A stretch of 64,000 bases of DNA from an uncultured Dehalococcoidia bacterium (GTDB taxonomy: Bacteria > Chloroflexota > Dehalococcoidia > Lucifugimonadales > UBA1127), in contig CAJWXP010000006.1 in NCBI GenBank assembly GCA_913049785.1, positions 5,538 to 69,537 of the forward strand. The letters run 5' to 3'. A program made the translations under genes and the position numbers. Numbering within the stretch: the stretch's first letter is position 1; every line of letters begins with the position of its first letter. The notes under the pieces were generated by a model. It saw nothing but the letters and a program-made list of their open reading frames with translations. It did not search any database and was not told where the DNA came from. Positions 1 through 64,000 of the stretch are shown piece by piece.

Positions 1-1
1 T

Positions 2-1051
2 ATGAGCGCTACTGGACTCACAATCCCCGTGCTGCCTGGGATCGCGCCAGGAAGCGGTCCGGGCCACCTTGGCCTCTTTGGATATGACCCGGTGAAGTAC
101 CTCATCGGTCGAGGTGTACTTGAGGCTCTGGGCATCGGCGTAGGTCTGGAAGCTGGCGATGTCGCCGCTAGAGGCAACTTCTGCACGGTGGACGGCTCCG
201 GCATCATCACAGACCGCCGAGCAGGCCGTATCTCCACAGAGGAGAGCGACCCGCTGGTAGAGATGCTCGACAAGATCGATGTCCCCGGCGTCAAGGCCTC
301 CGTGTACCCCGTGAAGGACTATCGGTTCGTGTTGAAGCTGTCGGGCACAGGCCTGAGCGACCAGATCACGGAGACGGATCCCCAACGCGTCGGCGAAGCG
401 CCGCTGAAGGTTCGGCCCATCTCCAGTGAAGGAGCGGCCACGGCGGAGGCGGTCAACGCCTTTGTCGCAGAGGCCCAACAGATCCTGGCAGAGCAGCCTA
501 GGGCCAACATGCTGACACTGCGAGGGTTCTCCATCCTCCCGCACCTGCCTTCGATGGTCGATCGATATTTACTGAGTCCTGCCGCCATCGCTGCGTATCC
601 CATGTATCGAGGATTGGCCAGCCTGCTGGGCATGAAGGTCATCCCAACCGGCTCGACATTCGAGGAAGAGATCGAGACGCTGCGAGAGCACTGGGACGAA
701 CACGATTTCTTCTACATCCACTATAAGCCAGCCGATGCCGCCGGAGAAGACGGCGACTTCGATGCCAAGGTGCGCACGCTAGAGGAGCTTGATCGACACG
801 TTCCGGCGCTGCTCGATATGAAACCCGATGTGTTCATGGTCGCTGGCGACCACGCTACTCCAGCCATCATGGCGAGCCATTCCTGGCACCCGGTGCCCTT
901 TCTGCTACACTCCAAACTGACTTTGGGCGAGGGCGTTGAGTGCTTCAGCGAACGTGCACTAGGCAGCGGCTCGTTGGGGCGATTCCAGGCAGAGCACATC
1001 ATGCTCCAGGCGATGTCCCACGCCGACAAGCTCACGAAGTTTGGGCCCTAA
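2..1051 (+). CDS. apgM: cofactor-independent phosphoglycerate mutase, archaeal ApgM type (5' end outside window)
   Basis: The ORF runs off the left edge. The translation (..FYIHYKPADAAGEDGDFDAKV..AGDHATPA..SHSWHPVPF..) resembles alkaline-phosphatase-superfamily iPGM. It sits directly upstream of tpiA, a glycolytic neighbour. Confidence 0.75.
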   Translation: MSATGLTIPVLPGIAPGSGPGHLGLFGYDPVKYLIGRGVLEALGIGVGLEAGDVAARGNFCTVDGSGIITDRRAGRISTEESDPLVEMLDKIDVPGVKASVYPVKDYRFVLKLSGTGLSDQITETDPQRVGEAPLKVRPISSEGAATAEAVNAFVAEAQQILAEQPRANMLTLRGFSILPHLPSMVDRYLLSPAAIAAYPMYRGLASLLGMKVIPTGSTFEEEIETLREHWDEHDFFYIHYKPADAAGEDGDFDAKVRTLEELDRHVPALLDMKPDVFMVAGDHATPAIMASHSWHPVPFLLHSKLTLGEGVECFSERALGSGSLGRFQAEHIMLQAMSHADKLTKFGP

Positions 1052-1131
1052 CCAGGGATTGCCCTGGACCCATATAACGCCTTCGGGTTTGGCCGATGCG
1101 GTCACCATATTTCACACTCAAAAGGAGTTCA

Positions 1132-1899
1132 ATGGCACGACCTACCGTGGCTGGCAACTGGAAGATGAACACCTCCCTGGCAGAGGCGAAGAGCCTGGCG
1201 AGAGATCTGCGGGCCTCGATTGGCGACATCAACGGCATAGACCGTGTGCTCTGCCCCCCTTTCCCTTACCTGATGCTGGTGCGTGAGACCGTTGCAGGTT
1301 CGTCTATTGGCATTGGTGCGCAGAACATGAACTACCAGGAAAAGGGTGCGTTCACAGGAGAAGTTTCGCCCAGCATGGTGGCGGAGTTGTGCGACTACGT
1401 TATCCTCGGCCACTCAGAGCGTCGGGCACTCTACGGTGAGACAGACGAGAGTGTGAACCTCAAGGTGGAGGCTGCCCTCAAGGCCGGACTAAAGCCCATC
1501 CTCTGCGTAGGTGAGACGCTGGCCCAACGGGAAGCTGGAGCTGCAGAATCCATCGTTGGAAAACAGATCACCAAAGCCCTAGACGGCGTCGAGAATGCAA
1601 GTAGTTTAGTCGTCGCATACGAACCGGTGTGGGCTATCGGCACAGGAGTCCCGGCGACCCCGGAACTGGCAGCAGAGATCATGGGTGGCGTCATCCAGCG
1701 CAACCTGATAGCTCTCTACGGTGAGCCCGCCGCCCTTGAAGTGCCGCTCCTCTACGGTGGCAGTGTGAACCCTGATTCCGTCCAGGGGTTTATGGAACAG
1801 GGCTGCATCCACGGCGCGCTGGTTGGTGGGGCAAGCCTGAAGCCCGAAGATTTCGCCCACATCGTCCGCACAACCGCGGGGGTCAAGGGCGTTTCCTAA
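1132..1899 (+). CDS. tpiA: triosephosphate isomerase
   Basis: The N-terminus is MARPTVAGNWKMN, and the HSERR and AYEPVWAIGTG signatures are present. The ATG at 1132 is preceded by AAAGGAG. The track ORF (1096) begins upstream of the likely start. Confidence 0.95.
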   Translation: MARPTVAGNWKMNTSLAEAKSLARDLRASIGDINGIDRVLCPPFPYLMLVRETVAGSSIGIGAQNMNYQEKGAFTGEVSPSMVAELCDYVILGHSERRALYGETDESVNLKVEAALKAGLKPILCVGETLAQREAGAAESIVGKQITKALDGVENASSLVVAYEPVWAIGTGVPATPELAAEIMGGVIQRNLIALYGEPAALEVPLLYGGSVNPDSVQGFMEQGCIHGALVGGASLKPEDFAHIVRTTAGVKGVS

Positions 1900-1921
1900 G
1901 CGATAGGAGCAGAGAAGAACC

Positions 1922-2284
1922 ATGCCTATCACCAAACTCCAGTTCGAGATGGGGATCGACGCTGGCATTGAAGCGCTGATGGTAGCTCTCTACGACTTCT
2001 TGGAAGAGAACCAGGACACCGCCTACGCAGAGGAAGAGCTGTACCAACAGTTCGGCGTATCAGACCCCGGCACCTACATCGATACGTCTCACCTGGACAT
2101 CGCTCTACAGAAGATCGTCGAGACGGGCGCGGTGGAGGCCCGCTCAGTCGCCAACTCCACCTACTACGCCTTCCTTCAGGAGATCGACAAATCAACGTGG
2201 AAGCCCGTAGCGGATAGCGACAACATGAGCGGCGACGACGAGGGTGACGAATCCTCCGAGCCAGAATCCCCTCCGTCTGAATGA
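1922..2284 (+). CDS. hypothetical acidic protein
   Basis: 120-aa ORF filling the gap between tpiA and miaA, with an acidic Asp/Glu/Ser-rich C-terminus. No recognisable motif. Confidence 0.45.
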   Translation: MPITKLQFEMGIDAGIEALMVALYDFLEENQDTAYAEEELYQQFGVSDPGTYIDTSHLDIALQKIVETGAVEARSVANSTYYAFLQEIDKSTWKPVADSDNMSGDDEGDESSEPESPPSE

Positions 2285-3248
2285 CCTCCCAGGCTGCAAT
2301 ATCGTGATCACTTCATCATCCACCAAGCCGCCGTTGTTAGTGGTAGTCGGTCCTACGGCTGTGGGGAAAAGTGGCCTGGCACTGTCCCTTGCAGCTCACT
2401 CCACAGGCGAGATCATCAACGCCGACAGTCGACAGGTATACCGAGGCATGGAGATCGGCACCGCTGCGCCTACGAAAGTCGACCGCTCCGGCATCTCGCA
2501 TCACCTCTACGGCGTAGTTGACCCCTCCGATGGGTTTAGCCTCGCCCAGTTCATACCCTTAGCAACACAGACCATCCAGGCTGTTCATGACGCCGGGCGG
2601 CTGCCCATCCTTGTGGGTGGCACAGGGCAGTACGTCAACGGGCTTGTGCAGGGGTGGACCACGCCACGGGTCCCGCCAAACCCGACGTTGCGAGAGCGAC
2701 TAGAGGCCCTGCTAGCGAGCGATGGCGTGGAGTCGTTGGCCTCACAGCTTGAGGAAGTGGATCCCACGGCAGCAGCTCGAGTTGATCTGCGCAATCCGCG
2801 TCGGGTCATCCGGGCCATCGAAGTCGCAGAGGCTACTGGGCCGACCACTAATACATCTAGTCGGCAGACGCCGCCGTACAACACCTTCATCATTGGGCTC
2901 ACAACGCCATCGCGCGCTGACCTGCACCATCGTATCGACGAGCGCGTCGACAAAATGGTCGCAGGTGGTTGGTTAACGGAAGTGCGATCGCTGTTAGACC
3001 AGGGCTACTCTGCCGACCTGCCTGCGCTGTCGAGCATGGGCTATCGGGAGTTAGCGCAACACCTGGCCGGAGAGCTGGCTTTGGAAGAGGCGGTGCGGCT
3101 CATCAAAGTGGCGCACCATCGTTTGGCCAGGCATCAATACACCTGGTTCAAGGCAACCGACCCTCGCATCCACTGGCTGACCATTGGCGACGAGTGTGTG
3201 GATAATGCGGAGGAAGCTGTACGGGGCTGGCTTGGTAGCAGCAACTAG
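2244..3248 (+). CDS. miaA: tRNA dimethylallyltransferase
   Basis: P-loop GPTAVGKS and the motifs NADSRQVYRGMEIGTAAP and HHLYGV are present. The start is uncertain: GTG at 2244 overlaps the upstream ORF, and the in-frame GTG at 2304 gives a more typical N-terminus. Confidence 0.9.
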   Translation: MTNPPSQNPLRLNDLPGCNIVITSSSTKPPLLVVVGPTAVGKSGLALSLAAHSTGEIINADSRQVYRGMEIGTAAPTKVDRSGISHHLYGVVDPSDGFSLAQFIPLATQTIQAVHDAGRLPILVGGTGQYVNGLVQGWTTPRVPPNPTLRERLEALLASDGVESLASQLEEVDPTAAARVDLRNPRRVIRAIEVAEATGPTTNTSSRQTPPYNTFIIGLTTPSRADLHHRIDERVDKMVAGGWLTEVRSLLDQGYSADLPALSSMGYRELAQHLAGELALEEAVRLIKVAHHRLARHQYTWFKATDPRIHWLTIGDECVDNAEEAVRGWLGSSN

Positions 3249-4084
3249 GCTGCCCGACAGAAGGTCTCCAAAAAGGCTTTATCCTCGTTTGGCAGTGGCT
3301 CTGTCGTTGGACGGTCGCGCGCTTCCTGGACAATGGCATCCAACGCGCCTGTCGCAGCAAGGCAGGCCAATGAACGAATGATGTCAGCATCTACCAGACC
3401 TCGCTCCTGAAACTTCCCTAACGTAGCGAAGGCGTCCTGCATTGTCTCCTGGTCTCTGCCGTAGTAGTCCCGGCCCCTACGGGCGTTGTTGAAGGCCTCA
3501 AAATTCTCGCACGCCACCAGCAACATGCCCATGCGCCGCACAACAGAGTCTTCACCCTCCATTAGGTGCGGGTAGTAGTAGAGGATAACCTTTTCCATCC
3601 ACGGCTCAACCACCGCGCTCACAGCGCCAAGGGTTTCGACGTTCAGGGACAGTTGTTCACGCAATCGCTCTTTGTAGTCCATCCGCATAGCTATGTAGTC
3701 GCGCAATTGTGACGTCACATAGACATGGTTCGTTTCCAGGGTATTGCGTGCAAGATCAAGCCACAGATCGGCAGCAAGTTCTTCTTTCACGTCAGAGTAT
3801 CGTTCCTTCAACTCCGGCAATCGCACAGGGAAACCCGCTTGTTGGGCCAGAGTGAATATTCGACTGAACAACTCGGGATCCATGCCGGCCCGACCAAGAT
3901 CGTGGAGCAGCGCGATGACCTCGAGGCGCTCCATCCACTCTCCGCTGATACCCACCTCCGGCGCAGTCCGCAACACGATGGCTGTGGTTCGTCGAGCGTG
4001 GTCGCGATCATAGCCAGGTAACATACGCCCAGGGTTGGCTGAGTCGGGCGTATCGTAGAGGGCCAATAGCGCTTCGGCGTCCAT
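3245..4084 (-). CDS. HD-domain protein (metal-dependent phosphohydrolase-like)
   Basis: Only the last 279 codons of the 545-aa track ORF look real, from MDAEALLALYD to the stop, and they include ALLHDLGRAG. The upstream 266 codons are low-complexity antisense of dapF. Confidence 0.7.
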   Translation of the reverse strand: MDAEALLALYDTPDSANPGRMLPGYDRDHARRTTAIVLRTAPEVGISGEWMERLEVIALLHDLGRAGMDPELFSRIFTLAQQAGFPVRLPELKERYSDVKEELAADLWLDLARNTLETNHVYVTSQLRDYIAMRMDYKERLREQLSLNVETLGAVSAVVEPWMEKVILYYYPHLMEGEDSVVRRMGMLLVACENFEAFNNARRGRDYYGRDQETMQDAFATLGKFQERGLVDADIIRSLACLAATGALDAIVQEARDRPTTEPLPNEDKAFLETFCRAA

Positions 4085-4190
4085 AGGGCGATGGTACCAT
4101 GCCGTCGGGCGCGCTGATAGCTGGCCCTTGCTGGTGAGCGGTAACGCTACTACACTGAGGAATGGAGTCTGGATACGTTTGGAGACCGCA

Positions 4191-5105
4191 ATGAAGTTCG
4201 CCAAGATGCACGGAGCTGGAAACGATTTCGTCGTCGTTGACGCCCAAGGTCTGGACCATGACTGGGGCGCGTTGGCAGTCGCAATGGGTGACCGCCATTT
4301 CGGCGTGGGCTCAGACGGATTGCTGCTTGTGCTGCCCTCGGGGAAAGGCGACCTTCGTATGCGTATGTTCAACCCGGACGGCTCAGAGTCGGAGATGTGT
4401 GGCAACGGCATCCGATGCTTCACCAAGTTCGCCGTGGAGCGAGGTCTGGTCACGCTGAAGGATGGTAAGTTTCGCGCTGAGACTATGATCGGCGTGCTTG
4501 AAGTGCAGCCCATCATGGAGGGCGATAAAGTCGTCCGTGCCCGTGTGAACCAGGGCGCTCCCGTTCTGGTGCCAGAAGACGTTCCTGTGGACCCGTCGCA
4601 ACGGTTGGTGCCGATAGGTGTAGGCCATTCTACGGCCCAGCGTGCGACAGGCAGCGGCGCAGAGTTCTTCAACCCTGACGATATGGTGTTCGATTGGCCC
4701 GTTGCGGTGCCAGGACACTCCTTTTCGGTGACTGGCGTGTCCATGGGCAACCCCCATGCGGTCACGTTCATAGATACACCTGTGGACGAGCTGGCGTTGG
4801 CTGATTTTGGCCCTATGGTTGAGCACCACGCGTTGTTCCCCAATCGAGTGAACTTTGAAGTGGTCAACGTGATAGACCGCACCCACCTGACAGCGAGAGT
4901 GTGGGAACGAGGCGCTGGCCTTACGTTGGCATGTGGAAGCGGCGCTTGTGCGATTGCGGTGGCTGCTCGACTCCATGGCTACACCGACGACAATGTTGAC
5001 ATAAAGCTTCCAGGCGGCACCCTTTCCCTCACATGGGACGGGAAGGGCGATGTGTTTTTGGAAGGCCCGGTAGAGTTGGTCTATGAAGGCGAGTGGCCAG
5101 TATAG
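4191..5105 (+). CDS. dapF: diaminopimelate epimerase
   Basis: MKFAKMHGAGNDFVVVD and both catalytic-Cys contexts (MCGNGIRC and ACGSGACA) are present. The start is ATG at 4191. Confidence 0.95.
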   Translation: MKFAKMHGAGNDFVVVDAQGLDHDWGALAVAMGDRHFGVGSDGLLLVLPSGKGDLRMRMFNPDGSESEMCGNGIRCFTKFAVERGLVTLKDGKFRAETMIGVLEVQPIMEGDKVVRARVNQGAPVLVPEDVPVDPSQRLVPIGVGHSTAQRATGSGAEFFNPDDMVFDWPVAVPGHSFSVTGVSMGNPHAVTFIDTPVDELALADFGPMVEHHALFPNRVNFEVVNVIDRTHLTARVWERGAGLTLACGSGACAIAVAARLHGYTDDNVDIKLPGGTLSLTWDGKGDVFLEGPVELVYEGEWPV

Positions 5106-5425
5106 AGGATTAATTGTCTAGCATTTTGTTTAATCCCAGCGGTGGTTTTTGCCCATCAAGTGGAACGGGAAAACATTATTCGCTCCAAATGAACCGAAAA
5201 AATAGCACCAGGAGAATTCGTCTATATCTGTCGCCGTAATGAGGTGCTTTGCCGCGCTAAATACATTAGCGCTGTCTGGCAAGAGCATCGATCCACGGGT
5301 GACGGGCCTGACAAGGGGCCAGGCTGGGTGTGGCCAGTAGAAGAGATGGAAGAAGCTCCCATAGGCATACCCCAACAGAAGGTTTATAGGGCTTTTAATT
5401 ATTTGAAGGGAAACGAACTCTGGTA

Positions 5426-6601
5426 ATGAAATTCACCCAGCGCGTCCAGCAACTCCCCCCGTACCTCTTCGTTGAGATATCCCGTCGCATCGCGGCCAAG
5501 AAGGCGGAGGGCAAGCGTGTCGTCAGCTTCGGCATCGGCGACCCTGACCTGGGAACGCCTGACCCGGTGCTTGACCGGTTGGCTGAGGCCTCTCACGACA
5601 GGCCGAACCACCGCTACCCGGAGACGGAGGGGCTGCCGGAGTTTCGTGAAGCCGTAGCAGGCTGGTACCAGAATCGCTTTGGCGTCGGGTTGGACGCAGC
5701 GACGGAAGTGCTGTCCCTCATCGGCGCGAAGGAAGGCATCGGACACATCGCCCTGGGGCTGCTGGAGCCTGGCGATGTCGCATTGCAACCTGACCCGTCA
5801 TATCCGGTGTACAACGTGGGTACGCTGTTCGCCGGCGCTGAGCCCTACTGGATGCCTTTGAACGAAGAGGGTGGCTGGCTACCAGACCTGGACGCCATTC
5901 CCGCCGGAGTAGCTGAAAAGGCGCAGGTCATGTGGCTGAACTACCCCAACAACCCCACAGGAGCGGTAGCTGACCTGGATTTCTTCGATCGAGCCGTTTC
6001 CTACTGCAAGCGAAACGATATCGCGCTCCTTCACGACGCCTGCTACACAGAGGTGGCCTTTGACGGCTACCAGCCGGTATCCGCACTCGAGATCCCGGGC
6101 GCGAAGGACATCTGCCTTGAGTTCCACTCTCTGTCCAAGAGTTACAACATGACCGGCTGGCGAATCGGGATGGCCGTAGGCAACGCAGACCTGATCCGGG
6201 CGTTGTTCTTGGTCAAATCCAACCTGGACTCCGGCGTATCTCAGGCAGTGCAACAGATGGGCATCCGAGCTATGGAAACACCACAATCGTACTTGGACGA
6301 GCGTAACGCCCACTACCAGGCACGCCGCGATAAGGTCATCAGCGCCCTGAATGGTCTTGGTCTGAACGTGGAGCCGCCCAAAGCGAGCCTGTACGTCTGG
6401 GCGCCGGTGCCCACCGGGTTCACAGCGGCTTCCTTCGCCACAGCCATCTTGGACGACCTCGACATGGTGGTGACGCCGGGCACCGGGTACGGCAAGTTCG
6501 GCGAGGGTTACATCCGCCTCTCCCTCACGCTCTCCGACGAGGACCTTGAAGAGGGCGTGCGTCGGTTGGAATCCTGGAAGGTGCCTACACCGCAAGGGTA
6601 A
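5426..6601 (+). CDS. class I/II aminotransferase, LL-diaminopimelate aminotransferase (DapL)-like
   Basis: LPPYLFVEI..GIGDPDLGTP at the N-terminus, SLSKSYNMTGWRIG (the PLP lysine region) and adjacency to dapF. The specific DapL function is inferred from context. Confidence 0.75.
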   Translation: MKFTQRVQQLPPYLFVEISRRIAAKKAEGKRVVSFGIGDPDLGTPDPVLDRLAEASHDRPNHRYPETEGLPEFREAVAGWYQNRFGVGLDAATEVLSLIGAKEGIGHIALGLLEPGDVALQPDPSYPVYNVGTLFAGAEPYWMPLNEEGGWLPDLDAIPAGVAEKAQVMWLNYPNNPTGAVADLDFFDRAVSYCKRNDIALLHDACYTEVAFDGYQPVSALEIPGAKDICLEFHSLSKSYNMTGWRIGMAVGNADLIRALFLVKSNLDSGVSQAVQQMGIRAMETPQSYLDERNAHYQARRDKVISALNGLGLNVEPPKASLYVWAPVPTGFTAASFATAILDDLDMVVTPGTGYGKFGEGYIRLSLTLSDEDLEEGVRRLESWKVPTPQG

Positions 6602-6721
6602 ATGAGCCGTTCATGGTGAGCTTGTCGAACCACCAACGGCCCTTCGACAGGCTCAAGGCGAACGGTTCCCATCCAGGCCGATGTTGTCGTCAGAATTCCT
6701 TCTGACAGCTATACTCTACCT

Positions 6722-8056
6722 ATGGCATCTCCCACACCTAAAACCCCTCGATCCGGCCTATCTGGATTACCTTCACGCATACCTTTCTTCTATGGCTGGG
6801 TCATCCTGGTATCAGCCACCCTGGGAATGTTTGCGTCAGGGCCGGGCCAGACCTTCTCAGCTTCTGTATTCCTTGACCCGATGTTGGAGGAGTTGGGTTG
6901 GTCCCGCACCCTGGCTTCCGGCCTATACACGGCAGGCTCACTGACCGCTGCTGTCGCGGTCGTATTCGTGGGTCGACTGCTGGACAAGTATGGCGCGCGA
7001 GTCATGATGGCAGTCGTTGGAACCCTCTTCGGCGTTGCGCTGATCTGGATGAGCACGATCAACCACCCCATCCAACTCTACATAGGCTATGCTGCCATCC
7101 GCACGCTGGGGCAGGGCTCCATGGTGCTCATCTCAACCACTATGGTGGCCATGTGGTTCGTTCGAATGCGAGGTAGAGCAACAGCGTTGACCGCGCTAGG
7201 CGCCGCTGGTGGCCAGATCTCGTTTCCCCTCCTGATCCATTTCTTCGTCGACGAATTTGGTTGGCGAGGGGCATGGATAGCCCTGGCGATTATCGTTTGG
7301 ATGATCGTCATTCCTGTCGCAGTGTTCCTGATCCACCGGAGCCCTGAGTCCATAGGAGTGCTTCCAGACGGCGACATCAAGCCAGAGGAGTCCACTGACG
7401 CCTCGCTGCGATCTGGAACAATCACGCCACGTAGCGAGGGGTTCACTCTCAAGCAGGCCATGCATACCCGGAGTTTCTGGCTGCTCCTCTACGCAGGTTC
7501 GTCGCAGTCATTAATCGGCACCGCCCTGGTCTTTCACCTGATTTCGTTCTTTGACACCCGTGGCGTTGGGGACGGCGCAGCGGCAGTGACGCTCAGCATC
7601 ATGGCTCCCCTGGCGTTGTCATCGATGTTCATATCTGGCTACCTCTCAGACAAGATTCCCAACCGCTACCTCCTTGTTGTGAGTCAGGTGGGGTTGGCCA
7701 TCGCTATGCTCTGGGCACTGACCATCGATTCATCATGGCAAGCCTACGTCTTCGGCGGCATGCTGGGGTTCAGCGCGGGATTCACCATGACAACCTCAGC
7801 AGTCATCTGGCCCAACTACTATGGTCGGGCACACATCGGCAGCATCCGGGGCGTTACAACCTCAGGCATGGTAGCTGCAGCGGCTCTGGGGCCATTGCCC
7901 TTCGGCATCGCCTTTGACATCACTAATTCCTACTCCACCGTCATCGTTCTCTTTCTGGCTATGCCCGTTACATGCGCTTTCGCTGCCCTCCTTGCACCCC
8001 CGCCAGCACCACCCACACCAGTGCCAGACCTTGCGGTAGGTAGTAGAATCGAATAG
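6722..8056 (+). CDS. MFS transporter
   Basis: 444-aa polytopic hydrophobic protein with the GRLLDKYGAR loop typical of the MFS TM2-3 region. Confidence 0.8.
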   Translation: MASPTPKTPRSGLSGLPSRIPFFYGWVILVSATLGMFASGPGQTFSASVFLDPMLEELGWSRTLASGLYTAGSLTAAVAVVFVGRLLDKYGARVMMAVVGTLFGVALIWMSTINHPIQLYIGYAAIRTLGQGSMVLISTTMVAMWFVRMRGRATALTALGAAGGQISFPLLIHFFVDEFGWRGAWIALAIIVWMIVIPVAVFLIHRSPESIGVLPDGDIKPEESTDASLRSGTITPRSEGFTLKQAMHTRSFWLLLYAGSSQSLIGTALVFHLISFFDTRGVGDGAAAVTLSIMAPLALSSMFISGYLSDKIPNRYLLVVSQVGLAIAMLWALTIDSSWQAYVFGGMLGFSAGFTMTTSAVIWPNYYGRAHIGSIRGVTTSGMVAAAALGPLPFGIAFDITNSYSTVIVLFLAMPVTCAFAALLAPPPAPPTPVPDLAVGSRIE

Positions 8057-8089
8057 TCTCGAAGTGGATTTAGTTCACATAACGTTTGA

Positions 8090-9337
8090 ATGGCGACACT
8101 ACATCGCCCCGCAGCAGAGGAGAAAGCCCTGGCCAGGTATAGAGTAAAAGCCTCATCTGAAAGCACGAGCCCCACGCGACCGGAGCAGGAGCGCGTGTTG
8201 GTAGCTGGCATTTCCATAAAAGGCGATCGTAACGCTCGATGGAGTCTGACAGACTCGATGAGCGAGCTTGTGCAGCTTGTTCACAGCGCCGGCGGCGAGG
8301 TTGTGGAAGAAATCACTCAGTCCATTGACCGACCTACCTCTGTGTACATGGGACACGGCAAGATCGCCGAGCTCAAAGAAGCTGGCGAGAAGGTCGACTA
8401 CACGGTAGCGGTCTTTAACGACGAGTTGACCCCGGCCCAACAGCGCAACCTGGAACGTGAGCTGGAGGTCAAAGTCCTTGACCGGAGCGCGTTGATCTTG
8501 GACATCTTTGCCGACAGGGCGCGGACCAAAGAGGGCGTGTTGCAGGTAGAACTTGCGCAGACCCAGTACCTGCTGCCAAGACTCTCCGGGCAGTGGTCCC
8601 ACTTGGAGCGACTCGGCGGCGGCATCGGCACCAGAGGTCCTGGCGAATCCCAGTTGGAGACTGACCGTAGATTGGCCCGCGGCAGGATCAGTAAGCTCAA
8701 ACGTGAGTTAGAAGACGTCATAGCCCATCGGTCACGGCATCGCAGTCGTAGAGAGACCTCGCGCGTCCCTGTGGTATCTTTGGTGGGTTATACCAACGCC
8801 GGAAAGAGCACGCTGTTCAATGCCCTTGTCAAAGCAGGAGTGCAGGCTGAATCCAAGCCATTTACTACCCTTGATCCCATCACACGGCAGATGTACCTGC
8901 CAGACGGCTCCCGCGCGCTGCTGACGGACACCGTAGGCTTCATACACAAGCTCCCGCACGCCCTGGTTGCAGCCTTCCGCGCGACGTTGGAGGAGCTGTC
9001 CGAAGCAGACCTACTGCTCCATGTTGTTGACATAAGCCATCGCAATGCCGCTGAGCATATTCTGGTAGTTGAAGACACGCTGAAAGAGCTGAAGATGCAG
9101 GACAAGCCTAGGCTTCTTGTGCTGAACAAGATGGACCTGGCCATGAACAGTGACGATTCCGATGAGGCGACCGCTCCTGATCTATCCGCTCTGGGCGAAA
9201 GCGCTGAGGGTGGCGTCATGATCTCTGCGTCTGAGGGGTGGGGTCTGGAACTGCTCATGACGACGATTCTTGAACGGTTGGATCAGATCACTGGAAAAGA
9301 AGTCGCAGACCAGTCAGATGTCCACTTCATCGATTAA
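8090..9337 (+). CDS. hflX: GTPase HflX
   Basis: The HflX N-domain (LILDIFADRARTKEGVLQVELAQ..LPRL) is present, with G1 GYTNAGKST, DTVGF and NKMD. Confidence 0.9.
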   Translation: MATLHRPAAEEKALARYRVKASSESTSPTRPEQERVLVAGISIKGDRNARWSLTDSMSELVQLVHSAGGEVVEEITQSIDRPTSVYMGHGKIAELKEAGEKVDYTVAVFNDELTPAQQRNLERELEVKVLDRSALILDIFADRARTKEGVLQVELAQTQYLLPRLSGQWSHLERLGGGIGTRGPGESQLETDRRLARGRISKLKRELEDVIAHRSRHRSRRETSRVPVVSLVGYTNAGKSTLFNALVKAGVQAESKPFTTLDPITRQMYLPDGSRALLTDTVGFIHKLPHALVAAFRATLEELSEADLLLHVVDISHRNAAEHILVVEDTLKELKMQDKPRLLVLNKMDLAMNSDDSDEATAPDLSALGESAEGGVMISASEGWGLELLMTTILERLDQITGKEVADQSDVHFID

Positions 9338-9717
9338 GGCAATAGACAGCACGGCATCCCCCTCTGACGCTGACACCTTGAAGTCGGTCACGGCCTAGTC
9401 TATTTTCTTAGACCAAATGTTACACCTTCGCTCAGGAATCAATTAAACTAATCAGTTCGCACTATATCTATTATGTAATTTTCTGGAAGGGTTATTGACA
9501 TAATATAAGTCGTTATGTCGATAATGTAGATATGTCTGGTTGATTTCGGCGAAGTTCCACTCATTGCGTTATGTAACCAACGTCGGGGCCCCACAACACA
9601 GAGAACACGCCGTACATGGCTCGTTAGCGAGCCCCCAAGGCTATCGACTGACCGCATCAGGCCCTGCTGGCCGAGAATGACACTGGGCTATCAATCGGCC
9701 GTAAACAGGCCACAAAA

Positions 9718-9750
9718 AGAGAGGCTCCTACATGATTTGGGAGCCTCTCT
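9718..9750 (-). terminator. intrinsic terminator downstream of citrate synthase
   Basis: An 11-bp stem joins AGAGAGGCTCC (9718-9728) and GGAGCCTCTCT (9740-9750). On the minus strand it is followed by a CTTTTTGTGG run. Confidence 0.6.
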
Positions 9751-9774
9751 AACACAATACGTTATGTTGCGTTT

Positions 9775-10914
9775 TTAGCTGCGTGCTTCCATTGGTATGT
9801 ACTCCAGATCCATGGGCCCTTCATAGTACAGGAGCGGTCGGATAAGGATGTTGTTCTCATACTGCTCAAGGACTTGCAGCGTCCAGCCGGGGATGCGCCC
9901 CAGGGCAAAGATGGGGATGAACATGTCTTCCGGGATGCCCATGAGCTGGTAGATGGAGCCAGCAAAGAAGTCCACGTTCACGTGGATGCCCTTGGCCCTG
10001 TAAGGCGCCATCGCTTCAACCAGTGCATCAAGGATCTGAATCCACTTGGGCTGACCAAGCTTCTCGCCCAGAGCCTTTGATCGCTCGCGCAGATGCTGAG
10101 CTCGGGGGTCCTCCGCTCGATATACCCGGTGACCGAAGCCCATGATGCGCCCGTGGCCGTCCAGGACCCTCTTAGCGTAAGCCTTTGCCTCTGCCGGGTC
10201 GCCGATTTCCTCGGCCATCGCCATAACAGACTCAGCCGCACCGCCATGGAGGGGCCCTTTGAGCGTACCAATGCCGGTTACCACCGCTGCATGCAAATCT
10301 GCTAGCGTCGACGCTGTCACTCTGGAGGCGAAGGCAGATGCGTTTGCACCGTGCTCCGCGTGGAGGATGAAGTCGACATCCATCAACTTTGCCTCGTCGT
10401 CATCGGGCTCCTCGCCACGCATCATGTAGAGGAAGTTGGCGGAATGGCTCAGCGTGGCGCTGGGGGCGACCGGTTGCTTTCCCTGCCGGATCCGATGGTT
10501 GGCGCAGATGATAGTAGCAGTCTGGGATGTTAGTCGAAGACCCTTCCGAAGAACGGCCTCAGGGGAGTTGTCCTCAACCTCTGGGTCAAAGGAAGCCAAT
10601 GCAGAGACCGCCGTGCGGAGTACGTCCATGGGGTGTCCCGCTTTGGTGATCTCAATGATCTGATAGATCTCCTCAGGAATGGCTCTGGATGCCCTCAAAG
10701 TGGCATCCAACTCATCCAACTGAGGCTGGGTTGGCAGGCTTCCGTACAGGAGCAGGTACACCACCTCTTCAAAAGTGGACTTCTCTGCGAGGTCGTGGAT
10801 GTTGTATCCACGGTACAGCAGCTTTCCTTCGCCGCCGTCTATGAAGCTGGCCTGAGTCCTATCCAGATAGACATCCTTCAGGCCTCGCTTAAGCTCTACA
10901 TCCCGGGTAGACAT
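9775..10914 (-). CDS. citrate synthase (or 2-methylcitrate synthase) family
   Basis: LLYRGYNIHDL, LHAEHGANAS and GFGHRVY signatures in a 379-aa short-type enzyme. Confidence 0.9.
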   Translation of the reverse strand: MSTRDVELKRGLKDVYLDRTQASFIDGGEGKLLYRGYNIHDLAEKSTFEEVVYLLLYGSLPTQPQLDELDATLRASRAIPEEIYQIIEITKAGHPMDVLRTAVSALASFDPEVEDNSPEAVLRKGLRLTSQTATIICANHRIRQGKQPVAPSATLSHSANFLYMMRGEEPDDDEAKLMDVDFILHAEHGANASAFASRVTASTLADLHAAVVTGIGTLKGPLHGGAAESVMAMAEEIGDPAEAKAYAKRVLDGHGRIMGFGHRVYRAEDPRAQHLRERSKALGEKLGQPKWIQILDALVEAMAPYRAKGIHVNVDFFAGSIYQLMGIPEDMFIPIFALGRIPGWTLQVLEQYENNILIRPLLYYEGPMDLEYIPMEARS

Positions 10915-11260
10915 GGGTAATCACCTCCTGAACAGCAACAATTCTCATCATAGAGGGCCTGGAGTGATCCCCAAGCCCTCGCCTTTGGCAATCAGGCTCC
11001 ATCACCATAGATTTGCCAATGTGCTTCGTCGTTCCAACTCTCGCCGGTGTAAGGCCTCACAACGCAAAATAACGTACAACATTGTAGGTTGGGATGCCTC
11101 TGAAGTGCCCATTATCCTAGCACTCGCCTAGCTAAAGTGTCAACGAAGGTATCGCTACGAAACTCCCTAGCTGAACACGTCCGGCGTCGTGATACAATTG
11201 GAAAGGCCGCAGGCCTATCCTCTTCCAAACCCAACCGTATATTTAATAGGAACAAAAGTC

Positions 11261-12709
11261 ATGCAGCATAGCCAAGCCCATACACCAAACATATCTTCAG
11301 CGCACTCACGCTCCTTCTGGGGTTTGCTCGCTGCGTTGCTGGCTATCCTGGTGCTGGCATCCGCATGTTCCCTGATTGAACGGGAGACGAACACCGTTGC
11401 GTCTCAAGATGCCATCGTTGCAGAGGCGGCGGAGCTTGAGCCCGGCGATGTACCGGTGAAAGCCCTGGCCGCGTTACATGACACGTGGACCATCTTGAAA
11501 AACGAATTCGTCTTGCGTGACGAGTTGGACGCTGCCGTCCTGGCTGATGGCGCTGTGAAGTCTCTGATCCTGGCGACTGGCATCCCTGAGCTTCGAAATC
11601 GCTCTTCCTTTCCAGAGACTTCTCTTGAGCGCCCGGACGAGGTGCCCAAGGAGTTGGAGCCCATCTGGGACGCCTGGGCCGGAGTTTTCCAGGAGTACAA
11701 CACCATCGAAGCACCGTTGGACCCCATCGATCTATCCCAGGCGATAATCCGTGGTCTGATTGACGCGCTGGATGACCCTCACACTGCATACATCTCACCA
11801 GAGCGATACGCCCTGGAAGAGTTGGACTTCACTGGCGAATATCAGGGCATAGGGTCAGAGGTCCATAACCAGCGAGGCAGGTTCATCCTCAGCCCGATGC
11901 CCAACAGCCCGGCAGAACAGGCCGGCATCCGCCCTGGCGACCTGCTCATGGCCGTCGATGGCGTCAGCGTTGAAGGATGGTCGATCCTGGAAGTGGTCCA
12001 GACGATACGAGGAGCCAGGGACACTGAAGTAGTGCTGGGCATCATTCACCTTGGGCAGGAACAGGTTGTGGATATCACCATCAAACGTGGAGACATTGAC
12101 CTGACAAGCGTGTTCTGGAACATGACCTCAGATGGGTTTGCCTACCTCAACTTGAGAGCCTTCAATAGCAACAGTGATGAATCGCTCATTGAGACGATTG
12201 CTGAGATCAACAAGCAGGGTGCACGCGGCATTATCCTGGATATCCGGAACAACCCCGGCGGCTTGCTAACAACAGTAGTCACCATCGCCAGTCAGTTCCT
12301 GGACGGTGGAGTGGTTGTGTATGAAATAGATGGTGAAGGGAACCGCAAAGACTGGGATGTGGAGAGCAACGGTGTAGCCCAGGACATCCCCCTGGTGGTG
12401 CTGGTCAACCAGTTCTCCGCCAGCGCCAGCGAGGTGCTGTCTGGAGCCCTTCAAGATCGTGACCGAGCGTTGATTGTAGGGAATACCACCTTTGGGAAGG
12501 GGAGCGTCAATCGACTCAAACCCCTTTCCGATGGAGGCGGTCTCTATTACACGTATGGGCGATGGTATACGCCGGAGGGTCGACTCATTGAAGGGCTTGG
12601 CCTTGAGCCGGACGTGGTAGTGCCACAAGGCATCCAGATCCAAGGTGACCCACAACTGGAGAAAGCGATAGAGCTCCTGGAAGAGGCCGTTTCAGCATTG
12701 GAACGTTAG
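11261..12709 (+). CDS. S41 family C-terminal processing peptidase with PDZ domain
   Basis: A signal/lipobox-like LVLASAC, a PDZ segment (SPAEQAGIRPGDLLMAVDG), and ILDIRNNPGG plus SASASE around the catalytic Ser are present. ATG at 11261 is preferred over the GTG at 11189. Confidence 0.85.
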   Translation: MQHSQAHTPNISSAHSRSFWGLLAALLAILVLASACSLIERETNTVASQDAIVAEAAELEPGDVPVKALAALHDTWTILKNEFVLRDELDAAVLADGAVKSLILATGIPELRNRSSFPETSLERPDEVPKELEPIWDAWAGVFQEYNTIEAPLDPIDLSQAIIRGLIDALDDPHTAYISPERYALEELDFTGEYQGIGSEVHNQRGRFILSPMPNSPAEQAGIRPGDLLMAVDGVSVEGWSILEVVQTIRGARDTEVVLGIIHLGQEQVVDITIKRGDIDLTSVFWNMTSDGFAYLNLRAFNSNSDESLIETIAEINKQGARGIILDIRNNPGGLLTTVVTIASQFLDGGVVVYEIDGEGNRKDWDVESNGVAQDIPLVVLVNQFSASASEVLSGALQDRDRALIVGNTTFGKGSVNRLKPLSDGGGLYYTYGRWYTPEGRLIEGLGLEPDVVVPQGIQIQGDPQLEKAIELLEEAVSALER

Positions 12710-12733
12710 CCCCCGATGGATAGTTGAATAGTC

Positions 12734-13237
12734 ATGGCGACAAAAACAAGCCGAAAGGCGTCCAAGTCCAAAGATGCTCCCGCAAAAAAGGCTGGCCCAA
12801 TTGCGGTAAACCGTCGTGCAACCTACGACTACGAGATTATTGAGACCGTTGAGGCAGGCTTGGTCCTCACCGGCACAGAGATCAAGTCTATCCGCAACGG
12901 TAAAGTCGATTTGCGCGGCGCGTACGCGAGGGAACTCAAGCGTGAACTATGGTTGGAAGGTATGCACCTGGCCATCTATGAGCAGGGGAACACCAACAAC
13001 CACGAGCCTAAGCGCTCACGGAAACTCCTGCTCCACCGAAAGCAGGCTGACGACTGGGGCGCGCAGTTGACCCAAAAGGGACTGACTGTTCTGCCGCTAC
13101 GGTTGTATATCAAGGGTAGAGTCGCCAAGGTACTCCTGGGGCTCGCCAAGGGTAAACGGCGTTACGATAAGAAGGACAACCTGATTGCCCGTGAAGCGGA
13201 CCGTGACATCCGCCGAGAACTCAAGGGTGGCAGATAA
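12734..13237 (+). CDS. smpB: SsrA-binding protein
   Basis: NRRATYDYEI..EAGLVLTGTEIKS..R.RKLLLH are present, and the gene lies directly upstream of tmRNA. Confidence 0.95.
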   Translation: MATKTSRKASKSKDAPAKKAGPIAVNRRATYDYEIIETVEAGLVLTGTEIKSIRNGKVDLRGAYARELKRELWLEGMHLAIYEQGNTNNHEPKRSRKLLLHRKQADDWGAQLTQKGLTVLPLRLYIKGRVAKVLLGLAKGKRRYDKKDNLIAREADRDIRRELKGGR

Positions 13238-13276
13238 CCACTCATCGCACGGTTGGTTAATTCGAGACGTTATGTC

Positions 13277-13305
13277 TAGTTTCTAAGTCAACGCAATGCT
13301 ATACT
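13277..13305 (+). promoter_or_regulatory. candidate ssrA promoter
   Basis: TATACT at 13300-13305 lies 10 nt upstream of the mature tmRNA 5' end. There is a weak -35 (TAGTTT) 17 nt upstream. Confidence 0.4.
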
Positions 13306-13315
13306 GGTTCCATAT

Positions 13316-13668
13316 GGGGACGCGTGGTTTCGACAGGGGGTAGCAGAGCGGGATTGCAGGCCGAGGTCCGCCCTCCTCGTTAAACAGGCGGAACAAAAGT
13401 AACTGGCGAGCGCGAATACGCTCTGGCTGCCTAAAAAGGCAGCCCGTCTGGCCTCTTCTTCCCTGAAGGGGAGCTCCGGGCGCAACTAAATCAGGGTGCG
13501 ACCTAAGCAGACGCCGATAAGCGACGGTCAAAGACTTAATCCGGCTGGCCAAACTAGACCCTGTCACTGGGGGATAGTGCGGTAAGAACCAAATCAGTGA
13601 CTACGCCTGGAGTATATCCCCTTGAGCGCTCTTTGGACGGGGAGTTCGACTCTCCCCCGTCTCCACCA
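13316..13668 (+). ncRNA. ssrA: tmRNA (SsrA)
   Basis: The 5' end is GGGGACGCGTGGTTTCGACAGGGG. The 3' T-arm GGGGAGTTCGACTCTCCCC is followed by an acceptor stem ending CCACCA at 13668. The tag ORF (13405-13434) reads GEREYALAA then a stop. Confidence 0.9.
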
Positions 13669-13884
13669 GAGAGACAGATTGGCTGAGCCCTCGGACGAAT
13701 TGTCCGGGGGCTCAGCCTCTTTCAGGAGCAGCATTCATCGCCGTGGCCCTTTGGAATAATCGTCTCGACTCGGCCCACGGCTTGGTCAATTACTATTTTG
13801 TCGAAAACCAGCTTCAACAATTGCTGCCGCTCGTCGAAGTTCATTGATTCTAGTCTTTGTGTCACACGCGCACAGAAAGCCTCC
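13663..13884 (+). repeat. direct repeat copy A (tmRNA CCA end + terminator + recombinase 3' tail)
   Basis: A gapless hand alignment to 31119-31340 gives about 18 mismatches in 222 positions. Confidence 0.85.
13681..13717 (+). terminator. intrinsic terminator after tmRNA
   Basis: GGCTGAGCCCTCGGAC / GTCCGGGGGCTCAGCC form a hairpin with one wobble, followed by TCTTTC. Confidence 0.7.
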
Positions 13885-14360
13885 ACTTGCTCCAAGCCTT
13901 GGTTCATATCAAATTCTCGCTGCTCTCGCTTTTCTAATTCCCTTTAGCTCCATTCCAATCCTGATCGTTGCCTCTTCTGTTTTTCCATTTCCGCTTGGTA
14001 GCGATCCAAATCCATCACACTGCCAACGTATGCTTCTGTCACCCTGTCCTCTTGGCTTTTCGCTCGCCGTAGTGCCACCTCAATTTGCTTACGCTCCGCA
14101 CCAATCCCGCTCGGCGAAGCAGTCGCCTCAACAACGCGTCTGTACTCACGCTTCAACATGTCCGGATGGCTCAATGCTTCGGTCACTGACTTCCACACCA
14201 AGTCTTCGACGAGCTGTGTTGGAAAGCCACCAGGTGTGCAGCGTTCCTTTGTGGCGAACGAGCCTGTATTAGCACCGATGCATCGGTATCCCCTGTAGTC
14301 ATGCCGTGCATACCCGGTGTAGTTCCCTCCGCATCGTGGACACCGCACCAATCCTCGCAA
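13722..14360 (-). pseudogene. large serine recombinase, 5'-truncated with in-frame TAA
   Basis: The zinc-ribbon segment (CPRCGGNYTG..YRGYRC) and the coiled-coil tail (..QQLLKLVFDKIVID..VETIIP) are present. The two track ORFs (13944-14360 and 13722-13907) share a frame and are separated by a TAA at 13944-13946. The resolvase catalytic domain is absent. Confidence 0.7.
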
Positions 14361-14620
14361 CAGGTACTGATGCCTTTTTTAGCGAGGATGAGGGCGAGAG
14401 TTGGGAGTCGGTGCTCGCCAGAGAGAACTTTCCGTGGACGTATTCTCGGGGGATCTGTACTTCACCGGCGAACGGGAAAACTGTCTTTGTTACGGTCGGA
14501 GACACTATCCCAGGCAATGACGGAGCTGTTATGCGTTCAGACGACACTGGTATGACGTGGGAGCGTGTAACTCTCCCAGACCAGCCCAACTCCGCTATGT
14601 GGGTCGTGAATCTCCAGTCG
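14354..14620 (+). pseudogene. BNR/Asp-box repeat protein fragment
   Basis: Two Asp-boxes are present: SEDEGESW (from 14381) and SDDTGMTW (14537-14560). Only about 90 codons survive, and the fragment abuts the truncated recombinase head-on. Confidence 0.5.
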
Positions 14621-14899
14621 CGTCACCGAAGTGCTACTCCCGCTTCATCAAGGAGGTTGTCTATCTCACGTTGAATCCGCTCACTCGGCATTCCCCACCC
14701 CAGAACCCACCCCTAGCTCCACAGACTCCATAGGTGGGTCGCTGCGACAGTATCTGTCTAGGTAGAGGAAGCGTCAAGGCAGGCTGTGGTAGTCAAGGGT
14801 GTCGAACCTAGCTCGATATTTGGATTCCCTTGGTTCAGTAGGTCAGATCGACCCGCCTGATGGAGTGTGAGGGTAAAGACCATCGGGTCTCTGGAACGT

Positions 14900-16135
14900 T
14901 TAGCCAGTGGCAAAGCGCGGGGTGCTGCCGCTCTGACCACTTCGCACGAACGCCGTGAGCACGGCGGAAAGCAAAAAGAATACAGCTGCCACGTAAAAAG
15001 CGCTCTCAGTACCTGTTTCCCGTGCGATAAATCCTGCGGCAACCGGGGTGCCTGTTCCCAATACAAGACCAACGAGGAACGCTGCTGCTGCTGCCGTACT
15101 CTGAAGGTCACCAGGAGCATTATCCATAACCAGAGCGTTGAATAGCGTGGCAAGACTGAACATAAAGAGACCGATGGCCACCACTGTGATGAGCAGACCG
15201 ACAGTACTTCCCTGCTGGGCCAACACGAATGCGAGAATCGATAGCAGGAGCATTGACGGAAGGATAACTACCTTCCTGCTCGTCCGGTCAGAGAGGTAGC
15301 CCAGGATTGGTTGGGTAACCAGGCTCATGCCCACAAGCAAACCGGAAAGCACTCCAACGACACTTGAGCTGATGTCCAGATCATTTAGCGCGTAGAGGGG
15401 AAGAAAGGTGATCAGCACTACTTGACCTGCGGAGCGCATGCCCCCTGCCAGCAATGCTATCAACAGAGGGCGATGCCTGGCTGCGGCCTTGAGCGCTTGG
15501 GAATAATCGCTTAGGGAGCGGTGGCCGCTTTCGCTTCCAGTTGCCACCCCACGCATTAGCAACACAAAGAGAACTGCGATTCCCAGAGCAGGAAGTAGAC
15601 TAATCCTGAATATGTCCTGCCAGGAGAGCACCAGTAGCAACGCCCCCACTGTGATGGGGCCGGTCAGATCACCAACGCCCGCTCCCACCCCATGGATGGC
15701 CATGGCAAAACCTTTCCTCTCTGGGAAACGAGTCGTCAGCAAGCCTAATGCTGGAGGATGCCACAGCGAGGAAGCAACTCCTAAGACTCCAGCTGCCATA
15801 GCCACCATGCCAAAGTTCGGGGCTAACCCAATTAAGAAGAAGGACACCCCAAACCAAACCAAACTCAGGGTCATGAATGCCTTGCGCCTGTTGGCGAATC
15901 GATCCGCGAAAACGCCCATTGGAACGTTGGCTATTGCTCCTGTAACTGAGCGAACTCCCATGATCACGCCCGCCGACAGCGGCCCCAGCCCGAGGCTTGC
16001 TACAACCTCTGCCAAGAGTACCGGGAATGCCTGCCCAAACCAGTGCACCATGGCGTGCCCGAATGAAAGGCTTGCTAAAAGCGAGATGCTCTTTGCGCTG
16101 GTCATGCTGTCTTGCTGAGTAACAGTTGGATCCAA
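14900..16135 (-). CDS. MFS transporter
   Basis: 411-aa polytopic membrane protein containing GVFADRFANRRK (an MFS loop motif). Confidence 0.85.
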   Translation of the reverse strand: MDPTVTQQDSMTSAKSISLLASLSFGHAMVHWFGQAFPVLLAEVVASLGLGPLSAGVIMGVRSVTGAIANVPMGVFADRFANRRKAFMTLSLVWFGVSFFLIGLAPNFGMVAMAAGVLGVASSLWHPPALGLLTTRFPERKGFAMAIHGVGAGVGDLTGPITVGALLLVLSWQDIFRISLLPALGIAVLFVLLMRGVATGSESGHRSLSDYSQALKAAARHRPLLIALLAGGMRSAGQVVLITFLPLYALNDLDISSSVVGVLSGLLVGMSLVTQPILGYLSDRTSRKVVILPSMLLLSILAFVLAQQGSTVGLLITVVAIGLFMFSLATLFNALVMDNAPGDLQSTAAAAAFLVGLVLGTGTPVAAGFIARETGTESAFYVAAVFFLLSAVLTAFVRSGQSGSTPRFATG

Positions 16136-16346
16136 GGAAATCTCCCTTACTTGATCCCAGGTGCGATTCTGGCCGTAGTCACGAGAAAGAAGTGTCCACC
16201 TTTAGGCAGGTATCATCTTCGGCCATCGATGGCAATATTTGCAAGCTGGCCTAACTCCATCTTTGTCGCGCATCCTGTGACTCCCGTCGTTGACACGCAT
16301 ACTGTCGGGTCTACAATGGCGGCATTCAATACACAGGAGGGAGGTT

Positions 16347-16636
16347 ATGGCTGTTGCATTCGTCCTTCAGTTCGACAATATGGGTCAAGATAATTATGCC
16401 GCGGTCATGATGGAACCGGGCCTTGATAACCCGGGGCTACCTGGCCTGAAGGAATCCTAAGCCATACGGCAGGTAAATCAGCAGATGGTTGGTGGGTAGT
16501 TGATATCTGGGAATCAGAGGTGGCAATCGGGGAGTTCAGCAAGACAACTCTTGGAACAGCGTTCACCAAAGTCGGAGGCATTTCCGAGTCAACGGTAACG
16601 ACCTTTCAGGTATACAACCAGCATCCTGCGGGGTAG
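16347..16636 (+). pseudogene. small alpha+beta protein, frameshifted
   Basis: AGGAGGGAGG precedes the ATG at 16347. MAVAFVLQFDNMGQDNYAAVM... stops after 37 codons, and the reading continues in another frame as ..WPEGILSHTAGKSADGWWVVDIWESE..FQVYNQHPAG to a stop at 16634-16636. Confidence 0.4.
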
Positions 16637-17330
16637 ACGACCAGCCTCAGCTTGTTGCTAAGAGGACAAGGCTGCTGGACAGAATCAGACTGATGCCCGT
16701 GGCGCAGGCAACTCTTAACGCTTTGACCAGCCTGTTGGTCATTCGCCCAGAGAGGTGAGCGAGGGTTGGAGCGTTCATTATCTTTCTCCTTGTCCAGCAA
16801 GTATTCCTTGCCTCTCTTCCATTATTACTCGCAGTTTCAGTCAATGAATCGCCCGGACGGATGAACAAGGAATGATTCAGTTTGCCTTAAAGAATGTTAT
16901 TACGGTGGTCTTGCCCTAAAATCGAAGTAGCCGTAGACTCCGGCGATGATGTATCAACCAGCGCCATATCTCCTCCCTATGCCTGATGGACGTCTCATGG
17001 ACACGCGCTACCGCTTCAAGAGGGGCGACCGCGTGTTGGTCATGCAGGGCCACACAAGGGCAGGAGTGCCACGGTGGACAGCAGGGACGGCCAGATGAAA
17101 GGTGAACACGGCCTGGTGTCGGTTTCGACCTACAACGTGATGCTTGGAGAGAATCGCTTGGCGCAGGTTCAGTGGGACTGGGTGCAGAAGGACTATGACG
17201 GTTCACCGTAGTTGCTAGCTCCATAAATTGAGCCCAACCCTGAGCCCCACCCCCTCCTTCTTAGATACCAGGACATTCTCGAAACAGAATATCCGCTGAG
17301 GCCCAAACGAAATAAGGGAAAGGTATAGAA

Positions 17331-17594
17331 ATGGAGTTGTTTTGGCGAGAGCACAAGTTAGGGTTGCAACTCATACTGTCCAGCGATGATCGCGAGGACG
17401 TGGTGGGAATGATCCGTAGGACACCACAAGGGTACGACGCGGCAGCCCAGGCCCTGGGCTACTTCCCAGGTCGTGCCGAGAAAGGGATCGGCTCCTTGGA
17501 AGAGGCCAAAACATTTGTTGAGTCATTCCGCCCCTGGGAGCAGTTCAACGGCCCTAGTGACCAGTCCGTCGAATCGGAAGTCCACTCCCTTTAA
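17331..17594 (+). CDS. hypothetical protein
   Basis: 87-aa ORF in a gene-poor stretch with no recognisable motif. Confidence 0.3.
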   Translation: MELFWREHKLGLQLILSSDDREDVVGMIRRTPQGYDAAAQALGYFPGRAEKGIGSLEEAKTFVESFRPWEQFNGPSDQSVESEVHSL

Positions 17595-18212
17595 GATATC
17601 GATGAACGTCATTTTCAAGCATCCCTTCGCTCTCCTGCCCCTTCACTCAGTAGTGCAAGTGAAGACTAACGATCATCGTTGAGGCTCCAAGGAGAGAATC
17701 CTCAACAGGAGCTGTGCTGAACTTTTGCTCATCTGCTTCCACTCCAAACATCCTATCGGAAGGAGATGAACACCGCCTAAACGACGCATGGCAGGCCCTG
17801 AGGGTCATATAAACATGATCAACATTTAAGGGACTCAGTTGCTAAATCGTACGAAGTATTAGCGCTTTGATCTGTCAGAAAACCGAATCTGGACCACGGT
17901 AATCCACAAAGCATCGGAATGGTCTTTGAGTTCACTTGGTCCATTAACTAAGGAACCCAATCTAGACCTCACCGAATTGATAAGTATCAGTCTTTTGGGA
18001 ATGTATACATGAGAGAAGAAATGCGGATTGGAGTTTGGATATTCTTGAGTGTGTAACTTGACAGATATGTCGCACTTCTAGCCACCCAGAACGACTTCCA
18101 GCCGCGCAGGATCGATCGGCAGTCGTGTGATGGTTGTAGTCATGATCAAGCTCCTCTAATTGGATGGGAGGGTTTGTTTGCCCCTCAAAACCCCATCTTT
18201 TCCCATGCGTTA

Positions 18213-18495
18213 TCATTTGGAGAGATGTTGGTGCAGACCGGTTTGCTTCGTTGGCTCCGCTTTCCATTCGGCTACTTTGCCCAGAGTGGCTGCAATACTT
18301 GGGTTTTCTCTGTGCGCCTCAAACGCCTGCTCCTCTCGATACACTTCATACAGCCTGAACCTGTTTGAATCGTCCGTGACTTGGAACACATCGAATCGGA
18401 CGCACCCTGGTGTTCTTGGCGTGTACCAGCAGCGCCTGAAGGTACTTTTCAGCGTGTTGTGGCTTGGCGTGGATGTCCGCCAGGATGATGTACAT
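18213..18495 (-). pseudogene. ABM (antibiotic-biosynthesis-monooxygenase-like) domain protein, frameshifted
   Basis: GGAGGAGAG precedes the ATG at 18495. MYIILADIHAKPQHAEKYLQALLVHAKNT is followed by a frame change near 18401-18413 into GCVRFDVFQVTDDSNRFRLYEVYREEQAFEAHRENP. The length of 283 nt is not a multiple of 3. Confidence 0.6.
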
Positions 18496-18528
18496 CTCTC
18501 CTCCTTGCCAGCAGGACGACCAAGATGA

Positions 18529-19716
18529 TTATTCCCCTTTGTACTCCAGGATATAGAGTCCTGCATTGGTATCGGTCAGGTACATGAGGCCGTTGCTGGT
18601 TACAAAGACATCCGCCGACTGAATCACCTGTAGACGACCCGGCCTGGGATCCACCATCCGTTCCGGAGCAGGTGGGACGTAATACGCGACTTCCCTGGGG
18701 TGAAACGGGTCAGCGATGTTGAAGACCCTCACACCTGCGTTCTGGTATGTGGCAAAGACAATCTCTGAACTCTGGAACGACCCGGGGCGGTTCTCATGGG
18801 CGTTATGGGGCCCAAACCGCCCACCCTTCTTACAGTAGTCGTCCTCGTTCGGTATGGGCATCGTTGCGATATTGACTGGGTTGGAGGGCTCTCGGACATC
18901 CACTACCCACGTGTATTTGACCTGGTCGGCGCACTCATCACCCATAGCCTCATCAAGAACGATGCAGAGGCCTCTATCCAGCAGTGGAACGGCTGTGTGA
19001 GTGCCACCACCGAACGGCGGGCTCCAGTTCCGATGCGCCAGGAGGCTTGGCGAAGTGGGATCGCTGACATCGAGCAATGTCAGTCCACCGTCACGCCAGG
19101 ATGCAAAGGCGATGCCATCTGCAACTATTGCATGATGGAGCGCGAAACGGCGGTTTCCTTCCCAGCTAGGCTCTTCGCCGCCAGCGTTCCACATCCCCGG
19201 GAGCCACCATCGCGACACCTCTGCTGGACGTGTTGGGTCGGACACGTCGACTACGATCAAAATCGTATCGGTATATCCATCCACGTTGGCAGACACGTAC
19301 GCATACTGCCCGCCCACGTACCATATCCGGTGGATACCTGTCCCTTCAACCGGCATGAACCCTATCTCCTTTGGCTGAGCAGGTTGGGAGATATCGAAAA
19401 TGCGAAGTCCGGCAGCAAAGTTGCCCGATTCGCGGGCCTCGCTCGGCTTCAGTGGGTCCAATCCGTTGACCACCAGGAGAAGGTTCTCGTGAGTCTGCAG
19501 ATGCAGACAGCGGGTGTTCTCCGGCGCAGGAATAAAAGCCGCGTGCTTCGGGTTTTTCGGGTCCCTGACGTCCAGGACCGTGAAGCCTCCGCTGAAGTTA
19601 TGCCCTATGTATGCGTAGCCGCGGTGAACCATGACCTGCACGCCGTCAGAGCGGCCCCCCTGGTCTGAGTGTGCTACAAAGTTGATGCCACGACTTGCGT
19701 TGGCCACGGTCTCCAC
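18529..19716 (-). CDS. LVIVD-repeat beta-propeller protein
   Basis: The motifs G(F/L)xV(L/F)D(V/I)xDPxxP recur five or more times: TVLDVRDPKNP, RIFDISQPAQP, IVVDVSDPTRP, TLLDVSDPTSP and RVFNIADPFHP. The start is uncertain, either GTG at 19716 or at 19707. The track ORF start overlaps the upstream gene. Confidence 0.75.
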   Translation of the reverse strand: METVANASRGINFVAHSDQGGRSDGVQVMVHRGYAYIGHNFSGGFTVLDVRDPKNPKHAAFIPAPENTRCLHLQTHENLLLVVNGLDPLKPSEARESGNFAAGLRIFDISQPAQPKEIGFMPVEGTGIHRIWYVGGQYAYVSANVDGYTDTILIVVDVSDPTRPAEVSRWWLPGMWNAGGEEPSWEGNRRFALHHAIVADGIAFASWRDGGLTLLDVSDPTSPSLLAHRNWSPPFGGGTHTAVPLLDRGLCIVLDEAMGDECADQVKYTWVVDVREPSNPVNIATMPIPNEDDYCKKGGRFGPHNAHENRPGSFQSSEIVFATYQNAGVRVFNIADPFHPREVAYYVPPAPERMVDPRPGRLQVIQSADVFVTSNGLMYLTDTNAGLYILEYKGE

Positions 19717-19736
19717 CTTTCTGCCGGAAGGCCTGC

Positions 19737-20561
19737 TCAGATAGCAGCAAATTTGAACAGACCTAAAGCCGTGCCACCGAATGCCCACTCTTTGTCTTCT
19801 TCACTGCGGAACGGTATGTACTCCATAGGGAAGTGCAGTGCGTTATGGTATCCCTCGCGTTCTGCAACGGGTGGAAAGTCACTGCCCCACACCATCCGTT
19901 TGGCGCCGAACGATTCGAACGCCATCTCAGTCAATGGCGGAAACCCCTCGAAGGGGAAGGGTTGTTTCATTGGGCGCGGACGTGGCGCGATTTCGCCTAA
20001 CCCGTGGAATTTGATGTAGGTGTTGGGGTGTTGAGAGAGACCCAGCATCTGCTTGTAGGTCATATAGGGCGCTTCCGCTGTTTTCCCAACCGAGCCTAGG
20101 TGTTCGATGATAATGGGCAGATCAGGGAACTGCCGCACCAGGTCATGGAACTCCTCTGATGCCAACTCTTCGGTTGTGCCACTACCACAGCTCACCACCA
20201 GCCCCAGCTCCTCAGCCTTCCGCCATACGGCGAGGGGGTCCGAGCCCGGAGACCGCGCCCCGGGAGCCAGACGGATCCCTTCTGCCCCCTGCTTGGCCCA
20301 GTCTTCAAGCACGTTGAGCGCATGATCTTGGTCCGTATCGACGAGGACAACGACGGAGAACCTTCCGGGGAACCGTTTGGCGCACTCAAGTAGGTATGAA
20401 TTGTCGTACTGGCCACGCATCTGAATGAGAGTAGCCTTCGCCACACCGTTCCGATCCATCTGCCCCAACAACGTCTCTATCGGCTCAAACCAATACGGTG
20501 AGGCGTGACAGTGGGTGTCCACGATCTCCATCTCGTTCAGGTCCCTCCCCTCGAATGACAC
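19737..20561 (-). CDS. amidohydrolase-2 family hydrolase/decarboxylase (ACMSD/LigI-like)
   Basis: IVDTHCH at the N-terminus, IIIEHLG and WGSDFP are present, in a 274-aa protein. Confidence 0.8.
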   Translation of the reverse strand: MSFEGRDLNEMEIVDTHCHASPYWFEPIETLLGQMDRNGVAKATLIQMRGQYDNSYLLECAKRFPGRFSVVVLVDTDQDHALNVLEDWAKQGAEGIRLAPGARSPGSDPLAVWRKAEELGLVVSCGSGTTEELASEEFHDLVRQFPDLPIIIEHLGSVGKTAEAPYMTYKQMLGLSQHPNTYIKFHGLGEIAPRPRPMKQPFPFEGFPPLTEMAFESFGAKRMVWGSDFPPVAEREGYHNALHFPMEYIPFRSEEDKEWAFGGTALGLFKFAAI

Positions 20562-20576
20562 ATCTGCAATCTTTGG

Positions 20577-21393
20577 TCAGTCGGATGGTCGCATTCCATC
20601 CGCTGTCCGTGCTTTCGCCACGTCGCAGCACCTGAAGAACTCTGCACCGGTATGGCTTTGCATGTACTTGATTAGACGTTCCAACACCATGATCTTCGCA
20701 AGCCGCCCGGTCACTTGTGGATGCATCGTCAGCGTCAAAGCCCTGCCGTACTGGTAAGCACCGTCAAACTCCCACTCCCAGGCTTTGTAGACATCCTCAG
20801 GGGTGTTCATGGACCCTGCTCCACGACTGAATGCATAGTATGGGACGTCATCCAATGCCCACTCTACAGGTATCTCTACCATCCGTCCGTTGGCCGTGTC
20901 GACAAAGTAGGGAGCATCGTCTCCCATCAGACTCGAGTCATACAGGAAGCCACGCTCCGCCAGCAGGTCCAGGCTGTACGGGCTGAGTTCCCACGACGGC
21001 AAGGTGCCCCAGGGGCCGTTGTCCGGTGATCCGATCCAGGATCTGAAGACCCCTGTCGAGGACTTCGGCTTCCTTCTGAGGTTCCAAGGTGGCTGGGGGC
21101 TCGTGCATGTAGCCGTGATGACCAATCTTGTGCCCTCGGCGAAGTATCTCCACGACGGTCTCTTCGTTTGTTTCTGCGATGAAGCCGGGTATGAAGAACG
21201 TCGCTGGGACCCCATACGTTTCCAGCAAGTCCAGGATGCGGAACACGCCGACGTTAGGGCCGAACTCCCCTCTCGACATTGCTGTAGGGCGGTCAACCGC
21301 ACCCGGATCACGGTTCAATAGACCTGTCACGCCGTCCAGGTCAAATCCGAGTAACACACCACATCGAGTGTCGCCAGGCCAAATACCCGTCAT
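20577..21393 (-). pseudogene. polysaccharide deacetylase (NodB-like) family, single frameshift
   Basis: The N-terminal part lies in ORF 20938-21393 (ATFFIPG..GHKIGHHGYMHE..ITGQRPLG). The C-terminal part lies in ORF 20577-21311 (..LPSWELSPYSLDLLAERGFLYDSS..). The frames swap at the CCCC/GGGG runs at 21003-21016, and the total length of 817 nt is not divisible by 3. Confidence 0.7.
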
Positions 21394-21462
21394 CCCTTAT
21401 CCCCTTTCAGACATTTCTCCGGCGTAGTGCTCTACCAGAGCGTCATCTCTCCCATTACGCCT

Positions 21463-22740
21463 TCAGGATGTAGCTAGAAGCTCAGTCCTCGAGGTCTCGA
21501 AAGGATCCGCGTCATGGGGGAGAACCATTGCACCACCCCGAATGCGGTAGGCTTCACCGTCTTTTGCTCCCCTGGCCTCTGCGCCGTCCATCACTGCCTT
21601 GGCTAAGTCGATCATGAGGCGGCGCCAGTAGATCATGGCGGTGTCCGAAGTACCCAGGTGCTCCTTGCTCCGACCCGTGATAGGACCCATGCTCTCCTGG
21701 ATGGCTGTGTCCTGTGTGCCAACGCCACGGACACCCGTGTAGTTATAGTTTCGCTGCATCTCCCGGTCGATAAGGTAATCATTGTCCGCATTGGCGAAGT
21801 TACGGAAGGTGATTGGGTCAACCACGGCATGGTTTTGATCCCCAGCACGGAAGATCTCCAGCTCCTCTTCGGTGAGGGGCCGGTCCGGATGCCAGGAGAA
21901 GGTAAAGGCCCAGCAGTTTTCGTCGTCAATGGGTACCCACGCATGACCGGTGAGGTAACGCCCTGCAGCGCTCGGGATGATGGTGTATGCCGGCATCATG
22001 ACTTGGGAAAAGCGCCAGTAATAATGGCCTTCTTCAGCGTTCCTGCGGGCACCAATCGCAAATCCGTATGGGGTATCGCGGACAAAAAATTTGGGAGATT
22101 TATCTTGGATCATGTAGATAGGGCGCTGGACCAGGAACCCGTCCTTGCCCGCCTTCATCTCCTGGACGTCCGCGAACACCCGGTGGAGGAACGAAACGTG
22201 GCTGGAGTCCACTCCCCCTTCTACGCCTTGTGCCCAGTTCGTTTCCTGGCGCCGCTTGGTGACGAACCGGTGGTCCTCAGGGACCCGCGCCCACTCAAGC
22301 TGAGGCAGCTCCGGTGTCTGGTCTTGCGGGCCCAGGTATGCCCAAAGCACCCCTCCCCAGTCCTGGGTTGGGTATGATGTGACGTGGACCTTATCCTTGA
22401 AGTTGCTCTCGGCTGGCTCTGAAGGCATGTCCACACAGTTGCCGTCTACATCAAACTTCCAGCCGTGGTAGACACACCGCAGGCCACATTCCTCATTGCG
22501 GCCAAAGAAGAGGCTGGCCCGGCGATGGGGGCAGTAGTTGTCCAATAATCCCACATTGCCGTTAGTGTCACGGAATGCTACGAGGTCTTCGCCCAGGAGC
22601 CGGACCCGCAACGGATCGCAGTCTGGTCCAGGAAGTTCACTGGACATCAAGAAGGGCATCCAGTATCGACGGAATAAGGTACCCATTGGTGTGCCAGGGC
22701 CAATTTTTGTTAAGTATTCATTGTCTTCAATGCTCAGCAT
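21463..22740 (-). CDS. Rieske [2Fe-2S] non-heme-iron oxygenase alpha subunit (phthalate-dioxygenase family)
   Basis: The Rieske motif is CPHRRASLFFG..CVYHGWKF, and the Fe site is NWAQGVEGGVDSSHVSFLH. GGAGGGGG lies upstream of the ATG. Confidence 0.9.
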   Translation of the reverse strand: MLSIEDNEYLTKIGPGTPMGTLFRRYWMPFLMSSELPGPDCDPLRVRLLGEDLVAFRDTNGNVGLLDNYCPHRRASLFFGRNEECGLRCVYHGWKFDVDGNCVDMPSEPAESNFKDKVHVTSYPTQDWGGVLWAYLGPQDQTPELPQLEWARVPEDHRFVTKRRQETNWAQGVEGGVDSSHVSFLHRVFADVQEMKAGKDGFLVQRPIYMIQDKSPKFFVRDTPYGFAIGARRNAEEGHYYWRFSQVMMPAYTIIPSAAGRYLTGHAWVPIDDENCWAFTFSWHPDRPLTEEELEIFRAGDQNHAVVDPITFRNFANADNDYLIDREMQRNYNYTGVRGVGTQDTAIQESMGPITGRSKEHLGTSDTAMIYWRRLMIDLAKAVMDGAEARGAKDGEAYRIRGGAMVLPHDADPFETSRTELLATS

Positions 22741-22856
22741 AGTGCCCCCTCCTGATTTTCTTGATCATACGTACCATTTGAGTATGTCCCGGTGCCACAG
22801 CGCCCACTCCAAGGATGGCTGCGTCTTCATCTCCTGGAGGATTTTGACCCCATAAT

Positions 22857-23315
22857 TTACGACGCACCCTCGCGATGCGTCAGACCAAGTCCCATTGCGT
22901 TTAACCCGACTTCGGCTGCATCAACGTCGCGTATTGGGCCGCCCGGTGCTTTCGCCTGAGTCCCACCACTCACACCAATACCACCAACGACTTTCTTACC
23001 CGAAACTACCGCCAACCCTCCTGCCAGCGTGGTGATCATACGATCATTCCAGTCTAGCTGGCTGCTTTCAACATCTTGCCACCATTGTCTCAAAGCTGTT
23101 GTATCGCGTTCAAAAATCGCCGCCGTGTAGGCCTTTCTAATTGCGCCATCGAGAAACCTAGGGGCGAGTCCGTCCATCCGTAGCGCTGAAATGAGCTCGC
23201 CGGACTTGTCTACGACTGCAACAGCCAGAGGCCGCTCCACTTCCGTCGCTTTCTCTCGAACCGCGGTAATTGCGCTGAGCGCCTCGTCTACTCCTAAGCG
23301 GGTTTCCTCCAACAT
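22857..23315 (-). CDS. GlcG/HbpS-like (DUF336) haem-binding protein
   Basis: 152 aa with the AVAVVDKSGELIS..GGLAV..GGIGVSGG pattern. Confidence 0.75.
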   Translation of the reverse strand: MLEETRLGVDEALSAITAVREKATEVERPLAVAVVDKSGELISALRMDGLAPRFLDGAIRKAYTAAIFERDTTALRQWWQDVESSQLDWNDRMITTLAGGLAVVSGKKVVGGIGVSGGTQAKAPGGPIRDVDAAEVGLNAMGLGLTHREGAS

Positions 23316-23568
23316 GGTTCAAACTCCCCCTCTCCTACGCCTTCAGGATGTCTCGGTGCCGCAGTGTCCGCTCCAGGGACGGCTGCATCTTCATCTCCTG
23401 GAACTCCCCGATGGCGAAGTCCAGGTGCTCCAGGGCTTCGGCCCGCCGTCGGGGTAGCGCTCCCAGAGGATGTCGGCCAACACTTTTGCCAATTTCTTGA
23501 TCCGGTCCTGACATATTACGGTTCCTAACTGAACCAGTACCGGGGATCCACTTTATTGAAAGTCTCTA

Positions 23569-24228
23569 TTAGTCCCCTAGTTGAATAGTGGTAATTGGTT
23601 TGACTAGGGTCTCCAATAGTGGAGAAGCCAATGCCATCACCCTGTTGGTTACTTGCTGACCAAATGAAATTTGAGACGTAAAACCTATAATGATACTTAG
23701 CTTTCCGTCAGGTTGCCTATCGATCATGACCGATGTTGAAGGATCTTCAAATCCGGCAACGCGAACTCCCTGTACCGCAGCGTTTTCAAACCCAACGGTA
23801 CGTGCGATCGGGAACGGCAATGCGATCACGGGGTTGGTCTCATCTATTTCGAAGATAAACGACGCGATGCACTTTGTTTCCTCGTTTAACTCGATCCGCC
23901 TCAGTGCGCCAAGTAATGAATTAATTTCATCCATCCGGTTTAACTTGGAAGCGCTGGCCTCATCATCAGATCCCGATGACCAATTCACGTCCAAGCTTAC
24001 GTGGATGCTACGAAAACCTCGTTGTGGTACCACCTTAGAAATGGATACGTCCATGTTGACGAAATTGTACCCACCGGATGCTTCCATTCGACCAAATAAA
24101 TGGCGGATACTGCGGCGAGAATTGGTACCTAAAGAGGCCAGAAGGTGTTGAACGTTTTCTACAGAAACGTCACTCTGTACGAATACCGTTATTCGTTCAA
24201 CAGGTTTTGCAATTGGTCTTAGCGGCAT
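23569..24228 (-). CDS. hypothetical protein
   Basis: 219-aa ORF in a visibly AT-richer patch. No motif was recognised and the only plus-strand ORFs overlapping it are shorter (153 and 66 aa). Confidence 0.5.
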   Translation of the reverse strand: MPLRPIAKPVERITVFVQSDVSVENVQHLLASLGTNSRRSIRHLFGRMEASGGYNFVNMDVSISKVVPQRGFRSIHVSLDVNWSSGSDDEASASKLNRMDEINSLLGALRRIELNEETKCIASFIFEIDETNPVIALPFPIARTVGFENAAVQGVRVAGFEDPSTSVMIDRQPDGKLSIIIGFTSQISFGQQVTNRVMALASPLLETLVKPITTIQLGD

Positions 24229-24299
24229 TGGATACGCTCCAATTCAGCAACCAAGCAATCCAGCGGACAACGACTTGAGCGGTCGCCTAATCCATCGGC

Positions 24300-25601
24300 T
24301 CAGCGCAACCGCTCACCGCGTTTGGCGCTCTCGCCTGCATCGGCGGCGACTTCCCAAGCGTCATCATCGGGCCCAATAATGATTTCCTCAGAGCGGATCA
24401 TGTGGAAAGGAATGCTTGGGTCTAGAGCAGGAGGCTGATCTCCCTCTAGGAGACCTCTTGCAGCGCTCAGGAGCATCTGGCGAAGTCTGATGATAGCCGC
24501 ATCGGCCGAATACAGGTGCTCATTGGTTCTATCGTAGATGGGCCCCATGCTTTCCGTGACGCAATAATCCTGCTCTCCCCCCGACCAGATGCCGGATATG
24601 AGCTTCGTCTTCTGAGCCTCACGGTCAATCATGTAATCGTTGTCCGCCCGGAGCAGCCTCATACTCGGATCGTTGGGGTCCATAACCATAGCCTGCCGCT
24701 TGCGCTGCTCGCGTTCGGCGGCTGTGAATGGCCGTCCGGGTCTTGCTGAAAAGCTCATCCTGAAGCAATTCTCATCGTCAACCGGCACGTGCATCAGAGG
24801 GCCTCCAGAACCCCGCGGCGCTGCGATGAACGTAACGTAAGGCATGACCTGGCAGTTGATACGAAGGTGCTGATTTCCAGCCTCTGTGGGACGAATGGCG
24901 ATGAGCCGAAACCCATACGACGTATCCTGCACCTCTACGTTCGCATATCGGTAATGCGCTCGTTGATAGATGGACTGGGTAAGATCGGGATACCCCGGCT
25001 GGTCGGGCTCCGTGAGCTCGATTTTGAAGTCATCCAGATACCTATGCAACGTGCCTAGATGGCTCGAGTCGATGTTTCCTTCCAGGCTTTGGACCCAATT
25101 GCAGTAAATGGGAGTGCGCGTAGCTATAACACAGTCCGGATCAACACGATTGAACATGAAATCCGGAGAAGGCGGTTGGTGTTCGGCCGGTCCCATGTAC
25201 GCCCAGACAGCACCTGCGGATTCTATGCAGGGATAGGACGTGGTTCGGACCTTGTCCTTAAAGTTGCTATCAGGAAGGTCGGACGGCATGTCGACACACT
25301 GTCCGTTAACGTCAAATTTCCAGCCATGATAGATGCACATAATTCCACAATCCTGATTGATGCCAAAGAACAACGATGCACCTCGATGGGGACACCGCTC
25401 ATCGAGGAGCCCTACCTTGCCCTCGGAGTCTCGGAAGGCAATTAAGTCCTCGCCTAGGAGTCTAATCCGAAGGGGGGCTCCATCATTTTTCGGCAACTCC
25501 TCAGAGAGCAGGAATGGATGCCAGTAACGTCGCAGCACGTTCCCCATCGGGGTACCGGGGCCGACCCTGCACAAAATCTCATTGTCTTCAGTGGTTAGCA
25601 C
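24300..25601 (-). CDS. Rieske non-heme-iron oxygenase alpha subunit
   Basis: CPHRGASLFFG..CIYHGWKF and NWVQSLEGNIDSSHLGTLH are present. The start is GTG, preceded by GGGGAGG. Confidence 0.9.
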   Translation of the reverse strand: MLTTEDNEILCRVGPGTPMGNVLRRYWHPFLLSEELPKNDGAPLRIRLLGEDLIAFRDSEGKVGLLDERCPHRGASLFFGINQDCGIMCIYHGWKFDVNGQCVDMPSDLPDSNFKDKVRTTSYPCIESAGAVWAYMGPAEHQPPSPDFMFNRVDPDCVIATRTPIYCNWVQSLEGNIDSSHLGTLHRYLDDFKIELTEPDQPGYPDLTQSIYQRAHYRYANVEVQDTSYGFRLIAIRPTEAGNQHLRINCQVMPYVTFIAAPRGSGGPLMHVPVDDENCFRMSFSARPGRPFTAAEREQRKRQAMVMDPNDPSMRLLRADNDYMIDREAQKTKLISGIWSGGEQDYCVTESMGPIYDRTNEHLYSADAAIIRLRQMLLSAARGLLEGDQPPALDPSIPFHMIRSEEIIIGPDDDAWEVAADAGESAKRGERLR

Positions 25602-25621
25602 AATGACCTCCCCTTAAAGCT

Positions 25622-26386
25622 CTATTGTCCGCCATTTACTGAGATGGTCTGTCCAGATACGTAATCGGCGTCTTCCGACGCTAAGAAAGCAATGACCTTT
25701 GCCTGGTCTTCTGGAACGGCAATACGCCTCATTGCTACACGAGCTAGCATAGCCTTCTGTACTTCAGGAGCGCGTTTCGCCCATCGTTGTTCCGCCACTC
25801 GTGCGCTCATCGTCATGCTGGGAGCCACGGCATTGACGTTGATACCGTAGGGGCCAGCCTCTTGAGCCACCCGTGATGTGAATGAGATGATTCCGCCCTT
25901 GGCGGAGGAATAGGCGGCCCCGCTCTGAACCAGACCCGTCGCCGCTATAGAGGACAGATTGATGATCTTGCCCGATCCCCGGTTTTTCATGTGCGGAAGC
26001 ACCGCCTTACAGTAGAGGAAGGTAGCTTTGAGGTTGAAGTCCACCATCCGTTCCCATTCTTCCAGTTGGAACTCCTCAACTGGACGATTGTTGTCAGGGA
26101 CAACAGTGCTGCCACCAACACAGTTCACCAGGATGTCAATATGTCCCCACCGGTCCAACACGGAAGCAACTGTGGCTTCCACCTGGTCAGGATCAAAGGC
26201 ATCGGATACCTGCGGGGCCACTTCGCCAGAAGACTCGGCCAGATCGCTGACCAGCGATTCCAAAGACGTAGCGTCGATATCGACCGCCCCAAGACGGCCT
26301 CCCTCGTTAACGATGATTTCCCCGGTGGCTTTCCCGATGCCGTTTCCAGCGCCGGTGATAATCGCGACCTTCTCTGAAAACCGCAT
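25622..26386 (-). CDS. short-chain dehydrogenase/reductase
   Basis: TGAGNGIG and YSSAKGG (YxxxK) are present. The start is ATG at 26386 after AGGAG. The track ORF extends upstream into the neighbouring gene. Confidence 0.9.
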   Translation of the reverse strand: MRFSEKVAIITGAGNGIGKATGEIIVNEGGRLGAVDIDATSLESLVSDLAESSGEVAPQVSDAFDPDQVEATVASVLDRWGHIDILVNCVGGSTVVPDNNRPVEEFQLEEWERMVDFNLKATFLYCKAVLPHMKNRGSGKIINLSSIAATGLVQSGAAYSSAKGGIISFTSRVAQEAGPYGINVNAVAPSMTMSARVAEQRWAKRAPEVQKAMLARVAMRRIAVPEDQAKVIAFLASEDADYVSGQTISVNGGQ

Positions 26387-26417
26387 GGATGCTCCTAAAT
26401 TGGGGTGGTTGAGGTCG

Positions 26418-27041
26418 TTATCCCCGCACAATAATCTCGTAGCGCTCGCGTGCCGAAGGTCTATTGAGGTCCGTATATAGACTTGCGGCATGGTCCTTTT
26501 GGAACGCTTGGATTTCTTCGTGGCTTTCAGACGCATCGTAGTCGGCTATGTTGCGGTATCCGTTCAAGAGCAGCTGGTTGATTGGATCTCCCATCCAGCG
26601 GAAGAGTTCACTGCAAGCGAAACCGGGAGCGTGCTTCTGACGCAACTTCGCCAGCTCGTCCCGGCTGACCTCAAACGGCTTCACTGCTGGCAGGCGCAGT
26701 GTCCACTCAATGATGGCTACCACTTCCGCTTCATCCTGATCTCCTACAAGTGTCGTGGCGGTGTATCCTTGTACCGGTGCGTCCACGGTGACTAATGAAG
26801 CGATTTTGTTCTTCTCTTGGAACGCCGCTGTTTCCGGGCTCTTGCGGTACGTCTCGGCAGCCTCACGTGTCTCCCAGCGAGTATGGATTTCATACTTCGA
26901 CGGATGCCCTAATGCATGAAAAACAGTCAGCATCACAAACTCGGGTTGTCCCTTATGTCGGTCAGCCAGTTGATGGAAGATGGTTTCAATCTTGGCGTGA
27001 GTACCCGTTCTAGTACTGACCTGTGTCCTTTGCAGATACAT
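26418..27041 (-). CDS. tandem ABM / dimeric alpha-beta-barrel domain protein
   Basis: 207 aa with two halves that each resemble ABM domains (..YEIHTRWETREAAETYRKSPE.. and ..NGYRNIADYDASESHEEIQAF..). The call is weak. Confidence 0.5.
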   Translation of the reverse strand: MYLQRTQVSTRTGTHAKIETIFHQLADRHKGQPEFVMLTVFHALGHPSKYEIHTRWETREAAETYRKSPETAAFQEKNKIASLVTVDAPVQGYTATTLVGDQDEAEVVAIIEWTLRLPAVKPFEVSRDELAKLRQKHAPGFACSELFRWMGDPINQLLLNGYRNIADYDASESHEEIQAFQKDHAASLYTDLNRPSARERYEIIVRG

Positions 27042-27087
27042 GGTTCCCTCCCCTTGATGGTACGCTAATTATCTCAACCGTGCAGCG

Positions 27088-28392
27088 TCATACCCGAGCT
27101 ATAGCGTCTTCTCGACGTTCCTCCAAGAATTTTCCAAAATCCGGCTCTGGGGAAAAGGTGTGGATTGACCGCACACGATAGAGGTCTCCATGCGACGCAG
27201 GATAGGGTTCAATCCCCTCTTGGAGGTCTCTTGCCAACGTCAAGAGCAATCGACGCGCACGTATGATGGCGGCATCTGTGGTGCCGAGATGTTCCTTCGT
27301 CCGGTCGGCCACAGCTCCCATGCCGTCAGTCACCATTTCGTCTTGACTCCGGGCGGTAGCTATCCCGGTGAAGCTGAGAGTCTTCTGCGCCTCTCGGTCT
27401 ATCAAGTAGTCGTTGTCGGCGTTGCGGATATCTCTCCAGGTATCCAACACCGCTCCGTCTAGCATTCGATACTTAACTTGCTCCACCGTCGGGCTTATTC
27501 TCAGCCCGTCGCGCTCGTGTTCAGTTATCGGGTCGTCTCCAGCGCTGAAGTAGTACTGAATGACCGAGGTATGATCATCATCAATGGGGACGTAGGCCCT
27601 TCCACCCTGGGGCCAACCGGGGCGCGGCCCAGCGGTGATGCTGTACACGGGCAACATCCATTGCGTGACGCGCCAGTAATAGTCCTTATCTCCGGTGTTC
27701 CTCCGGGACCCGTAAACAAACCCATAATCTGTGTCCTGTACGGTCAGCATCGGCGCACCGTCTCGTTGGCCGTAGACCTGGGTCTCCGCGCCGCGCCTGT
27801 CCGGGTTTTCGTTGGAGTAGGGGTCGAACCGCTTATGGAGATACGTAGTGTGGGCAGTGTCTATCTCCCCTTCAGTACCTTGCATATAGTTCGCTTCTTG
27901 TATCCATCGGCTGAGTTCTCTATGCGTGTCCGGCACTCGGCACCACTCCATCTGTGGCAACTCTGGTTGGAGACCTTGTGGCCCCATATATAACCAGACG
28001 CACCCGCCGAACTCCTTGGCTGGGTACGCTTTGATCTTTACCTTGTCTTTGAAGTTGCTTTCCGCAGGTTCAGAGGGCATATCTACACAGTTGCCGTCGA
28101 CGTCGAACTTCCAGCCGTGGTATACGCACCTGAGGCCACACTCCTCGTTGCGTCCAAAAAACAGGCTCGCTCTTCGATGTGGACAGGCGGAATCGATAAT
28201 ACCAACTCGGCCGTTAGTGTCCCGGAACGCCACCAGGTCTTCACCGAGTAATCGGAAGCGCAGCGGCGGGCAGTCAGGCTGGGATAGCTCTGTGGATAGC
28301 AGCGCGGGAAGCCAAAATCGACGGAAGACCTCACCCATTGGCGTGCCAGAGCCCACCTGGGTTAAGAGTTCATTATCTGCTTTGCTCAACAT
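27088..28392 (-). CDS. Rieske non-heme-iron oxygenase alpha subunit
   Basis: CPHRRASLFFG..CVYHGWKF and NYMQGTEGEIDTAHTTYLH are present. GAAGGAGG lies upstream of the ATG. Confidence 0.9.
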   Translation of the reverse strand: MLSKADNELLTQVGSGTPMGEVFRRFWLPALLSTELSQPDCPPLRFRLLGEDLVAFRDTNGRVGIIDSACPHRRASLFFGRNEECGLRCVYHGWKFDVDGNCVDMPSEPAESNFKDKVKIKAYPAKEFGGCVWLYMGPQGLQPELPQMEWCRVPDTHRELSRWIQEANYMQGTEGEIDTAHTTYLHKRFDPYSNENPDRRGAETQVYGQRDGAPMLTVQDTDYGFVYGSRRNTGDKDYYWRVTQWMLPVYSITAGPRPGWPQGGRAYVPIDDDHTSVIQYYFSAGDDPITEHERDGLRISPTVEQVKYRMLDGAVLDTWRDIRNADNDYLIDREAQKTLSFTGIATARSQDEMVTDGMGAVADRTKEHLGTTDAAIIRARRLLLTLARDLQEGIEPYPASHGDLYRVRSIHTFSPEPDFGKFLEERREDAIARV

Positions 28393-28646
28393 TTTGAGCC
28401 TCCTTCTCTAATTGTGAGAGAGGAATATCGGCTAGGGCCTAGCATTGAATCGGGTTTGGTCTGCCTTGCGCCTTTGACTGATACTAGATGAATAGTAGAA
28501 CAATTCAATCAAAAGCGCTTTGCAACTTGGTCGCCCACACAATGAGTCCCCCCGTAATCGAGAGGACTCATCGCCTATGTGGAGGGTACCACGCTAGCTA
28601 TGTTAATTGGGCATTCCCACCGATTGCCCGCAGCCAGAAACGATCC

Positions 28647-30494
28647 TTACTGAGCCGCCTTGATGAATTCAAGGTGGGTGTGCGTACTGGTGATAGCACC
28701 CGGATAGATGTAGTCACTGACGAACTTAGGATTGATCACCGTTTCAGGAACCAGCCAGAACAGCGGGACCGTATAATATTTAGTAAAGGAAATCTCGCCC
28801 AACTCATGGAGCCACGCCTCTTGCTTTACGACATCCAGCGATCCCCGGATCTGGAGGAAGAGTTCGTCCATACGCGGGTCCTCCGGGTTGCCTGTCCGTG
28901 GGGTGGAGTGGGTGGCATAGACCCGGATCCCCAGCAGGAGGTGGGAGCTGGTGCCGGTGATGTTTAGCGAGTTGTCGTACTCGAAGTTCCGGCCCCTGGC
29001 CCGCCGTGTAGCATTGTCTTCAACAACGAGTTTGGGCTTCATGCCCACGTCTGAGAGGAACCCGAATACTGCGTCCACAACATCCAGAGACCCGGAGTAG
29101 TGGGTAAGGTTGATGGACGCCAGATCAATCTCGAACGGGTTGTCAGCAGTGTATCCAGCCTCTGCTAGCAGGGCCCGGGCCTTCGCGGGATCGTAGCCGT
29201 AGAACTGCTCGAAGCGGCTTGCCCATCTGGGATCCCAACCTTCGCGGGTGGGGTGGAAGTTGTTCAAGATCATGACCTCGCCCTTGCCGCCGAAAAAGGA
29301 TACATTCAGCAGGTCCCGGTCGATGGCGCGGTTGATGGCCTCCCGGACCCGTACGTCCTGCATGGGGGCGTCTGGGTACTTATACGCTGCGTCAAACTCA
29401 GGAAGTGTGCTTCGGGTGGAAGAGGTGGCAGGCAGGCGGATGCAGCATCGGAGGGCCATGAAAGTCCGTAGACCTGGGACATTGCCCTTTGCAATCTTCA
29501 TGCCAGCATCAAGCATCTGACTGAGGTTGTCCTCTGGTATGGGAGCCAGGTGGATCTCTCCCGCCAACACGCCGGCGACCCTGGTAGATGCCTCAGGTAT
29601 CCAGCGAATCTCCAGCTCCTGGAAGTCCGGTGTCATGCGCCAGTGCTCGTAAGGCGTTCGCTCGTAGCGGAAGAACGATCCAGTTGTATGGTCTAAGAAC
29701 TGGTAGGGGCCTGTGCCTGCATTAGGCTGTTGTGTTAAATTCGGCACTCCCGTCGCTTCCCGATGGTCCTTGCTCTGGATCAGGAGGCTCTGAGACAACT
29801 CACTGGTGAGGATGAACAGGTCCGCTGCTGGTGACGGCGCGCGGAAGATCACCTCATAATCGTTGACGACCTCTACTGTAGTAACGAGCCTCCGCATGCT
29901 CGCTGAGTTCCCATGCCCTGAATCTTCAGCAGCTATTTGCTGCCAACTATGTAACACGTCTTTCCCTGTGAACTCACCCCAGCCGCTATGGAATTGAATG
30001 CCTTCACGAAGCTTGAAGCGCCAGGACTTGCCGTCCGCGTCAACGCTCCAACTCTCCGCCAACTGGGGTATCAGGGCTCCGGTCACCGGATCCATTCCCA
30101 CAAGGTACTCATACATCGGCGTCAGAGGTTGGGCGTCAACGGGGCCGTTCTTTCCCGGTGTGAAGTTTTCTACTTGCGGTGCAACCTTGGCAAAGATGAC
30201 CCGCTGGATTTTCGCTTCCACGGGTGCGGCCATAGCGCCACCAGATGCCGCGATGGGTGCAGTTGCAGCTGCCGGAGTTCCCACTGCGATAATTGCCGCA
30301 GGTGCGGCGGTTGGCGCAGCAGCGGCTGCGGCCGCAGCAGCGGCTGCGGCTGGGGCCGCAGGCTCAGCGGTGGTGCCAGACGTGTTTGTGGTCGTCGTGT
30401 CATCATCACCACTGGAACAGGCTGCTGTTATTGCTAAAACAAGAATGAGAATCAGGAACAAACCAAATCTAGATGCGTATCGCGAACTGGTCAT
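28647..30494 (-). CDS. ABC transporter substrate-binding lipoprotein, family 5 (peptide/nickel/opine type)
   Basis: The signal peptide and lipobox read LVLAITAAC, followed by a Thr- then Ala/Pro-rich linker that includes a 12-Ala run. The body is SBP_bac_5-like. ATG at 30494 follows GGGGAGGG. Confidence 0.85.
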   Translation of the reverse strand: MTSSRYASRFGLFLILILVLAITAACSSGDDDTTTTNTSGTTAEPAAPAAAAAAAAAAAAPTAAPAAIIAVGTPAAATAPIAASGGAMAAPVEAKIQRVIFAKVAPQVENFTPGKNGPVDAQPLTPMYEYLVGMDPVTGALIPQLAESWSVDADGKSWRFKLREGIQFHSGWGEFTGKDVLHSWQQIAAEDSGHGNSASMRRLVTTVEVVNDYEVIFRAPSPAADLFILTSELSQSLLIQSKDHREATGVPNLTQQPNAGTGPYQFLDHTTGSFFRYERTPYEHWRMTPDFQELEIRWIPEASTRVAGVLAGEIHLAPIPEDNLSQMLDAGMKIAKGNVPGLRTFMALRCCIRLPATSSTRSTLPEFDAAYKYPDAPMQDVRVREAINRAIDRDLLNVSFFGGKGEVMILNNFHPTREGWDPRWASRFEQFYGYDPAKARALLAEAGYTADNPFEIDLASINLTHYSGSLDVVDAVFGFLSDVGMKPKLVVEDNATRRARGRNFEYDNSLNITGTSSHLLLGIRVYATHSTPRTGNPEDPRMDELFLQIRGSLDVVKQEAWLHELGEISFTKYYTVPLFWLVPETVINPKFVSDYIYPGAITSTHTHLEFIKAAQ

Positions 30495-31118
30495 AATACC
30501 CTCCCCAAGGTCTATGTTATCCGAATATAGTCCCCGTACGAGCGGGTAAACTAGCATAATCTTATAAATTAGTCAAGAACCATTCTTATTGAAATATGCT
30601 ACGGAATCAATTTATAGTTCGCGAAAATACATCTGAATATGAAATAACATCCGGGAATTCCAATGGTTTACAAATATCCGTTATGTAAATAAGCACTCTT
30701 TATGTTGTCGGATACATACGATCATTGAGGAGCTGTGGAATTGGGAATTGTACCAAGCGAAGATCCAGGTCTTGTTACAGTGAGAGTTGGAATTTAACCA
30801 TTCTCTTTTATCGGCAACGCGCAGAAGGCGAATGTGCGTAGTAGTGGTGTCGATTCTCGTCGCCGAACTAATCGGGGGCATCAATCGTTGGCGAGCATAC
30901 CGGACTAAAGGGTTTGATACGGCCTCATGCGGCCAACTAATCTCAATCAAAAAGGTCGAGTCTCTCGTAGCGCACGAAAGCATTCCTTAGGGTTCACCGA
31001 GGCCCAGCAGGAGCGGATTCACCAGCAGGACTATCGAGGCCGCGAACCATCCCCAAATACGTTTCCCGGCGCCGCCCTTGAGTCTGGCACTGATCCGCTT
31101 ATGTGCCCGGTGCCGGGC

Positions 31119-31340
31119 CCACCAGAGAGACAGATTGGCTGAGCCCTCGGACGAATTGTCCGAGGGCTCAGCCTTTTTCAGGAGCAGCACTCAACGCCGT
31201 GACCCTTTGGAATGATCGTCTCGACTCGGACCACGGCTTGGTCAATTACTATTTTGTCGACAACCAGCTTCAATAATTGCTATCGCTCGTCGAGGTTCAT
31301 TGATTCCAGTCCCTGTGTCACACGGGCACAGGAAGCCTTC
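31119..31340 (+). repeat. direct repeat copy B
   Basis: Matches 13663-13884 with an offset of 17456 nt. It starts with CCACCA and includes a perfect 16-bp hairpin at 31137-31173. Confidence 0.85.
31178..31340 (-). pseudogene. relic of large serine recombinase C-terminal tail (copy B)
   Basis: It translates to ..ARVTQGLESMNLDER*QLLKLVVDKIVIDQAVVRVETIIPKGHGVECCS*. The in-frame TAG lies at 31280-31282, and nothing upstream is recombinase-like. Confidence 0.55.
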
Positions 31341-31346
31341 TCGTGA

Positions 31347-32402
31347 TCACACCCGGTTCCCAATTTCCGGTGAATCAGCGGCGTATCGGTAGGCTCGAAA
31401 CACCTGACGACTGGGCTGGCCCACTCGATCGACCACCAGGGGGTTGATGAACTCCCAGACGGTTTCGCACTCTTGAGTCACTTCGAACATGCGACCCGAT
31501 CGTCCTTCACAAATGAGGGTGTTGCCGTTGGGTAAACGCTGGGCCCCGCTGATGTTGAAGCTGAAGAACGAGTCCGGTGGCGCTCCCGTATACTCCCAGA
31601 CAATCTCCTGAGTCTCCGGCACGATCTCAATGACCCTGGAGTGGTTGCGGCTTGCTCCGTTATCAAACACCAGTATGTTTCCATTAGCCAGCATCGTCGG
31701 GTTGTGCTGTGAGTTCGTGATGCCCTGATTAAGCCGCCATTTTACCTTCCCGGTATTCTTATCGATGATCATGAGCCTGCTCAGGCTATTGAAGCTCACC
31801 AGCAGATCGCCACCGGGAAGCTCCTCCAACGCGTTACAGTGAAGCCAAGTGGATCGTGGGCCTGTTGGAGGTGGAACGTCCGCATCAAGATCCAGAGAAT
31901 CGTAGGCACGCCACTCCCAGACGACCTGCCCGTCAGGGGTGATTTCCTTCAATCGTTCGCCACGGATAGTCCCATCATCTGCTTCTGTGCCCGGGGCACC
32001 CCCCTTAATCTTTGAAGCAGTATCCGGGGCAAGGACATCAGATATCACGACGATGGTGTTTCCGTTCGATCGCCTCACATGGTCGTGATGTGTCAGGGCG
32101 TCCTGATACTCCCAGACCACGTTGCCATCCCAGTCCATCTCTACCATGAGGCCTGAGTTTCCCCCTAGCTCACCAAAAACCTCGGTGCCGTCCACCAACT
32201 TAGCAAGCAGGTTGCCGTTCTCCAGCAAAGTCCCATAGAACGTTTTTGTTCCTGTTGGTGCCGCCCATTCATGGACGACACTCCCAGCCATATCGATCAA
32301 ATAGAAAGCCGGTGCCGACATTGGCGTGTACAGGGTATATCCAGGAGACGTGCGTTTCCCATCGTGATGGGACAGGCCCGCCAGAAACATTGAATAGCCC
32401 AT
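31347..32402 (-). CDS. arylsulfotransferase (ASST)-like beta-propeller protein
   Basis: 351 aa with repeated NGN(L/T/I)L motifs, HHD..R..NGNT and HCNALE. No signal peptide is seen. The family call rests on pattern memory only. Confidence 0.55.
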   Translation of the reverse strand: MGYSMFLAGLSHHDGKRTSPGYTLYTPMSAPAFYLIDMAGSVVHEWAAPTGTKTFYGTLLENGNLLAKLVDGTEVFGELGGNSGLMVEMDWDGNVVWEYQDALTHHDHVRRSNGNTIVVISDVLAPDTASKIKGGAPGTEADDGTIRGERLKEITPDGQVVWEWRAYDSLDLDADVPPPTGPRSTWLHCNALEELPGGDLLVSFNSLSRLMIIDKNTGKVKWRLNQGITNSQHNPTMLANGNILVFDNGASRNHSRVIEIVPETQEIVWEYTGAPPDSFFSFNISGAQRLPNGNTLICEGRSGRMFEVTQECETVWEFINPLVVDRVGQPSRQVFRAYRYAADSPEIGNRV

Positions 32403-32919
32403 GATCCCTCCATACCGCGACTACCTTGGAGTTCACCTTCTCCTTAATTCCCTGAGCGTCGTTCTCTACAAACGCCCTTTGACTTCAGGCCCATCAACCG
32501 GTTACGCTGTGCCCTACGGGTCAATATCCAATTTCTTTTCATGAACCTCTCGACTCGCCAAATTTCTTCTATTCCCAAATCAGATCAATGCTATCTACAC
32601 AATCGTTTGCGAATGGGCCGATGATGTCAGAGAGGGTGGCAAGAGTCAAGGCAGATTCAAACCAACGCACGCTATCTAATCCCCATGCGTGCCCTACCTG
32701 GCCTCTGCAATAATAGCTGCTACCAGCAATTCAGACCTCGCTTCTCATCGCCCTATTGAGCCCAATTGATTCGACTTGACGAAGGTTGAAGCAAGTGCTA
32801 ATTTCGAACATATAGATCTTCGTGTGACCATAATTCATCTAATTACGATGAACTTCGTACGGGTAGCTGGCACGCTGAGCATATTACCTGCGTAGTTCGC
32901 AACACTAAAGGAGGGTGTT

Positions 32920-33837
32920 ATGACTACTGATACCACCTTGAAAAAGGTACGTCTTTCCGTCAGCAACGCGGTGCATTCTTTGACGGTCTTGGTAGCAAGT
33001 GAAGAAGGTCTCTTTGTTGAGCAAGGGCTTGACGTTGAACTTGTGAAGACTGCAGGTGCAGCGCAAGTCGATACCACCAAAGAAGACGTTCGCACTGCCA
33101 TCTTTGATCGTCCGTTAGAGGCCCTTTATAACGCCGGAGGAATGGACCAGTTCCGGCTGTGTGAATGGGGCATAGTCAAACGGGTCGTAGACGGTTGGCA
33201 GTCAGATCAACGGCCTGCCAAAATCGTAGGCCTTGGCGCCGCCATGTCTAAGTTTGCTATCGTTGTTGGGGCCAATAGCAGCATCGTAGAGCCGGAGCAG
33301 CTCGCCGATACGGAAATAGCTGTAACCATCTACAACGGTTCCCACTTCACCACGCTCAAGATGCTTGAGGGGTTCCTCACAAAAGACGAACTCAAGGTCA
33401 CAAACGCAGGCACTATGCCTCAACGACTTGAAGCCGTCCGCAAAGGTGAGTTGGCCGCTGCTACCTTTAACGAGCCTTGGATCAGCGTGGCCCAGAAGCA
33501 GGGATTGCGCATCATCACTGAAGCCCACTCCACCAGGATTGAGGCTGCTGGTGACGAAATGGACGGCCCCACCCTGGCCGCAACCTTCCGGGCTCAAGCT
33601 AACGCTGCCGAACTCATCACCGCCAACCCAGCGAAATACACCCACTATATGAGTGATGAGACTGGCGGTTTGCTCACCCCTGATGAACTTCAGACATGGC
33701 GCCTTTTGTATGTCGCCCCTGCACCTTACACGCGAGCGCGTTTCGCTCGCACGTACCAATGGATGTTGGGGTTCCCGGACCTTGTGCCAGAAGGTGCCAC
33801 CTACGAAGCAGCGGTAGACAACCGCGCCTGGGAGTAG
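32920..33837 (+). CDS. NMT1/THI5-like (type-2 periplasmic-binding fold) protein, no signal peptide
   Basis: AAAGGAGGG precedes the ATG. It is a paralog of 35342-36259, with long shared blocks: FRLCEWGI(V/M)KR, NGSHFTTLK(M/L)LEGF, EPWISVAQKQG(L/F)RII and YTR.RF..TY.WMLG(F/Y)P(D/E)LV. Confidence 0.7.
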   Translation: MTTDTTLKKVRLSVSNAVHSLTVLVASEEGLFVEQGLDVELVKTAGAAQVDTTKEDVRTAIFDRPLEALYNAGGMDQFRLCEWGIVKRVVDGWQSDQRPAKIVGLGAAMSKFAIVVGANSSIVEPEQLADTEIAVTIYNGSHFTTLKMLEGFLTKDELKVTNAGTMPQRLEAVRKGELAAATFNEPWISVAQKQGLRIITEAHSTRIEAAGDEMDGPTLAATFRAQANAAELITANPAKYTHYMSDETGGLLTPDELQTWRLLYVAPAPYTRARFARTYQWMLGFPDLVPEGATYEAAVDNRAWE

Positions 33838-33887
33838 AGATCAACCACTTCACGACTTGTAACCAACACGCCGGAGGTTAGGAAGCT

Positions 33888-34448
33888 ATGCCCAGAAGGG
33901 TTCCTGTCATTACCCGTGATCAGGTGGCTGATGAGCACAAGGCGGCCTACGACGAGATAACCGCCATCCGCGGTCGCCCGCCGGTAATCGGCCCTTCGTC
34001 CGTCCTCATCAACAGCCCTGAGATGGCACTGCGCTCTAATCGCCTATCGGAATACCTGGGTGGGTCTGACGCTTTGCCGGAGAAGATAAAACGGTTGGCT
34101 GGCATGATCGCGGCCCGCTCAATGGACTGCCAGTACATCTGGGACGCCCAGGCCACGGAAGGTCGTAAAGCCGGGCTAAGCGGGGCTCTTGTCGATGCCA
34201 TGCGTGAGAAGAATCCGCTCCCGTCATTGCCTGCAGATGAAGCTCCTCTAGTGCACTTCGGTCAGGAGCTTGTGAGCACCAGCCGGGTGAGTCAGGAAGT
34301 CTTCCAGGCTGCACTTGATCAGGTAGGCCTTCAAGGCCTTACAGAGTTCACCACATACATCGGGTACTACCGGATGCTGGCCCTCAACGCGAATGCTTTC
34401 ACTATCGATGTACCCGAGCAACGCACTGAGGCGTTATTGCCTATCTAA
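33888..34448 (+). CDS. carboxymuconolactone decarboxylase (CMD) family protein
   Basis: 186 aa with CMD-like helices (..LAGMIAARSMDCQYIWDAQ..). Confidence 0.7.
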   Translation: MPRRVPVITRDQVADEHKAAYDEITAIRGRPPVIGPSSVLINSPEMALRSNRLSEYLGGSDALPEKIKRLAGMIAARSMDCQYIWDAQATEGRKAGLSGALVDAMREKNPLPSLPADEAPLVHFGQELVSTSRVSQEVFQAALDQVGLQGLTEFTTYIGYYRMLALNANAFTIDVPEQRTEALLPI

Positions 34449-34503
34449 AGAAATCGGGAGCGAACCAACGGAGTCGCGAACGCTTCAAGAGAAAGGAACC
34501 AAA

Positions 34504-35181
34504 ATGCCTTGGATCAAGGTCATCACCCCCAAGGAATCGGAAGGCGAGTTGAAAGAGGTCTACGCCAAACTCGCCGCACAACGTGCCGGTGAGGCTATCA
34601 ACCAGGACAGAGAGTCTGCCCCAGGAGAGCCACCGATTACGCCGCCGATGCTCCATAGCTTAAATCCCAAAGTCATGTGGCACACGGCCGAACTCATGTG
34701 GGAGATCATGCGTGGGGAGTCGCGGCTGACCACGGCACAGCGAGAGATGATCGCCACCGTAACCTCCGCCACGTTGAACTGTCGCTTCTGAACTGTTGCC
34801 CACGCAGAGTTTCTGCGACAAGAAGGTGGAGACGACCTGGTAACAGAGCAGGTGAAAGACGACTGGCGAAAGGCCGACCTTTCTAAACCCGACTACGCAA
34901 TGCTGGAATACGCGGAAAAACTGAGCCTGGCGCCCAGCATGATGAATGAGGGAGATATCGCAAATCTTCGGGATGCCGGTTGGACGGATAGAGACATCCT
35001 CGACATTGCGCACGTATGCGCCTACTTCAACTTCCGCGTACGCATGGTCGATGGGTTGGGACTTGAGCTTGGCGATTGGCAATTAGAGCGTTCAAAGGCG
35101 GGTGCTGAGAGAGCGCAGGTACTTGCTGATCAACGCGGTCAGGCCATGCCTGCGGATCCATGGGGAGTACGAGCAAGCTAA
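34504..35181 (+). CDS. AhpD-like peroxidase-related enzyme, candidate selenoprotein (in-frame TGA at 34789-34791)
   Basis: Track ORFs 34393-34791 and 34852-35181 share one frame. Read through the TGA they give ..ATLNCRF[TGA]TVAHAEFLRQ..DIANLRDAGWTDRDILDIAHVCAYFNF.., a single AhpD/CMD-core protein. The TGA sits at the second Cys of C-x-x-C-x3-H. A hairpin at 34803-34817 has the loop AGUUU beginning 17 nt after the TGA. Confidence 0.6.
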
Positions 35182-35341
35182 CAATTCTTATTCTATAGGC
35201 ATTATCGAATAGGAATGTTTTAGGATGAATAGCTATTGAGCCAAGTGGGTTGAAAATCCCATAAATAGGCAATGTATTCTACGCAATTGTGTCAAACTTA
35301 ATTGGATGTCACACAAATATAAAACAGGGGAGGACAGTTAT

Positions 35342-36259
35342 ATGACGACAGAAGCGGGTTTGAAAAACGTTCGAGTATCTATGATGAATGCGGTCCACGA
35401 TCTGGCCTTACTAGTAGCAAGAGATGAAGGGCTGTTTCGGGACCAAGGGCTTGATGTGGAGATCGTCACAACACCGGGGACTGCGCAGGTGGGTGCGGAC
35501 CGCCAAGCAATGAAGGACGTGATATTCGATCGGACTATGGAGTCAGCGTACAATTCGGGCGACGTGGACCAGTTCCGTATGTGCGAGTGGGGAATCATGA
35601 AACGCACTGTCGAGGCTGAGGAAGCCGGTCAACGATCAGCCAAGATCGTGGCGTTGGGTTCCGCGATGTCCAGCTTTGCAATCATCGCCGCAGCAAACAG
35701 TGACTATTATGAGCCGGAGCAGTTCAGGGACGTGCCAATCGCCGTGAGTCCCTTCAATGGCTCCCACTTCACGACGCTGAAGCTACTGGAAGGATTCATA
35801 GCTAAAGAGAACATCAAAACCACCAATGCCGGCACCATGGAAGAGCGATTGACAGCCATTGGCAAGGGAGAAGTAGCAGCCGGTTCATTCATGGAGCCGT
35901 GGATCAGCGTGGCCCAGAAGCAGGGTTTCCGGATCATCATGGAAAGCCACTCCACTCGCAGCGAGGCGTCTGGTGACGAACTTGATGGCGCCACTCTTGC
36001 AGCGATGTTCCGGGCCGAAGCTGCTGCATCGGAGATGATCAACAACAACCCCAGTAAGTATGCGCATTACTTCATGGAAGAGGCCAAGGGTCTCCTTGAA
36101 CCCAAAGACCTTCAGACCTGGCGGCTGCTGTACGCCCCTCCCGTTGCGTACACACGTGAGCGCTTCGACTATACGTACAACTGGATGCTGGGCTATCCGG
36201 AACTGGTAACTCCCGGGGCTACCTTTGAGGGCACCGTGGACAACCGAGCCTGGGAATAA
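35342..36259 (+). CDS. NMT1/THI5-like protein, no signal peptide (paralog of 32920-33837)
   Basis: GGGGAGG precedes the ATG at 35342. See the shared blocks listed for 32920-33837. Confidence 0.7.
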   Translation: MTTEAGLKNVRVSMMNAVHDLALLVARDEGLFRDQGLDVEIVTTPGTAQVGADRQAMKDVIFDRTMESAYNSGDVDQFRMCEWGIMKRTVEAEEAGQRSAKIVALGSAMSSFAIIAAANSDYYEPEQFRDVPIAVSPFNGSHFTTLKLLEGFIAKENIKTTNAGTMEERLTAIGKGEVAAGSFMEPWISVAQKQGFRIIMESHSTRSEASGDELDGATLAAMFRAEAAASEMINNNPSKYAHYFMEEAKGLLEPKDLQTWRLLYAPPVAYTRERFDYTYNWMLGYPELVTPGATFEGTVDNRAWE

Positions 36260-36528
36260 ACCAACCGATGCACGGTTCCCGATCGTTGGAAATTGTCCGA
36301 AATGGGGCACGTTAAGAGAGGACGGGGCTATGGCCGATCTGGAAATGGTGAAGGAGCTCATCAAGGGCGCCTATGACATGCATAGCCTCCGGGAACTCCT
36401 CCCAGAGCCATGTGCTGCCTTCAATGCCAGTGAACAGGAAGGATACAATTCCGCTGGGTAGTGCGACCATCAGTTATCCCCTGCTCAATTAGAATTTGGA
36501 GGGGCACATCAGTGTTTGAAGAGGGTTA

Positions 36529-36827
36529 CTAAATTCTCACTTGCACATCATCGCCATCTACTTTGACCTCGTAGACGGGCAACGCTTCTCTTGCAGGGCC
36601 GTTGGTTACTACGCCAGTCTTGAGCTCAAAGCAGCTACCGTGGAAGGGGCAAGTAATCTCCCCATCGTCAATCTCCGCATCTTCCATGGTAAGGCCCACG
36701 TGAGGACAATCGTTGGAAAATGCGACTAACTCGCCGCCTATCTCAGCTAGGACTATGCTGTTGCCACCAGCTTCCTCTTTGAACCAGTGATTTCACTGCG
36801 TTTGCTTACCGTTACAAATTCCGACAA
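36529..36827 (-). pseudogene. Rieske-type [2Fe-2S] ferredoxin, apparent 1-nt frameshift
   Basis: The downstream frame reads ..FSNDCPHVGLTMEDAEIDDGEITCPFHGSCFELKTG..YEVKVDGDDVQV (CPH..CPFH). The N-terminal (M)SEFVTVSKRSEITGS lies in another frame, starting at TTG 36827 after GGAGGGG. The frames join near 36775-36790, and the length of 299 nt is not divisible by 3. Confidence 0.6.
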
Positions 36828-37024
36828 GATCCCCTCCGAAATCGCCGAGTGTTTTGCTATCTAGAATTGGCTAAGGGAGTATCGTTTGACGCTACCGTAC
36901 TATCAAGGGGATTCGTATGTACATACTGTCAAGTGCAGCACGTCACAGCACATGCAAAGAGGAAGAATTTTAATAGTGAATCGGGAAAGGCAGGCGTTCT
37001 CCGTCTCCGTCACAGAGGAACCAA

Positions 37025-37067
37025 AAGGAAAAGCCCTCCAGACGTAATGCCTGGAGGGCTTTTCCTT
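37025..37067. terminator. bidirectional intrinsic terminator
   Basis: A 17-bp stem joins AAGGAAAAGCCCTCCAG and CTGGAGGGCTTTTCCTT. It is T-rich on the minus strand after the stop of the oxidoreductase beta subunit. Confidence 0.7.
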
Positions 37068-37121
37068 CTGCTCAAGAATGACATCTTCAACGCTCGATGC
37101 GTTGAGGAGCGATTACGTCCG

Positions 37122-38006
37122 CTACATCATCCTGCCAAGGAGCTTCTTAGTCTGGTCCTCAGTGATCCCCAAGGTGCGGGACGACAAGGGGCCATCGTTA
37201 AGGACGGGTTCTCGAGCCCCTAGGCTCTTGCTATCAGGGTCTTGGTAAAAGAGGCCGATATTGATGGTAGAACCCCACTCGATAGCCTTTTCGCAGGCGG
37301 CTTTCCAATCGCCTATATCGTGATTCTGATCCTCCAACTTGGTCACCCGTTCCTTGAAGAAGTCGTTGGAGTTGTCGAGGTTGAATGTCACGCATGGGCT
37401 GAAGATATCTACAAGAGAGAAACCCTTGTGCTCGATGGCGCCCTTGATGATGGCAGTGGTATGTCGGATGTCGCCACTGAACGCGCGAGCTACGTAAGTA
37501 GCGCCGCTCATGATGGCTGACGTGATGGGGTTGATAGGGCTCTCCACGTTGCCAAAGGGAGTGCTCTTGGTCTTCATGTCCAACCGACTTGTCGGGGAGA
37601 TCTGGCCGGTGGTCAGACCGTAGACCTGGTTGTTCATGACGATGTACGTAATGTCTACGTTGCGCCGGGCAGTGTGGGTAAGGTGGTTCCCGCCGATGCC
37701 GTAGCCGTCTCCATCCCCGCCGGTGGCAATGACGGTCAAGTCATGGTTGGATAATTTGGCGCCAGAGGCGAATGCCAGGGAACGGCCATGCAGGGTATGC
37801 ATCCCGTAGGAGTTGATGTACCCCGGCAAGTTGGAAGAGCACCCAATGCCGCTTACGGTCAGGATCTGGTGCGGCTGAAGGCCCAACTCTGCGCAAGCAC
37901 GTTGGAGTGAGTTCAGTACGCCAAAATCTCCACAGCCTGGGCACCAGTCCGGGTTGATCCCAGACTTGAAATCGGATGCTTTGAGCTCAATGGTTCCGGT
38001 AGTCAT
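37122..38006 (-). CDS. 2-oxoacid:ferredoxin oxidoreductase, beta (TPP-binding) subunit
   Basis: WCPGCGDFG, GIGCSS and GGDGDGYGIGGNH are present. Confidence 0.85.
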   Translation of the reverse strand: MTTGTIELKASDFKSGINPDWCPGCGDFGVLNSLQRACAELGLQPHQILTVSGIGCSSNLPGYINSYGMHTLHGRSLAFASGAKLSNHDLTVIATGGDGDGYGIGGNHLTHTARRNVDITYIVMNNQVYGLTTGQISPTSRLDMKTKSTPFGNVESPINPITSAIMSGATYVARAFSGDIRHTTAIIKGAIEHKGFSLVDIFSPCVTFNLDNSNDFFKERVTKLEDQNHDIGDWKAACEKAIEWGSTINIGLFYQDPDSKSLGAREPVLNDGPLSSRTLGITEDQTKKLLGRMM

Positions 38007-38019
38007 ATTCAGCTTCTCC

Positions 38020-39798
38020 CTATACGTTCACTTCTTGGTATGGGACAAAGGTGTCTGCCTTGCCTGCAAGTATCTCCTGGGCACCATCTGCGATGTGGTG
38101 TGGCATGAAAGGCTCACCGTCATATTTACGGATGTGCTTGTCAATGGTCAGGCCTGTCTCGCTGCGAAGGTAGCGGTAGAACTGGCCGGAGTGGTTGTTC
38201 TCCACGATGATTGCACACTTGGCGCTGTTCACCACCGCTGAAATAGCATCGCTGTGTAGGGGGACCATCCATTTGACCTGTAGCCGGTTGGCTGTGACGC
38301 CTCTGTCCTCCAGCAGCTCAACGGCCTCCCTGATAGCGCCCTCGGATGAGCCCCAGCCTATCAGCGTGACTTCAGCATCTTTGGGGCCCTGAAGCTCTGG
38401 CGCTGCAACGCGTTCGAGGATATCTGAGAATTTCCGAGCTCGCCGCTCAACGCTGGCACGACGCTTGTAGGGGTTGGTGAACTCGTCGCTGATGAGGCTG
38501 CCGTCCTCGTCATGCTCGTCAGTCGAGACGACGTGGATATAGCCCTTGGTGCCGGGAACGGCCCTCGGCGCAATGCCGCTCTCGGTGTTCTGATAGCGAT
38601 TGTAGCCGTTCTGAGTCGAGTCTTCAGTGATCAGCTCGCCTCGATCGATCGTCGGGTTCATATTGATGGCGTCCGGGTCAACACTGAAGGTTCCCTCTGA
38701 GATCAGCAGGTCTGAGAGAACAAGGCCGGGGCATTGGTAGTGATCCACAAGGTTGAATATCTCCGGTATGGTGTTGAACATGTCAAGGGCGCTGGTGGGA
38801 GCTACGATCAACCGGGGGAAGTCTCCCTGGCTGGCGCCAAGCACCTGCCAAAGGTCTCCTTGCTCCGTCTTGGTAGGCACGCCGGTGGATGGACCCGCAC
38901 GCTGTACGTTCACCATCACCACCGGGATTTCCATCATTGCCGCTGCGCCGACCGCCTCTGTCATCAGGGCAAAACCGCCGCCGGAGGTAGCAGTCATCGC
39001 TCGAGTGCCCGTTTGGGCGGCACCGATAACCATGTTTGCTGCAGCAATCTCGTCCTCAACCTGTCGGACCATGATCCCCAGGTCCCTTGCATTCTGGGCA
39101 AACCAGTGGAGTACGCCGGTCGATGGGCTCATGGGGTAGGCCGCATAGAACTTGACTCCCGCCGCTGCGGCACCCATGCCAATGGCTTCATTTCCTGCCC
39201 ATTGGGCAAGGTGATGGGGGTTTCCTGGTAGGGCAACAGGGAAGGCTTCAAAGTTCTTGGCCGCGTACTCGTAACCGGCCTTGGCCACCCCGACGTTCTC
39301 GTCGACCACAGACTGGCCTTGTCGTGCGAATCGCGCCGTCAGACTCTCCTCAAGGATGCTGAAGTCCAGCCCCATGAGAGAGCAGGTAGCGCCCACACCC
39401 ACAGTATTCTGTATCAGCCGGTTCCGGCTCTGTGTCAGTTCTGATACCGGGATTGGGCAGATGCCAACACCTTTGGCGCCCTCTCCTGGGGTGATAGTGT
39501 CACTGTTGAACAATATACGGGTGTCATCTCCCAGCAATCCAAGGTGTCTGTCCATGGTGTCCTGGTTGAGACACACTATGAGGTCCAACTTGTCACCGTG
39601 GGTGTATACAGGTTCCTCAGAGACGCGGATCGTCAGGAAGATGTGTCCGCCTCTGACGATGGACTGATAAGCGTTATAAGCATTCAAGTGGAGGCCTCGG
39701 CGGATGAACAACCGGGCCATGATGTTTCCTGGTGTCGCGATACCTTGGCCGGCTTCGCCTCCTATCGCTAATGCAAAATCAAACTTCCCTGCAGCCAT
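38020..39798 (-). CDS. 2-oxoacid:ferredoxin oxidoreductase, alpha (fused alpha/gamma) subunit
   Basis: The N-terminal gamma-like segment reads GGEAGQGI. The alpha core (AYPMSPST.., TSGGGFALM) follows. The start is ATG at 39798 after AGAGGAG. Confidence 0.85.
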   Translation of the reverse strand: MAAGKFDFALAIGGEAGQGIATPGNIMARLFIRRGLHLNAYNAYQSIVRGGHIFLTIRVSEEPVYTHGDKLDLIVCLNQDTMDRHLGLLGDDTRILFNSDTITPGEGAKGVGICPIPVSELTQSRNRLIQNTVGVGATCSLMGLDFSILEESLTARFARQGQSVVDENVGVAKAGYEYAAKNFEAFPVALPGNPHHLAQWAGNEAIGMGAAAAGVKFYAAYPMSPSTGVLHWFAQNARDLGIMVRQVEDEIAAANMVIGAAQTGTRAMTATSGGGFALMTEAVGAAAMMEIPVVMVNVQRAGPSTGVPTKTEQGDLWQVLGASQGDFPRLIVAPTSALDMFNTIPEIFNLVDHYQCPGLVLSDLLISEGTFSVDPDAINMNPTIDRGELITEDSTQNGYNRYQNTESGIAPRAVPGTKGYIHVVSTDEHDEDGSLISDEFTNPYKRRASVERRARKFSDILERVAAPELQGPKDAEVTLIGWGSSEGAIREAVELLEDRGVTANRLQVKWMVPLHSDAISAVVNSAKCAIIVENNHSGQFYRYLRSETGLTIDKHIRKYDGEPFMPHHIADGAQEILAGKADTFVPYQEVNV

Positions 39799-40040
39799 GC
39801 ATGTGCTCCTCTGTACAGTGTTCTTAGACACTGAATAACTCAATGATTGGCACTACTCTGAGCCAACACCCTAATAGTACACTTATCAGGCAAATAAAGT
39901 ATAAATTCTATTTATACATATCAATAGTCTCTATGGGTTGGCCATCCTGTCTTCTACACAACCTATGGCACACGGGCTTCTCATGGTGCGCTCGCGCTGA
40001 CTTCACCGGTGCAATATATGCCCGGACTCCCGCAGATACA

Positions 40041-40075
40041 AGGCACTCCCCTGACGTTATGTCAGGGGAGTGCCT
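40041..40075. terminator. hairpin terminator downstream of Rieske oxygenase 40132-41391
   Basis: A 15-bp perfect stem joins AGGCACTCCCCTGAC and GTCAGGGGAGTGCCT with the loop GTTAT. There is a T-run on the plus side. Confidence 0.6.
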
Positions 40076-40131
40076 TTTCGTTATTCAACAAGCAGACCTG
40101 TATCCTTGCTGAGAACGAGCGTTGCCAACCT

Positions 40132-41391
40132 CTACGATTCCTCTCTCGTGTTGGCGAATGTGTACCCTTCAGGCTTCCACGGCTCCTTGGGCTCTTGGCC
40201 TTCCATCAACGCCCTTGCGGTGTCTATCATCCTCTGTCGGACGCGGATGATGATCTTGTCAGTACTGACCAGGTGCTCTTTCCACCGATTAGAGACCGGG
40301 CCCCACTGATTCTCCTGAAGAGCCGTATCCTGAACCGCGGTCATGGACATGCCACTGAAGCTGAACTGCTTTTGCTTGATGCGGTCAATGTTGTAGTCGT
40401 TAAAGATATTGTCTTTGTACAGGAACGTTCCCGGCTCCTGGGGTGGGTTGATGAGACCACCAATGCGCAAATCCCAAATCTGCTGTTCCGTCAGCGGGCC
40501 CGTGGGGCTCCAACGTACGCGGAAGTAGATGGTGTGCTCATCGTCTGAGGGGACTTTGATGTTCAACGGGTATGTGCCCTCAGAGGCTAGGCCTACCGGA
40601 TCAAAACACGGCATAAGCCAACTGGCACCGCGTCCCGTATTGGATGGCCTACTTTGCCCCTCGTCACCGCGCCTAACCACTCCTCCGCCACCACTCCTGG
40701 TGGTGCCTATACCACACTCGTATTCGATGGGTTCTGGCAAAGGTGGCTTGTACTCAGGTGATGTGCCTACGGGCCTGCTGATAGTCCCGTTGAACTTGTT
40801 AGCAGGGTTGCTGCGGTTGTCGTCGAGGGTGCTGTGGAGGAAGGCAGCGTGGCTTGGATCGAAGTCGCCTTCAAGCGCCTGCATGTAATTGGAGTGATAG
40901 ACGTACTTTGCCGCTTGAGTCCAACTGGAGGGGTTCGAGAACCAGTCGAATCCAGGATCGGGCGGCCTCTTGTCCGAGGGCCCCATGTAGAACCAGATCA
41001 ACCCGCCGCCCTCGATAGCCGGGTATGCAGTGATCTTGATCTTGTCCTTGTAGGTGTCGCCTTCCTGACAATTAGGCATGTGGACGCAATTGCCATCCAC
41101 ATCAAACTTCCACCCATGATAGATGCAGCGAAGGCCGTTCTCCTCGTTCCGGCCAAAGAACATAGGCGCACCGCGATGGGGGCAATAGGCATCAACACAG
41201 CCTACGTTCCCATCGCTATCGCGGTAGGTGACCAAATCCTCGCCAAGAAGCCTTAGTCGGATCGGATCGCCATCGGGTTCAGGCAACTCGCTGGACAGCA
41301 TTGCCGGCAGCCAAAACCTTCTGAACAGCTCGCCAGTGGGAGTCCCTGGGCCAACCTGGGTAAGCATGGCATTGTCTTCAACTGAAAGCAC
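40132..41391 (-). CDS. Rieske non-heme-iron oxygenase alpha subunit
   Basis: CPHRGAPMFFG..CIYHGWKF and NYMQALEGDFDPSHAAFLH are present. The start is GTG after GGGAGGTG. Confidence 0.9.
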   Translation of the reverse strand: MLSVEDNAMLTQVGPGTPTGELFRRFWLPAMLSSELPEPDGDPIRLRLLGEDLVTYRDSDGNVGCVDAYCPHRGAPMFFGRNEENGLRCIYHGWKFDVDGNCVHMPNCQEGDTYKDKIKITAYPAIEGGGLIWFYMGPSDKRPPDPGFDWFSNPSSWTQAAKYVYHSNYMQALEGDFDPSHAAFLHSTLDDNRSNPANKFNGTISRPVGTSPEYKPPLPEPIEYECGIGTTRSGGGGVVRRGDEGQSRPSNTGRGASWLMPCFDPVGLASEGTYPLNIKVPSDDEHTIYFRVRWSPTGPLTEQQIWDLRIGGLINPPQEPGTFLYKDNIFNDYNIDRIKQKQFSFSGMSMTAVQDTALQENQWGPVSNRWKEHLVSTDKIIIRVRQRMIDTARALMEGQEPKEPWKPEGYTFANTREES

Positions 41392-41618
41392 CTAACGCAC
41401 CTCCCCACAGTTACAGCCGAATTCCGATACCGAATGTGCAGAACAGGCTGTATTACGGCCCACAGTATCGGATTAAGGTGTGATTCAGTCAATAGTCATC
41501 GGACCTCGAGGTGATTCCCTGATGAACCTCCGGGCTAATTGCCACGACGTCAGGACTCGCTGCACGCAGATTCGGCTGGGCCACACAGACCTACTTGAAA
41601 TCGCCAACTCCAAATAAC

Positions 41619-41647
41619 TTGACATGCAGGCGGCCCCGCACTATCGT
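41619..41647 (+). promoter_or_regulatory. candidate sigma70-type promoter for the permease genes
   Basis: TTGACA (41619-41624), a 17-nt spacer, then TATCGT (41642-41647). Confidence 0.4.
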
Positions 41648-41693
41648 CCACGTGTCTTACAGTTGATTGCCTAATTTTTCAGGGGAGAGGCTA

Positions 41694-42620
41694 TTGCAAC
41701 GCTATATCATCATCCGCTTATTCCACGGTTTGATCGCCTTCATCGGTGTGACTGTGGTCGTATTTTCCCTGGTTCGTCTGACCGGTAACCCCTTAGACAA
41801 CCTGCTTGGTGAAGAGGACGATGCAGAGACAGCTGCCTACGTCAGCGAGCTTTGGGGATTGGACAGACCCCTGGCGGAACAGTATTTCACGTACATGGGC
41901 AACATCTTCCAGGGTGAGTTTGGCCCCTCCTTCGCCTTCGATGCTTCAGCCGCTGAGTTAATCAAAAAGCGACTTCCAAACACTCTGCTCCTCGGGGGAC
42001 TAGCGGCCGCAATCAGCTTCCCTCTTTCCCTGATGCTCGGCGTAGTCACTGCAGTCAAACGGGACTCGCCCTTTGATTATGGGGGGAAAACCTTAGCAGT
42101 AATGGGGCAAGCTACGCCTGATTTCTGGATTGCCATCATCCTTATCTGGGTTTTCGCGGTCACTCTTGGATGGTTACCTACATCGGGCAAGGGGGGGGCC
42201 AGCCACTTGGTGCTGCCTGTCTTCGTCTTGGCTTTGCCAAGCGCGGGCACGCTCAGGCTCATGCGTTCGGCGATGATGAACCAATTAGACTCTGAATACA
42301 TAAAGTTGGCTCGCATTAAGGGCCTGCCGGAGTGGAAGATCATCTGGAAGCATGCGTTCCGAAATGCTGCCATCGTGCCGCTAACATTTGCAAGTGTGGT
42401 CATTTCCTCCCTGGTCACCGGATCGATTGTTGTCGAGACAATCTTCGCATGGCCAGGTATGGGCCAATTGGCTATCCAGGCTATCAATGCCAGGGACTAT
42501 CATGTGGTCCAGGCGTTGGCGTTGATGGGGTCTGTCATTCTGATAATCCTGCACATCCTCACAGACATTTTATATGTTTATTGCGACCCACGAATTAGAT
42601 TTACCAAGATACAATCCTGA
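41694..42620 (+). CDS. ABC transporter permease (DppB/OppB-like)
   Basis: (M)QRYIIIRLFHG at the N-terminus, the EAA-type loop (YIKLARIKGLPEWKIIWKHAFRNA), and six TM-like segments. The start is uncertain, TTG at 41694 or at 41667. Confidence 0.85.
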   Translation: MQRYIIIRLFHGLIAFIGVTVVVFSLVRLTGNPLDNLLGEEDDAETAAYVSELWGLDRPLAEQYFTYMGNIFQGEFGPSFAFDASAAELIKKRLPNTLLLGGLAAAISFPLSLMLGVVTAVKRDSPFDYGGKTLAVMGQATPDFWIAIILIWVFAVTLGWLPTSGKGGASHLVLPVFVLALPSAGTLRLMRSAMMNQLDSEYIKLARIKGLPEWKIIWKHAFRNAAIVPLTFASVVISSLVTGSIVVETIFAWPGMGQLAIQAINARDYHVVQALALMGSVILIILHILTDILYVYCDPRIRFTKIQS

Positions 42621-42639
42621 GGCGAAAGGGAACAGATCC

Positions 42640-43554
42640 ATGGCCATAGACGCTGAACTTACCCAAGAAGGGATTATCACAAACTCGCCTATTAAGAAGC
42701 TGCAAAAATTCTACAAAGGATTAAGTGGCCTCCCTTGGATATGGGTAAGTATATTGCTAGTGGTGCTGGTTATTCCGGCTGTGTTTGCTCCACTCATTGC
42801 CCCGCATGACCCCTATGAAGGCGATATATCCATTAGGTTGGCTCCGCCAGTATGGTACGAAGGGGGAAGCTGGGACCACATTCTAGGCACTGACCGCCTG
42901 GGGAGAGACCTGCTCAGTCGATTGATTTACGGGTCTAGGATAGCGCTATTCGTCTCAATGACAGCGCTGCTCGTTTCGGCCACGGTCGGCACTACCCTGG
43001 GTCTTCTCTCCGGCTGGTACGGTGGTTGGGTAGACCACCTAATCCAACGACTCGTGGATATCAAGTCTTCTATACCCGCGATCCTATTAGCATTGATTTT
43101 CGTCAGCATTTTTGGGCCGAGTATTTTCATAGCTATTTCCATTATTGCCATCTTTTTATGGAACAGATATACCCGACTTATTCGTGCTGAGACCCTGGCC
43201 TTGCGAAACATGGATTTTATTGCTCGTGCCCGTGTTTCTGGCGCGTCTACGACTCGAATTCTTATCAAACACATCCTTCCCAACGTTGCGAACACCCTCA
43301 TTGTACTGGCAACCCTTGAGGTTGGCACCGTGATTATTTTGGAGTCAACCCTGAGCTTCTTGGGCGTGGGTATCCCCAGACCCATCCCCTCTTGGGGAGT
43401 CATGGTGTCCGATGGTAGGAATTACCTTGCGGTAGCTTGGTGGATAGCTATCCTTCCAGGAGCGGGAATATTCTTCACAGTCCTGTCCCTGAACCTCTTT
43501 GGGGACTGGCTCAGAGATCACCTTGATCCCAAACTCAGACAAGTCCGGCGCTAA
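42640..43554 (+). CDS. ABC transporter permease (DppC/OppC-like)
   Basis: GTDRLGRDLLSRLIYGSR and the FIARARVSGASTTRILIKHILPN loop are present. The start is ATG at 42640. Confidence 0.85.
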   Translation: MAIDAELTQEGIITNSPIKKLQKFYKGLSGLPWIWVSILLVVLVIPAVFAPLIAPHDPYEGDISIRLAPPVWYEGGSWDHILGTDRLGRDLLSRLIYGSRIALFVSMTALLVSATVGTTLGLLSGWYGGWVDHLIQRLVDIKSSIPAILLALIFVSIFGPSIFIAISIIAIFLWNRYTRLIRAETLALRNMDFIARARVSGASTTRILIKHILPNVANTLIVLATLEVGTVIILESTLSFLGVGIPRPIPSWGVMVSDGRNYLAVAWWIAILPGAGIFFTVLSLNLFGDWLRDHLDPKLRQVRR

Positions 43555-43816
43555 CCACGTGAGACTGCCCCTGCAGCATGCTTGGGGAACGGTTGGGCGT
43601 GTGATGTACGCCCGCATCGTTACACATCAAGAATTATTGCCTTTACTCCAACCCGCATGATATCAGGCCCGATATATTTCAGACTCCAATGCAAAACTAC
43701 CTTGCTTTGTAACGATGTACCAGAATCCTATTTCGAGTTAGTCATTCCCATATCGAGACAGATTTTCGAAACAACATTACAATAACGACACCAACGATAT
43801 GACTAGTGGGTGAAGC

Positions 43817-44035
43817 GTGAATGTATTCTGGTGGACTTTGGCCGGTGGATTCTTTGGGATTGTGGCAACGTTTGCCGCAATGTTTCTGGGCTTTCTCCTG
43901 ATATTCCTTGGCTACTACGCCGTCGTCCTCGGAGGGGTGGTAGGTTTGATTTTTGGGGCATGGAAGGGATTCATAGAGCGACCCCCCGATAGAAAAGGGT
44001 CCAGAGTCAACACCTCTGATAGGCCTTTTTACTAA
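43817..44035 (+). CDS. small hydrophobic protein (two predicted TM segments)
   Basis: 72-aa ORF with the Gly/Phe-rich hydrophobic stretches WWTLAGGFFGIVATFAAMFLGFLLIFLGYYAVVLGGVVGLIFGAW. Confidence 0.35.
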   Translation: MNVFWWTLAGGFFGIVATFAAMFLGFLLIFLGYYAVVLGGVVGLIFGAWKGFIERPPDRKGSRVNTSDRPFY

Positions 44036-44194
44036 ACCACCAACAGCAACACTGTCTACGCAGCTTCTCTTTCCCGCACTGGTTCCTTAATGACCGATAC
44101 AACTGCCTAGTTGTTCCACGATCCTCAGCTTGACTCCCTTGCACTTCTGTTCTTTCGATATGGACGCAACTGCCCTTACCCCCACACGAAGACA

Positions 44195-44240
44195 AAAGGA
44201 AACCTCCCTGCCTCAATTTGAAGGCAGGGAGGTTTCCTTT
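44195..44240. terminator. bidirectional intrinsic terminator
   Basis: An 18-bp perfect stem joins AAAGGAAACCTCCCTGCC and GGCAGGGAGGTTTCCTTT. T-runs flank both sides. It lies downstream of SBP 44275-46068. Confidence 0.75.
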
Positions 44241-44274
44241 TTAACTTGGTTAACCCTTCGTAGGGTGCCTTTTA

Positions 44275-46068
44275 TTAGCGCGCTGCTCGTACGCTATCAA
44301 AGTGGCTGTACTGTGCAACCATGCTTCCAGGGAAAACCCAGTCTGCAACGATTTCAGGGTTGTACATAAGAGAATTGGGAATCCAAAGCAGCGGGATGTT
44401 CTGATTGTTATCGAACATGAGGTCACCTACCTCACGGAAGATCTTGGTATGTTCGGCCTGGTTCATTGTCCCTCTGGCCGCCAGATGTAGCTCATTCAGC
44501 CGCGGGATGATGAATACGCTTGGTGTCCTAGCATACTGACTTCCGTAGATGAAGACGTTGGTGAACAGGTCAGAAGATGTCTGCCTCAGGTCGATGTGAT
44601 TATCCATCTCGTGTGCTCGAATCTTCGAGGCCTTCGCGTTGCCGTCCATGGTCTCCAGCTTGACCTTGACGCCTATGTCTTCAATCATTCCGACCATGGC
44701 CAACATCATGTCCTGGCCTTCTGGCAAACCCCGGTATGACGTCGCCAGAACTACGTTGACTTCGTAGGGATTGTTGGGCCCGTACCCGGCCTCTGCCAGC
44801 AGGGAACGAGCGGCAGCAGGGTCATAACCAAACTGCTCAGGGTATCTGGTTGCCCACTCGGGGTTCCAGCCATCACTTCGCTCGTTGTAACCCATGGTGA
44901 TCAGCAGTTCTCCACCACCGCCAAACAACGCTTGGTTTAACTTATCCCTATCAATGGCCTTGCTCAGGGCTCGACGCACCTTGATGTCCTGCATAGGCAC
45001 ATCAGGATGGATATAGCCCTGTGATGGATCATTTCTGTCCTTCAAGACACAACACAAGAACTGCACCACTGTGCGTTTCGCAGGTATCGTTCCCTTAATG
45101 AGCTGCATCCCATCGCCGAAGGCAACGCGGTGGAGGTCTGTGGCAAGAGGAGTAATGTGAACCTCCCCAACCTGCAATGCGGCCAATCGCGTGAATTCTT
45201 CCGAAATGAACCGCAACTCCATTTCCTCAAACTCAGGAGTCACGCGCCAGTGCTGGTACGGTACCCGCTTGAAGCGAACGTAACTACCCTCTGATCGTTC
45301 AAGGAATTGGTACGCGCCGGTTCCTGCCATCGGCTGGTCATCCAACCCAGGATATTCACCCATAGCATCTAAGTTCCTGCTGCTCATGAATTCAAATCCG
45401 CCGACGAACTGTGAGAGGTTCCTAAAAAGGGTGACGTTAATCTGCTTCAGATTTAAAACCGCTTCGCGGTTGTTCAGGACTACAACATTGTCGATATTGC
45501 GGCGATATTGGTCGCTGCCGGGATTGTCCCCGTGCATGGCATCTCGAACCGCGTCCTCGAAATCATAGGCAGTCATCTCGCCCCAGCCGTTGTGGAACTG
45601 GACGCCTTCCCGGAACTTGAACTTTATTGTCTCATTGGTCAACGCCCATTCTTCAGCAAGCATGGGCGTATAAGCGCCTGTTGCCGGATCCACGCTGGCA
45701 ACCCACTCATACATAGGGCCAAGCTGCCAGCCCGAGGTGCCGGTGATCCCTGTGGCGGCGTTGGACTCGTTGAGGGGCGCAGGAACAGCAATGACCAACC
45801 GCTTTACTGCGGCAGGGCCCTCTATAGCGGATGTTCGTGCAACCGGCGCAGACGCTGAAGGAGCAGACAACGGCGCCAAGGTATTCGGCCTTACTCCTTC
45901 AGGCGCTGCAGCGGCAGCGGGGGCTTGGGGTTGAGCTGGGGCCGCAGACGGTGCGGTACTTACAGAACCTCCACCTCCACCTCCATCCCCAGAGCTACAA
46001 GCAGCCACTAAAGCAACTGCACTGATAGCTATCAGTAGAAACGATACTAGCCTCATCTGTATTCTCAC
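44275..46068 (-). CDS. ABC transporter substrate-binding lipoprotein, family 5
   Basis: Lipobox LVAAC, then a Gly/Ala/Pro-rich linker and an SBP_bac_5-like body. GTG at 46068 follows GGAGG. ATG at 46056 is an alternative start. Confidence 0.85.
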   Translation of the reverse strand: MRIQMRLVSFLLIAISAVALVAACSSGDGGGGGGSVSTAPSAAPAQPQAPAAAAAPEGVRPNTLAPLSAPSASAPVARTSAIEGPAAVKRLVIAVPAPLNESNAATGITGTSGWQLGPMYEWVASVDPATGAYTPMLAEEWALTNETIKFKFREGVQFHNGWGEMTAYDFEDAVRDAMHGDNPGSDQYRRNIDNVVVLNNREAVLNLKQINVTLFRNLSQFVGGFEFMSSRNLDAMGEYPGLDDQPMAGTGAYQFLERSEGSYVRFKRVPYQHWRVTPEFEEMELRFISEEFTRLAALQVGEVHITPLATDLHRVAFGDGMQLIKGTIPAKRTVVQFLCCVLKDRNDPSQGYIHPDVPMQDIKVRRALSKAIDRDKLNQALFGGGGELLITMGYNERSDGWNPEWATRYPEQFGYDPAAARSLLAEAGYGPNNPYEVNVVLATSYRGLPEGQDMMLAMVGMIEDIGVKVKLETMDGNAKASKIRAHEMDNHIDLRQTSSDLFTNVFIYGSQYARTPSVFIIPRLNELHLAARGTMNQAEHTKIFREVGDLMFDNNQNIPLLWIPNSLMYNPEIVADWVFPGSMVAQYSHFDSVRAAR

Positions 46069-46122
46069 GATAATTCCTCCCTGTAAATTTCTGGTTCCTG
46101 GTATACACGGTCTCTTGCCCGG

Positions 46123-47418
46123 TTAGACCTTGATCCCCGCATCTTCTCCGGCAAACGCGCCATAGAGTCGCCAGTCGTCTCCGAAAGGCATGATCTCCTC
46201 ATGGGATCGGACTTTCCCTAAAACGGCCGGGTCATGCTTCATGGGCTCGATGCCTTCAAGCATGGCCCTCGCAGCGTTCACCATGACCTTCCGGTTATGG
46301 ATGATGGCACCGTCTGATGTTCCCAAATGCTCGTTCTGCTTGTCACTGATGACTGCCATACCCTCAGTAACAGCTTGATCCTGGGTTCCAACACCGCCGA
46401 TTCCCGTAAAGCTCAGATTCCGTTGGTCGTCACGGCTGAGCATGTAGTCGTTCCACTTGCCCTTTTCACCACGGCCGTGGATGTCGGTCTTGTTTCCGGA
46501 GTTGTTCTTGCGATCCTCTCGCTCCTCCTCAGTGTTAGGGCGGTCCGTCCGTGCGCTCACGCTCCAGCGCCAGCATGTCTCATCGTCCCGGGGCACCATC
46601 ATCAGAACTCCGGGGCCCTGGGATGGCAGCCTGGAGATCATCTGGTAGATCGGGAATATATTCGTGGTGATCCGAAGGTGGTTGTGTCCGTTCGGGGTGG
46701 TTCGGATACCAACGTAGCGCCAGCCATAGTTTGTCTCCTGGACTACTACGCGCGCATTGCGGTCTGCGCCCCGGATCTTGGTGGACATCTTGTTGGATGG
46801 AGTTCCTACGATGTCTGTACCGTCATCAAAGTCGCTCATGTCCAGGTCAGCCAAGTTGCGGTGCAGGAAGCTGATGTGGGATGAATCGATGTTGCCTTCG
46901 ATCACCTGGACGTAGTTGGCATCTGACTGTACGCGATTGGTGATGATATGGCTGTCCGGGTAGTCGAATATCTGGAGGTTCAGGAATGGAGGCTGAAGCT
47001 CCTTGGGACCCATGTAGGTCCAAATAGTGCCCCCGCGGTCAACCGTAGGGTAAGCAGTGATTTTGACCTTGTCCTTGAAGTTACTCTCAGCGGGCTCGGA
47101 TGGCATGTCGATGCAATCGCCGTTGATGTCAAATTTCCAGCCGTGATAGACGCACCGCAAGCCGCTCTCCTCGTTCCTGCCAAAGAACAAACTTGCGCGA
47201 CGATGAGGGCAATAGTTGTCGACGAGGCCAACATCACCGTTGGTGTCTCTGAAAGCGACCAACTCCTCGCCCAATAACTTCGCTCTGACTGGTGGGCAAT
47301 CTGGCTCAGGAAGCTCCTCAGAAGTCAGAACCGGCAGCCAGTAACGCCGAAGAACCTCTCCCATTGGAGTGCCTGGTCCGACCCTACAGAGTAGCTCATT
47401 GTCCTCATGTGTCAGCAT
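46123..47418 (-). CDS. Rieske non-heme-iron oxygenase alpha subunit
   Basis: CPHRRASLFFG..CVYHGWKF and NYVQVIEGNIDSSHISFLH are present. ATG at 47418 follows GGGGAGGG. Confidence 0.9.
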   Translation of the reverse strand: MLTHEDNELLCRVGPGTPMGEVLRRYWLPVLTSEELPEPDCPPVRAKLLGEELVAFRDTNGDVGLVDNYCPHRRASLFFGRNEESGLRCVYHGWKFDINGDCIDMPSEPAESNFKDKVKITAYPTVDRGGTIWTYMGPKELQPPFLNLQIFDYPDSHIITNRVQSDANYVQVIEGNIDSSHISFLHRNLADLDMSDFDDGTDIVGTPSNKMSTKIRGADRNARVVVQETNYGWRYVGIRTTPNGHNHLRITTNIFPIYQMISRLPSQGPGVLMMVPRDDETCWRWSVSARTDRPNTEEEREDRKNNSGNKTDIHGRGEKGKWNDYMLSRDDQRNLSFTGIGGVGTQDQAVTEGMAVISDKQNEHLGTSDGAIIHNRKVMVNAARAMLEGIEPMKHDPAVLGKVRSHEEIMPFGDDWRLYGAFAGEDAGIKV

Positions 47419-47647
47419 GTATTCCCTCCCCAATACCCTTGTTCGCGTTTATGCCGGGAAATCGCTCTGATTATTCCCTACGTAAACCGAATTCAAATCA
47501 TACGGCATCTGAATGAAGCTAATGTAGTTGATTTCGCTTGCATGTCAACCCCATCCCATCATGTGAGAAGGGAAGTTTGAAGTATACGATGGAAATATTC
47601 CTAAAAAGCATAATTAAAATCCATGATGGAATAACTAAATCGATGGA

Positions 47648-47676
47648 TTGACACACGCACTATCCAGAACTAGGGT
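47648..47676 (+). promoter_or_regulatory. candidate promoter for Rieske oxygenase 47756
   Basis: TTGACA (47648-47653), a 17-nt spacer, then TAGGGT (47671-47676). Confidence 0.3.
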
Positions 47677-47755
47677 TTGTTCAGCATAGTGATTTGCTGG
47701 TCACCACGGGCGCGAAGCTCAGTAGCAGACACAGCAACTCAATGGGAGGGGCGGC

Positions 47756-49027
47756 ATGTTAAGCGAGAGGGACAATAATCTCTTCACCAGGGTCGGCCCT
47801 GGAACACCCATGGGCGAGTTGATTCGTCGATTCTGGATTCCGGGGTTATTGGAAGAAGAGGTACCTGAACCCGATTCACCTCCTGTTCGCCTTCGACTCC
47901 TTGGCGAGGACCTGGTGGCGTTCCGTGACACCAACGACAAAATAGGCATCCTGGACAACTACTGCCCTCACCGTCGAGCGAGCTTGTTCTTCGGTCGCAA
48001 CGAGGAGTGTGGCCTACGTTGCGTCTACCACGGCTGGAAGTTCGATGTGAACGGTGACTGTATCGACATGCCGTCAGAACCAGCAGAGAGCAACTTCAAG
48101 GACAAGGTGAAGATTAAGGCGTACGCGGCTGTGATCCGCGGAGGGGTCGTCTGGGTCTACATGGGGCCCCCGGAAATCACGCCGACTCCGCCGGAGTTTG
48201 AGTGGTCTCTGCTGCCCGCCGATCAACGTGCTGCCAGTAAACGTCTTGAGGAATGCAACTGGGCGCAGGCTGTTGAGGGCGGCATAGACTCAAGCCACAT
48301 CTCGTTCCTTCACCGCAACCTGGCGGACCTAAAGGCGGACAGACCCAAAACGCTGCACCAGAAATATGCAGGCCAGGACCGTTCACCCTCCTTCACGCTC
48401 AAGGACACCGACTACGGCTTTCTTGTAGGCGCAAGGCGATCCGCAGAGAACGCCCAACATTATTGGCGAATATCCCAGTTCCTTGTTCCGTTCTACACCA
48501 TGATCCCCCCGGTGCTGGTTGAAGACACAGACTCCCGGAACTCCGGTTATGGGGGTCACGCCTGGGTCCCGATAGACGATGAGAACACATGGACATGGAA
48601 CTTCAGTTGCAACCCTCATCGACCGTATCCTGCCGAGCGACGGGAAGGCGGGCTTGAGGAGCAACTGGATGCGAAGTACCGGCCAATTCGCAACAAGGAC
48701 AACGATTACGAACTGAGCCGAGACATGCAGAAGAACGTCAACTTTACGGGCATCGTCGGCATCAACACCCAGGACAGGGCTGTACAAGAGAGCATGGGCA
48801 ACATAGTCGATCGCACAGCTGAGCATCTTGGTACGACTGATGCTGCTGTCATTGCGTTCCGCAAACGGCTGATCGGTCTTGCGATGTCGCTTCAAGAAGG
48901 CGTTGAGCCAGCGGAAGCAGCGAACGGCGACTGGTATCAGGTGCGCTCTGCATCAGCCATCCTTAACCACGACGTTGTGTTTAATGAGGGTGCTGCACAT
49001 CTCTTGGAGGCAACCACCCAGAAATAA
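47756..49027 (+). CDS. Rieske non-heme-iron oxygenase alpha subunit
   Basis: CPHRRASLFFG..CVYHGWKF and NWAQAVEGGIDSSHISFLH are present. GGGAGGGG lies upstream of the ATG. Confidence 0.9.
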   Translation: MLSERDNNLFTRVGPGTPMGELIRRFWIPGLLEEEVPEPDSPPVRLRLLGEDLVAFRDTNDKIGILDNYCPHRRASLFFGRNEECGLRCVYHGWKFDVNGDCIDMPSEPAESNFKDKVKIKAYAAVIRGGVVWVYMGPPEITPTPPEFEWSLLPADQRAASKRLEECNWAQAVEGGIDSSHISFLHRNLADLKADRPKTLHQKYAGQDRSPSFTLKDTDYGFLVGARRSAENAQHYWRISQFLVPFYTMIPPVLVEDTDSRNSGYGGHAWVPIDDENTWTWNFSCNPHRPYPAERREGGLEEQLDAKYRPIRNKDNDYELSRDMQKNVNFTGIVGINTQDRAVQESMGNIVDRTAEHLGTTDAAVIAFRKRLIGLAMSLQEGVEPAEAANGDWYQVRSASAILNHDVVFNEGAAHLLEATTQK

Positions 49028-49182
49028 CAAGGTGTTTGGGTTCGTCATTGGAAGGGCAAGCGCAATTACACCTCCGGCGCAATACCGGGGGTGTAATGAT
49101 GTTCGGGTCGCTGAGGCAGCAAGGTTCAGCCAGACAACACAGGTACTTTGGCAATATTATGTAGCACACAGGGGGAAGGGCG

Positions 49183-50766
49183 ATGGCGTTGGACGAAAAC
49201 ATTCGCGAGGTGTTGGACTACCATCGCGCCACCAACCACTCGGTGGAAAGCGTCCAAGTCAATAACCAAACCCTGGACTTCTCCAACCTACCGAGAACGT
49301 ACAAACTCTATCGGAAGCTCCAATCGGTACCACTCCCGGAAGAGCAATTGACGTCCACTCTGCCCGCCCTGACAGCTCTATCGGGCTACAGTGCAACACC
49401 GCCTTCAACGTCGATTCCCGACCTAGCAACTCTTGCGACGCTGCTTAAGCTATCGGCAGGGATCACCAAATGGCTGACCGTTCCCAACGGGAAGATGGCC
49501 TTTCGCGCGGCCTCGTGCACGGGCGCTATGTACCATATCGAGTTGTACGTGGTCTGCGGTGAGTTGGAAGGACTTCCGGCCGGGGTCTATCAATACGGCG
49601 TTCACGACAACGCTCTCAGGCGCGTCCGATCCGGTGATTTCCGGGGCGCGCTTGCAGCACCCACAGCGGACAATGACGGCATGGCTAACGCTCCTGCGAC
49701 GATCGTCTACACCAGCGTGTTTTGGCGTAACGCATGGAAATATCAGGATCGCGCCTACCGCCATGCGTTCTGGGACAGCGGCACCATCCTGGCAAACACC
49801 CTTGCTGTGGCCGCCAGCCATAGCCTATCTGCCAGCGTCGTCACCGGCTTCATCGACGAATCTGTGAATCGTGTGGTGGATGTCGATGGCGCCAAAGAGG
49901 CTGCCCTCTTTTTGGTCCTTCTCGGACATGAGCCTTCGACGCGAGCACTAATGATGCCTGCTCCCGAGCGAGCGAGGCTGGAGACTCTCCCCTACTCGCC
50001 TCAGGAGGTGAACTATCCGCTCATCTGCTCCACCCACGCAGCGGCGTCCTTCAAAGACACCGCCGAAGTTGAGATATGGCGGGCGTCCGCGTTCACAGCG
50101 AATCCATTCATTCCAGGGGGAGACGTAAAACCACTGGAAGTCGCAACCAACACCTCCCCTCTCCAGGAGTCGGTTGATGAAGTCATCCTCCGGCGAGGCT
50201 CCACCCGTCGATTTCAGGAGGCGCCTATCAGCTACGGGGAGCTCTCTACGATGCTGGCAACCGCCACAGTGGGCATACCCGGTGACTACGTAAAAGAAGC
50301 CGGGTCTTCGTTAAACGACATATACCTCATCGTCAATGCTGTTGAGGGGCTGTTGAGGGGTACGTACGTCTACCATCGCAGTTCACAGGCGTTGGAACTT
50401 CTACGAGAGGGTCAGTTCAGGGATGAAGCAGGCCACTTAGGGCTTGGCCAGGCATTGGCCCATGACGCGGCGGTCAATGTGTATTTCATGTCAGACCTGG
50501 AAGGCGTCACGGAACGCCTCGGGCCTCGCGGCTACAGGGCTGCGCAGCTTGACGCCAGTGCCACCGCTGGCAGGCTCTACCTCTCGGCGTACGCACTTGG
50601 TCTCGGCGCCTCCGGCCTCACCTTCTTCGACGACGAGGTGACGGAGTTCTTCACTCCTCACGCGGCTGGAAAGGCTGTCATGTTTCTGGTTCTGCTGGGC
50701 GTACCGGCGTCCCGAAAACATGTAGATCGTGAGCGCAATTGGTTTACTTCGAAGACTCCAAAATAG
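49183..50766 (+). CDS. SagB/ThcOx-like double nitroreductase-fold flavoprotein
   Basis: 527 aa with N-terminal YH.ATNHS. Two nitroreductase-like halves are apparent (..AASCTGAMYHIELYV.. and ..RRGSTRRF..). The family call is from memory. Confidence 0.6.
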   Translation: MALDENIREVLDYHRATNHSVESVQVNNQTLDFSNLPRTYKLYRKLQSVPLPEEQLTSTLPALTALSGYSATPPSTSIPDLATLATLLKLSAGITKWLTVPNGKMAFRAASCTGAMYHIELYVVCGELEGLPAGVYQYGVHDNALRRVRSGDFRGALAAPTADNDGMANAPATIVYTSVFWRNAWKYQDRAYRHAFWDSGTILANTLAVAASHSLSASVVTGFIDESVNRVVDVDGAKEAALFLVLLGHEPSTRALMMPAPERARLETLPYSPQEVNYPLICSTHAAASFKDTAEVEIWRASAFTANPFIPGGDVKPLEVATNTSPLQESVDEVILRRGSTRRFQEAPISYGELSTMLATATVGIPGDYVKEAGSSLNDIYLIVNAVEGLLRGTYVYHRSSQALELLREGQFRDEAGHLGLGQALAHDAAVNVYFMSDLEGVTERLGPRGYRAAQLDASATAGRLYLSAYALGLGASGLTFFDDEVTEFFTPHAAGKAVMFLVLLGVPASRKHVDRERNWFTSKTPK

Positions 50767-50916
50767 TGCTGACCCTGCAATGTGATACCCCGAGTGGAAT
50801 CGCTATTCCCAATTGGAATGACACCTATCAATCAGTATGCCTTGACACAAGATTTCTCCCGTCCCATACTTCACCCAATACCCCTGACTGGGGTGATTTA
50901 AACGTGGAGGCTTCTT

Positions 50917-51798
50917 ATGGCAAAGTTCCGTATTATGCCCCATAGCCGCCTACAGGAGTGGGTAGCAGAGGAAAAGGGGTACTTCGCTGACGAAGGACTC
51001 GACTATGAGTTCCTACGTTCCAGACAGCAGTCTGCACAGCCTAGTGTCACTTCCAGTGACCAGGCACCTGTAGAAGTCAAACGTGGTGCATTTGAAGGAA
51101 TGAAAGAAGGACGTGCCTGCGAGATCAGTTCCGCTTGCCACTGGGCCATCAATATGGCGGCCCACGGTGAGCACGGTCGCATGTGGGGACACGCCTACTC
51201 AGTAACACCGTCCGGTATTTGGGTAGCTCCTGAGTCTGACATCAAGTCGCCTGAGGATCTAAAGGGCGTTGATGTAGCAGTGGGTTATCACTCCGGCAGC
51301 CACTTCTCAGCCATCCAGGCCCTGGAGCCCTTCTTGGCCAAGGATGACATCAAGCTCCAGTTCGTGGGCGGCCCCGTTGACCGGGCGCAACTCTCCCTGG
51401 ACCGTCGAGTGAAGGCTGCTAACGTATTCGGCACCCCATCATATGTGTTGGAGCAGCAGGGGTTCCGAAAGATCGTGGACACCAGCTTCATGATCGGCTT
51501 CCTCATCAACGGCGATGCCACAGACGAGCAGCTCTGGGGATACTTCAATGCCCTACAGAGCGCCCAGCGTGAGATCGACGTTGCCAAGGAGCTCTACCAG
51601 CACTACTTCCTCAACGAGCTTCCTGAGAAGTTCCATCAGTACTTCGACTACCGGAAGGCTGGTATCGGCGAGCGGTTGGTCTTTGAGCCCTACACTAAGG
51701 AAACGTTTGACCGCACCCACCGGTGGATGTTGGAGTGGGGTATGTTCGATGATGACCAGGTAGGCCACTCATCCTACGAGGATGTTGTCGCCGTATAG
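50917..51798 (+). CDS. NMT1/THI5-like protein, no signal peptide (third, more distant paralog)
   Basis: It shares GYHSGSHFSAIQALE and YTKETFDRTHRWMLEWG with the 32920 and 35342 proteins. Confidence 0.55.
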   Translation: MAKFRIMPHSRLQEWVAEEKGYFADEGLDYEFLRSRQQSAQPSVTSSDQAPVEVKRGAFEGMKEGRACEISSACHWAINMAAHGEHGRMWGHAYSVTPSGIWVAPESDIKSPEDLKGVDVAVGYHSGSHFSAIQALEPFLAKDDIKLQFVGGPVDRAQLSLDRRVKAANVFGTPSYVLEQQGFRKIVDTSFMIGFLINGDATDEQLWGYFNALQSAQREIDVAKELYQHYFLNELPEKFHQYFDYRKAGIGERLVFEPYTKETFDRTHRWMLEWGMFDDDQVGHSSYEDVVAV

Positions 51799-52035
51799 TC
51801 CTTGACCCGAATCGGAAAAATCTTTCCTTAGTAGCATAAGGCGGGGCCAGTGCATTGATGACCAGATTGGTTGTCAGAGCCTGGCCCCGCTTTCACGCCA
51901 CCCTGGATTCACTTACCCACACCGTTGACCCTCATGGTCTGTTACTTCAAGGTTATGTTCCCACCACGTTGACATGTCTCAATGCCGGGATTACTTTGCG
52001 GGGCAAGGAGCGGATGAATACATTGGGAGGGAACC

Positions 52036-52378
52036 ATGCTGCCACAAGAAGAGAACGAACTACTGAGTAGGGTAGGCCCCTGGACTCCCATGGGGGAGCT
52101 GATTGCGACACTACTGGAACACTATCAGCAACAGCTGGTTCCAGCCTGACTGGACGTTGGGCGAAGACACGATAGAGAAAGACCTGGCAGCGTTCACGTG
52201 GACTTCGCGTGACGATGTTAGTGGTGGCCCTGTGTTCGGAGTGCTGCTAATCACGTCATCGGAGGAAGGGCAGCGGTGGGTACGCTTGTGGACCGGTGGC
52301 TCCAGCGAAGTTGCGTCCAGGATGATTGTCGAGCAGCGGCTGATTCCCGTTGAGCCCATACCGGTGCCAACGCGCTGA
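52036..52378 (+). pseudogene. relic of a Rieske oxygenase gene
   Basis: MLPQEENELLSRVGPWTPMGELI matches the conserved N-terminus of the six intact paralogs. The frame then slips (..RHYW..), and the rest keeps only faint LGED..AF similarity. No Rieske Cys/His motif remains. Confidence 0.4.
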
Positions 52379-52428
52379 ATCCCTTGAGGTCACACCTCAG
52401 ATAGGCGACAATCAAGCATCATCGTTCA

Positions 52429-52977
52429 ATGGAGAAAATATTCGCAATGAAGAACCGGCTCACACTATTCGCACTCACTTTAGCCCTACTGGTGGTTCTT
52501 GCCGCATGTGGCGACAAAACGACACTGACAACGAGCTCCCCCGATACATCGGGCGAACCAGGGGAGGCGGTATCAAAGTATTTTGACGACGACGGGAATA
52601 CCGTAGGGCAAGTCTTTGTGAGGGCAGGGAGTGTCCAAACCGATGGTTATGTCTCGCTCTTTGTCGAGATACCCATAACCCCGGACAGGTTCTATCGTCT
52701 CAATTCGTTTTCACTTGAGTTCGTATCGGAGAAAGATCAACCCTCAATATTGGTGGAGCCGTCAGGCCAGTTGTTCAACGGAATGGAGTTCTCGCAGATC
52801 GACAATGTTGTGAGGATCGGTGTTCCCTACGCCGGTAAGCGTGGCAACAGCACCATACTGATCAACTTCTTGGCCGAAAGCGGCGCTTTCGCTGGCGATG
52901 GTCTGAGGCTTAACTCCATGCTGGAGATGGATAGTGGAATCGGCAAGGCCAGTCTGTTTATCAAGCCAGCGCCGTAA
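52429..52977 (+). CDS. hypothetical lipoprotein
   Basis: The signal peptide and lipobox read LVVLAAC. No other motif was recognised. Confidence 0.5.
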   Translation: MEKIFAMKNRLTLFALTLALLVVLAACGDKTTLTTSSPDTSGEPGEAVSKYFDDDGNTVGQVFVRAGSVQTDGYVSLFVEIPITPDRFYRLNSFSLEFVSEKDQPSILVEPSGQLFNGMEFSQIDNVVRIGVPYAGKRGNSTILINFLAESGAFAGDGLRLNSMLEMDSGIGKASLFIKPAP

Positions 52978-52980
52978 CTG

Positions 52981-54009
52981 CTAGCTCCAGATGATAGTCG
53001 ACTTGCCGGCGTTACCCGCCTCAAACAGCATGAATGCCTCTTCAACGTTGTCCAGAGAATACCGGTGGAGCAACAGGCTCTTGAGGGGTATGTTGCGATC
53101 GATGATGTAATGCCCCAGTTCCTCCAACACCACTGTGCTGAAGGTCCAGGAACCCAACAGCGTGACCTGTCGATGGATGATGTCATTGGTGGCATCTTCA
53201 AAGTTCACGCCGCCGCCTTCACCCACGAAACAGGCACGGCCCCAAACACGGGTAGACAGCACGGCCGTTCGCCTGACTGCACCCACGCCTGACGCATCCA
53301 GAGACGCCTCCGCGCCCTTGCCATGGGTTATCTCGTTGATGGCCTCTACCGGATCGACGGCCATGGGGTCTATCGCGTGGGACGCGCCTAGTTTCAGTGC
53401 AAGCTCACGCCTCTCGGCGATGGGATCGATAGCGATCACGTTGGCGCCCGTGGCTGCTCCGAACAGCGTGGCGTTCAGGCCCACCGGCCCCTGGCCGAAC
53501 ACCGCAAAGGTGTCTCTTCCTGACACGCCCAACCGCTTTAGAGCCTGGTAGGCCGTTCCGGTGCCGCATGAGCATGCAGCGCCCTCTTCGTACGTCAGTG
53601 ATTCAGGCATTGGCACGCACATGTGGGCTTCAACCAGCTGGTAGTCAGCGAATCCGCCGTGGGCCTGGGAGCCATAGAGGGTCATCCCGTTCTGGCAAAG
53701 CTGCGCCCAGCCGGAAAGGCAATGCTCACAGTGTCCGCAGCCGCTATAATGGTGCACCATGACTCGGTCGCCTATCTTGAGGGTACGGACGTCAGGGCCA
53801 AGCTCCACCACCTCGCCACACGGTTCGTGGCCTCCGATGACGCTTGCTCGAGCACCCAGCCCGTCCAGCGTGGAGCGGTACGGACGCAGGTCGCTTCCAC
53901 AGAGGCCGGTGGCCTTCATTTTCACGATGACCTGGCTAGCGCTGGGTGTCGGGTCCGGGAAGTCCCTGAGCCCAACCTTTTTGTCGCCAAGGAACAGCAT
54001 GCCGTGCAT
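52981..54009 (-). CDS. zinc-dependent alcohol dehydrogenase family (sorbitol/threonine DH-like)
   Basis: GLCGSDL, GHEPCGEV, the structural-zinc Cys cluster C..C..C....C (CGHCEHCLSGWAQLC) and GQGPVG are present. Confidence 0.85.
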   Translation of the reverse strand: MHGMLFLGDKKVGLRDFPDPTPSASQVIVKMKATGLCGSDLRPYRSTLDGLGARASVIGGHEPCGEVVELGPDVRTLKIGDRVMVHHYSGCGHCEHCLSGWAQLCQNGMTLYGSQAHGGFADYQLVEAHMCVPMPESLTYEEGAACSCGTGTAYQALKRLGVSGRDTFAVFGQGPVGLNATLFGAATGANVIAIDPIAERRELALKLGASHAIDPMAVDPVEAINEITHGKGAEASLDASGVGAVRRTAVLSTRVWGRACFVGEGGGVNFEDATNDIIHRQVTLLGSWTFSTVVLEELGHYIIDRNIPLKSLLLHRYSLDNVEEAFMLFEAGNAGKSTIIWS

Positions 54010-54043
54010 CTAATCTCTCCTGTTTCCCTACAGTCCTCGTAAG

Positions 54044-56710
54044 TTACTCGTTATCAGTTATGACCACTACCACGGGCCCAATAGCCTTAAGCTCTGCTTC
54101 GATCGCAGCCCTGTCTCCTACAACAAGCAACGTCAGCCCGTCCTTGTTCAAACGCTCGTTGGCTACCCGCTGCACATCAGCCAGGGTCACCGCATCGATC
54201 TTGGCCGGAAACGTGGCTAGATACTCATGAGACAGCCCGTATTGCACGATAGGGCTCAATTGGCCGAGCATCTGCCAGGGGGTCTCGAACGACGATGGGT
54301 AGCTCTGGAGCAGCGCGTCTTTCGCTGCCTGGAACTCGGCTTCCTCAACGGGCCGGGATCCGATGACCTCTGAGATCTCCTTCAACGTCTCCACAACAGC
54401 GAGCGCAGTCACCTCGGTCTGTACGGAGCCACCCACCATGAACGTGGAAGCAGTCTTGTGCCACTCTATCCATGAACGGTAGCCGTAGCTATACCCCTTA
54501 TCCTGACGGAGGTTCATGTTGAGCCGAGCCGTGAACTGCCCGCCAAACAGATGGTCGAACACCATGAGCGGGAAGTAATCAGGGTCATCCCTCAATAGGC
54601 CAAGTACGCCTCCCCGAATCACCGACTGTGCGGCACCCGGCTTGTCGAATAGGTAGATGGTCGTCTTATCCCTGGCGATACCAGCGAAATCCTTAGCCTT
54701 CCCATTCCCCGGTACGAGCGTTTGAGACGTCACATCCCAGCTACCAAAGGTCTCCTCTGCCAGCTTCATCGCTTCTTCCAGAGTGACATCGCCGGTCACC
54801 GCCAACGTCGCCGCAGAGGGGTTGAAGCTGCTCTGGAAATATCCCAGCAAGTCGTCCCTGTTCATCTTTTCAAGCGAAGCTTCTGTCCCATAAACGGGAT
54901 GGCCGTACGGGCTTTGTCCACCGTACATGAGCGCTGAGAACTCCCGGCCCGCCACTGACGTAGCATCGTCCTGCATGCGGCGGAGGTCCATGACGGTCTC
55001 GTTCTTCACCCTGGTGAGTTCCGACTCAGGAAACACCGAGTGCATCAGCAAGTCGCCCACAAGGCTCAGCGCCTTGGGCCACTCCCTGGTCAGCGTTGAG
55101 ACAGAAAACGATGTCTGCTCCCTGCCTGCATTGATGCCAAGCCGGGTGCCCATAAACTCAAACTCCTCAGCGATCTGGTTGCTTGTACGGCTCTCTGTTC
55201 CTTCTTGGAGCATATCGCCCGTGATATACGCCAGTCCGGGCAACTCGCTGGGGTCTGAGAAAGCTCCAGAAGCAAGCAACACGGCGAAGGACACGGCAGG
55301 AACGCCGCGCTTCTCCGCAACGATGACTTGAAGGCCGTTGGCCAACCGACCGCTCTGCAGCGTTGGAGGTGTGAACGGTCGAGGCTCGCTGGCGACTGGT
55401 TGCACAGTGCGATCCACCGGTGGGGCTGGCTTGGGCTGGGTCGAACGCGAGGCCTCAGGCATCACAACGAACTTCACGCTAGGATCGTTAAAATACTTGT
55501 TTGCAACACGGTGGACATCCTCTGGTAGCACGGCTAGATATCGCTCGATATCAGTGTTCAGGAGGTCCGGGTCTCCCGCGTAGATATTGAAGGAGTTCAG
55601 CTGGTTCGCGATCCCGCCGAACCCGCCAACGTTGGCCAGTTGCCGTACGTGTCCCCACTCGATCCTGTTCTTGATGCGGGTGACTTCCTCTTCCGTAGGC
55701 GGCTGCTTGCGTAGACCATCAATCACAGCCATTGCCTCGCTGATAGCCTCGTCCGTGGAGTGGCCATCGGCGATCGTAGCATCGAACTGAATATCCCCTG
55801 CCAGCTCCGCAGTGCCGCTGCGGATGTTCACGCTCTGGACGATCTGCTTCTCATACACCATCTTCTGGTGGAACCGGGAACTGCGACCGTCACTCATGAT
55901 GTCACACAGGACATCAAGGGCTGCCTCATCGGGGTGGAAGCGCGGAACCCCAGGCCAGACCAGGTAACCCCGCGCCAGGTTCACATTGTCGTAGAGTGTC
56001 CGCTCAACCATTCCTGCCCGAGGAGCTTCCAACGGTTGCGACAGCGGCACAGCTTGACCGCCCACCAGGTCAGCAAAGTACTTCTCGACGAGGCGGTTCA
56101 CGTCATCGAACTCGAAATCCCCTGCGATGGACAGGCTAGCGTTCGCAGGCCCGTAGTACTGTCGATAGAAAGCATGGCAATCCTCAAGGGAAGCCGCGTT
56201 CAGGTCGTCCATGTAGCCGATGACCGGCCAATGGTACGGGTGGGGGCTGGCGTATATGGCCTCTTGAAGCTCCAGGCTTGCAATGCCGTAGGGTCGGTTC
56301 TCGTAGCTCTGTCGACGCTCGTTCTTGACCACGTCTCGCTGGACATCGAACCGCTTCTGGTCAAGGGCTTCCAGCAGGAAGCCCATACGGTCAGACTCAA
56401 GCCACAAGGCCAGCTCCAGGTAGTTTGACGGCACGTTCTCCCAGTAGTTAGTCCGATCCGTGGTGGTGGAGCCATTAAGCGAGGCCCCTATCTCCTGAAG
56501 GGGGCCGAAGTGGCTGCTGTTATGGTGTTTGGTCCCTTCAAACATCAGGTGCTCAAACAGATGTGCAAACCCCGTCCTGCCGGGTTGCTCAACCTTGGAA
56601 CCCACGTGGTACCAGACGTTGACGGAGACTACGGGGAGGGACCTGTCCTGATGCAAAATGACATCAAGTCCATTGGAAAGTGTTGTTTTCCGAAAAGGGA
56701 TGCGGTCCAT
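54044..56710 (-). CDS. M16 (pitrilysin/insulinase) family zinc peptidase, duplicated
   Basis: The inverted zinc motif is HLFEHLMFEG. The 888-aa protein has two M16 active/inactive domain pairs. Confidence 0.85.
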   Translation of the reverse strand: MDRIPFRKTTLSNGLDVILHQDRSLPVVSVNVWYHVGSKVEQPGRTGFAHLFEHLMFEGTKHHNSSHFGPLQEIGASLNGSTTTDRTNYWENVPSNYLELALWLESDRMGFLLEALDQKRFDVQRDVVKNERRQSYENRPYGIASLELQEAIYASPHPYHWPVIGYMDDLNAASLEDCHAFYRQYYGPANASLSIAGDFEFDDVNRLVEKYFADLVGGQAVPLSQPLEAPRAGMVERTLYDNVNLARGYLVWPGVPRFHPDEAALDVLCDIMSDGRSSRFHQKMVYEKQIVQSVNIRSGTAELAGDIQFDATIADGHSTDEAISEAMAVIDGLRKQPPTEEEVTRIKNRIEWGHVRQLANVGGFGGIANQLNSFNIYAGDPDLLNTDIERYLAVLPEDVHRVANKYFNDPSVKFVVMPEASRSTQPKPAPPVDRTVQPVASEPRPFTPPTLQSGRLANGLQVIVAEKRGVPAVSFAVLLASGAFSDPSELPGLAYITGDMLQEGTESRTSNQIAEEFEFMGTRLGINAGREQTSFSVSTLTREWPKALSLVGDLLMHSVFPESELTRVKNETVMDLRRMQDDATSVAGREFSALMYGGQSPYGHPVYGTEASLEKMNRDDLLGYFQSSFNPSAATLAVTGDVTLEEAMKLAEETFGSWDVTSQTLVPGNGKAKDFAGIARDKTTIYLFDKPGAAQSVIRGGVLGLLRDDPDYFPLMVFDHLFGGQFTARLNMNLRQDKGYSYGYRSWIEWHKTASTFMVGGSVQTEVTALAVVETLKEISEVIGSRPVEEAEFQAAKDALLQSYPSSFETPWQMLGQLSPIVQYGLSHEYLATFPAKIDAVTLADVQRVANERLNKDGLTLLVVGDRAAIEAELKAIGPVVVVITDNE

Positions 56711-57021
56711 GTGAACTCCTGCAAGCTAAGTTGGAATAGGTGACTCAGACAGTCTAGCAAACCTCTGGGAGATTGTCCTTTCGGTCGAGGTCTTCGGCTC
56801 CCACCAATAATAGCAATACAACCCCCAACGTAGATGCTGAGGGCTGTGTCATGCCTACCGATTCAATGCTGCTAAAGCGAGGGGCCATGAGTCCATAATG
56901 CCCCAAACCTAAAATGGGCGTAGAACTCAGCTATTCACTGTGAGATGATGTGCGCGACACCAGCATCGCTTCGGCGCGGGTATCGCATTATCGAACAAAT
57001 GAACAGTTGGGAGTGACAGAA

Positions 57022-57780
57022 ATGGAAGCTAACGAAAAAGTCGCCATCATCACCGGGGCTAGTAGTGGGATTGGGAAGCAGACTGCGCTCGCCCTCCTGA
57101 AGCTTGGCTACTCAGTAGTGCTGGCAGCAAGAAGGGCGGAACTCCTGGAGCAGACGGTCAAGGAATCCGGAGTCGCTGCCTCTAAATCCCTGGCGGTGAC
57201 TACCGACGTCAGCGATCCTGATTCGGTGAAGGCTCTGTTCGCCAAGACCAAAGAGGCCTTTGGGCGACTGGATCTGCTATTCAACAACGCAGGAGTCTTC
57301 TCACCTCGGGACCCGCTTGAGGACCTGACGTTTGAGCAGTGGAAGACCGTGGTGGACATTAACCTCACAGGGGTTTTCCTCTGCACTCAGGAAGCATTCA
57401 AGATCATGAAGGCTCAAACGCCTATGGGCGGGCGCATCATCAACAACGGTTCGATTTCAGCTCATGCGCCAAGGCCGAACTCTGCGCCGTACACCGCCAC
57501 CAAACACGCCGTGACCGGTCTCACCAAGTCCACGTCCCTTGACGGCAGGAAGTACGACATTGCCTGCGGTCAGATCGACATTGGAAACGCGGAGACGGAG
57601 CGGACCGCGGGCAACACCGCTGGAAACCCCCAGCCCAACGGAGATATCGTCGTTGAGGCTACCATGACCTCTGAACAGGCTGCCCAGGCCGTTGTTCACA
57701 TGGACAGCCTACCCCTGACGTCCAACGTGCAGTTCATGACCATCATGGGCACCAAGATGCCCTTTATCGGCAGGGCGTAG
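57022..57780 (+). CDS. short-chain dehydrogenase/reductase
   Basis: [12 protein letters not shown] and YTATKHA (YxxxK) are present. The start is ATG at 57022. Confidence 0.85.
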
Positions 57781-57813
57781 CGCGGAGTCGCACTCGTTCC
57801 AAGCCAGTCAACG

Positions 57814-57850
57814 AACAGGGACCGTGCATCTGCACGGTCCCTGTTTTGTT
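57814..57850. terminator. intrinsic terminator between convergent genes
   Basis: AACAGGGACCGTGCA and TGCACGGTCCCTGTT form the hairpin, followed by TTGTT. Confidence 0.65.
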
Positions 57851-57865
57851 CACCAATGTGTTTAC

Positions 57866-58894
57866 CTAAGCCTCCTGCGGCGGTTCCCCTACAATACGAG
57901 TGTACCGCTCCACATAGTTGGGCCACGCCTCGGGGTTGGCCAGCCTGGGCGGCTTCTCCCCACGGAAGATAGCTGCCCACTGCAACGCCGCTGATTCAGA
58001 CATCGCAGCATGGGCCTGGAACGTCGGCCCGGAAACATGCTGGGTAGCCAAGACATTGTCCATAGCCAGCAAGGGATTGCCCGGCAGTGGCGGCTCTGGA
58101 TCCCATACGTCGATGGCCGCGCCAGCCAGTGCGCCTTCCTGCAACGCAACGGTCAGGGCAGCCTCATCGATGTTAGGTCCACGGGAGGTGTTGATGAAGT
58201 ACGCAGTGGATTTCATCATCGCAAACTCTTTTTTGCCGATCATGCCGCGAGTCTTTTCGCTGAGCGGCACGTGGAGCGTAATGTAGTCCGACTCACTCAT
58301 AAGGTCTTCCAAAGAACAGGGTTCGCCGCCGCGCTCCGCAATCGCCTGGTCGCTGAGGAAAGGGTCGTGCACCAGGACTCGCATAGAAAAAGCTCCCTTG
58401 CAGATGTCCGTTACGCGGGCGCCGATATTCCCCATCCCGATAACACCCATGGTCCTATTCATGACATCGTTGCCGGTGAACTCGCCTGGGCCCTTGATGT
58501 GGCCCGCCCGGAGTGCCCGGTCTGCTTGTGGGATGTTCTTGGAGAGGGAGATCATGGCCGCGATGACGTGTTCTGCCACAGGCTCGTTGCCGATGCCACC
58601 CTGGTTGACCACCAGAACGCCCGCTTCTGTACATGCATCGACATCTACCGCTTCAAACCCGGCGACGCGAGAGCCCACCGCCAGCAGATTTGGGCACTCC
58701 TCCAACAACTCCGCATTTACTTCAATCTCTCGAAGGGATAGCAAGTAGCCGTTCGCTTTTGCCAGCGCTGCTTTCGTCTCCTCAATGGATAGGCCTCTTT
58801 CATAGAAGGCCATTTCCGTGTTCTCGTCCTTGGACAACATCTCCTCGCCTAATGGGTTTGTCCAGTGCCCAAAATAGACCAATCGCTTTTTCAT
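57866..58894 (-). CDS. D-isomer-specific 2-hydroxyacid dehydrogenase family
   Basis: GVIGMGNIGARV (the NAD fold), ..NTSRG.. and HVSG are present. Confidence 0.85.
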   Translation of the reverse strand: MKKRLVYFGHWTNPLGEEMLSKDENTEMAFYERGLSIEETKAALAKANGYLLSLREIEVNAELLEECPNLLAVGSRVAGFEAVDVDACTEAGVLVVNQGGIGNEPVAEHVIAAMISLSKNIPQADRALRAGHIKGPGEFTGNDVMNRTMGVIGMGNIGARVTDICKGAFSMRVLVHDPFLSDQAIAERGGEPCSLEDLMSESDYITLHVPLSEKTRGMIGKKEFAMMKSTAYFINTSRGPNIDEAALTVALQEGALAGAAIDVWDPEPPLPGNPLLAMDNVLATQHVSGPTFQAHAAMSESAALQWAAIFRGEKPPRLANPEAWPNYVERYTRIVGEPPQEA

Positions 58895-58952
58895 GATTCA
58901 CCTCAATTTGGATGTTCACCTATAGGTGGTGGGGGGGGTCCCATCAATAACA

Positions 58953-58982
58953 AGAGGGCCGGAAGTAGCCTCCCGGCCCTCT
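58953..58982 (-). terminator. hairpin downstream of amidohydrolase 59034-60254
   Basis: A 10-bp GC-rich stem joins AGAGGGCCGG and CCGGCCCTCT. The T-run is only modest. Confidence 0.45.
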
Positions 58983-59033
58983 GTCATACCTCACTTGAAA
59001 CTCATCTGAGCCTAATGCCAGATGTCCAGTCCC

Positions 59034-60254
59034 TTATACTGGAGAGGGCGTTGCATATGCCGGGAGTGAACCACGCCATGTCTTCTCTGTAGGAGCGGGT
59101 ACGGAGTTGACCAAGGCCTGCTCCGGCCCTGTGAGTTCAAAGGGCAGATTGTAGAGTTCAACGGTGTTCTTCACCGTCATCTGCCATCGCTCCTCATCGG
59201 TGCACTCAGACAGAATCTCGTTCAACACCTGCTGAGAATGCGGGAACACAGAGTCACCGTGGGGGTAGTCATTGCCCCAGATCATAGTCTTGGTGCCAAT
59301 GAAGTCCCTGGTAGCAATGCCTAGCGGATCATCCTCAAAGGTAGCGTAGAAGTTCCGCTGCCAGTAGTGGCTTGGCATCATCGGCAGGCCGAACGTCCGC
59401 TCACCGCCTCCACGAATGTAGGCCCAGTCCAGCCGCTTGAGCAGGTGGCCAATCCAGCCTGTCTCAAACTCTGTAATAACAACTTTAAGGTTGGGGTACC
59501 GTTCCACCACACCTGATTGGATGATGTCAGCAATGGTCATTGCAGCTCCTGCGAAAGCCATGGGGCCGTTGGCACGGCTGGGAGCCTGCCTCGGAGCCAA
59601 CCCGTGGTTGTCCGTGGCGCCGGTGAAGATGTGCATATTCAAGGACATGTTCAAATCCTGAGCAGCAGCCCAGAACTTGTCATACCAGGGATCAACATAG
59701 AGGTGATCCGGTGGCGCTGTTGCAGGGATACACACGCCTACATGGCCCAAGGACTTGCAGCGTTCCATCTCTTTAATAGCATGATCCAGGTCATACATCT
59801 GCAATGCACCCAGGGCGAACAACCGGTCAGGAACAGGCTTGCAATAGTCCGTGATCCAGTCGTTGTAAAGATCAAATGTGGCCTTGACGATGTTCAAGTC
59901 TTCTATCTGGTAAACATTGAATAGGAGACTTGGGTAGAGGACCTCGGCATCAATGCCGTCCTGGTCCTGTTCCTTCACTCGCTCAGCAACGTCATAGCAA
60001 CCGGGAAGTGCCAGATCATAGCCTCGCTTCATGTCCTCCCTGGCCTTGGGGCTGGTGTAATCCGCATTCTGCTGCAAGAACCCGGCGGCCGGAAGGCCTA
60101 CCTTGCCGTTGCCCATCTGCAATTGGGGACCCATGTCCGGATTGGTCACCGCCATATGCGGTGCCCTGTCACCAAATGTCTTCTTCAGCGGTTCAAAGAA
60201 CTCTGCGGGTTCCACGATATGTGAATCGCCTGAGATACAAAGCAGCTTACCCAT
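59034..60254 (-). CDS. amidohydrolase-2 family protein
   Basis: ISGDSHIVEP at the N-terminus and WGNDYPHGD near the C-terminus. ATG at 60254 follows AAGGAG. Confidence 0.8.
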   Translation of the reverse strand: MGKLLCISGDSHIVEPAEFFEPLKKTFGDRAPHMAVTNPDMGPQLQMGNGKVGLPAAGFLQQNADYTSPKAREDMKRGYDLALPGCYDVAERVKEQDQDGIDAEVLYPSLLFNVYQIEDLNIVKATFDLYNDWITDYCKPVPDRLFALGALQMYDLDHAIKEMERCKSLGHVGVCIPATAPPDHLYVDPWYDKFWAAAQDLNMSLNMHIFTGATDNHGLAPRQAPSRANGPMAFAGAAMTIADIIQSGVVERYPNLKVVITEFETGWIGHLLKRLDWAYIRGGGERTFGLPMMPSHYWQRNFYATFEDDPLGIATRDFIGTKTMIWGNDYPHGDSVFPHSQQVLNEILSECTDEERWQMTVKNTVELYNLPFELTGPEQALVNSVPAPTEKTWRGSLPAYATPSPV

Positions 60255-60358
60255 GTTTTCTCCTTTCCTCCAACCAATCAATTATGCTAAGGGGCAGCCT
60301 CCGTGAGGCCATTATACCCCCGAAGACTGCCCCCATCTATTCTTAGTATGCCCGAGTA

Positions 60359-62182
60359 CTACTTCTTTACCGCAACAATCTCTTCCATGTGGGTCCATGT
60401 GCCATGCTCGGTACCATTCCACGTATAGTCCGCAATTACAGCCGGGTCAACAGTTGCCTCAGCTGGTAGGTACCACAAGGGAACATTGGCATGTCCGGCA
60501 AAGCTTAGGTTCCCCACTGCCGTGAGGTTAGCAGTATGCTTTGACCAGTCCATCTCAGACTGGATATTACCGACTATTTTATACATTTCCGGTGTCGCGT
60601 AACCGTTTACACCACCTGTGGCATGCCACGTCTGACGGTTGGCCAAAGCAAACACAGGGTGGGTACTACTGTTATCAACGTCCACCCAGTCAACAATGCC
60701 TTCCCCAACACCTGCTTTTCCTCCTCTGGTCGCGCGGCTCAAAGCGTTTCGTGCAGAGCGATCGATAGTGATTAACTCTACTTTGACGCCTACATCGCGC
60801 CAGTATCCAGCTACGGCTTCGGTTACATCTTCGCAACCAGCCATTACCACACAGGACCGTATTCTCGTTTTAATTACCAAGGGGTTTTTGGGATTGTATC
60901 CCGATTCCGCCAACAACGATCGTGCCGCAGCTGGATCGTAGCCATATTCAGAATCAAAATTCTTCGCCCAATCCGGGTTCCATCCTGCAAATTGGGGGTG
61001 GAAGTGGTTCAAAATCATCTTCTCACCATTGGGGGCGAAAGCGTTCATAACGTCGTCTCGGTTAATAGCCTTATTCAAGGCCTTTCGAACATTTAGATCT
61101 AAGAGAACAGCATCTGGATATAGTGGCCATCCTTCTACCCCTGTTTTCGGGTCTGGGAAGGCAGCGTAAAACTGCATCCATACGCGCGTACCAAAGTTTG
61201 AATTTTTATGGATTTCGAACCCTTTGCTCTCTGCTTGAGGTTGCAAGTCAGGTGGCAAGTTAGCCATGTGGACTTCTTTCGCCAACAAGGCGGAAAGGCG
61301 CGTTGACGTTTCATCAATCCATCGGAACTCCAGTTCCGGGAAATCGGGAGTAATCCGCCAATGGTCACCAGGTGCTCGCTCAAAGCGAACGTACTGGCCT
61401 TGTTCTCTTTCCAAGAACTGGTACGGGCCCGTCCCCGCCAGCGGGGTGCTGTGGGGCGCTGGCGGCGCGCCGTTCTTATCCCAGTCTGCTTTGCTGACGA
61501 TAGGAATCTGGTTCCACCGATCGGACATTCCAAGCAACAAGAACGCATTTGGTCGTTTCATCCGAAATATGACTTCATTGTCGCTGACCTTCTCAATGGA
61601 CTCTGTATGAAGCTTCCAGAAAATCCGAGAGAAGACATGGGCTTTATCAAACGTAATGAATTCGTCATAGAAATTAATCAAGTCATCTGCTACGAATTCG
61701 CCATTCCCGTTGTGGAACTGGACTCCTTTACGGAGCTTGACCCTCATAGATTGACCATCAGGTTCAAGTGACCACTCCGTAGCCAAACCAGGAACGAACT
61801 CACCTGCTGAATTTACGCTTATCAGGTTTTCGTACATAGGTCGAAGCTGCAAAGCATCAAAGCAACAAAACATCCGTTGATCGCTGTGCTCGTTACCAGG
61901 TGTGTTGGTAGCGAATATCATGCGATTCACCACGGGCTCAGCAGCTGCGGGCGCTTGGGCAGCAGGCGCCTGGGTAGGCGCTGGCGCTGCTGACGAAGAT
62001 GATGGGGCTGATGATGGGGCTTGAGTCGGTGCAGCCTGCGCCGGTGCAGCCGCGACACCTGAAGATGATCCGCTATCGTCGTCACTTGAACACGCTGCAA
62101 CAACGAGTAGCAGCACCATGCTGGCAACTAGGAGCCATACGATTCGATTCGATTTCTTCCAAATTTCCAATTCATCCTCCAT
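60359..62182 (-). CDS. ABC transporter substrate-binding lipoprotein, family 5
   Basis: Lipobox LVVAAC, then a Ser/Ala/Pro-rich linker and an SBP_bac_5-like body. Confidence 0.85.
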   Translation of the reverse strand: MEDELEIWKKSNRIVWLLVASMVLLLVVAACSSDDDSGSSSGVAAAPAQAAPTQAPSSAPSSSSAAPAPTQAPAAQAPAAAEPVVNRMIFATNTPGNEHSDQRMFCCFDALQLRPMYENLISVNSAGEFVPGLATEWSLEPDGQSMRVKLRKGVQFHNGNGEFVADDLINFYDEFITFDKAHVFSRIFWKLHTESIEKVSDNEVIFRMKRPNAFLLLGMSDRWNQIPIVSKADWDKNGAPPAPHSTPLAGTGPYQFLEREQGQYVRFERAPGDHWRITPDFPELEFRWIDETSTRLSALLAKEVHMANLPPDLQPQAESKGFEIHKNSNFGTRVWMQFYAAFPDPKTGVEGWPLYPDAVLLDLNVRKALNKAINRDDVMNAFAPNGEKMILNHFHPQFAGWNPDWAKNFDSEYGYDPAAARSLLAESGYNPKNPLVIKTRIRSCVVMAGCEDVTEAVAGYWRDVGVKVELITIDRSARNALSRATRGGKAGVGEGIVDWVDVDNSSTHPVFALANRQTWHATGGVNGYATPEMYKIVGNIQSEMDWSKHTANLTAVGNLSFAGHANVPLWYLPAEATVDPAVIADYTWNGTEHGTWTHMEEIVAVKK

Positions 62183-62339
62183 TTATTCTTGCCGGGCATC
62201 TGCCATCTGCAGGCCCTCTTGGCCCTCCCCGAAGCATTGGAGCCAAGCGTAGAAAGTATCTGTATATACGGTTGCTCTTGCTACACCTCCATCTACCGAT
62301 GGGTTTAGCTGAATGGCATGTAAACCGATTTCAATAATT

Positions 62340-62361
62340 TTGTCAATACAACTATTGGCAA
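62340..62361. promoter_or_regulatory. candidate LysR-type operator (imperfect palindrome)
   Basis: TTGTCAATA-caac-TATTGGCAA matches 8 of 9 arm positions. It sits 29 nt upstream of the LysR start, in the divergent spacer shared with the SBP gene. Confidence 0.35.
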
Positions 62362-62389
62362 TGTATTATTCCAAACGGGGTTAATATGT

Positions 62390-63361
62390 ATGGAAGTTAA
62401 TGACCTTTTCGCTCTAGTGACTGTCGCTAACCTGCGAAGCTTTAGCAGGGCGGCCGAAACATTGGGCCTCACGCAACCTACTCTTAGTAAAAGGATTGCC
62501 AGAGCTGAAACAGCTTTGGGCCTCCAAGTCTTGGATAGGACGAAGCGGCCTATTTCACCCACACCTCGGGGATTAGAGGTTCTTCAGCGCATTGGGCTTG
62601 CTGTTGAGATTCTTAGGGACAACCAGTCTTCCTCATCCAACATTGGTACAGGTGACTCCGTGGTTGTTGCGGCTACTGACGAATTGACTTCCACACTCAT
62701 CCTGGGTACTTCTGCTACCTTCCACCGAAAAATGCCAGGAGTGGCCCTGAAAATCGTTTCCAGTGATGCTGAAGGCCCTTACGGTCTTTTGGAGCGGGAG
62801 AAGGTTGATATTGCCATCCTTCATGCCGCTCCACGAGGGAGAGAGCTAGACTTTGAACCCCTCTTTTTGTTTGAACGAGTGTTGCTGACCCCCAGAGGAC
62901 ACGTCTTAGAAACCAAGCAGGATTCCCAGATCACTTGGGGAGATATTGCAGCATTCCCGTTGATATTAACGTCGCCAAGAATTCAGAATCACCGATTACT
63001 TGAGGATGAGCTGGCCAAACGTGAGATCCCTTACCGCGTTGCTCTAGAAGTCCACAGCTCTACCCTGGTGGCAAAAGCCGTCTCTTCCGGCTTGGGCATT
63101 TCCGTAGTGGGTAACACATCCGCCCTCCTAGAGGGTCAAGGAGGCGTTACTACAAAAAATCTTAGCCATCTGATGCCACGAGACGTTGGAGGCATCGCCT
63201 ACCGCCCAGGTCGCCCACTTTCCAGCGCAACGCAGGCATTCATGCATGAGCTGGCCGAGTTCTGCAGGAACAGGTCAGGCCTGCCAGTCCCTGATTTTGA
63301 GCGAGAGGCGAGAGGCGATAACCGAGTAACCGCCCCCACCCTCTCTCATCCCGGGCGCTAA
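62390..63361 (+). CDS. LysR family transcriptional regulator
   Basis: The N-terminal HTH reads FALVTVANLRSFSRAAETLGLTQPTLSKRI..LE..LG..L..R. The gene is divergent from a transport gene. Confidence 0.9.
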   Translation: MEVNDLFALVTVANLRSFSRAAETLGLTQPTLSKRIARAETALGLQVLDRTKRPISPTPRGLEVLQRIGLAVEILRDNQSSSSNIGTGDSVVVAATDELTSTLILGTSATFHRKMPGVALKIVSSDAEGPYGLLEREKVDIAILHAAPRGRELDFEPLFLFERVLLTPRGHVLETKQDSQITWGDIAAFPLILTSPRIQNHRLLEDELAKREIPYRVALEVHSSTLVAKAVSSGLGISVVGNTSALLEGQGGVTTKNLSHLMPRDVGGIAYRPGRPLSSATQAFMHELAEFCRNRSGLPVPDFEREARGDNRVTAPTLSHPGR

Positions 63362-63371
63362 GCGTGAACCG

Positions 63372-64000
63372 TTAGCCATTCGGCGCCTGGCCCACGATGT
63401 CCTTGTATCGTGCTACGTAAGCCGGCCAGACCTCCGGGTTCACAATGGGCACAGGGCGTCCTCCGGTGAAGATGTCCAAGACCTGCTTTCCGGCGTTCTC
63501 ACTCATGTTGTAGATTGCTTCTTGCGATGTCCCGGAGGTATGAGGAGTAGCAAGGACGTTATCCAGCTTGAGCAAGGGGTGGTCGAAGGACGGCGGCTCT
63601 GTTTCCCAGACGTCCAATGCCGCACCGGCGATGACAGCTTCCTTCAATATCTTCTCTAGCGCCACTTCGTCGTACAGGTAGCCTCGCGCGGCGTTCACGA
63701 AGAAGGCGGTGGGCTTCATCAGTCGATACTCTCGCTCGCCCATGAACCCTCGCGTCTGATCTGTCAGCGGAACATGGATGGTCACAAAGTCGGATTCCTT
63801 CAGCAAGTCATCGAGTTCGACGCTTTCGCCTCCTCGACGTGCAATCTCTGCATCACCCATGATGGGGTCATGGACCAACACCCTCATGCTGAAGGCTTTG
63901 CTCAAAATCTCTCCCACGCGAGAGCCGATCGCTCCAAACCCGACGATTCCTACAGTTTTGCCCTGCAGGTCATTGCCGGTAAGCTCTCCTTGCTTCCGCT
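63372..64000 (-). CDS. D-isomer-specific 2-hydroxyacid dehydrogenase family (N-terminus outside window)
   Basis: It is a paralog of 57866-58894, sharing ..MRVLVHDP..ITIHVPL..NAARG..HTSG... The reading frame stays open to the window edge. Confidence 0.8.
   Translation of the reverse strand, partial: RKQGELTGNDLQGKTVGIVGFGAIGSRVGEILSKAFSMRVLVHDPIMGDAEIARRGGESVELDDLLKESDFVTIHVPLTDQTRGFMGEREYRLMKPTAFFVNAARGYLYDEVALEKILKEAVIAGAALDVWETEPPSFDHPLLKLDNVLATPHTSGTSQEAIYNMSENAGKQVLDIFTGGRPVPIVNPEVWPAYVARYKDIVGQAPNG

Follow-up and report, generated by a model that had tools for sequence, protein, structure and literature searches.

In a 64-kb stretch of DNA (the window) from a marine SAR202 (Dehalococcoidia) MAG, the two copies of a long direct repeat are best explained as the left boundaries of a pair of related integrative islands, both now dead, that lie one behind the other at the tmRNA 3' end, a reading to which we assign a probability of roughly 0.6. 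The tmRNA gene ssrA, the proposed integration target (13316-13668, plus strand; tag GEREYALAA), was detected by ARAGORN and by Rfam (RF00023, 163.5 bits) and follows its conserved left neighbour smpB (12734-13237, plus strand; PF01668, E = 1.5e-50). The repeat spans 230 nt without gaps, 13663-13892 (copy A, attL-like) against 31119-31348 (copy B, the proposed junction of elements 1 and 2), with 209 of 230 positions identical (91%) and 21 mismatches, and is the sole long two-copy repeat of such quality within the window. An earlier sequence-only reading of this DNA had estimated about 18 mismatches over a gapless 222 nt (13663-13884 and 31119-31340), and alignment returns exactly 18. Both copies begin sharply at CCACCA, the preceding 23 nt being unrelated, and identity ends on the right at 13892 and 31348. 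The alignment and the tmRNA call agree with the claim that the repeat starts within the last 6 nt of ssrA, as CCACCA in copy A is the end of the tmRNA. The mismatches are unevenly spread: the first 62 nt contain 2 and the first 96 nt contain 6, with the other 15 falling in the last 134 nt. The previously described order of core, hairpin and recombinase tail is found in both copies. A spacer is followed by a hairpin with a 16-bp stem, at 13681-13717 in copy A (-42.5 kcal/mol, z = -6.5) and at 31137-31173 in copy B (-40.8 kcal/mol, z = -7.8; with a 1-nt deletion in strains L072-L075), and then by the minus-strand coding sequence for ..LLKLV(F/V)DKIVIDQAV(G/V)RVETIIPKGHG(D/V)ECCS and its stop codon.

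The coding sequences that enter the two copies are remnants. For element 1, a large serine recombinase pseudogene (13722-14378, minus strand; 45-52% identity to P0002-P0014) retains only a zinc ribbon (PF13408, E = 4e-9), a coiled coil and the C-terminal strand; its catalytic and 'Recombinase' domains are missing and one in-frame stop lies at 13944-13946. Its truncated 5' side abuts a plus-strand fragment of a BNR/Sortilin-type gene (14306-14674, from the ORF list; weak hits to PF15902/PF02012), a junction that is a deletion or rearrangement scar. The remnant in copy B consists of 57 recombinase-tail codons with a stop of its own at 31280-31282, and it ends at 31347, where the stop codon of an arylsulfotransferase-like gene (31347-32402, minus strand; PF05935/PF14269) marks its cut end. 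Full and N-terminal recombinase sequences used as tblastn queries found no PF00239-type resolvase catalytic domain anywhere in the window, and other mobility genes are likewise absent from it. The loss of the catalytic domain and a nonsense codon, both recognized previously, are borne out, with a separate stop in each copy. Because both recombinases have decayed, the two proposed islands are now fixed in place and immobile.

Serine recombinases that overlap ssrA constitute a family in this class. Its intact members comprise ~540 aa and overlap the 3' end of ssrA, by 68 nt in the case of the 542-aa protein of L085, and the antisense translation of the tmRNA 3' end forms the terminus of 95 of the 120 full-length homologs. 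Many short homologs match ssrA for 18-27 nt before diverging, which places them at internal repeats away from the gene. In L076, the ORF abutting ssrA matches residues 375-517 of a D. mccartyi serine recombinase of 556 aa at 37% identity (E = 1e-37), and several relatives of the source organism hold a remnant of this Dehalococcoides-type (DsiB-like) enzyme adjoining ssrA, which supports the earlier model of tandem ssrA elements. The left-end module in copy A (13663-13758) contains CCACCA, the spacer GAGAGACAGATT, the hairpin and the last 12 codons, ending in PKGHGDECCS and the stop, and recurs in the DsiB-type ssrA elements that relatives carry. On the ssrA side, homology to L082 stops at 13758, tblastn homology to the other, non-DsiB recombinase lineage stops at 13734-13752, and P0069 carries PEGHGDECCS in place of the module's PKGHGDECCS. 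Since the window-type spacer and hairpin also occur in L084 at a junction away from ssrA itself, where they follow an ssrA repeat of 19 nt, the module travels with elements. A hairpin-pattern scan of metagenome contigs recovered 3 loci only, all from other species (L076-L078). The recombinase body at 13759-14378 shares only 22% identity with the D. mccartyi enzyme and falls outside the DsiB-like, ssrA-specific family, and its 45-52% identical relatives (in L064-L068) do not lie near a tmRNA gene. The repeat unit is therefore composite, its 96 nt next to ssrA being DsiB-like and its recombinase body belonging to another lineage. Recognition of ssrA by this recombinase is in doubt.

Among relatives, the smpB-ssrA pairing is kept in 12 Dehalococcoidia loci, yet the 3' flank of ssrA is different in every close relative. 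Downstream of ssrA, L001 has imuB-dnaE2; L076 and L082 have a recombinase remnant followed by imuB-dnaE2; L078 has a recombinase tail and then a molybdopterin-oxidoreductase fragment; and L003-L009 have a membrane protein gene followed by genes matching the window from 57019 onward, where synteny with them picks up again. No empty site, the check proposed along with the tandem model, was found: among conspecific assemblies, none had such a site or a deletion of the 17.5 kb.

The DNA between the repeats carries an MFS transporter gene (14900-16135, minus strand; PF07690, E = 1.6e-55), a stretch without long ORFs but with gene debris (16136-18528), including an ABM fragment at 18213-18566, and a catabolic array encoded entirely on the minus strand (18529-30557), in which Pfam scans identified LVIVD, amidohydrolase_2, Rieske/LigXa (three genes), HbpS-like, SDR, ABM and SBP_5 families besides two unknowns, one after amidohydrolase_2 and one after HbpS-like. 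The right end of element 1 (30558-31118) is formed by an AT-rich promoter region and unassigned sequence; the right-arm motif typical of the family is absent. The lineage-specific stretch continues past copy B, extending to about 52.35 kb when compared with L082, with which synteny resumes at 52352, and to about 56.9 kb against more distant relatives. The segment 31349-52350, also missing downstream of ssrA in relatives, encodes NMT1-like SBPs, CMD, a 2-oxoacid:ferredoxin oxidoreductase, three Rieske proteins, ABC permeases, SBP_5 and a nitroreductase (Pfam); no recombinase, repeat or further ssrA-end repeat was detected in it. It may represent cargo of element 2 or older accretions, and the proposal that only about 220 bp of element 2 survives is thus not established.

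A plain 230-bp target duplication was considered and is excluded, because the longer of the two recombinase remnants adjoins the left copy instead of the right one. This agrees with the earlier argument that a repeat of this length calls for two related elements in tandem, since a serine integrase duplicating its target would not yield it. In a working element, the left edge would be occupied by a reverse-strand gene for a large serine recombinase that extends as far as ssrA or overlaps it. Recombination between the circular element and the 3' end of ssrA would make the element's left end the new 3' flank of the gene, here with a strong terminator hairpin. A later arrival would enter between ssrA and the resident island, leaving an attP-like internal junction composed of the right end of the newer island, the core and the left end of the older one. 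Copy A would then be attL of the newer island (13669-31118), with its MFS transporter and its array of Rieske oxygenases, hydrolase and binding protein, and copy B the internal junction between the newer and the older island. Decay would have removed ~300 N-terminal codons from remnant A, left remnant B with 57 codons that end at the arylsulfotransferase gene, and introduced one stop codon into each. On this model the 17.5 kb probably came in as a single mobile element, presumably integrated by serine recombinase catalysis, and the island next to ssrA would have arrived second. The 12-20 nt of ssrA repeat that copy B lacks may have been lost in a later deletion, or the crossover may have taken place at or after the CCA end.

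Several observations speak against tandem islands: CCACCA is all that copy B and ssrA have in common, compared with the 18-27 nt of ssrA repeated at family junctions, the right-arm motif is lacking, the recombinase body is of another lineage and no empty site is known. Furthermore, the GC and tetranucleotide profiles of 13.7-31.1 kb are indistinguishable from the flanks, so that the compositional comparison suggested earlier reveals no contrast, and paralogs of the cargo occur outside the repeats, as had been cautioned, with six Rieske and three SBP_5 genes across the window. Composition, paralogs, the short ssrA portion and the missing motif would suit copying in situ. Under this alternative a single old island remnant stood at ssrA, and the 230 bp nearest the gene were duplicated afterwards, either through a segmental or tandem duplication with a subsequent deletion or through gene conversion of another remnant; the 17.5 kb would be ordinary lineage DNA expanded by paralog duplication and not the cargo of a discrete element. 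In addition, both copies show the same composite junction of family module and foreign recombinase, for which a single origin is the simplest account. Nevertheless, a random endpoint would fall within 6 nt of the ssrA end in only ~1 in 5000 cases per 64 kb by our estimate, the 9% divergence and separate nonsense codons would have to build up in situ while conspecific assemblies differ by 0.1-0.2%, and the tandem-duplication route requires, in addition, a large deletion whose endpoint coincides exactly with the arylsulfotransferase stop codon. In-situ copying is therefore considered unlikely, though it is the strongest competitor.

Somewhat less probable still is a Campbell-type event, in which a circle from a related strain, bearing the same left-end module and recombinase tail, crossed with the resident remnant through ~230 bp of homology and without an active recombinase. 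A homology tract of the repeat's length is plausible, both recombinase copies are non-functional, and identity drops after the first 62 nt, a pattern that a crossover tract should show. However, 91% identity over 230 bp makes a poor substrate for RecA-dependent recombination, and the border at CCACCA still demands that site-specific excision at the end of ssrA produced the circle, which renders this scenario a variant of tandem accretion and not an independent origin.

An assembly artefact, either a chimeric join of two contigs via the repeated terminator or a binning error, is very improbable. Several short-read contigs (L072-L075) do stop within 20-800 nt of copy B, and the region is split over several contigs in the NCBI MAG GCA_009392685.1. 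However, both junctions are reproduced in independent metagenome assemblies at 99.8-99.9% identity, which answers the earlier concern about an artefactual second repeat: L069 and L070 cover 3944-24345 across copy A, and L072, L073, L074 and L075 extend through copy B from 42402 to 30545, the first three, from different samples, continuing into the left flank at 99.9%. The 21 differences between the copies are incompatible with collapsed reads of one locus, and a 78,202-nt contig, which may be the window's own source contig, unites genes from both sides (SmpB, MFS, a cargo Rieske gene and the arylsulfotransferase). Equally remote is a classical tyrosine-integrase island with the serine recombinase as mere cargo: tmRNA genes are classical targets of such enzymes (PMC4383910), but none of the ORFs scanned from 8 to 64 kb has a phage-integrase domain, the 3' part of ssrA that these islands duplicate is not in the repeat, and the recombinase tail abuts ssrA exactly as in serine-recombinase ssrA-GIs.

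The tandem-island interpretation has a direct precedent in the same class. The ssrA-GIs of Dehalococcoides lie in tandem, are bordered by a 20-bp ssrA repeat and carry dsiB on the reverse strand, overlapping attL; the integration module is missing from 15 of 31 islands (McMurdie et al., 2011; PMC3146451). The D. mccartyi islands and the window share the target, the 3' end of a single-copy tmRNA gene, the tandem arrangement downstream of ssrA, a reverse-strand large serine recombinase at the left edge against ssrA or its repeat, frequent loss of the integration module and metabolic paralog families as cargo, and relatives of the window retain DsiB-family remnants at this spot. In contrast, only 6 nt of ssrA proper are repeated in the window, a terminator hairpin separates ssrA from the recombinase stop codon where the ORF overlaps ssrA in D. 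mccartyi, the recombinase body is of a different lineage with both copies being pseudogenes, and DsiA, ParB, Mom and a tRNA-like locus are absent. Dehalogenimonas ssrA islands have 11-25 bp repeats; a 23-kb dcpA island among them likewise follows ssrA directly and contains recombinase genes and short direct repeats, but unlike the present locus it has a clear GC bias (45.8% vs 54-56%) and intact mobility genes (PMC13390414). The SCCmec/CcrAB cassettes of Staphylococcus offer a parallel: they too rely on serine recombinases, accumulate in tandem behind a single conserved gene (orfX/rlmH), at its 3' end, and include composite arrays and recombinase-less cassettes. Their target gene and phylum are different, and they have a two-recombinase system and short att cores. 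Tyrosine-integrase tRNA/tmRNA islands of the Islander class resemble the window in the tmRNA target, restoration of its 3' side by the element and known tandem arrays (PMC4383910), whereas they duplicate the RNA gene's own 3' part; the repeat described here lies almost wholly downstream of ssrA and its sole recombinase is serine-type.

Overall, the repeat anatomy and tandem logic of the sequence-only reading stand, while its extent for element 2 is not established. Serine recombinases that target the tmRNA gene had been described in this class before, and the kind of element is already known from Dehalococcoides. The SAR202 locus differs from those islands in its cargo, with Rieske oxygenases, an amidohydrolase, an SDR, a binding protein and an MFS transporter in place of reductive dehalogenases.

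The tmRNA gene (ssrA), located by ARAGORN and Rfam at 13316-13668 on the plus strand, is preceded by smpB (12734-13237), and its 3' end opens a direct repeat, 13663-13892 (copy A) and 31119-31348 (copy B), that aligns without gaps and with 21 mismatches in 230 nt. Over the first 222 nt, for which the sequence-only reading had estimated about 18 mismatches, the alignment gives exactly 18. Identity begins sharply at CCACCA, the last 6 nt of the tmRNA, the 23 nt before it being unrelated, and each copy then comprises 12 nt of spacer, a 16-bp-stem hairpin, 4 nt and, read on the minus strand, the C-terminal tail of a large serine recombinase with its stop codon; the shared start, hairpin and recombinase tail described earlier thus hold for both copies in every detail. 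The hairpins (13681-13717 in copy A, -42.5 kcal/mol; 31137-31173 in copy B, -40.8 kcal/mol) were equalled in stability by none of the shuffled sequences. Copy B has CCACCA in common with ssrA, plus 9 of the last 15 nt, and its end coincides with the stop codon of the arylsulfotransferase-like gene at 31347-32402. Further copies of the 19-nt ssrA end with up to 3 mismatches are absent from the window; if up to 6 mismatches are allowed, matches occur no more often than in shuffled sequence.

The recombinase remnant of copy A (13722-14378, minus strand) retains a PF13408 zinc ribbon and a coiled coil, and its 3' end lies 54 nt from the ssrA end. It carries a single in-frame stop (13944-13946) and extends to about 14378; upstream of that point the reading frame is interrupted and gives way to a BNR-type fragment on the opposite strand. 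The remnant of copy B (31178-31348, minus strand) has its own stop at 31280-31282, which differs from that of remnant A. A tblastn search of the whole window with 18 homologs and catalytic-domain queries detected recombinase-like sequence solely at 13734-14450 and 31190-31375 and no match to the resolvase catalytic domain, in agreement with the lost domain that had been read from the sequence. The domain set of a large serine recombinase is therefore incomplete, with the zinc ribbon, coiled coil and C-terminal strand remaining, and the window recombinase is a pseudogene fragment rather than a working member of its class. Since both copies are pseudogenes, present excision or integration activity is not expected.

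Relatives of such remnants allow a family of ssrA-specific recombinases to be described. An ORF next to ssrA in a related genome (L076) has 86 database homologs (P0019-P0104), some with recombinase Pfam domains; all 86 measure at most 280 residues, which indicates that decayed tails are very common. In most of them, the C-terminus is the tmRNA 3' end translated antisense, the frame being any of three (WWRRGRVEL.., VETGESRTP.. or GGDGGESNSP..). Many depart from the tmRNA after 18-27 nt and are thus located at ssrA-end repeats away from the gene; one locus, L081, shows no tmRNA within 6 kb. An intact 542-aa recombinase with resolvase, recombinase and zinc-ribbon domains was found by a scan of viral contigs in the IMG/VR sequence L085 (7305-9220), where it overlaps ssrA by 68 nt on the opposite strand; smpB lies beyond ssrA, and a DnaB helicase, a homolog of phage replication protein O and a TumE toxin are encoded upstream. 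L085 looks like a working ssrA-specific element of a phage-like or mobilizable type. Antisense-tmRNA tails occur in 95 of the 120 best full-length homologs of its recombinase (P0153-P0272), among them a 556-aa Dehalococcoides mccartyi protein named serine recombinase (P0238), with 46% identity along its whole length; residues 375-517 of the same protein match the L076 remnant at 37% identity (E = 1e-37). DsiB, the large serine recombinase of the ssrA-specific genomic islands (ssrA-GIs) of Dehalococcoides, measures about 540 aa, and its 3' end always overlaps attL (PMC3146451). The intact ssrA-overlapping recombinases of 542-556 aa match this description, and P0238 is a putative DsiB. The antisense-tmRNA tail is a usable metagenome marker for ssrA-specific serine-recombinase islands. 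At a non-ssrA junction in L084 (about 420-470 of the reverse complement), an inverted copy precedes the 19-nt ssrA repeat (TGGTGGAGACG..CGTCTCCACCA), and the resulting dyad is a possible attP core of this family. None of the loci contains a match to REC_003eF, a primer from the Dehalococcoides paper.

The repeat of the window is composite and joins two recombinase lineages. Its first 96 nt (13663-13758 in copy A), comprising CCACCA, spacer, hairpin and the last 12 codons of the recombinase (PKGHGDECCS), are homologous in each copy to the left end in L082, L076, L078 and L084. The homology to L082 ends at 13758, the separate homology of the remnant to another recombinase lineage ends at 13734-13752, and the DsiB-type match is restricted to the hairpin and the last 12 codons. 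The remnant itself is 22% identical to P0238 (E = 2e-6), its closest relatives (P0002-P0014, 45-52% identical) forming another lineage that, on long contigs, shows no adjoining tmRNA gene and whose tails enter REP-like palindromes. The RGEPVEP tails of these homologs were considered as antisense tRNA and rejected, REP-like palindromes being present instead and neither tRNA nor tmRNA lying nearby. Such palindromes (GTGAGCCTGTCGAACCA ... CTCAGGACGAACGG) are located at recombinase 3' ends in L064 (10800-10960), L065 (3380-3660) and L068 (8780-8860), and their translation as GEPVEP or LSNH yields the variable C-terminal tails of this lineage. In L084, the window-type spacer and hairpin follow the 19-nt ssrA repeat at a non-ssrA junction, and the 96-nt module therefore belongs to mobile elements and not to the native flank. 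This junction overrules both a crossover about 90 nt 3' of ssrA and the interpretation of the hairpin as the native ssrA terminator, which had been prompted by hairpins starting GATTGGCCAAGCC in a group of relatives (L003-L009). The element-borne hairpin starts GATTGGCTGAGCC (13677-13689) and lies at a nearly equal distance from the CCA end as these apparently native terminators; the likeness may be convergent, may come from half-sites that resemble each other, or may mean that the element captured a host terminator. Copy B was also compared with a P0079-like junction lacking 12 nt, a candidate discarded because the L084 DNA gives no shared right end. The same join of module and foreign recombinase is present in copies A and B, and the composite is either a mobile unit that arrived twice or one formed once in place and then copied.

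Relatives were collected by an SmpB scan with one genome per species. While smpB-ssrA is conserved in Dehalococcoidia MAGs, the content after ssrA is different each time. L003-L009 (SmpB 70-74% identical) have a terminator and a single membrane-protein gene, and then the genes present from window position 57019 onwards; in L001 (SmpB 92%), imuB-dnaE2 comes after ssrA. A third group (L002, L076, L077 and L082, about 78% nucleotide identity) presents a hairpin of the same type and then an ORF of 150-200 codons reading towards and through ssrA, followed by a formamidase plus an SRAP gene (L076 only) and by imuB-dnaE2, after which L082 carries homologs of window 52429-54009. L078 retains the hairpin and about 75 nt of that tail, fused to a molybdopterin-oxidoreductase fragment. 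Sequence specific to the window extends from 13759 to about 52350 against L082, with synteny resuming at 52352, and over 13.7-56.9 kb against L003-L009, with synteny resuming at 57019. The ssrA 3' flank is thus a plasticity zone in this clade, of which the 17.5 kb between the repeats (13669-31118) represent the first part only. The error-prone polymerase cassette imuB-dnaE2 recurs directly 3' of ssrA or of a recombinase remnant (L001:11068-15627; L076:1-4922; L082:1087-5628), accompanied by a SRAP peptidase gene in L076 and by a Cheo-box-like promoter (GAACATATATTC) in L001; the window itself lacks it. A direct join of ssrA to the arylsulfotransferase gene, which the sequence-only reading had proposed to search for as the empty site, was not found among the relatives from the SmpB scan, all of them at or below about 78% nucleotide identity. 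A metagenome scan with the hairpin pattern returned three loci, all from other species, and exact-protein look-ups returned only conspecific contigs with the same junctions. Between 31 and 57 kb, further ssrA-end repeats or right-arm motifs (a motif conserved at DsiB-family junctions) that could delimit older islands did not rise above chance; a CCACCA at 56801 was dismissed as an island boundary, the window containing 39 such motifs.

Between the repeats, the recombinase remnant is abutted by a BNR/Sortilin-type fragment (14306-14674) and followed by an intact MFS transporter and about 2.4 kb without long ORFs (16136-18566) with an ABM-domain fragment at the end. A minus-strand array then encodes an LVIVD protein, an amidohydrolase_2, three Rieske/LigXa oxygenases, an HbpS-like protein, an SDR, an ABM protein and a family-5 solute-binding protein. 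Pfam scans confirmed the MFS transporter and oxygenase array described before; genes for phage functions, conjugation or any other kind of mobility are absent. The reservation that this cargo resembles genes outside the repeats proved justified, three further Rieske genes and two further SBP_5 genes being located there. Altogether, the 64 kb contain six Rieske/LigXa oxygenases (21463-28392, 40132-41391, 46123-49027), three family-5 solute-binding proteins (28647-30557, 44275-46068, 60359-62182) and three NMT1-like binding proteins (32920-33837, 35306-36259, 50917-51798). Window paralogs share 61-78% nucleotide identity and are therefore old duplicates rather than recent copies. Like the BNR/Sortilin-type fragment and the stretch at 16136-18566, an N-terminal fragment of a Rieske oxygenase (MLPQEENELLSRVGPWTPMGEL) at 52037-52150, just left of the resumed synteny with L082, is gene debris. 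The suggested comparison of composition revealed no island signature: by GC and tetranucleotide profiles, 13.7-31.1 kb is not distinct from either flank, the correlations (0.87-0.90) equalling those between other segments.

Because the crossover left by a serine integrase measures just 2 bp, target duplication cannot account for 230 bp of repeat; in a duplication around an insert, moreover, the longer recombinase remnant would be expected on the other side and not, as here, after the left copy. The tandem layout that the sequence-only reading had invoked for the long repeat fits, and the best explanation, with a probability of about 0.62, is a tandem pair of related islands at ssrA, both recombinases of which have since decayed. 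Next to ssrA would lie the newer island (left end, recombinase, cargo), then an attP-like internal junction, and beyond it the older island, starting likewise with left end and recombinase. The newer island would comprise 13669-31118, as had been proposed, and the older one would start at 31119, the lineage-specific stretch running beyond the limits first drawn, to about 52350 or 56.9 kb; decay of both recombinases would postdate the tandem insertion. Because the ssrA part of copy B amounts to 6 nt and a right arm of the family type is missing, it would have to be assumed that a deletion later reached into the junction, or that the recombinase of the other lineage made its crossover at the CCA end. 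The 6-nt ssrA repeat, the absent right arm, the native composition and the lack of an empty site are the weak points of the tandem reading, and we infer the mobility of the cargo. In-situ duplication or gene conversion of one remnant, which would agree with a composite formed once in place and then copied, is unlikely. Less probable again is Campbell-type insertion, a variant of accretion in which a related circle would have recombined homologously across the 230 bp. An assembly artefact has hardly any probability left, since independent assemblies of the same population carry the junctions: L069 and L070, retrieved by exact-protein look-up, cover window 3944-24345 at 99.8%, and L072, L073, L074 and L075 run from 42402 leftwards over copy B to 30545, 30910, 31032 and 31328 at 99.9%. 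The second repeat is real in these assemblies. One independent contig across both repeats would follow from the coordinates of L069 and a 78,202-nt record that includes SmpB, the MFS transporter, a cargo Rieske gene and the arylsulfotransferase, a record that may be the window's own source and not independent; an exact-protein look-up of the Rieske gene matched only a 9-kb MAG contig. L072, L073 and L074 lack one A in the copy B hairpin (GGCTGGCCC in place of GGCTGAGCCC); the copy A hairpin is intact in L069 and L070. The deletion in three strains indicates that copy B is free to drift, and constraint seems to be limited to the hairpin copy that terminates ssrA. Islands inserted into tmRNA genes by tyrosine integrases carry an integrase gene and, at the far end, a displaced tmRNA 3' fragment; such an origin is similarly far-fetched, as no integrase-domain ORF occurs among those scanned with Pfam and no displaced fragment in the window.

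With regard to known islands, DsiB is the mobilising enzyme of tandem ssrA genomic islands whose borders are formed by a 20-bp repeat of the ssrA end (PMC3146451), and similar ssrA islands exist in Dehalogenimonas (PMC13390414). The window locus resembles ssrA-GIs in lying directly 3' of a single-copy tmRNA gene, in having at its left edge a reverse-strand large serine recombinase whose 3' end is set against attL, neither copy being intact, and in its sporadic occurrence, with synteny 3' of ssrA disrupted in every close relative. It differs in its right border, where 6 nt stand in place of the ssrA repeat of about 20 bp (18-27 nt at family junctions), and in a recombinase that falls outside the DsiB clade. 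A third difference is the absence of the accessory integration module, which is also missing from 15 of the 31 published islands and consists of the small serine recombinase DsiA, a RecF-like protein, ParB, Mom with an embedded tRNA-like locus and a primase-like protein (PMC3146451). Pfam scans of the long ORFs at 13.7-31.3 kb detected none of these five proteins, and neither ARAGORN nor Rfam a tRNA-like locus. With three defining features present and three absent, the locus is classed as a decayed relative of ssrA-GIs, outside that family in the strict sense. No paper linking SAR202 with ssrA islands came up in a full-text search; the extension of these islands to SAR202, together with a catabolic cargo, is new here.

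SAR202 is an abundant deep-ocean lineage defined by expanded oxygenase and transport paralog families, and Dehalococcoides gathers reductive dehalogenase genes at ssrA. A joint reading, in which ssrA of SAR202 is an accretion platform for island-delivered catabolic cassettes and a recombinase of another lineage took over a DsiB-type left end, is tentative and rather doubtful as a whole. If true, sets of Rieske oxygenase, amidohydrolase, binding protein and transporter genes would be delivered by serine-recombinase islands, part of the SAR202 paralog expansion would be island-borne, and the presence of the composite unit in two diverged copies would be accounted for by an exchange of integrases at a conserved attachment module. 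Islands of this kind are to be expected in Dehalococcoidia, and the dead copy in the window is of direct value as a record of past events, not for any present activity. Should the reading hold, ssrA serine-recombinase islands would not be peculiar to organohalide-respiring Dehalococcoides but would also occur in SAR202, where they would offer a testable route for the spread and build-up of its paralog families.

Follow-up and report, generated by a model that had tools for sequence, protein, structure and literature searches.

Six diverged alpha-only Rieske oxygenase genes without a linked reductase in DNA assigned to the SAR202 clade

The oxygenase genes and their solved relatives

The window (the whole 64-kb stretch of DNA analysed here) carries six intact paralogous genes for Rieske oxygenase alpha subunits, called R1 to R6, as an earlier note on this DNA had claimed and as both the open reading frames and Pfam matches bear out:

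21463-22740, (-) strand: R1, Rieske + LigXa_C alpha-only oxygenase, 425 aa
24300-25601, (-) strand: R2, Rieske + LigXa_C oxygenase, 433 aa
27088-28392, (-) strand: R3, Rieske + LigXa_C oxygenase, 434 aa
40132-41391, (-) strand: R4, Rieske + LigXa_C oxygenase, the most divergent, 419 aa
46123-47418, (-) strand: R5, Rieske + LigXa_C oxygenase, 431 aa from the ATG at 47418
47756-49027, (+) strand: R6, Rieske + LigXa_C oxygenase, 423 aa

R5 and R6 are neighbours transcribed divergently; of two possible starts for R5, a TTG at 47433 and the ATG at 47418, the second agrees better with the alignment. All six proteins match the Rieske family (PF00355, 62-77 bits) and LigXa_C (PF19301, 63-151 bits, the cut-off being 27). 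The motifs that the note had read at the N-terminus, the Rieske centre and the iron site recur as invariant columns of the alignment (M1, L2, D6, N7, G14, G16, T17, P18 and G20 among others; C70-P-H72-R and C89-x-Y-H92-G-W; N168..Q171..E174 G175..D178..H181..L185 H186), and every Rieske ligand, every iron ligand and the bridging Asp are intact in all six. As their pairwise identity is 37.5-53% (with R6 and R1 at 53%), the genes are not duplicates created by assembly redundancy. The exact R1 protein is also encoded on several TARA contigs and in the MAG GCA_009392685.1. Beside the intact genes lies the one relic already claimed for this region:

52036-52213 (end approximate), (+) strand: relic of a seventh paralog, an N-terminal fragment (tblastn and translation)

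From 52036 to 52150 it reads MLPQEENELLSRVGPWTPMGELIATLL... up to a stop codon; beyond this a weaker similarity, shifted in frame, extends to about 52213.

The assignment to the alpha-only phthalate family holds as well, the best solved relatives being isophthalate dioxygenase (IPDO, 9INA; E 8e-118 with R1), 7FHR and phthalate dioxygenase (PDO, a phthalate 4,5-dioxygenase, 7FJL; E 2e-89 with R1). Like R1-R6, IPDO (9INA/9IOY) and PDO of Comamonas testosteroni KF1 combine a Rieske domain with a LigXa_C-type catalytic domain and are alpha-only, IPDO being an alpha3 and PDO an alpha3-alpha3 enzyme (PMC12445078). Their identity to R1, as estimated from the alignments, is about 40-47% (about 47% between R1 and 9INA), and the Rieske Cys/His, the bridging Asp and the two His and one Asp that bind the iron are common to all. 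When R1-R6 are aligned to the solved structures, their catalytic residues are nearly invariant whereas pocket positions vary, in line with the claim that the substrate part diverges: IPDO F333 and PDO S182 are replaced in all six, and IPDO H257 is kept in R1 and R6 only.

Age of the paralogs and mobility of the region

Two further genes sit between R2 and R3:

25622-26536, (-) strand: SDR (Pfam), a candidate cis-dihydrodiol dehydrogenase
26418-27041, (-) strand: ABM-domain protein (Pfam)

This R3-ABM-SDR-R2 block is kept in a Dehalococcoidia chromosome (OZ252245.1, locus L037), where the orthologues of R2 and R3 are 90% and 87% identical and those of the SDR and ABM proteins 79-83% (amino-acid identity), with different flanks. 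From its sequence, we assign the window to the chromosome of a marine bacterium of the SAR202 clade (Chloroflexota, Dehalococcoidia). Besides the synteny just described, with its 79-90% amino-acid identity, an identical ferredoxin fragment is named 'SAR202 cluster bacterium' at NCBI, and the source of the sequence is the TARA marine metagenomes. Also near the oxygenases lie genes for family-5 solute-binding proteins, ABC permeases, Amidohydro_2 proteins (PF04909, a family that includes the LigW/LigY type) and CMD-type enzymes.

A lineage-specific expansion had been proposed from the density of paralogs. Tandem duplication of all six copies within the lineage, leading to a wider substrate range, would fit the packing of six copies and a relic into 31 kb, the adjacent and divergent arrangement of R5 and R6, and the position of R5 as sister of the R2 clade (98/100 bootstraps). 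As a recent event, such an expansion is nevertheless not borne out by the neighbour-joining (NJ) phylogeny of 91 sequences, in which the six paralogs are monophyletic in none of 100 bootstraps and in which no split of fewer than 40 of the 91 sequences contained all of them. R1-R6 instead represent several old subfamilies interleaved with those of other phyla; a single NJ tree places R1 and R6 alongside genes of Acidobacteriota and Burkholderiaceae, R6 being the sister of R1 in only 2/100 bootstraps. The identity among the paralogs, only 38-53%, is similar to the distance of IPDO and PDO from R1. Moreover, the L037 chromosome holds both the R2 and R3 orthologues (the former joined to R2 in 100/100 bootstraps) and a gene, L037_5906, that is 47% identical to R4 and groups with it in 99/100 bootstraps, whereas R2, R3 and R4 are mutually 38-45% identical. 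R4 has closer orthologues at L089 (96% identity, with different neighbours) and L090 (86%). A recent expansion within the lineage therefore seems most improbable.

The region also bears signs of past mobility, in the form of a direct repeat of 220 bp:

13663-13882, (+) strand: left copy (tmRNA 3' end, terminator hairpin, 3' end of a serine recombinase remnant)
31119-31338, (+) strand: right copy, 92% identical to the left copy

The first 38 bp of the repeat are exact, and the two copies, situated at the tmRNA gene and adjoined by decayed recombinase remnants, enclose 17.4 kb including R1-R3. R1-R3 could accordingly be foreign cassettes, acquired horizontally on tmRNA-targeting integrative elements that have since decayed; the density of paralogs would then stem from the build-up of such cassettes and not from duplication in place. 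This would account for the bracketing of 13.7-31.3 kb by repeats each made of the 3' ends of a tmRNA, with its terminator, and of a large serine recombinase, and for a Zn_ribbon_recom match in one of the remnants; it also agrees with the fall in GC content past about 8 kb (from 0.58-0.60 to 0.50-0.58), with differences in gene order between close strains, and with the horizontal transfer already proposed for SAR202 dioxygenases (PMC6946804). However, both recombinases are mere fragments, the GC shift is small, and the repeat is unlike a textbook att duplication because only 6 nt of the tmRNA are repeated. Since the R3-ABM-SDR-R2 block recurs with different flanks in another Dehalococcoidia chromosome, it may equally well have descended vertically. 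Horizontal acquisition thus appears possible but rather doubtful.

Electron-transfer partners

The absence of a reductase and of a beta subunit from the 64 kb, also claimed earlier, is confirmed. Among the 56 ORFs scanned with Pfam (the six oxygenases and 50 others, that is, all long non-overlapping ORFs judged to be genes) none matched FAD_binding_6, NAD_binding_1, Fer2, Pyr_redox_2 or Ring_hydroxyl_B. A tblastn search of the window with five Pfam-verified reductases from homologous loci gave nothing below E = 0.3, and no redox features were seen in the four ORFs lacking Pfam matches; a canonical reductase overlooked in the window was thus found by neither route. Such absence is normal rather than anomalous, because no partner genes occur within up to 10 kb at 70 of 80 homologous genome loci; the same is true of 21 of 22 Chloroflexota loci.

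IPDO and PDO, in contrast to the window oxygenases, are two-component systems with a cognate reductase, that of IPDO lying within the iph cluster (PMC12445078). Nor does this family strictly need an FMN/FAD plus [2Fe-2S] reductase, as had been supposed: the phthalate/isophthalate dioxygenase/LigXa family has two donor systems, some homologues having PDR-type reductases and others a Rieske ferredoxin with a glutathione-reductase-type reductase. The latter is found in Burkholderiaceae, whose three-component loci in Caballeronia sordidicola (L008), Cupriavidus sp. (L010) and Paraburkholderia ginsengiterrae (L012) hold the closest cultivated relatives of R1 (53-55% identical, in the R1 and R6 clade of the single NJ tree) and match its pocket at G172, S175, V178, R234, I246 and H257 (IPDO numbering). 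In the first two, the oxygenase gene is directly preceded by that of a Rieske ferredoxin, with a Pyr_redox_2/Reductase_C reductase also close upstream (both by Pfam), whereas the window has none linked; in the third, the upstream ferredoxin was recognized by Pfam and a reductase homologue by tblastn. A parallel to the gene arrangement of the window is the 5,5'-dehydrodivanillate O-demethylase of Sphingobium sp. SYK-6, which shares the C-terminal Pfam family PF19301 with R1-R6: the LigXa gene is unlinked to those of its ferredoxin and reductase, LigXa, LigXc and LigXd being encoded at separate loci (SLG_07770, SLG_08500 and SLG_21200; PMC12997858). The Amidohydro_2 neighbours in the window add to this likeness; on the other hand, the host of LigXa is a sphingomonad, whereas that of the window is a member of the Chloroflexota with six clustered paralogs. 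The electron partners of R1-R6 most likely have their genes elsewhere in the genome and are shared, the first of two options raised earlier, and one that the rarity of linked partners makes probable.

The second option, non-canonical partners encoded locally, finds weak candidates only, two of them being:

36529-36835, (-) strand: Rieske-type dioxygenase ferredoxin (HcaC/AndAb-like), in two reading frames with a frameshift near 36760
37122-39843: 2-oxoacid:ferredoxin oxidoreductase (OFOR)

With its frames joined, the ferredoxin matches PRK09965 and HcaC (NCBIfam) over 15-99 of 106 positions, and intact orthologues of 102 aa occur elsewhere (70-72% identity). The earlier claim that the window lacks a reductase gene stands, with the correction that it does hold this frameshifted ferredoxin gene. 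Its DNA, frameshift included, is identical over the aligned stretch in five assemblies; it is probably a pseudogene and, being frameshifted, cannot be shown to serve the oxygenases. That the OFOR reduces this adjoining ferredoxin, which would then supply R4 and the other oxygenases, is suggested by the succession of R4, OFOR alpha, OFOR beta and ferredoxin on one strand, by the dioxygenase type of the reconstructed ferredoxin and its intact orthologues, and by the lack of a conventional reductase. In that case oxygenation would draw on the oxidation of 2-oxoacids and not on NAD(P)H. Against this stand, besides the shared frameshift, strong hairpins (-42 and -34 kcal/mol) after the stop codons of OFOR beta and R4, which suggest separate transcripts, and the 96%-identical R4 orthologue at L089, which has neither OFOR nor ferredoxin alongside. 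OFOR homologues occur in none of the other 160 homologous loci, and two-subunit OFORs are often enzymes of central metabolism. Homologues of a further candidate, a SagB-like protein, were likewise found at none of the other loci fetched. Supply through the OFOR is very unlikely.

With several pseudogenes in the region, some of the cluster may be in decay. A wholly decaying, largely non-functional cluster, in which the oxygenases survive as leftovers after the genes for electron transfer were lost from an eroding island, could be read from the frameshifted ferredoxin and the Rieske relic, along with a split CMD gene (34393-35181), an ABM fragment and gene-poor stretch at 16.1-18.5 kb, and the recombinase remnants. 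All six oxygenase ORFs are, however, full length (419-434 aa) with ligands and bridging Asp intact; contigs from different samples and assemblies encode the same R1 and OFOR beta proteins and share one DNA sequence for the ferredoxin region; and R2 and R3 are conserved at 87-90% in another genome. Wholesale decay is accordingly quite unlikely.

Proposed function of the cluster

The explanation we favour, and consider probable, is that of a SAR202 catabolic neighbourhood with six anciently diverged alpha-only oxygenases whose electron partners are shared from elsewhere. The carboxylate-anchoring Arg (IPDO R234 / PDO R244) is kept in all six while other pocket positions differ. The probable substrates are therefore components of dissolved organic matter that bear a carboxylate on an aromatic or alicyclic skeleton. 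This reading draws on a single conserved Arg and on comparison with two aligned structures, the alignment being unreliable around PDO R207. The family-5 solute-binding proteins and ABC permeases encoded alongside could import such substrates. NAD(P)H is the most likely source of the electrons, which would reach the oxygenases by way of a single shared partner, or a few, with genes elsewhere in the genome; for R1 and R6 at least, the donor is probably a Rieske-type ferredoxin with a glutathione-reductase-type ferredoxin reductase, as in LigXa/LigXc/LigXd and the Burkholderiaceae homologues. Each oxygenase, most likely an alpha3 homotrimer or a stacked alpha3-alpha3 hexamer, would receive single electrons at its Rieske [2Fe-2S] cluster, from which the conserved bridging Asp would hand them on to the next subunit's 2-His-1-carboxylate iron, where O2 would be activated. 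Depending on the paralog, the substrate would leave the enzyme hydroxylated, cis-dihydroxylated or O-demethylated, and the product could be processed further by the neighbouring SDR, ABM, Amidohydro_2 and CMD-type enzymes.

Paralog expansion in SAR202, with many alpha and few beta subunits, has already been published (Saw et al. 2020 mBio; Colatriano et al. 2018 Commun Biol; PMC6946804, PMC6123686). The expanded ring-hydroxylating dioxygenases (COG4638), mostly annotated as phthalate 4,5-dioxygenase, number 1-62 alpha against only 1-3 beta subunits per genome (PMC6946804); they were proposed to help break down aromatic dissolved organic matter that resists degradation, and horizontal transfer was suggested. 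The window agrees with these reports in clade, in its many alpha subunits and in the near absence of beta subunits. A term search of the two papers found no mention of ferredoxin or oxygenase reductase, and the electron donors therefore apparently went undiscussed; neither paper describes the present locus, the frameshift in its ferredoxin gene or the tmRNA-associated repeats. The cluster without donor genes is real, yet expansion of such paralogs in SAR202 was already known, and most of the sampled homologues likewise have no donor genes nearby.

The oxygenases and their predicted substrate pockets

The earlier note had claimed six open reading frames (ORFs) for oxygenase alpha subunits, and all six are present:

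21463-22740, minus strand: Rieske oxygenase R1
24300-25601, minus strand: Rieske oxygenase R2
27088-28392, minus strand: Rieske oxygenase R3
40132-41391, minus strand: Rieske oxygenase R4
46123-47418, minus strand: Rieske oxygenase R5 (the ATG at 47418 is preferred by alignment over an upstream TTG at 47433)
47756-49027, plus strand: Rieske oxygenase R6
52036-52150: relic of a seventh paralog, an N-terminal fragment reading MLPQEENELLSRVGPWTPMGELIATLL and then a stop, with a weaker out-of-frame continuation as far as ~52213

In Pfam searches each of R1-R6 combines a Rieske domain at the N-terminus (PF00355, 62-77 bits) with a LigXa_C domain at the C-terminus (PF19301, 63-151 bits, cut-off 27), the weakest LigXa_C match being that of R4, which is broken into two stretches. 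The shared motifs described earlier are also real: MLxxxDN...G.GTP.G, CPHR...C.YHGWKFD and N..Q..EG..D..H...LH are invariant in the alignment. Rieske ligands of the form CPHR...C(V/I)YH are found in 6/6, and D174, H177 and H182 (numbering of IPDO, the isophthalate dioxygenase of Comamonas testosteroni KF1) are invariant along with the Asp of the Q-D motif, corresponding to the bridging Asp and the 2-His-1-carboxylate iron site. In IPDO, D174 links the Rieske centre to the iron (PMC12445078). On the strength of the Rieske and LigXa_C domains, the bridging Asp and the iron site, R1-R6 are classed by sequence as phthalate-family Rieske non-haem-iron oxygenases, a family of alpha-only enzymes. None of the 56 scanned ORFs of the window matches the beta subunit model Ring_hydroxyl_B; IPDO (an alpha3 trimer) and PDO, the phthalate 4,5-dioxygenase of the same strain (alpha3-alpha3), do not have a beta subunit (PMC12445078). 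Pairwise identity among R1-R6 is only 37.5-53%, so the six are not assembly duplicates and assembly redundancy is ruled out as their source.

The best solved relative of R1 is IPDO (9INA, E 8e-118, identity ~47%), followed by a putative phthalate 4,5-dioxygenase (7FHR, E 1e-104, ~45%) and PDO (7FJL, E 2e-89, ~40%), these identities being estimates from printed alignments. With this much similarity to solved structures (E ~1e-118), the fold can be taken as settled. Pockets were compared by mapping residues from PMC12445078 onto R1-R6 by alignment. The residues tested were the IPDO specificity set (G172, T175, R234, I246, F249, H257, I294, F333) and the PDO ortho-carboxylate-binding set (S182, R207, R244), the alignment being unreliable at R207. 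The carboxylate-anchoring Arg (R234 in IPDO, R244 in PDO) is kept in 6/6, and a carboxylated substrate can reasonably be inferred for the six enzymes. In contrast, F333 of IPDO is retained by none of them (V, G, A, T, V and I in R1-R6, respectively), H257 corresponds to H, L, R, N, L and H, thus remaining His only in R1 and R6, and G172 is likewise retained by these two alone. The position of IPDO V178 and PDO S182 reads V, L, T, A, I and I. None of R1-R6 is therefore an orthologue of IPDO, given the loss of F333 throughout and the restriction of H257 and G172 to R1 and R6, or of PDO, since the S182 equivalent is replaced in all and identity is ~40%, even though the R244 equivalent is kept. 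The pockets, as predicted from these residues, also differ from each other.

Age of the paralogs and their neighbourhood

Identical copies of R1 and of the beta subunit of a 2-oxoacid:ferredoxin oxidoreductase (OFOR) from the window are encoded on TARA Oceans contigs as well as in the metagenome-assembled genome (MAG) GCA_009392685.1, whose ferredoxin fragment P0001 is named 'SAR202 cluster bacterium' at NCBI. This name, together with synteny to the complete Dehalococcoidia chromosome OZ252245.1 (locus L037), places the window in SAR202 (Chloroflexota, Dehalococcoidia). Expansion of ring-hydroxylating dioxygenase (RHD, COG4638) paralogs is already known in this clade. Across 122 SAR202 genomes, Saw et al. 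2020 counted 365 alpha subunits of RHDs, and each group VII genome had 1-62 alpha against just 1-3 beta subunits; most alphas carried the annotation phthalate 4,5-dioxygenase, and evidence for horizontal transfer was cited (PMC6946804). Colatriano et al. 2018 described one SAR202 MAG with 30 ring-demethylating monooxygenases and 10 RHDs (PMC6123686). The window, with six alpha subunits and no beta subunit in 64 kb, matches this and is an instance of the published pattern rather than a surprise.

A reading of the paralogs as a recent lineage-specific expansion finds no support in phylogenetic analysis. In a 91-sequence tree that set R1-R6 beside 82 oxygenases from 80 GTDB-species loci and three anchors from the PDB, built by neighbour joining (NJ) only and with sampling biased towards relatives of R1, the six do not form one clade (monophyletic in 0/100 bootstraps), and the smallest split holding all six contains at least 40 of the 91 taxa in the bootstraps. 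R2 and R3 each cluster with an orthologue from L037 (bootstrap value 100 in both cases), R4 clusters with L037_5906 (99) and R5 with the R2 clade (98). R1 and R6 are hardly ever sisters (bootstrap value 2); in the single NJ tree they are interleaved in a clade with genes of Chloroflexi, Acidobacteriota, Novosphingobium, Steroidobacteraceae and Burkholderiaceae. From this topology and these bootstraps, the paralogs represent at least four old subfamilies.

Four of the window's genes (24300-28392), R3, an ABM gene, a short-chain dehydrogenase (SDR) gene and R2, are syntenic with OZ252245.1 (L037 9980-14147) at 79-90% amino-acid and 78-83% nucleotide identity, with different flanking genes. The SDR between the two oxygenases could be a cis-dihydrodiol dehydrogenase. 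Beyond 13.7 kb, the rest of the window is a catabolic and transport neighbourhood:

1-13.7 kb: housekeeping genes (phosphoglycerate mutase, TIM, MiaA, HflX, citrate synthase, S41 protease, SmpB, tmRNA)
13316-13668, plus strand: tmRNA gene, tag peptide GEREYALAA, directly downstream of smpB
13663-13882 and 31119-31338: 220-bp direct repeat
28647-30557, 44275-46068 and 60359-62182: three family-5 solute-binding proteins, a paralog set
32920-33837, 35306-36259 and 50917-51798: three NMT1-like proteins, a paralog set
33888-35181, plus strand: carboxymuconolactone-decarboxylase (CMD)/AhpD-like genes
Beyond 13.7 kb, transport: two ABC permeases, two MFS transporters
Beyond 13.7 kb, enzymes: two SDRs, a Zn-dependent alcohol dehydrogenase, two Amidohydro_2 proteins, two D-2-hydroxyacid dehydrogenases, an M16 peptidase, an arylsulfotransferase-like protein, a two-subunit OFOR
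Beyond 13.7 kb, other: ABM, HbpS-like and CMD proteins, a LysR regulator

No ABC ATPase gene was found in the window. In one of the family-5 solute-binding proteins, the signal/lipobox region is followed by a long Ala-rich linker. The second CMD/AhpD-like gene is apparently broken up into ORFs at 34393-34791 and 34852-35181, as it also is in the gene calls of the other assemblies (L085, L086), and is probably a frameshifted pseudogene. A gene-poor stretch of 2.4 kb (16136-18566) includes, on the minus strand at 18213-18566, what by eye resembles the C-terminal fragment of an ABM-type protein. A piece of 310 bp from this stretch (17284-17593) has a 92.6%-identical counterpart beside the R4 orthologue of L089, a metagenome contig, pointing to rearrangement between strains.

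The two copies of the direct repeat are 92% identical (exactly so over the first 38 bp) and enclose 17.4 kb including R1-R3. In each copy, the final 6 nt of the tmRNA and a terminator hairpin are accompanied, on the minus strand, by the 3' end of a large serine recombinase gene. Of the two recombinase remnants, the first retains a Zn-ribbon domain but carries an internal stop and lacks the catalytic domain; the second is only ~45 codons long. R1-R3 might have arrived as a cassette in tandem integrative elements, since decayed, at ssrA: repeats with recombinase remnants bracket the three genes, GC content drops modestly across the repeat-bearing region, several pseudogenes lie there, and the arrangement changes from strain to strain. 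We rate this scenario as less likely than not, because the 220-bp repeat departs from a textbook att duplication.

Electron partners in the window and at homologous loci

The earlier observation that the 64 kb contain no reductase and no beta subunit holds under Pfam, tblastn and Cys-motif searches. Fer2, FAD_binding_6, NAD_binding_1 and Pyr_redox_2 have zero matches in the 56 window ORFs. Five Pfam-verified reductases from homologous loci, used as tblastn queries, found nothing in the window better than E = 0.3: the best value was 0.94 for three PDR-type reductases (FNR-like flavin plus [2Fe-2S]) and 0.32 for the two GR-type reductases (Pyr_redox_2/Reductase_C) of L008 and L010, and no ORF combines Pyr_redox_2 with Reductase_C. 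Among the ORFs lacking a Pfam match, PDB searches and inspection identified a polysaccharide-deacetylase fragment and a lipoprotein, the other two proteins having no Cys motifs. These searches and a six-frame Cys-motif scan revealed no overlooked reductase, the only ferredoxin-like sequence being a frameshifted Rieske ferredoxin. The window contains neither a linked two-component (class IA, PDR-type) system nor the GR-type reductase of a LigXa-like three-component system.

Such a lack of linked partners is the usual state of this family. Counting partner genes only if confirmed by Pfam or tblastn (motif calls were often false, 9/10 in one batch and 2/10 in another), we found them at 10/80 of the best genome loci, with flanks of at most 10 kb on either side; the representative genome of the window's own species is not among these 80. 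Four loci have a Rieske ferredoxin and a GR-type reductase: L008 and L010 (both by Pfam), L012 (ferredoxin by Pfam, reductase by tblastn) and L015 (tblastn alone), the first three being from Burkholderiaceae. L014 has a Rieske ferredoxin alone, L040 a GR-type homologue, L011 a weak GR-type homologue 7 kb off, and L035, L043 and L053 have PDR-type reductases. Among the Chloroflexota loci of the best 80, only 1/22 (L011) has a candidate partner, the weak one, and 3/80 metagenome loci of R4 relatives have PDR-type genes. These counts show that both partner architectures exist in the family and that partners are usually unlinked. The LigXa system of Sphingobium sp. SYK-6, whose oxygenase gave the Pfam family its name, is similar, its oxygenase ligXa (SLG_07770), ferredoxin ligXc (SLG_08500) and reductase ligXd (SLG_21200) also lying at separate loci (PMC12997858), and the DDVA cluster is listed with ligXa, ligZ and ligY, without a ferredoxin or reductase (PMC6874591). 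The absence of partners is consequently not the anomaly it had seemed, and the suggestion that they are encoded elsewhere and shared fits the rule at homologous loci.

The local Rieske ferredoxin and OFOR

It had also been suggested, as one option, that the oxygenases draw on non-canonical partners within the window, and the following features bear on this:

36529-36835, minus strand: Rieske-type ferredoxin gene, frameshifted near 36760
37015-37075, minus strand: hairpin (-42 kcal/mol, z-score ~-8) with a U-rich tail, directly after the OFOR beta stop codon
37122-39843, minus strand: OFOR alpha and beta genes
40030-40090, minus strand: hairpin (-33.6 kcal/mol, z-score ~-8) directly after the R4 stop codon
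49183-50766, plus strand: SagB-family protein (TIGR03605) of 527 aa with two nitroreductase-fold stretches, 155 nt downstream of R6

The N-terminal 22 codons of the ferredoxin (MSEFVTVSKRSEITGSKRKLV) are out of frame with the remainder (EAGGNSIVLAEIGGELVAFSNDCPH...CPFHG...). With frames joined, the product matches the HcaC and AndAb dioxygenase-ferredoxin models (positions 15-99 of 106), and intact 102-aa orthologues with 70-72% identity occur in other metagenomes. Five assemblies, drawn from several samples, have the same frameshifted DNA over the aligned stretch, which rules out an assembly error and makes the frameshift a real lesion in the population; the local gene is most probably a pseudogene. 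One gene caller's ferredoxin product is 75 aa long and, by coordinate mapping, apparently starts at an ATA codon.

A functional link of the OFOR and ferredoxin to the oxygenases is suggested by the consecutive order of R4, OFOR alpha, OFOR beta and ferredoxin on the minus strand, but several findings speak against it. The stable hairpins after R4 and OFOR beta are likely transcript boundaries, the 96%-identical R4 orthologue of L089 has neither OFOR nor permease alongside, and the ferredoxin is frameshifted. Nor are there OFOR or SagB-like homologues in 160 loci (the best 80 genome and 80 metagenome loci), so that neither adjacency is conserved. We therefore consider local non-canonical donors very improbable, and unlinked partners remain the preferred reading. 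In another MAG, a 40%-identical Rieske ferredoxin lies a few kb from a Pyr_redox_2/aldehyde:ferredoxin oxidoreductase/4Fe-4S group (locus L169, GCA_041487235.1, 1789-7619), and the 9 kb covered there contain no Rieske oxygenase.

The term 'ferredoxin' is absent from both Saw et al. (PMC6946804) and Colatriano et al. (PMC6123686), and 'reductase' appears in unrelated contexts only in the former and is absent from the latter. The window offers a concrete example of a SAR202 oxygenase cluster, with ancient subfamilies of differing pockets and a four-gene module (R3-ABM-SDR-R2) conserved between genomes. The point at issue is which proteins supply electrons to the dozens of orphan alpha subunits in SAR202. 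It is a distinctly long shot that the oxygenases of this lineage are driven without NAD(P)H reductases, by electrons passing from OFOR to a Rieske-type ferredoxin made through local -1 frameshifting or from a paralog elsewhere; if this were true, the oxygenation of refractory dissolved organic matter would be tied directly to the oxidation of 2-oxoacids.

Follow-up and report, generated by a model that had tools for sequence, protein, structure and literature searches.

A candidate AhpD-like selenoprotein gene with an in-frame UGA and a conserved SECIS-like hairpin in a marine SAR202 bacterium

Positions 34504-35181 (forward strand) of the window, by which we mean the whole 64-kb stretch of DNA that was analysed, hold a single intact gene, which belongs to a marine bacterium of the SAR202 group (Dehalococcoidia) and is mis-annotated as two proteins. 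The in-frame UGA at 34789-34791 that divides it very probably encodes selenocysteine (Sec) in the active site of a redox enzyme of the AhpD-like type. A selenoprotein at this site had been proposed as a candidate in the initial annotation, and that reading is now supported by the same TGA in 59 of 59 close copies, by homologues with Cys at the same position, by selection on the codons that follow the TGA and by a conserved hairpin just downstream of it.

The NCBI records of a 'SAR202 cluster bacterium' MAG list the two halves apart (MQG76592.1 and MQG76591.1), and in this MAG and in dozens of related genomes the public records show the gene as two unrelated short proteins. Recognition of the Sec codon would restore a full-length redox enzyme and mark the organism as a selenium user. 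The kind of gene is not new: reports of the family, of its CxxU motif and of how abundant it is in the ocean go back to 2005-2008. The value of the result lies mainly in the correction of the annotation, and it opens no new question.

The reading frame, its protein family and its homologues

Translation of 34504-35181 gives 225 codons including one internal stop, the TGA (MPWIKVI...NCRF(stop)TVAHAEFL...GWTDRDILDIAHVCAYFNF...), and homologues share the start MPWIK that the window gene has at ATG 34504. When the coordinates were rechecked, the two open reading frames from which the initial annotation had started (34393-34791 and 34852-35181) were found to lie in one frame with this TGA as their sole separator. 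The exact 95-residue N-terminal half, which ends at the TGA, is recorded on 22 contigs of independent assemblies, and the TGA is therefore not a sequencing or assembly error. The features of the gene are collected in Table 1.

Table 1. Coordinates of the gene and its features within the window
Feature	Position	Strand	Remarks
AhpD-like (TIGR01926/COG2128 type) candidate selenoprotein CDS	34504..35181	+	225 codons including one predicted Sec codon; TAA 35179-35181
Shine-Dalgarno-like AAGGA	34493..34497	+	6 nt 5' of ATG 34504; read from the sequence, function putative
Glu81 codon, predicted proton-relay Glu	34744..34746	+	12 residues before Cys93; invariant 59/59
Redox motif C93-R-F-U96-T-V-A-H100 (C-x-x-U-x-x-x-H)	34780..34803	+	aligns with C-x-x-C-x-x-x-H of 3c1l, 6k40, 2pfx
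In-frame UGA, probably read as Sec96	34789..34791	+	TGA in 59/59 close copies, sole internal stop in each
Upper hairpin of the candidate SECIS	34802..34818	+	stem 34803-34808/34812-34817; apical loop GUU 34809-34811
Possible lower SECIS helix, 5' arm	34794..34800	+	weak in the window: two G-C pairs plus G.U pairs
Possible lower SECIS helix, 3' arm	34825..34831	+	same basis as the 5' arm 34794..34800
CMD-superfamily paralogue, weak	33888..34448	+	186 aa, 55 nt upstream, without CxxC; Pfam CMD E = 0.0078, below cut-off

For scoring against Pfam and NCBIfam profiles the stop was replaced by Cys in the product. The read-through product reaches 121.5 bits against NCBIfam TIGR01926 'peroxidase-related enzyme' of the AhpD/CMD superfamily (cut-off 81.8) and also matches Pfam CMD (PF02627; 1e-10; 41.9 against a cut-off of 23), which agrees with the AhpD-core 'peroxidase-related enzyme' identity first given to it. 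Its relatives in the PDB are 3c1l, 6k40, 2pfx, 2prr and 2oyo (E = 5e-24 to 4e-19). The solved AhpD-core relatives are single chains that cover both halves of the window protein, and their CxxCxxxH matches C93-R-F-U96-T-V-A-H100 residue for residue. The TGA had been placed at the second Cys of C-x-x-C-x-x-x-H, and homologues and solved structures indeed have Cys in that column. E81, C93, U96 and H100 are each kept in at least 58 of the 59 copies, and the fragments are named YciW/COG2128 by JGI. Taken jointly with a SECIS-directed insertion of Sec96, we consider it highly probable that the product is an AhpD-like thiol/selenol oxidoreductase of the TIGR01926/COG2128 'peroxidase-related enzyme' type, with a correspondingly predicted redox chemistry.

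A genome scan with one genome per species returned 75 loci. Fifty-eight close loci, whose tblastn matches cover residues 1-223 across the TGA, were carried through and make 59 copies with that of the window; outside this count stand the close loci L030 and L032 (partial, with the same TGA), L062 (frameshifted) and L065 (C-terminal fragment only). In all 59 copies the TGA lies at the identical codon and is the only internal stop, the read-through products being 213-252 residues long. The copies belong to Dehalococcoidia/SAR202, Binatia, 'Deltaproteobacteria' and Candidatus Udaeobacter; the closest genome copy (L003) is 96% identical and comes from a marine Dehalococcoidia MAG, and one genome carries five TGA-containing paralogues. 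When 5.8 billion proteins were searched, most of the matches were of half length, some of 124-140 aa beginning just past the motif and others of about 126 aa ending in ...NCRF. Gene callers therefore split the AhpD-like family at one place everywhere.

The homologue alignment bears out the expectation of TGA or Cys at exactly this column, with TGA in the 59 close copies and Cys in the full-length P0002, P0003, P0004 and P0069 and in L064. The codon at the Sec position is TGC in the Cys-form loci L081, L083 and L064, and Cys likewise occupies the Sec96 position in more distant homologues and in the solved structures. An apparent Trp at this place in P0001 (JGI) is a TGA in the DNA that was translated with another table.

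The hairpin 3' of the UGA

The complementarity that had been noted between CGCAG (34803-34807) and CTGCG (34813-34817) around AGTTT (34808-34812) is present as described, and the distance given for the loop, which begins 16-17 nt after the TGA, also holds. The hairpin lies inside the coding sequence and has a stem of 6-7 bp that starts 10-11 nt after the TGA; its loop reads AGUUU if the closing A-U pair is open. The outermost pair, A34802/A34818, is a mismatch in the window and A-U in 46 of 56 distinct sequences.

With alignment columns numbered from the T of the TGA, the upper helix is formed by columns 14-20 with 24-30, and 97.4% of its cells are paired. Its closing pair (20-24) covaries, being A-U in 33 and G-C in 23 distinct sequences and unpaired in none, and this base-pair swap goes with an amino-acid switch from Glu-Phe to Gly-Ala/Ser/Ile. 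Pair 18-26 is A-U in 53 sequences and G.U in 3 (GCA-to-GCG changes), and the loop opens with a G in every sequence. The weaker lower stem that had been suggested at 34796-34800/34825-34829 is mostly G.U in the window copy and draws its support from the copies taken together, where 83.7% of the cells of the lower helix (6-12/37-43) are paired, with a few two-sided changes. L012 (-22.6 kcal/mol, z = -3.74) and L080 have this lower helix as their minimum-energy structure; the window does not.

The window hairpin is the weakest variant, with its outer A/A mismatch and a G.U-rich lower stem, and the window fold by itself is no better than dinucleotide shuffles (52 nt, z = -0.13; 45 nt, z = +0.07; both from the TGA), so that the case for the hairpin is a comparative one. 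A search of 34740-34900 against Rfam, at E up to 10, gave no match to a SECIS model, and among the Rfam families there is no bacterial SECIS that matches this gene.

The comparison extends to codon choice. The observed choice at codons 100-105 in the 59 genes was set against background use in the same genes (Table 2). For the same amino acids in flanking codons the synonymous choice varies freely, and elsewhere in the gene synonymous sites are saturated. In the Cys-form loci L081 and L064 different synonymous codons are used and the hairpin is lost, and L083 keeps a remnant of it.

Table 2. Codon choice at codons 100-105 and background use in the same genes (simple binomial probabilities would overstate the case, because the sequences are related)
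Codon	Amino acid	Observed	Background
CAC	His	58/58	69%
GCA	Ala	56/59	9%
GAG	Glu	35/35	75%
TTT	Phe	34/34	22%
CTG	Leu	59/59	36%
CGT	Arg	49/59	11%

The two stem arms have a coding role as well, for the conserved residues His-Ala and Leu-Arg, and because most stem pairs are invariant the structural support consists of the one covarying pair together with the conservation of synonymous sites. With its paired upper helix, its covarying closing pair and the frozen codons, the SECIS-like hairpin of the initial annotation has proved to be conserved, and the comparative pattern indicates that it is under selection at the level of RNA. We regard it as a clean comparative example of a putative bacterial SECIS in which the codons for the catalytic His-Ala and for Leu-Arg double as stem arms and a switch from Glu-Phe to Gly-Ala preserves a base pair, pointing to overlapping protein and RNA constraints.

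The E. coli fdhF SECIS, the reference bacterial SECIS, is likewise a hairpin within the coding sequence directly 3' of the UGA. Its upper stem-loop starts about 11 nt after the UGA, and a G stands at the start of its apical loop. The window hairpin differs from it in having another sequence, a shorter loop (3-5 nt) and no obvious bulged U.

Decoding of the UGA and competing explanations

We propose that the hairpin made from codons His100-Ala-Glu-Phe-Leu-Arg105, 10-11 nt past the UGA, would act as a bacterial SECIS and would recruit SelB carrying Sec-tRNA(Sec), leading to the insertion of Sec at position 96. Sec96 would replace the second Cys of C-x-x-C-x-x-x-H and would sit in a proton-relay set of Glu81/Cys93/Phe95/Sec96/His100, with a Sec96-Cys93 selenenylsulfide formed in turnover as a peroxide or an oxidised partner protein is reduced. 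We thus infer both SelB-dependent decoding and actual selenium incorporation at UGA96.

The part of the gene downstream of the TGA is translated, to judge from the strong purifying selection that acts on it. In the comparison with L003 the window copy has a dN/dS of 0.017 upstream of the TGA; downstream of it dN/dS is 0.026 and dS is 1.04, in line with the prediction that constraint would continue past the TGA. In pairs with more divergent copies the synonymous sites have reached saturation, and pN is only 0.12-0.2. The most conserved stretch is that of codons 97-116, between the TGA and GTG 34852, which holds His100 and an invariant GGDDL. The initial annotation had offered as its alternative a simple nonsense mutation, which would have killed an ordinary Cys-type AhpD-like gene; such a pseudogene would fit the two fragments annotated in the public records, the window hairpin that is not significant on its own and the frameshift in the related locus L062. 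A simple nonsense mutation is, however, excluded by the retention of the single stop, and of no other, in 59/59 close copies across four bacterial lineages and several phyla. The low dN/dS past the TGA at dS about 1 and the genome that keeps five TGA-containing paralogues further argue against decay, and we give the pseudogene next to no credence. It is also very improbable indeed that the locus makes two polypeptides, the N-terminal one, of 95 aa, terminated at the TGA and the C-terminal one restarted at GTG 34852 or similar. This is exactly what gene callers predict, yet the codons ahead of that GTG are under protein-level constraint, the supposed restarts vary among homologues (M or V, at different positions) and the solved relatives run as single chains over both halves.

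Under a third alternative the UGA is read as an amino acid other than Sec, whether by reassignment (to Trp or Gly), by near-cognate read-through or by insertion of Cys via a SelB-dependent tRNA-Sec-like tRNA. The W that JGI gives at the Sec codon of P0001 would be consistent with this, as would the search for the Sec machinery, in which neither the 64-kb window nor the ±3-kb flanks of the 75 related loci yielded a selA, selB, selD or tRNA-Sec. Here, tblastn with E. coli SelA, SelB and SelD gave zero matches in the window and all fetched loci, ARAGORN reported no tRNA-Sec in the window and 60 loci, and Rfam (whole window at gathering thresholds, 34740-34900 at E up to 10) gave a tmRNA and two chance matches only; the types seen in ten of the largest ORFs of the window (342-636 aa) are SBP_bac_5, Rieske/LigXa_C, amidohydrolase and 2-hydroxyacid dehydrogenase, with no Sel proteins among them. 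Against these points, 10 of the window's 52 large ORFs end in TGA, and the TGA at 20577-20579 separates a deacetylase-like gene from an unrelated amidohydrolase gene in the same frame. Since TGA is thus an ordinary stop elsewhere in the window, it has not been reassigned, and the W in P0001 is an artefact of the translation table applied to a TGA. The conserved local hairpin favours recoding of the SECIS/SelB type over reassignment, and Sec/Cys pairing at a redox Cys is the classical signature of a selenoprotein, as which the family is catalogued (PMC13188914). We therefore consider decoding as anything other than Sec to be decidedly unlikely, though the sequence by itself is compatible with Cys delivery, and retain Sec96 as the preferred reading.

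Two further candidates were rejected in the course of these searches. A 93-nt 'tRNA-Gly' in L006 was a false positive, located within coding sequence and without Rfam support. A screen for a second selenoprotein gene, covering all TGA-joined ORF pairs and CxxU/UxxC-type contexts in the window, left the AhpD-like gene as the sole survivor, the other pairs being the two unrelated genes on either side of the TGA at 20577 and, for the rest, shadow ORFs.

Known relatives and genomic neighbourhood

AhpD-like CxxU proteins (COG2128) were first described in 2005, when 27 sequences from the Sargasso Sea were reported as a new family of selenoproteins (PMC1088965). In the Global Ocean Sampling analysis of 2008, 'AhpD-like 1' (COG2128, CxxU) ranked fourth in abundance among prokaryotic selenoprotein families, with 299 sequences from 37 samples (PMC2398784). 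The statement in the initial annotation that AhpD-like selenoproteins had been predicted in surveys of marine metagenomes was thus correct. A 2026 review has the entry 'AhpD-like protein, TIGR01926, CxxU' (PMC13188914), and BSepDB, which is restricted to species having two or more Sec-pathway genes, devotes a family page to AhpD-like protein, TIGR01926, CxxU (PMC13326102). In the same source the ten bacteria richest in selenoprotein genes include two MAGs of Dehalococcoidia, one with 49 and one with 46 (PMC13326102). Together with the comparative signature, this literature lends indirect support, at the level of the class, to a Sec machinery in the window's organism.

We assign the window gene to this AhpD-like CxxU family because it passes TIGR01926 and contains CxxU, and because JGI gives the fragments the name YciW (COG2128). 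It resembles the family in its domain model, in a CxxU with predicted Sec at the second Cys, in marine habitat and in a candidate SECIS hairpin with an apical-loop G just 3' of the UGA. Nothing essential differs, the window copy being one from SAR202/Dehalococcoidia that is mis-annotated as two proteins. With NF041238 AhpD_rel_CFYUT ('hypothetical protein 1', Sargasso Sea) it has the AhpD superfamily, CxxU and the character of a marine selenoprotein in common, but the two are different families: the score is 50.3 bits against a cut-off of 175, and the match is partial, covering only the C-terminal part of the model (positions 207-344 of 357).

Proton relays have been described for M. tuberculosis AhpD (Glu118/Cys130/Cys133/His137) and for P. 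aeruginosa PA0269 (Glu36/Cys48/Tyr50/Cys51/His55) (PMC3141380). The CxxCxxxH and a Glu 12 residues upstream are common to these proteins and the window product, whose E81/C93/F95/U96/H100 have the same five-residue relay spacing as Glu36/Cys48/Tyr50/Cys51/His55. Both are characterised Cys proteins, whereas the window gene has a predicted Sec at the second Cys and is without an adjacent ahpC. Overall similarity to them is low, and the best PDB relatives are 3c1l, 2pfx, 2prr and 2oyo, which are uncharacterised 'peroxidase-related' proteins, together with 6k40.

The weak CMD-superfamily paralogue upstream (Table 1) adjoins the selenoprotein gene only in the nearest relative, L003. The two genes are possibly co-transcribed, and a link between them may be supposed. 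The gene also lies between two paralogous NMT1-like neighbours (32920-33837 and 35306-36259), and an arylsulfotransferase and a 2-oxoacid:ferredoxin oxidoreductase are encoded nearby; an ahpC (peroxiredoxin) gene, adjacent or in an operon, was not found near it. NMT1-like genes recur beside the gene in the closest Dehalococcoidia clade, and one Cys-form homologue ends an NMT1-type ABC transporter operon. No operon partner is conserved across all loci, the NMT1-like genes being conserved in the closest clade only.

A broader reading, which we consider unlikely, is that SAR202/Dehalococcoidia have expanded the Sec AhpD-like family into a dedicated redox module; linked to it is the option of a non-canonical decoding of UGA, for example as Cys from a tRNA-Sec-like tRNA. 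This reading draws on two paralogue types per genome with their own SECIS variants and on at least five TGA copies on one 3.2-Mb chromosome. Such a module could be tied to oxygenase-rich catabolism or NMT1-type transport and not to AhpC-type peroxide defence. The idea of this context, which is suggestive only, stems from the NMT1-like genes that adjoin the gene in the window's clade and in the Cys-form operon and from the Rieske oxygenases of the window.

The window as a whole is rich in Rieske oxygenases. A 4.5-kb scaffold reached beyond the window carries further genes of the same types.

TGA-containing paralogues and deviant copies

Dehalococcoidia genomes usually hold two types of TGA-containing paralogue, the first with the hairpin loop AGUUU and the residues H-A-E-F-L-R, and the second with the loop GGGCC and H-A-G-A-L-R. 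Such pairs are found, for example, at the loci L003/L050, L004/L055, L006/L051 and L008/L053, and the 3.2-Mb chromosome OZ240228.1 carries five TGA-containing copies (L026, L036, L038, L042 and L052).

The paralogue at L055 has Asp in place of the motif His (CRY-TGA-TVGDAG, GAC for CAC, around 3286-3300) and retains both the TGA and the hairpin. The substitution may reflect an altered active site or a mistake in sequencing. Decay was seen in one copy only, that of a groundwater 'Deltaproteobacteria' MAG (L062, 211-857), where a frameshift after ...RLSTAQ is followed by accumulating stops; the gene either is truly a pseudogene or has been misassembled.

The Trp at the Sec position of the JGI product P0001 (locus L080) stems from gene calling with an alternative translation table; the DNA of this short contig reads TGA. 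The 93-nt 'tRNA-Gly(tcc)' called by ARAGORN at L006 405-497 (-) lies within GC-rich coding sequence and is without Rfam support, and is thus a false positive, not a tRNA-Sec.

Cys-form and ordinary relatives

In the Cys-form P0002 (L083, 3001-3621), which has TGC at the second-Cys codon, a partial hairpin (GCAGAAUUUCUGC) remains at the SECIS position, which suggests a recent Sec-to-Cys conversion. At five loci from the group of Binatia, 'Deltaproteobacteria' and Udaeobacter (L011, L012, L013, L015 and L019) the Sec gene is followed, in the same orientation and ~1040-1520 nt past the TGA, by a second AhpD-like paralogue of 147-159 aa; it has an ordinary C-L-R-C motif without the His at +4.

Genomic surroundings of the selenoprotein gene

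The pair formed by the CMD-like and AhpD-like genes sits between two paralogous NMT1-like genes (table), and NMT1-like genes again adjoin the selenoprotein gene at the closest Dehalococcoidia loci. The Cys-form homologue P0004 is the last gene of an ABC_tran / NMT1 / BPD_transp_1 operon. The AhpD-like selenoprotein may be functionally tied to NMT1-type transport.

Coordinates of neighbouring features, in the window unless a locus is named
Feature	Position	Strand
tmRNA gene (ssrA)	13316-13668	
Direct repeat, copy 1	13663-13892	
Direct repeat, copy 2	31119-31348	
NMT1-like genes	32920-33837, 35306-36259	
NMT1-like gene at the locus of a Cys-form homologue	L081 1210-2211	
Rieske/LigXa_C oxygenases	21463-22740, 24300-25601, 27088-28392, 40132-41391, 46123-47433	all -
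Family-5 solute-binding proteins (SBP_bac_5)	28647-30557, 44275-46068, 60359-62182	all -

Elsewhere in the window, there is a direct repeat of 230 nt (91% identity between copies), whose first copy starts at CCACCA, the 3' terminus of the tmRNA gene, and contains a terminator-like hairpin. The 17.5 kb between the copies encode an MFS transporter, an LVIVD-repeat protein, three Rieske/LigXa_C oxygenases, an SDR and an SBP_bac_5 protein, with no integrase seen in this interval; the stretch may be an island or a segmental insertion at ssrA. The full 64 kb hold five paralogous oxygenases of the Rieske/LigXa_C type and three solute-binding proteins of family 5. Such paralogue expansion is typical of SAR202, and agrees with the assignment of the organism to this group.
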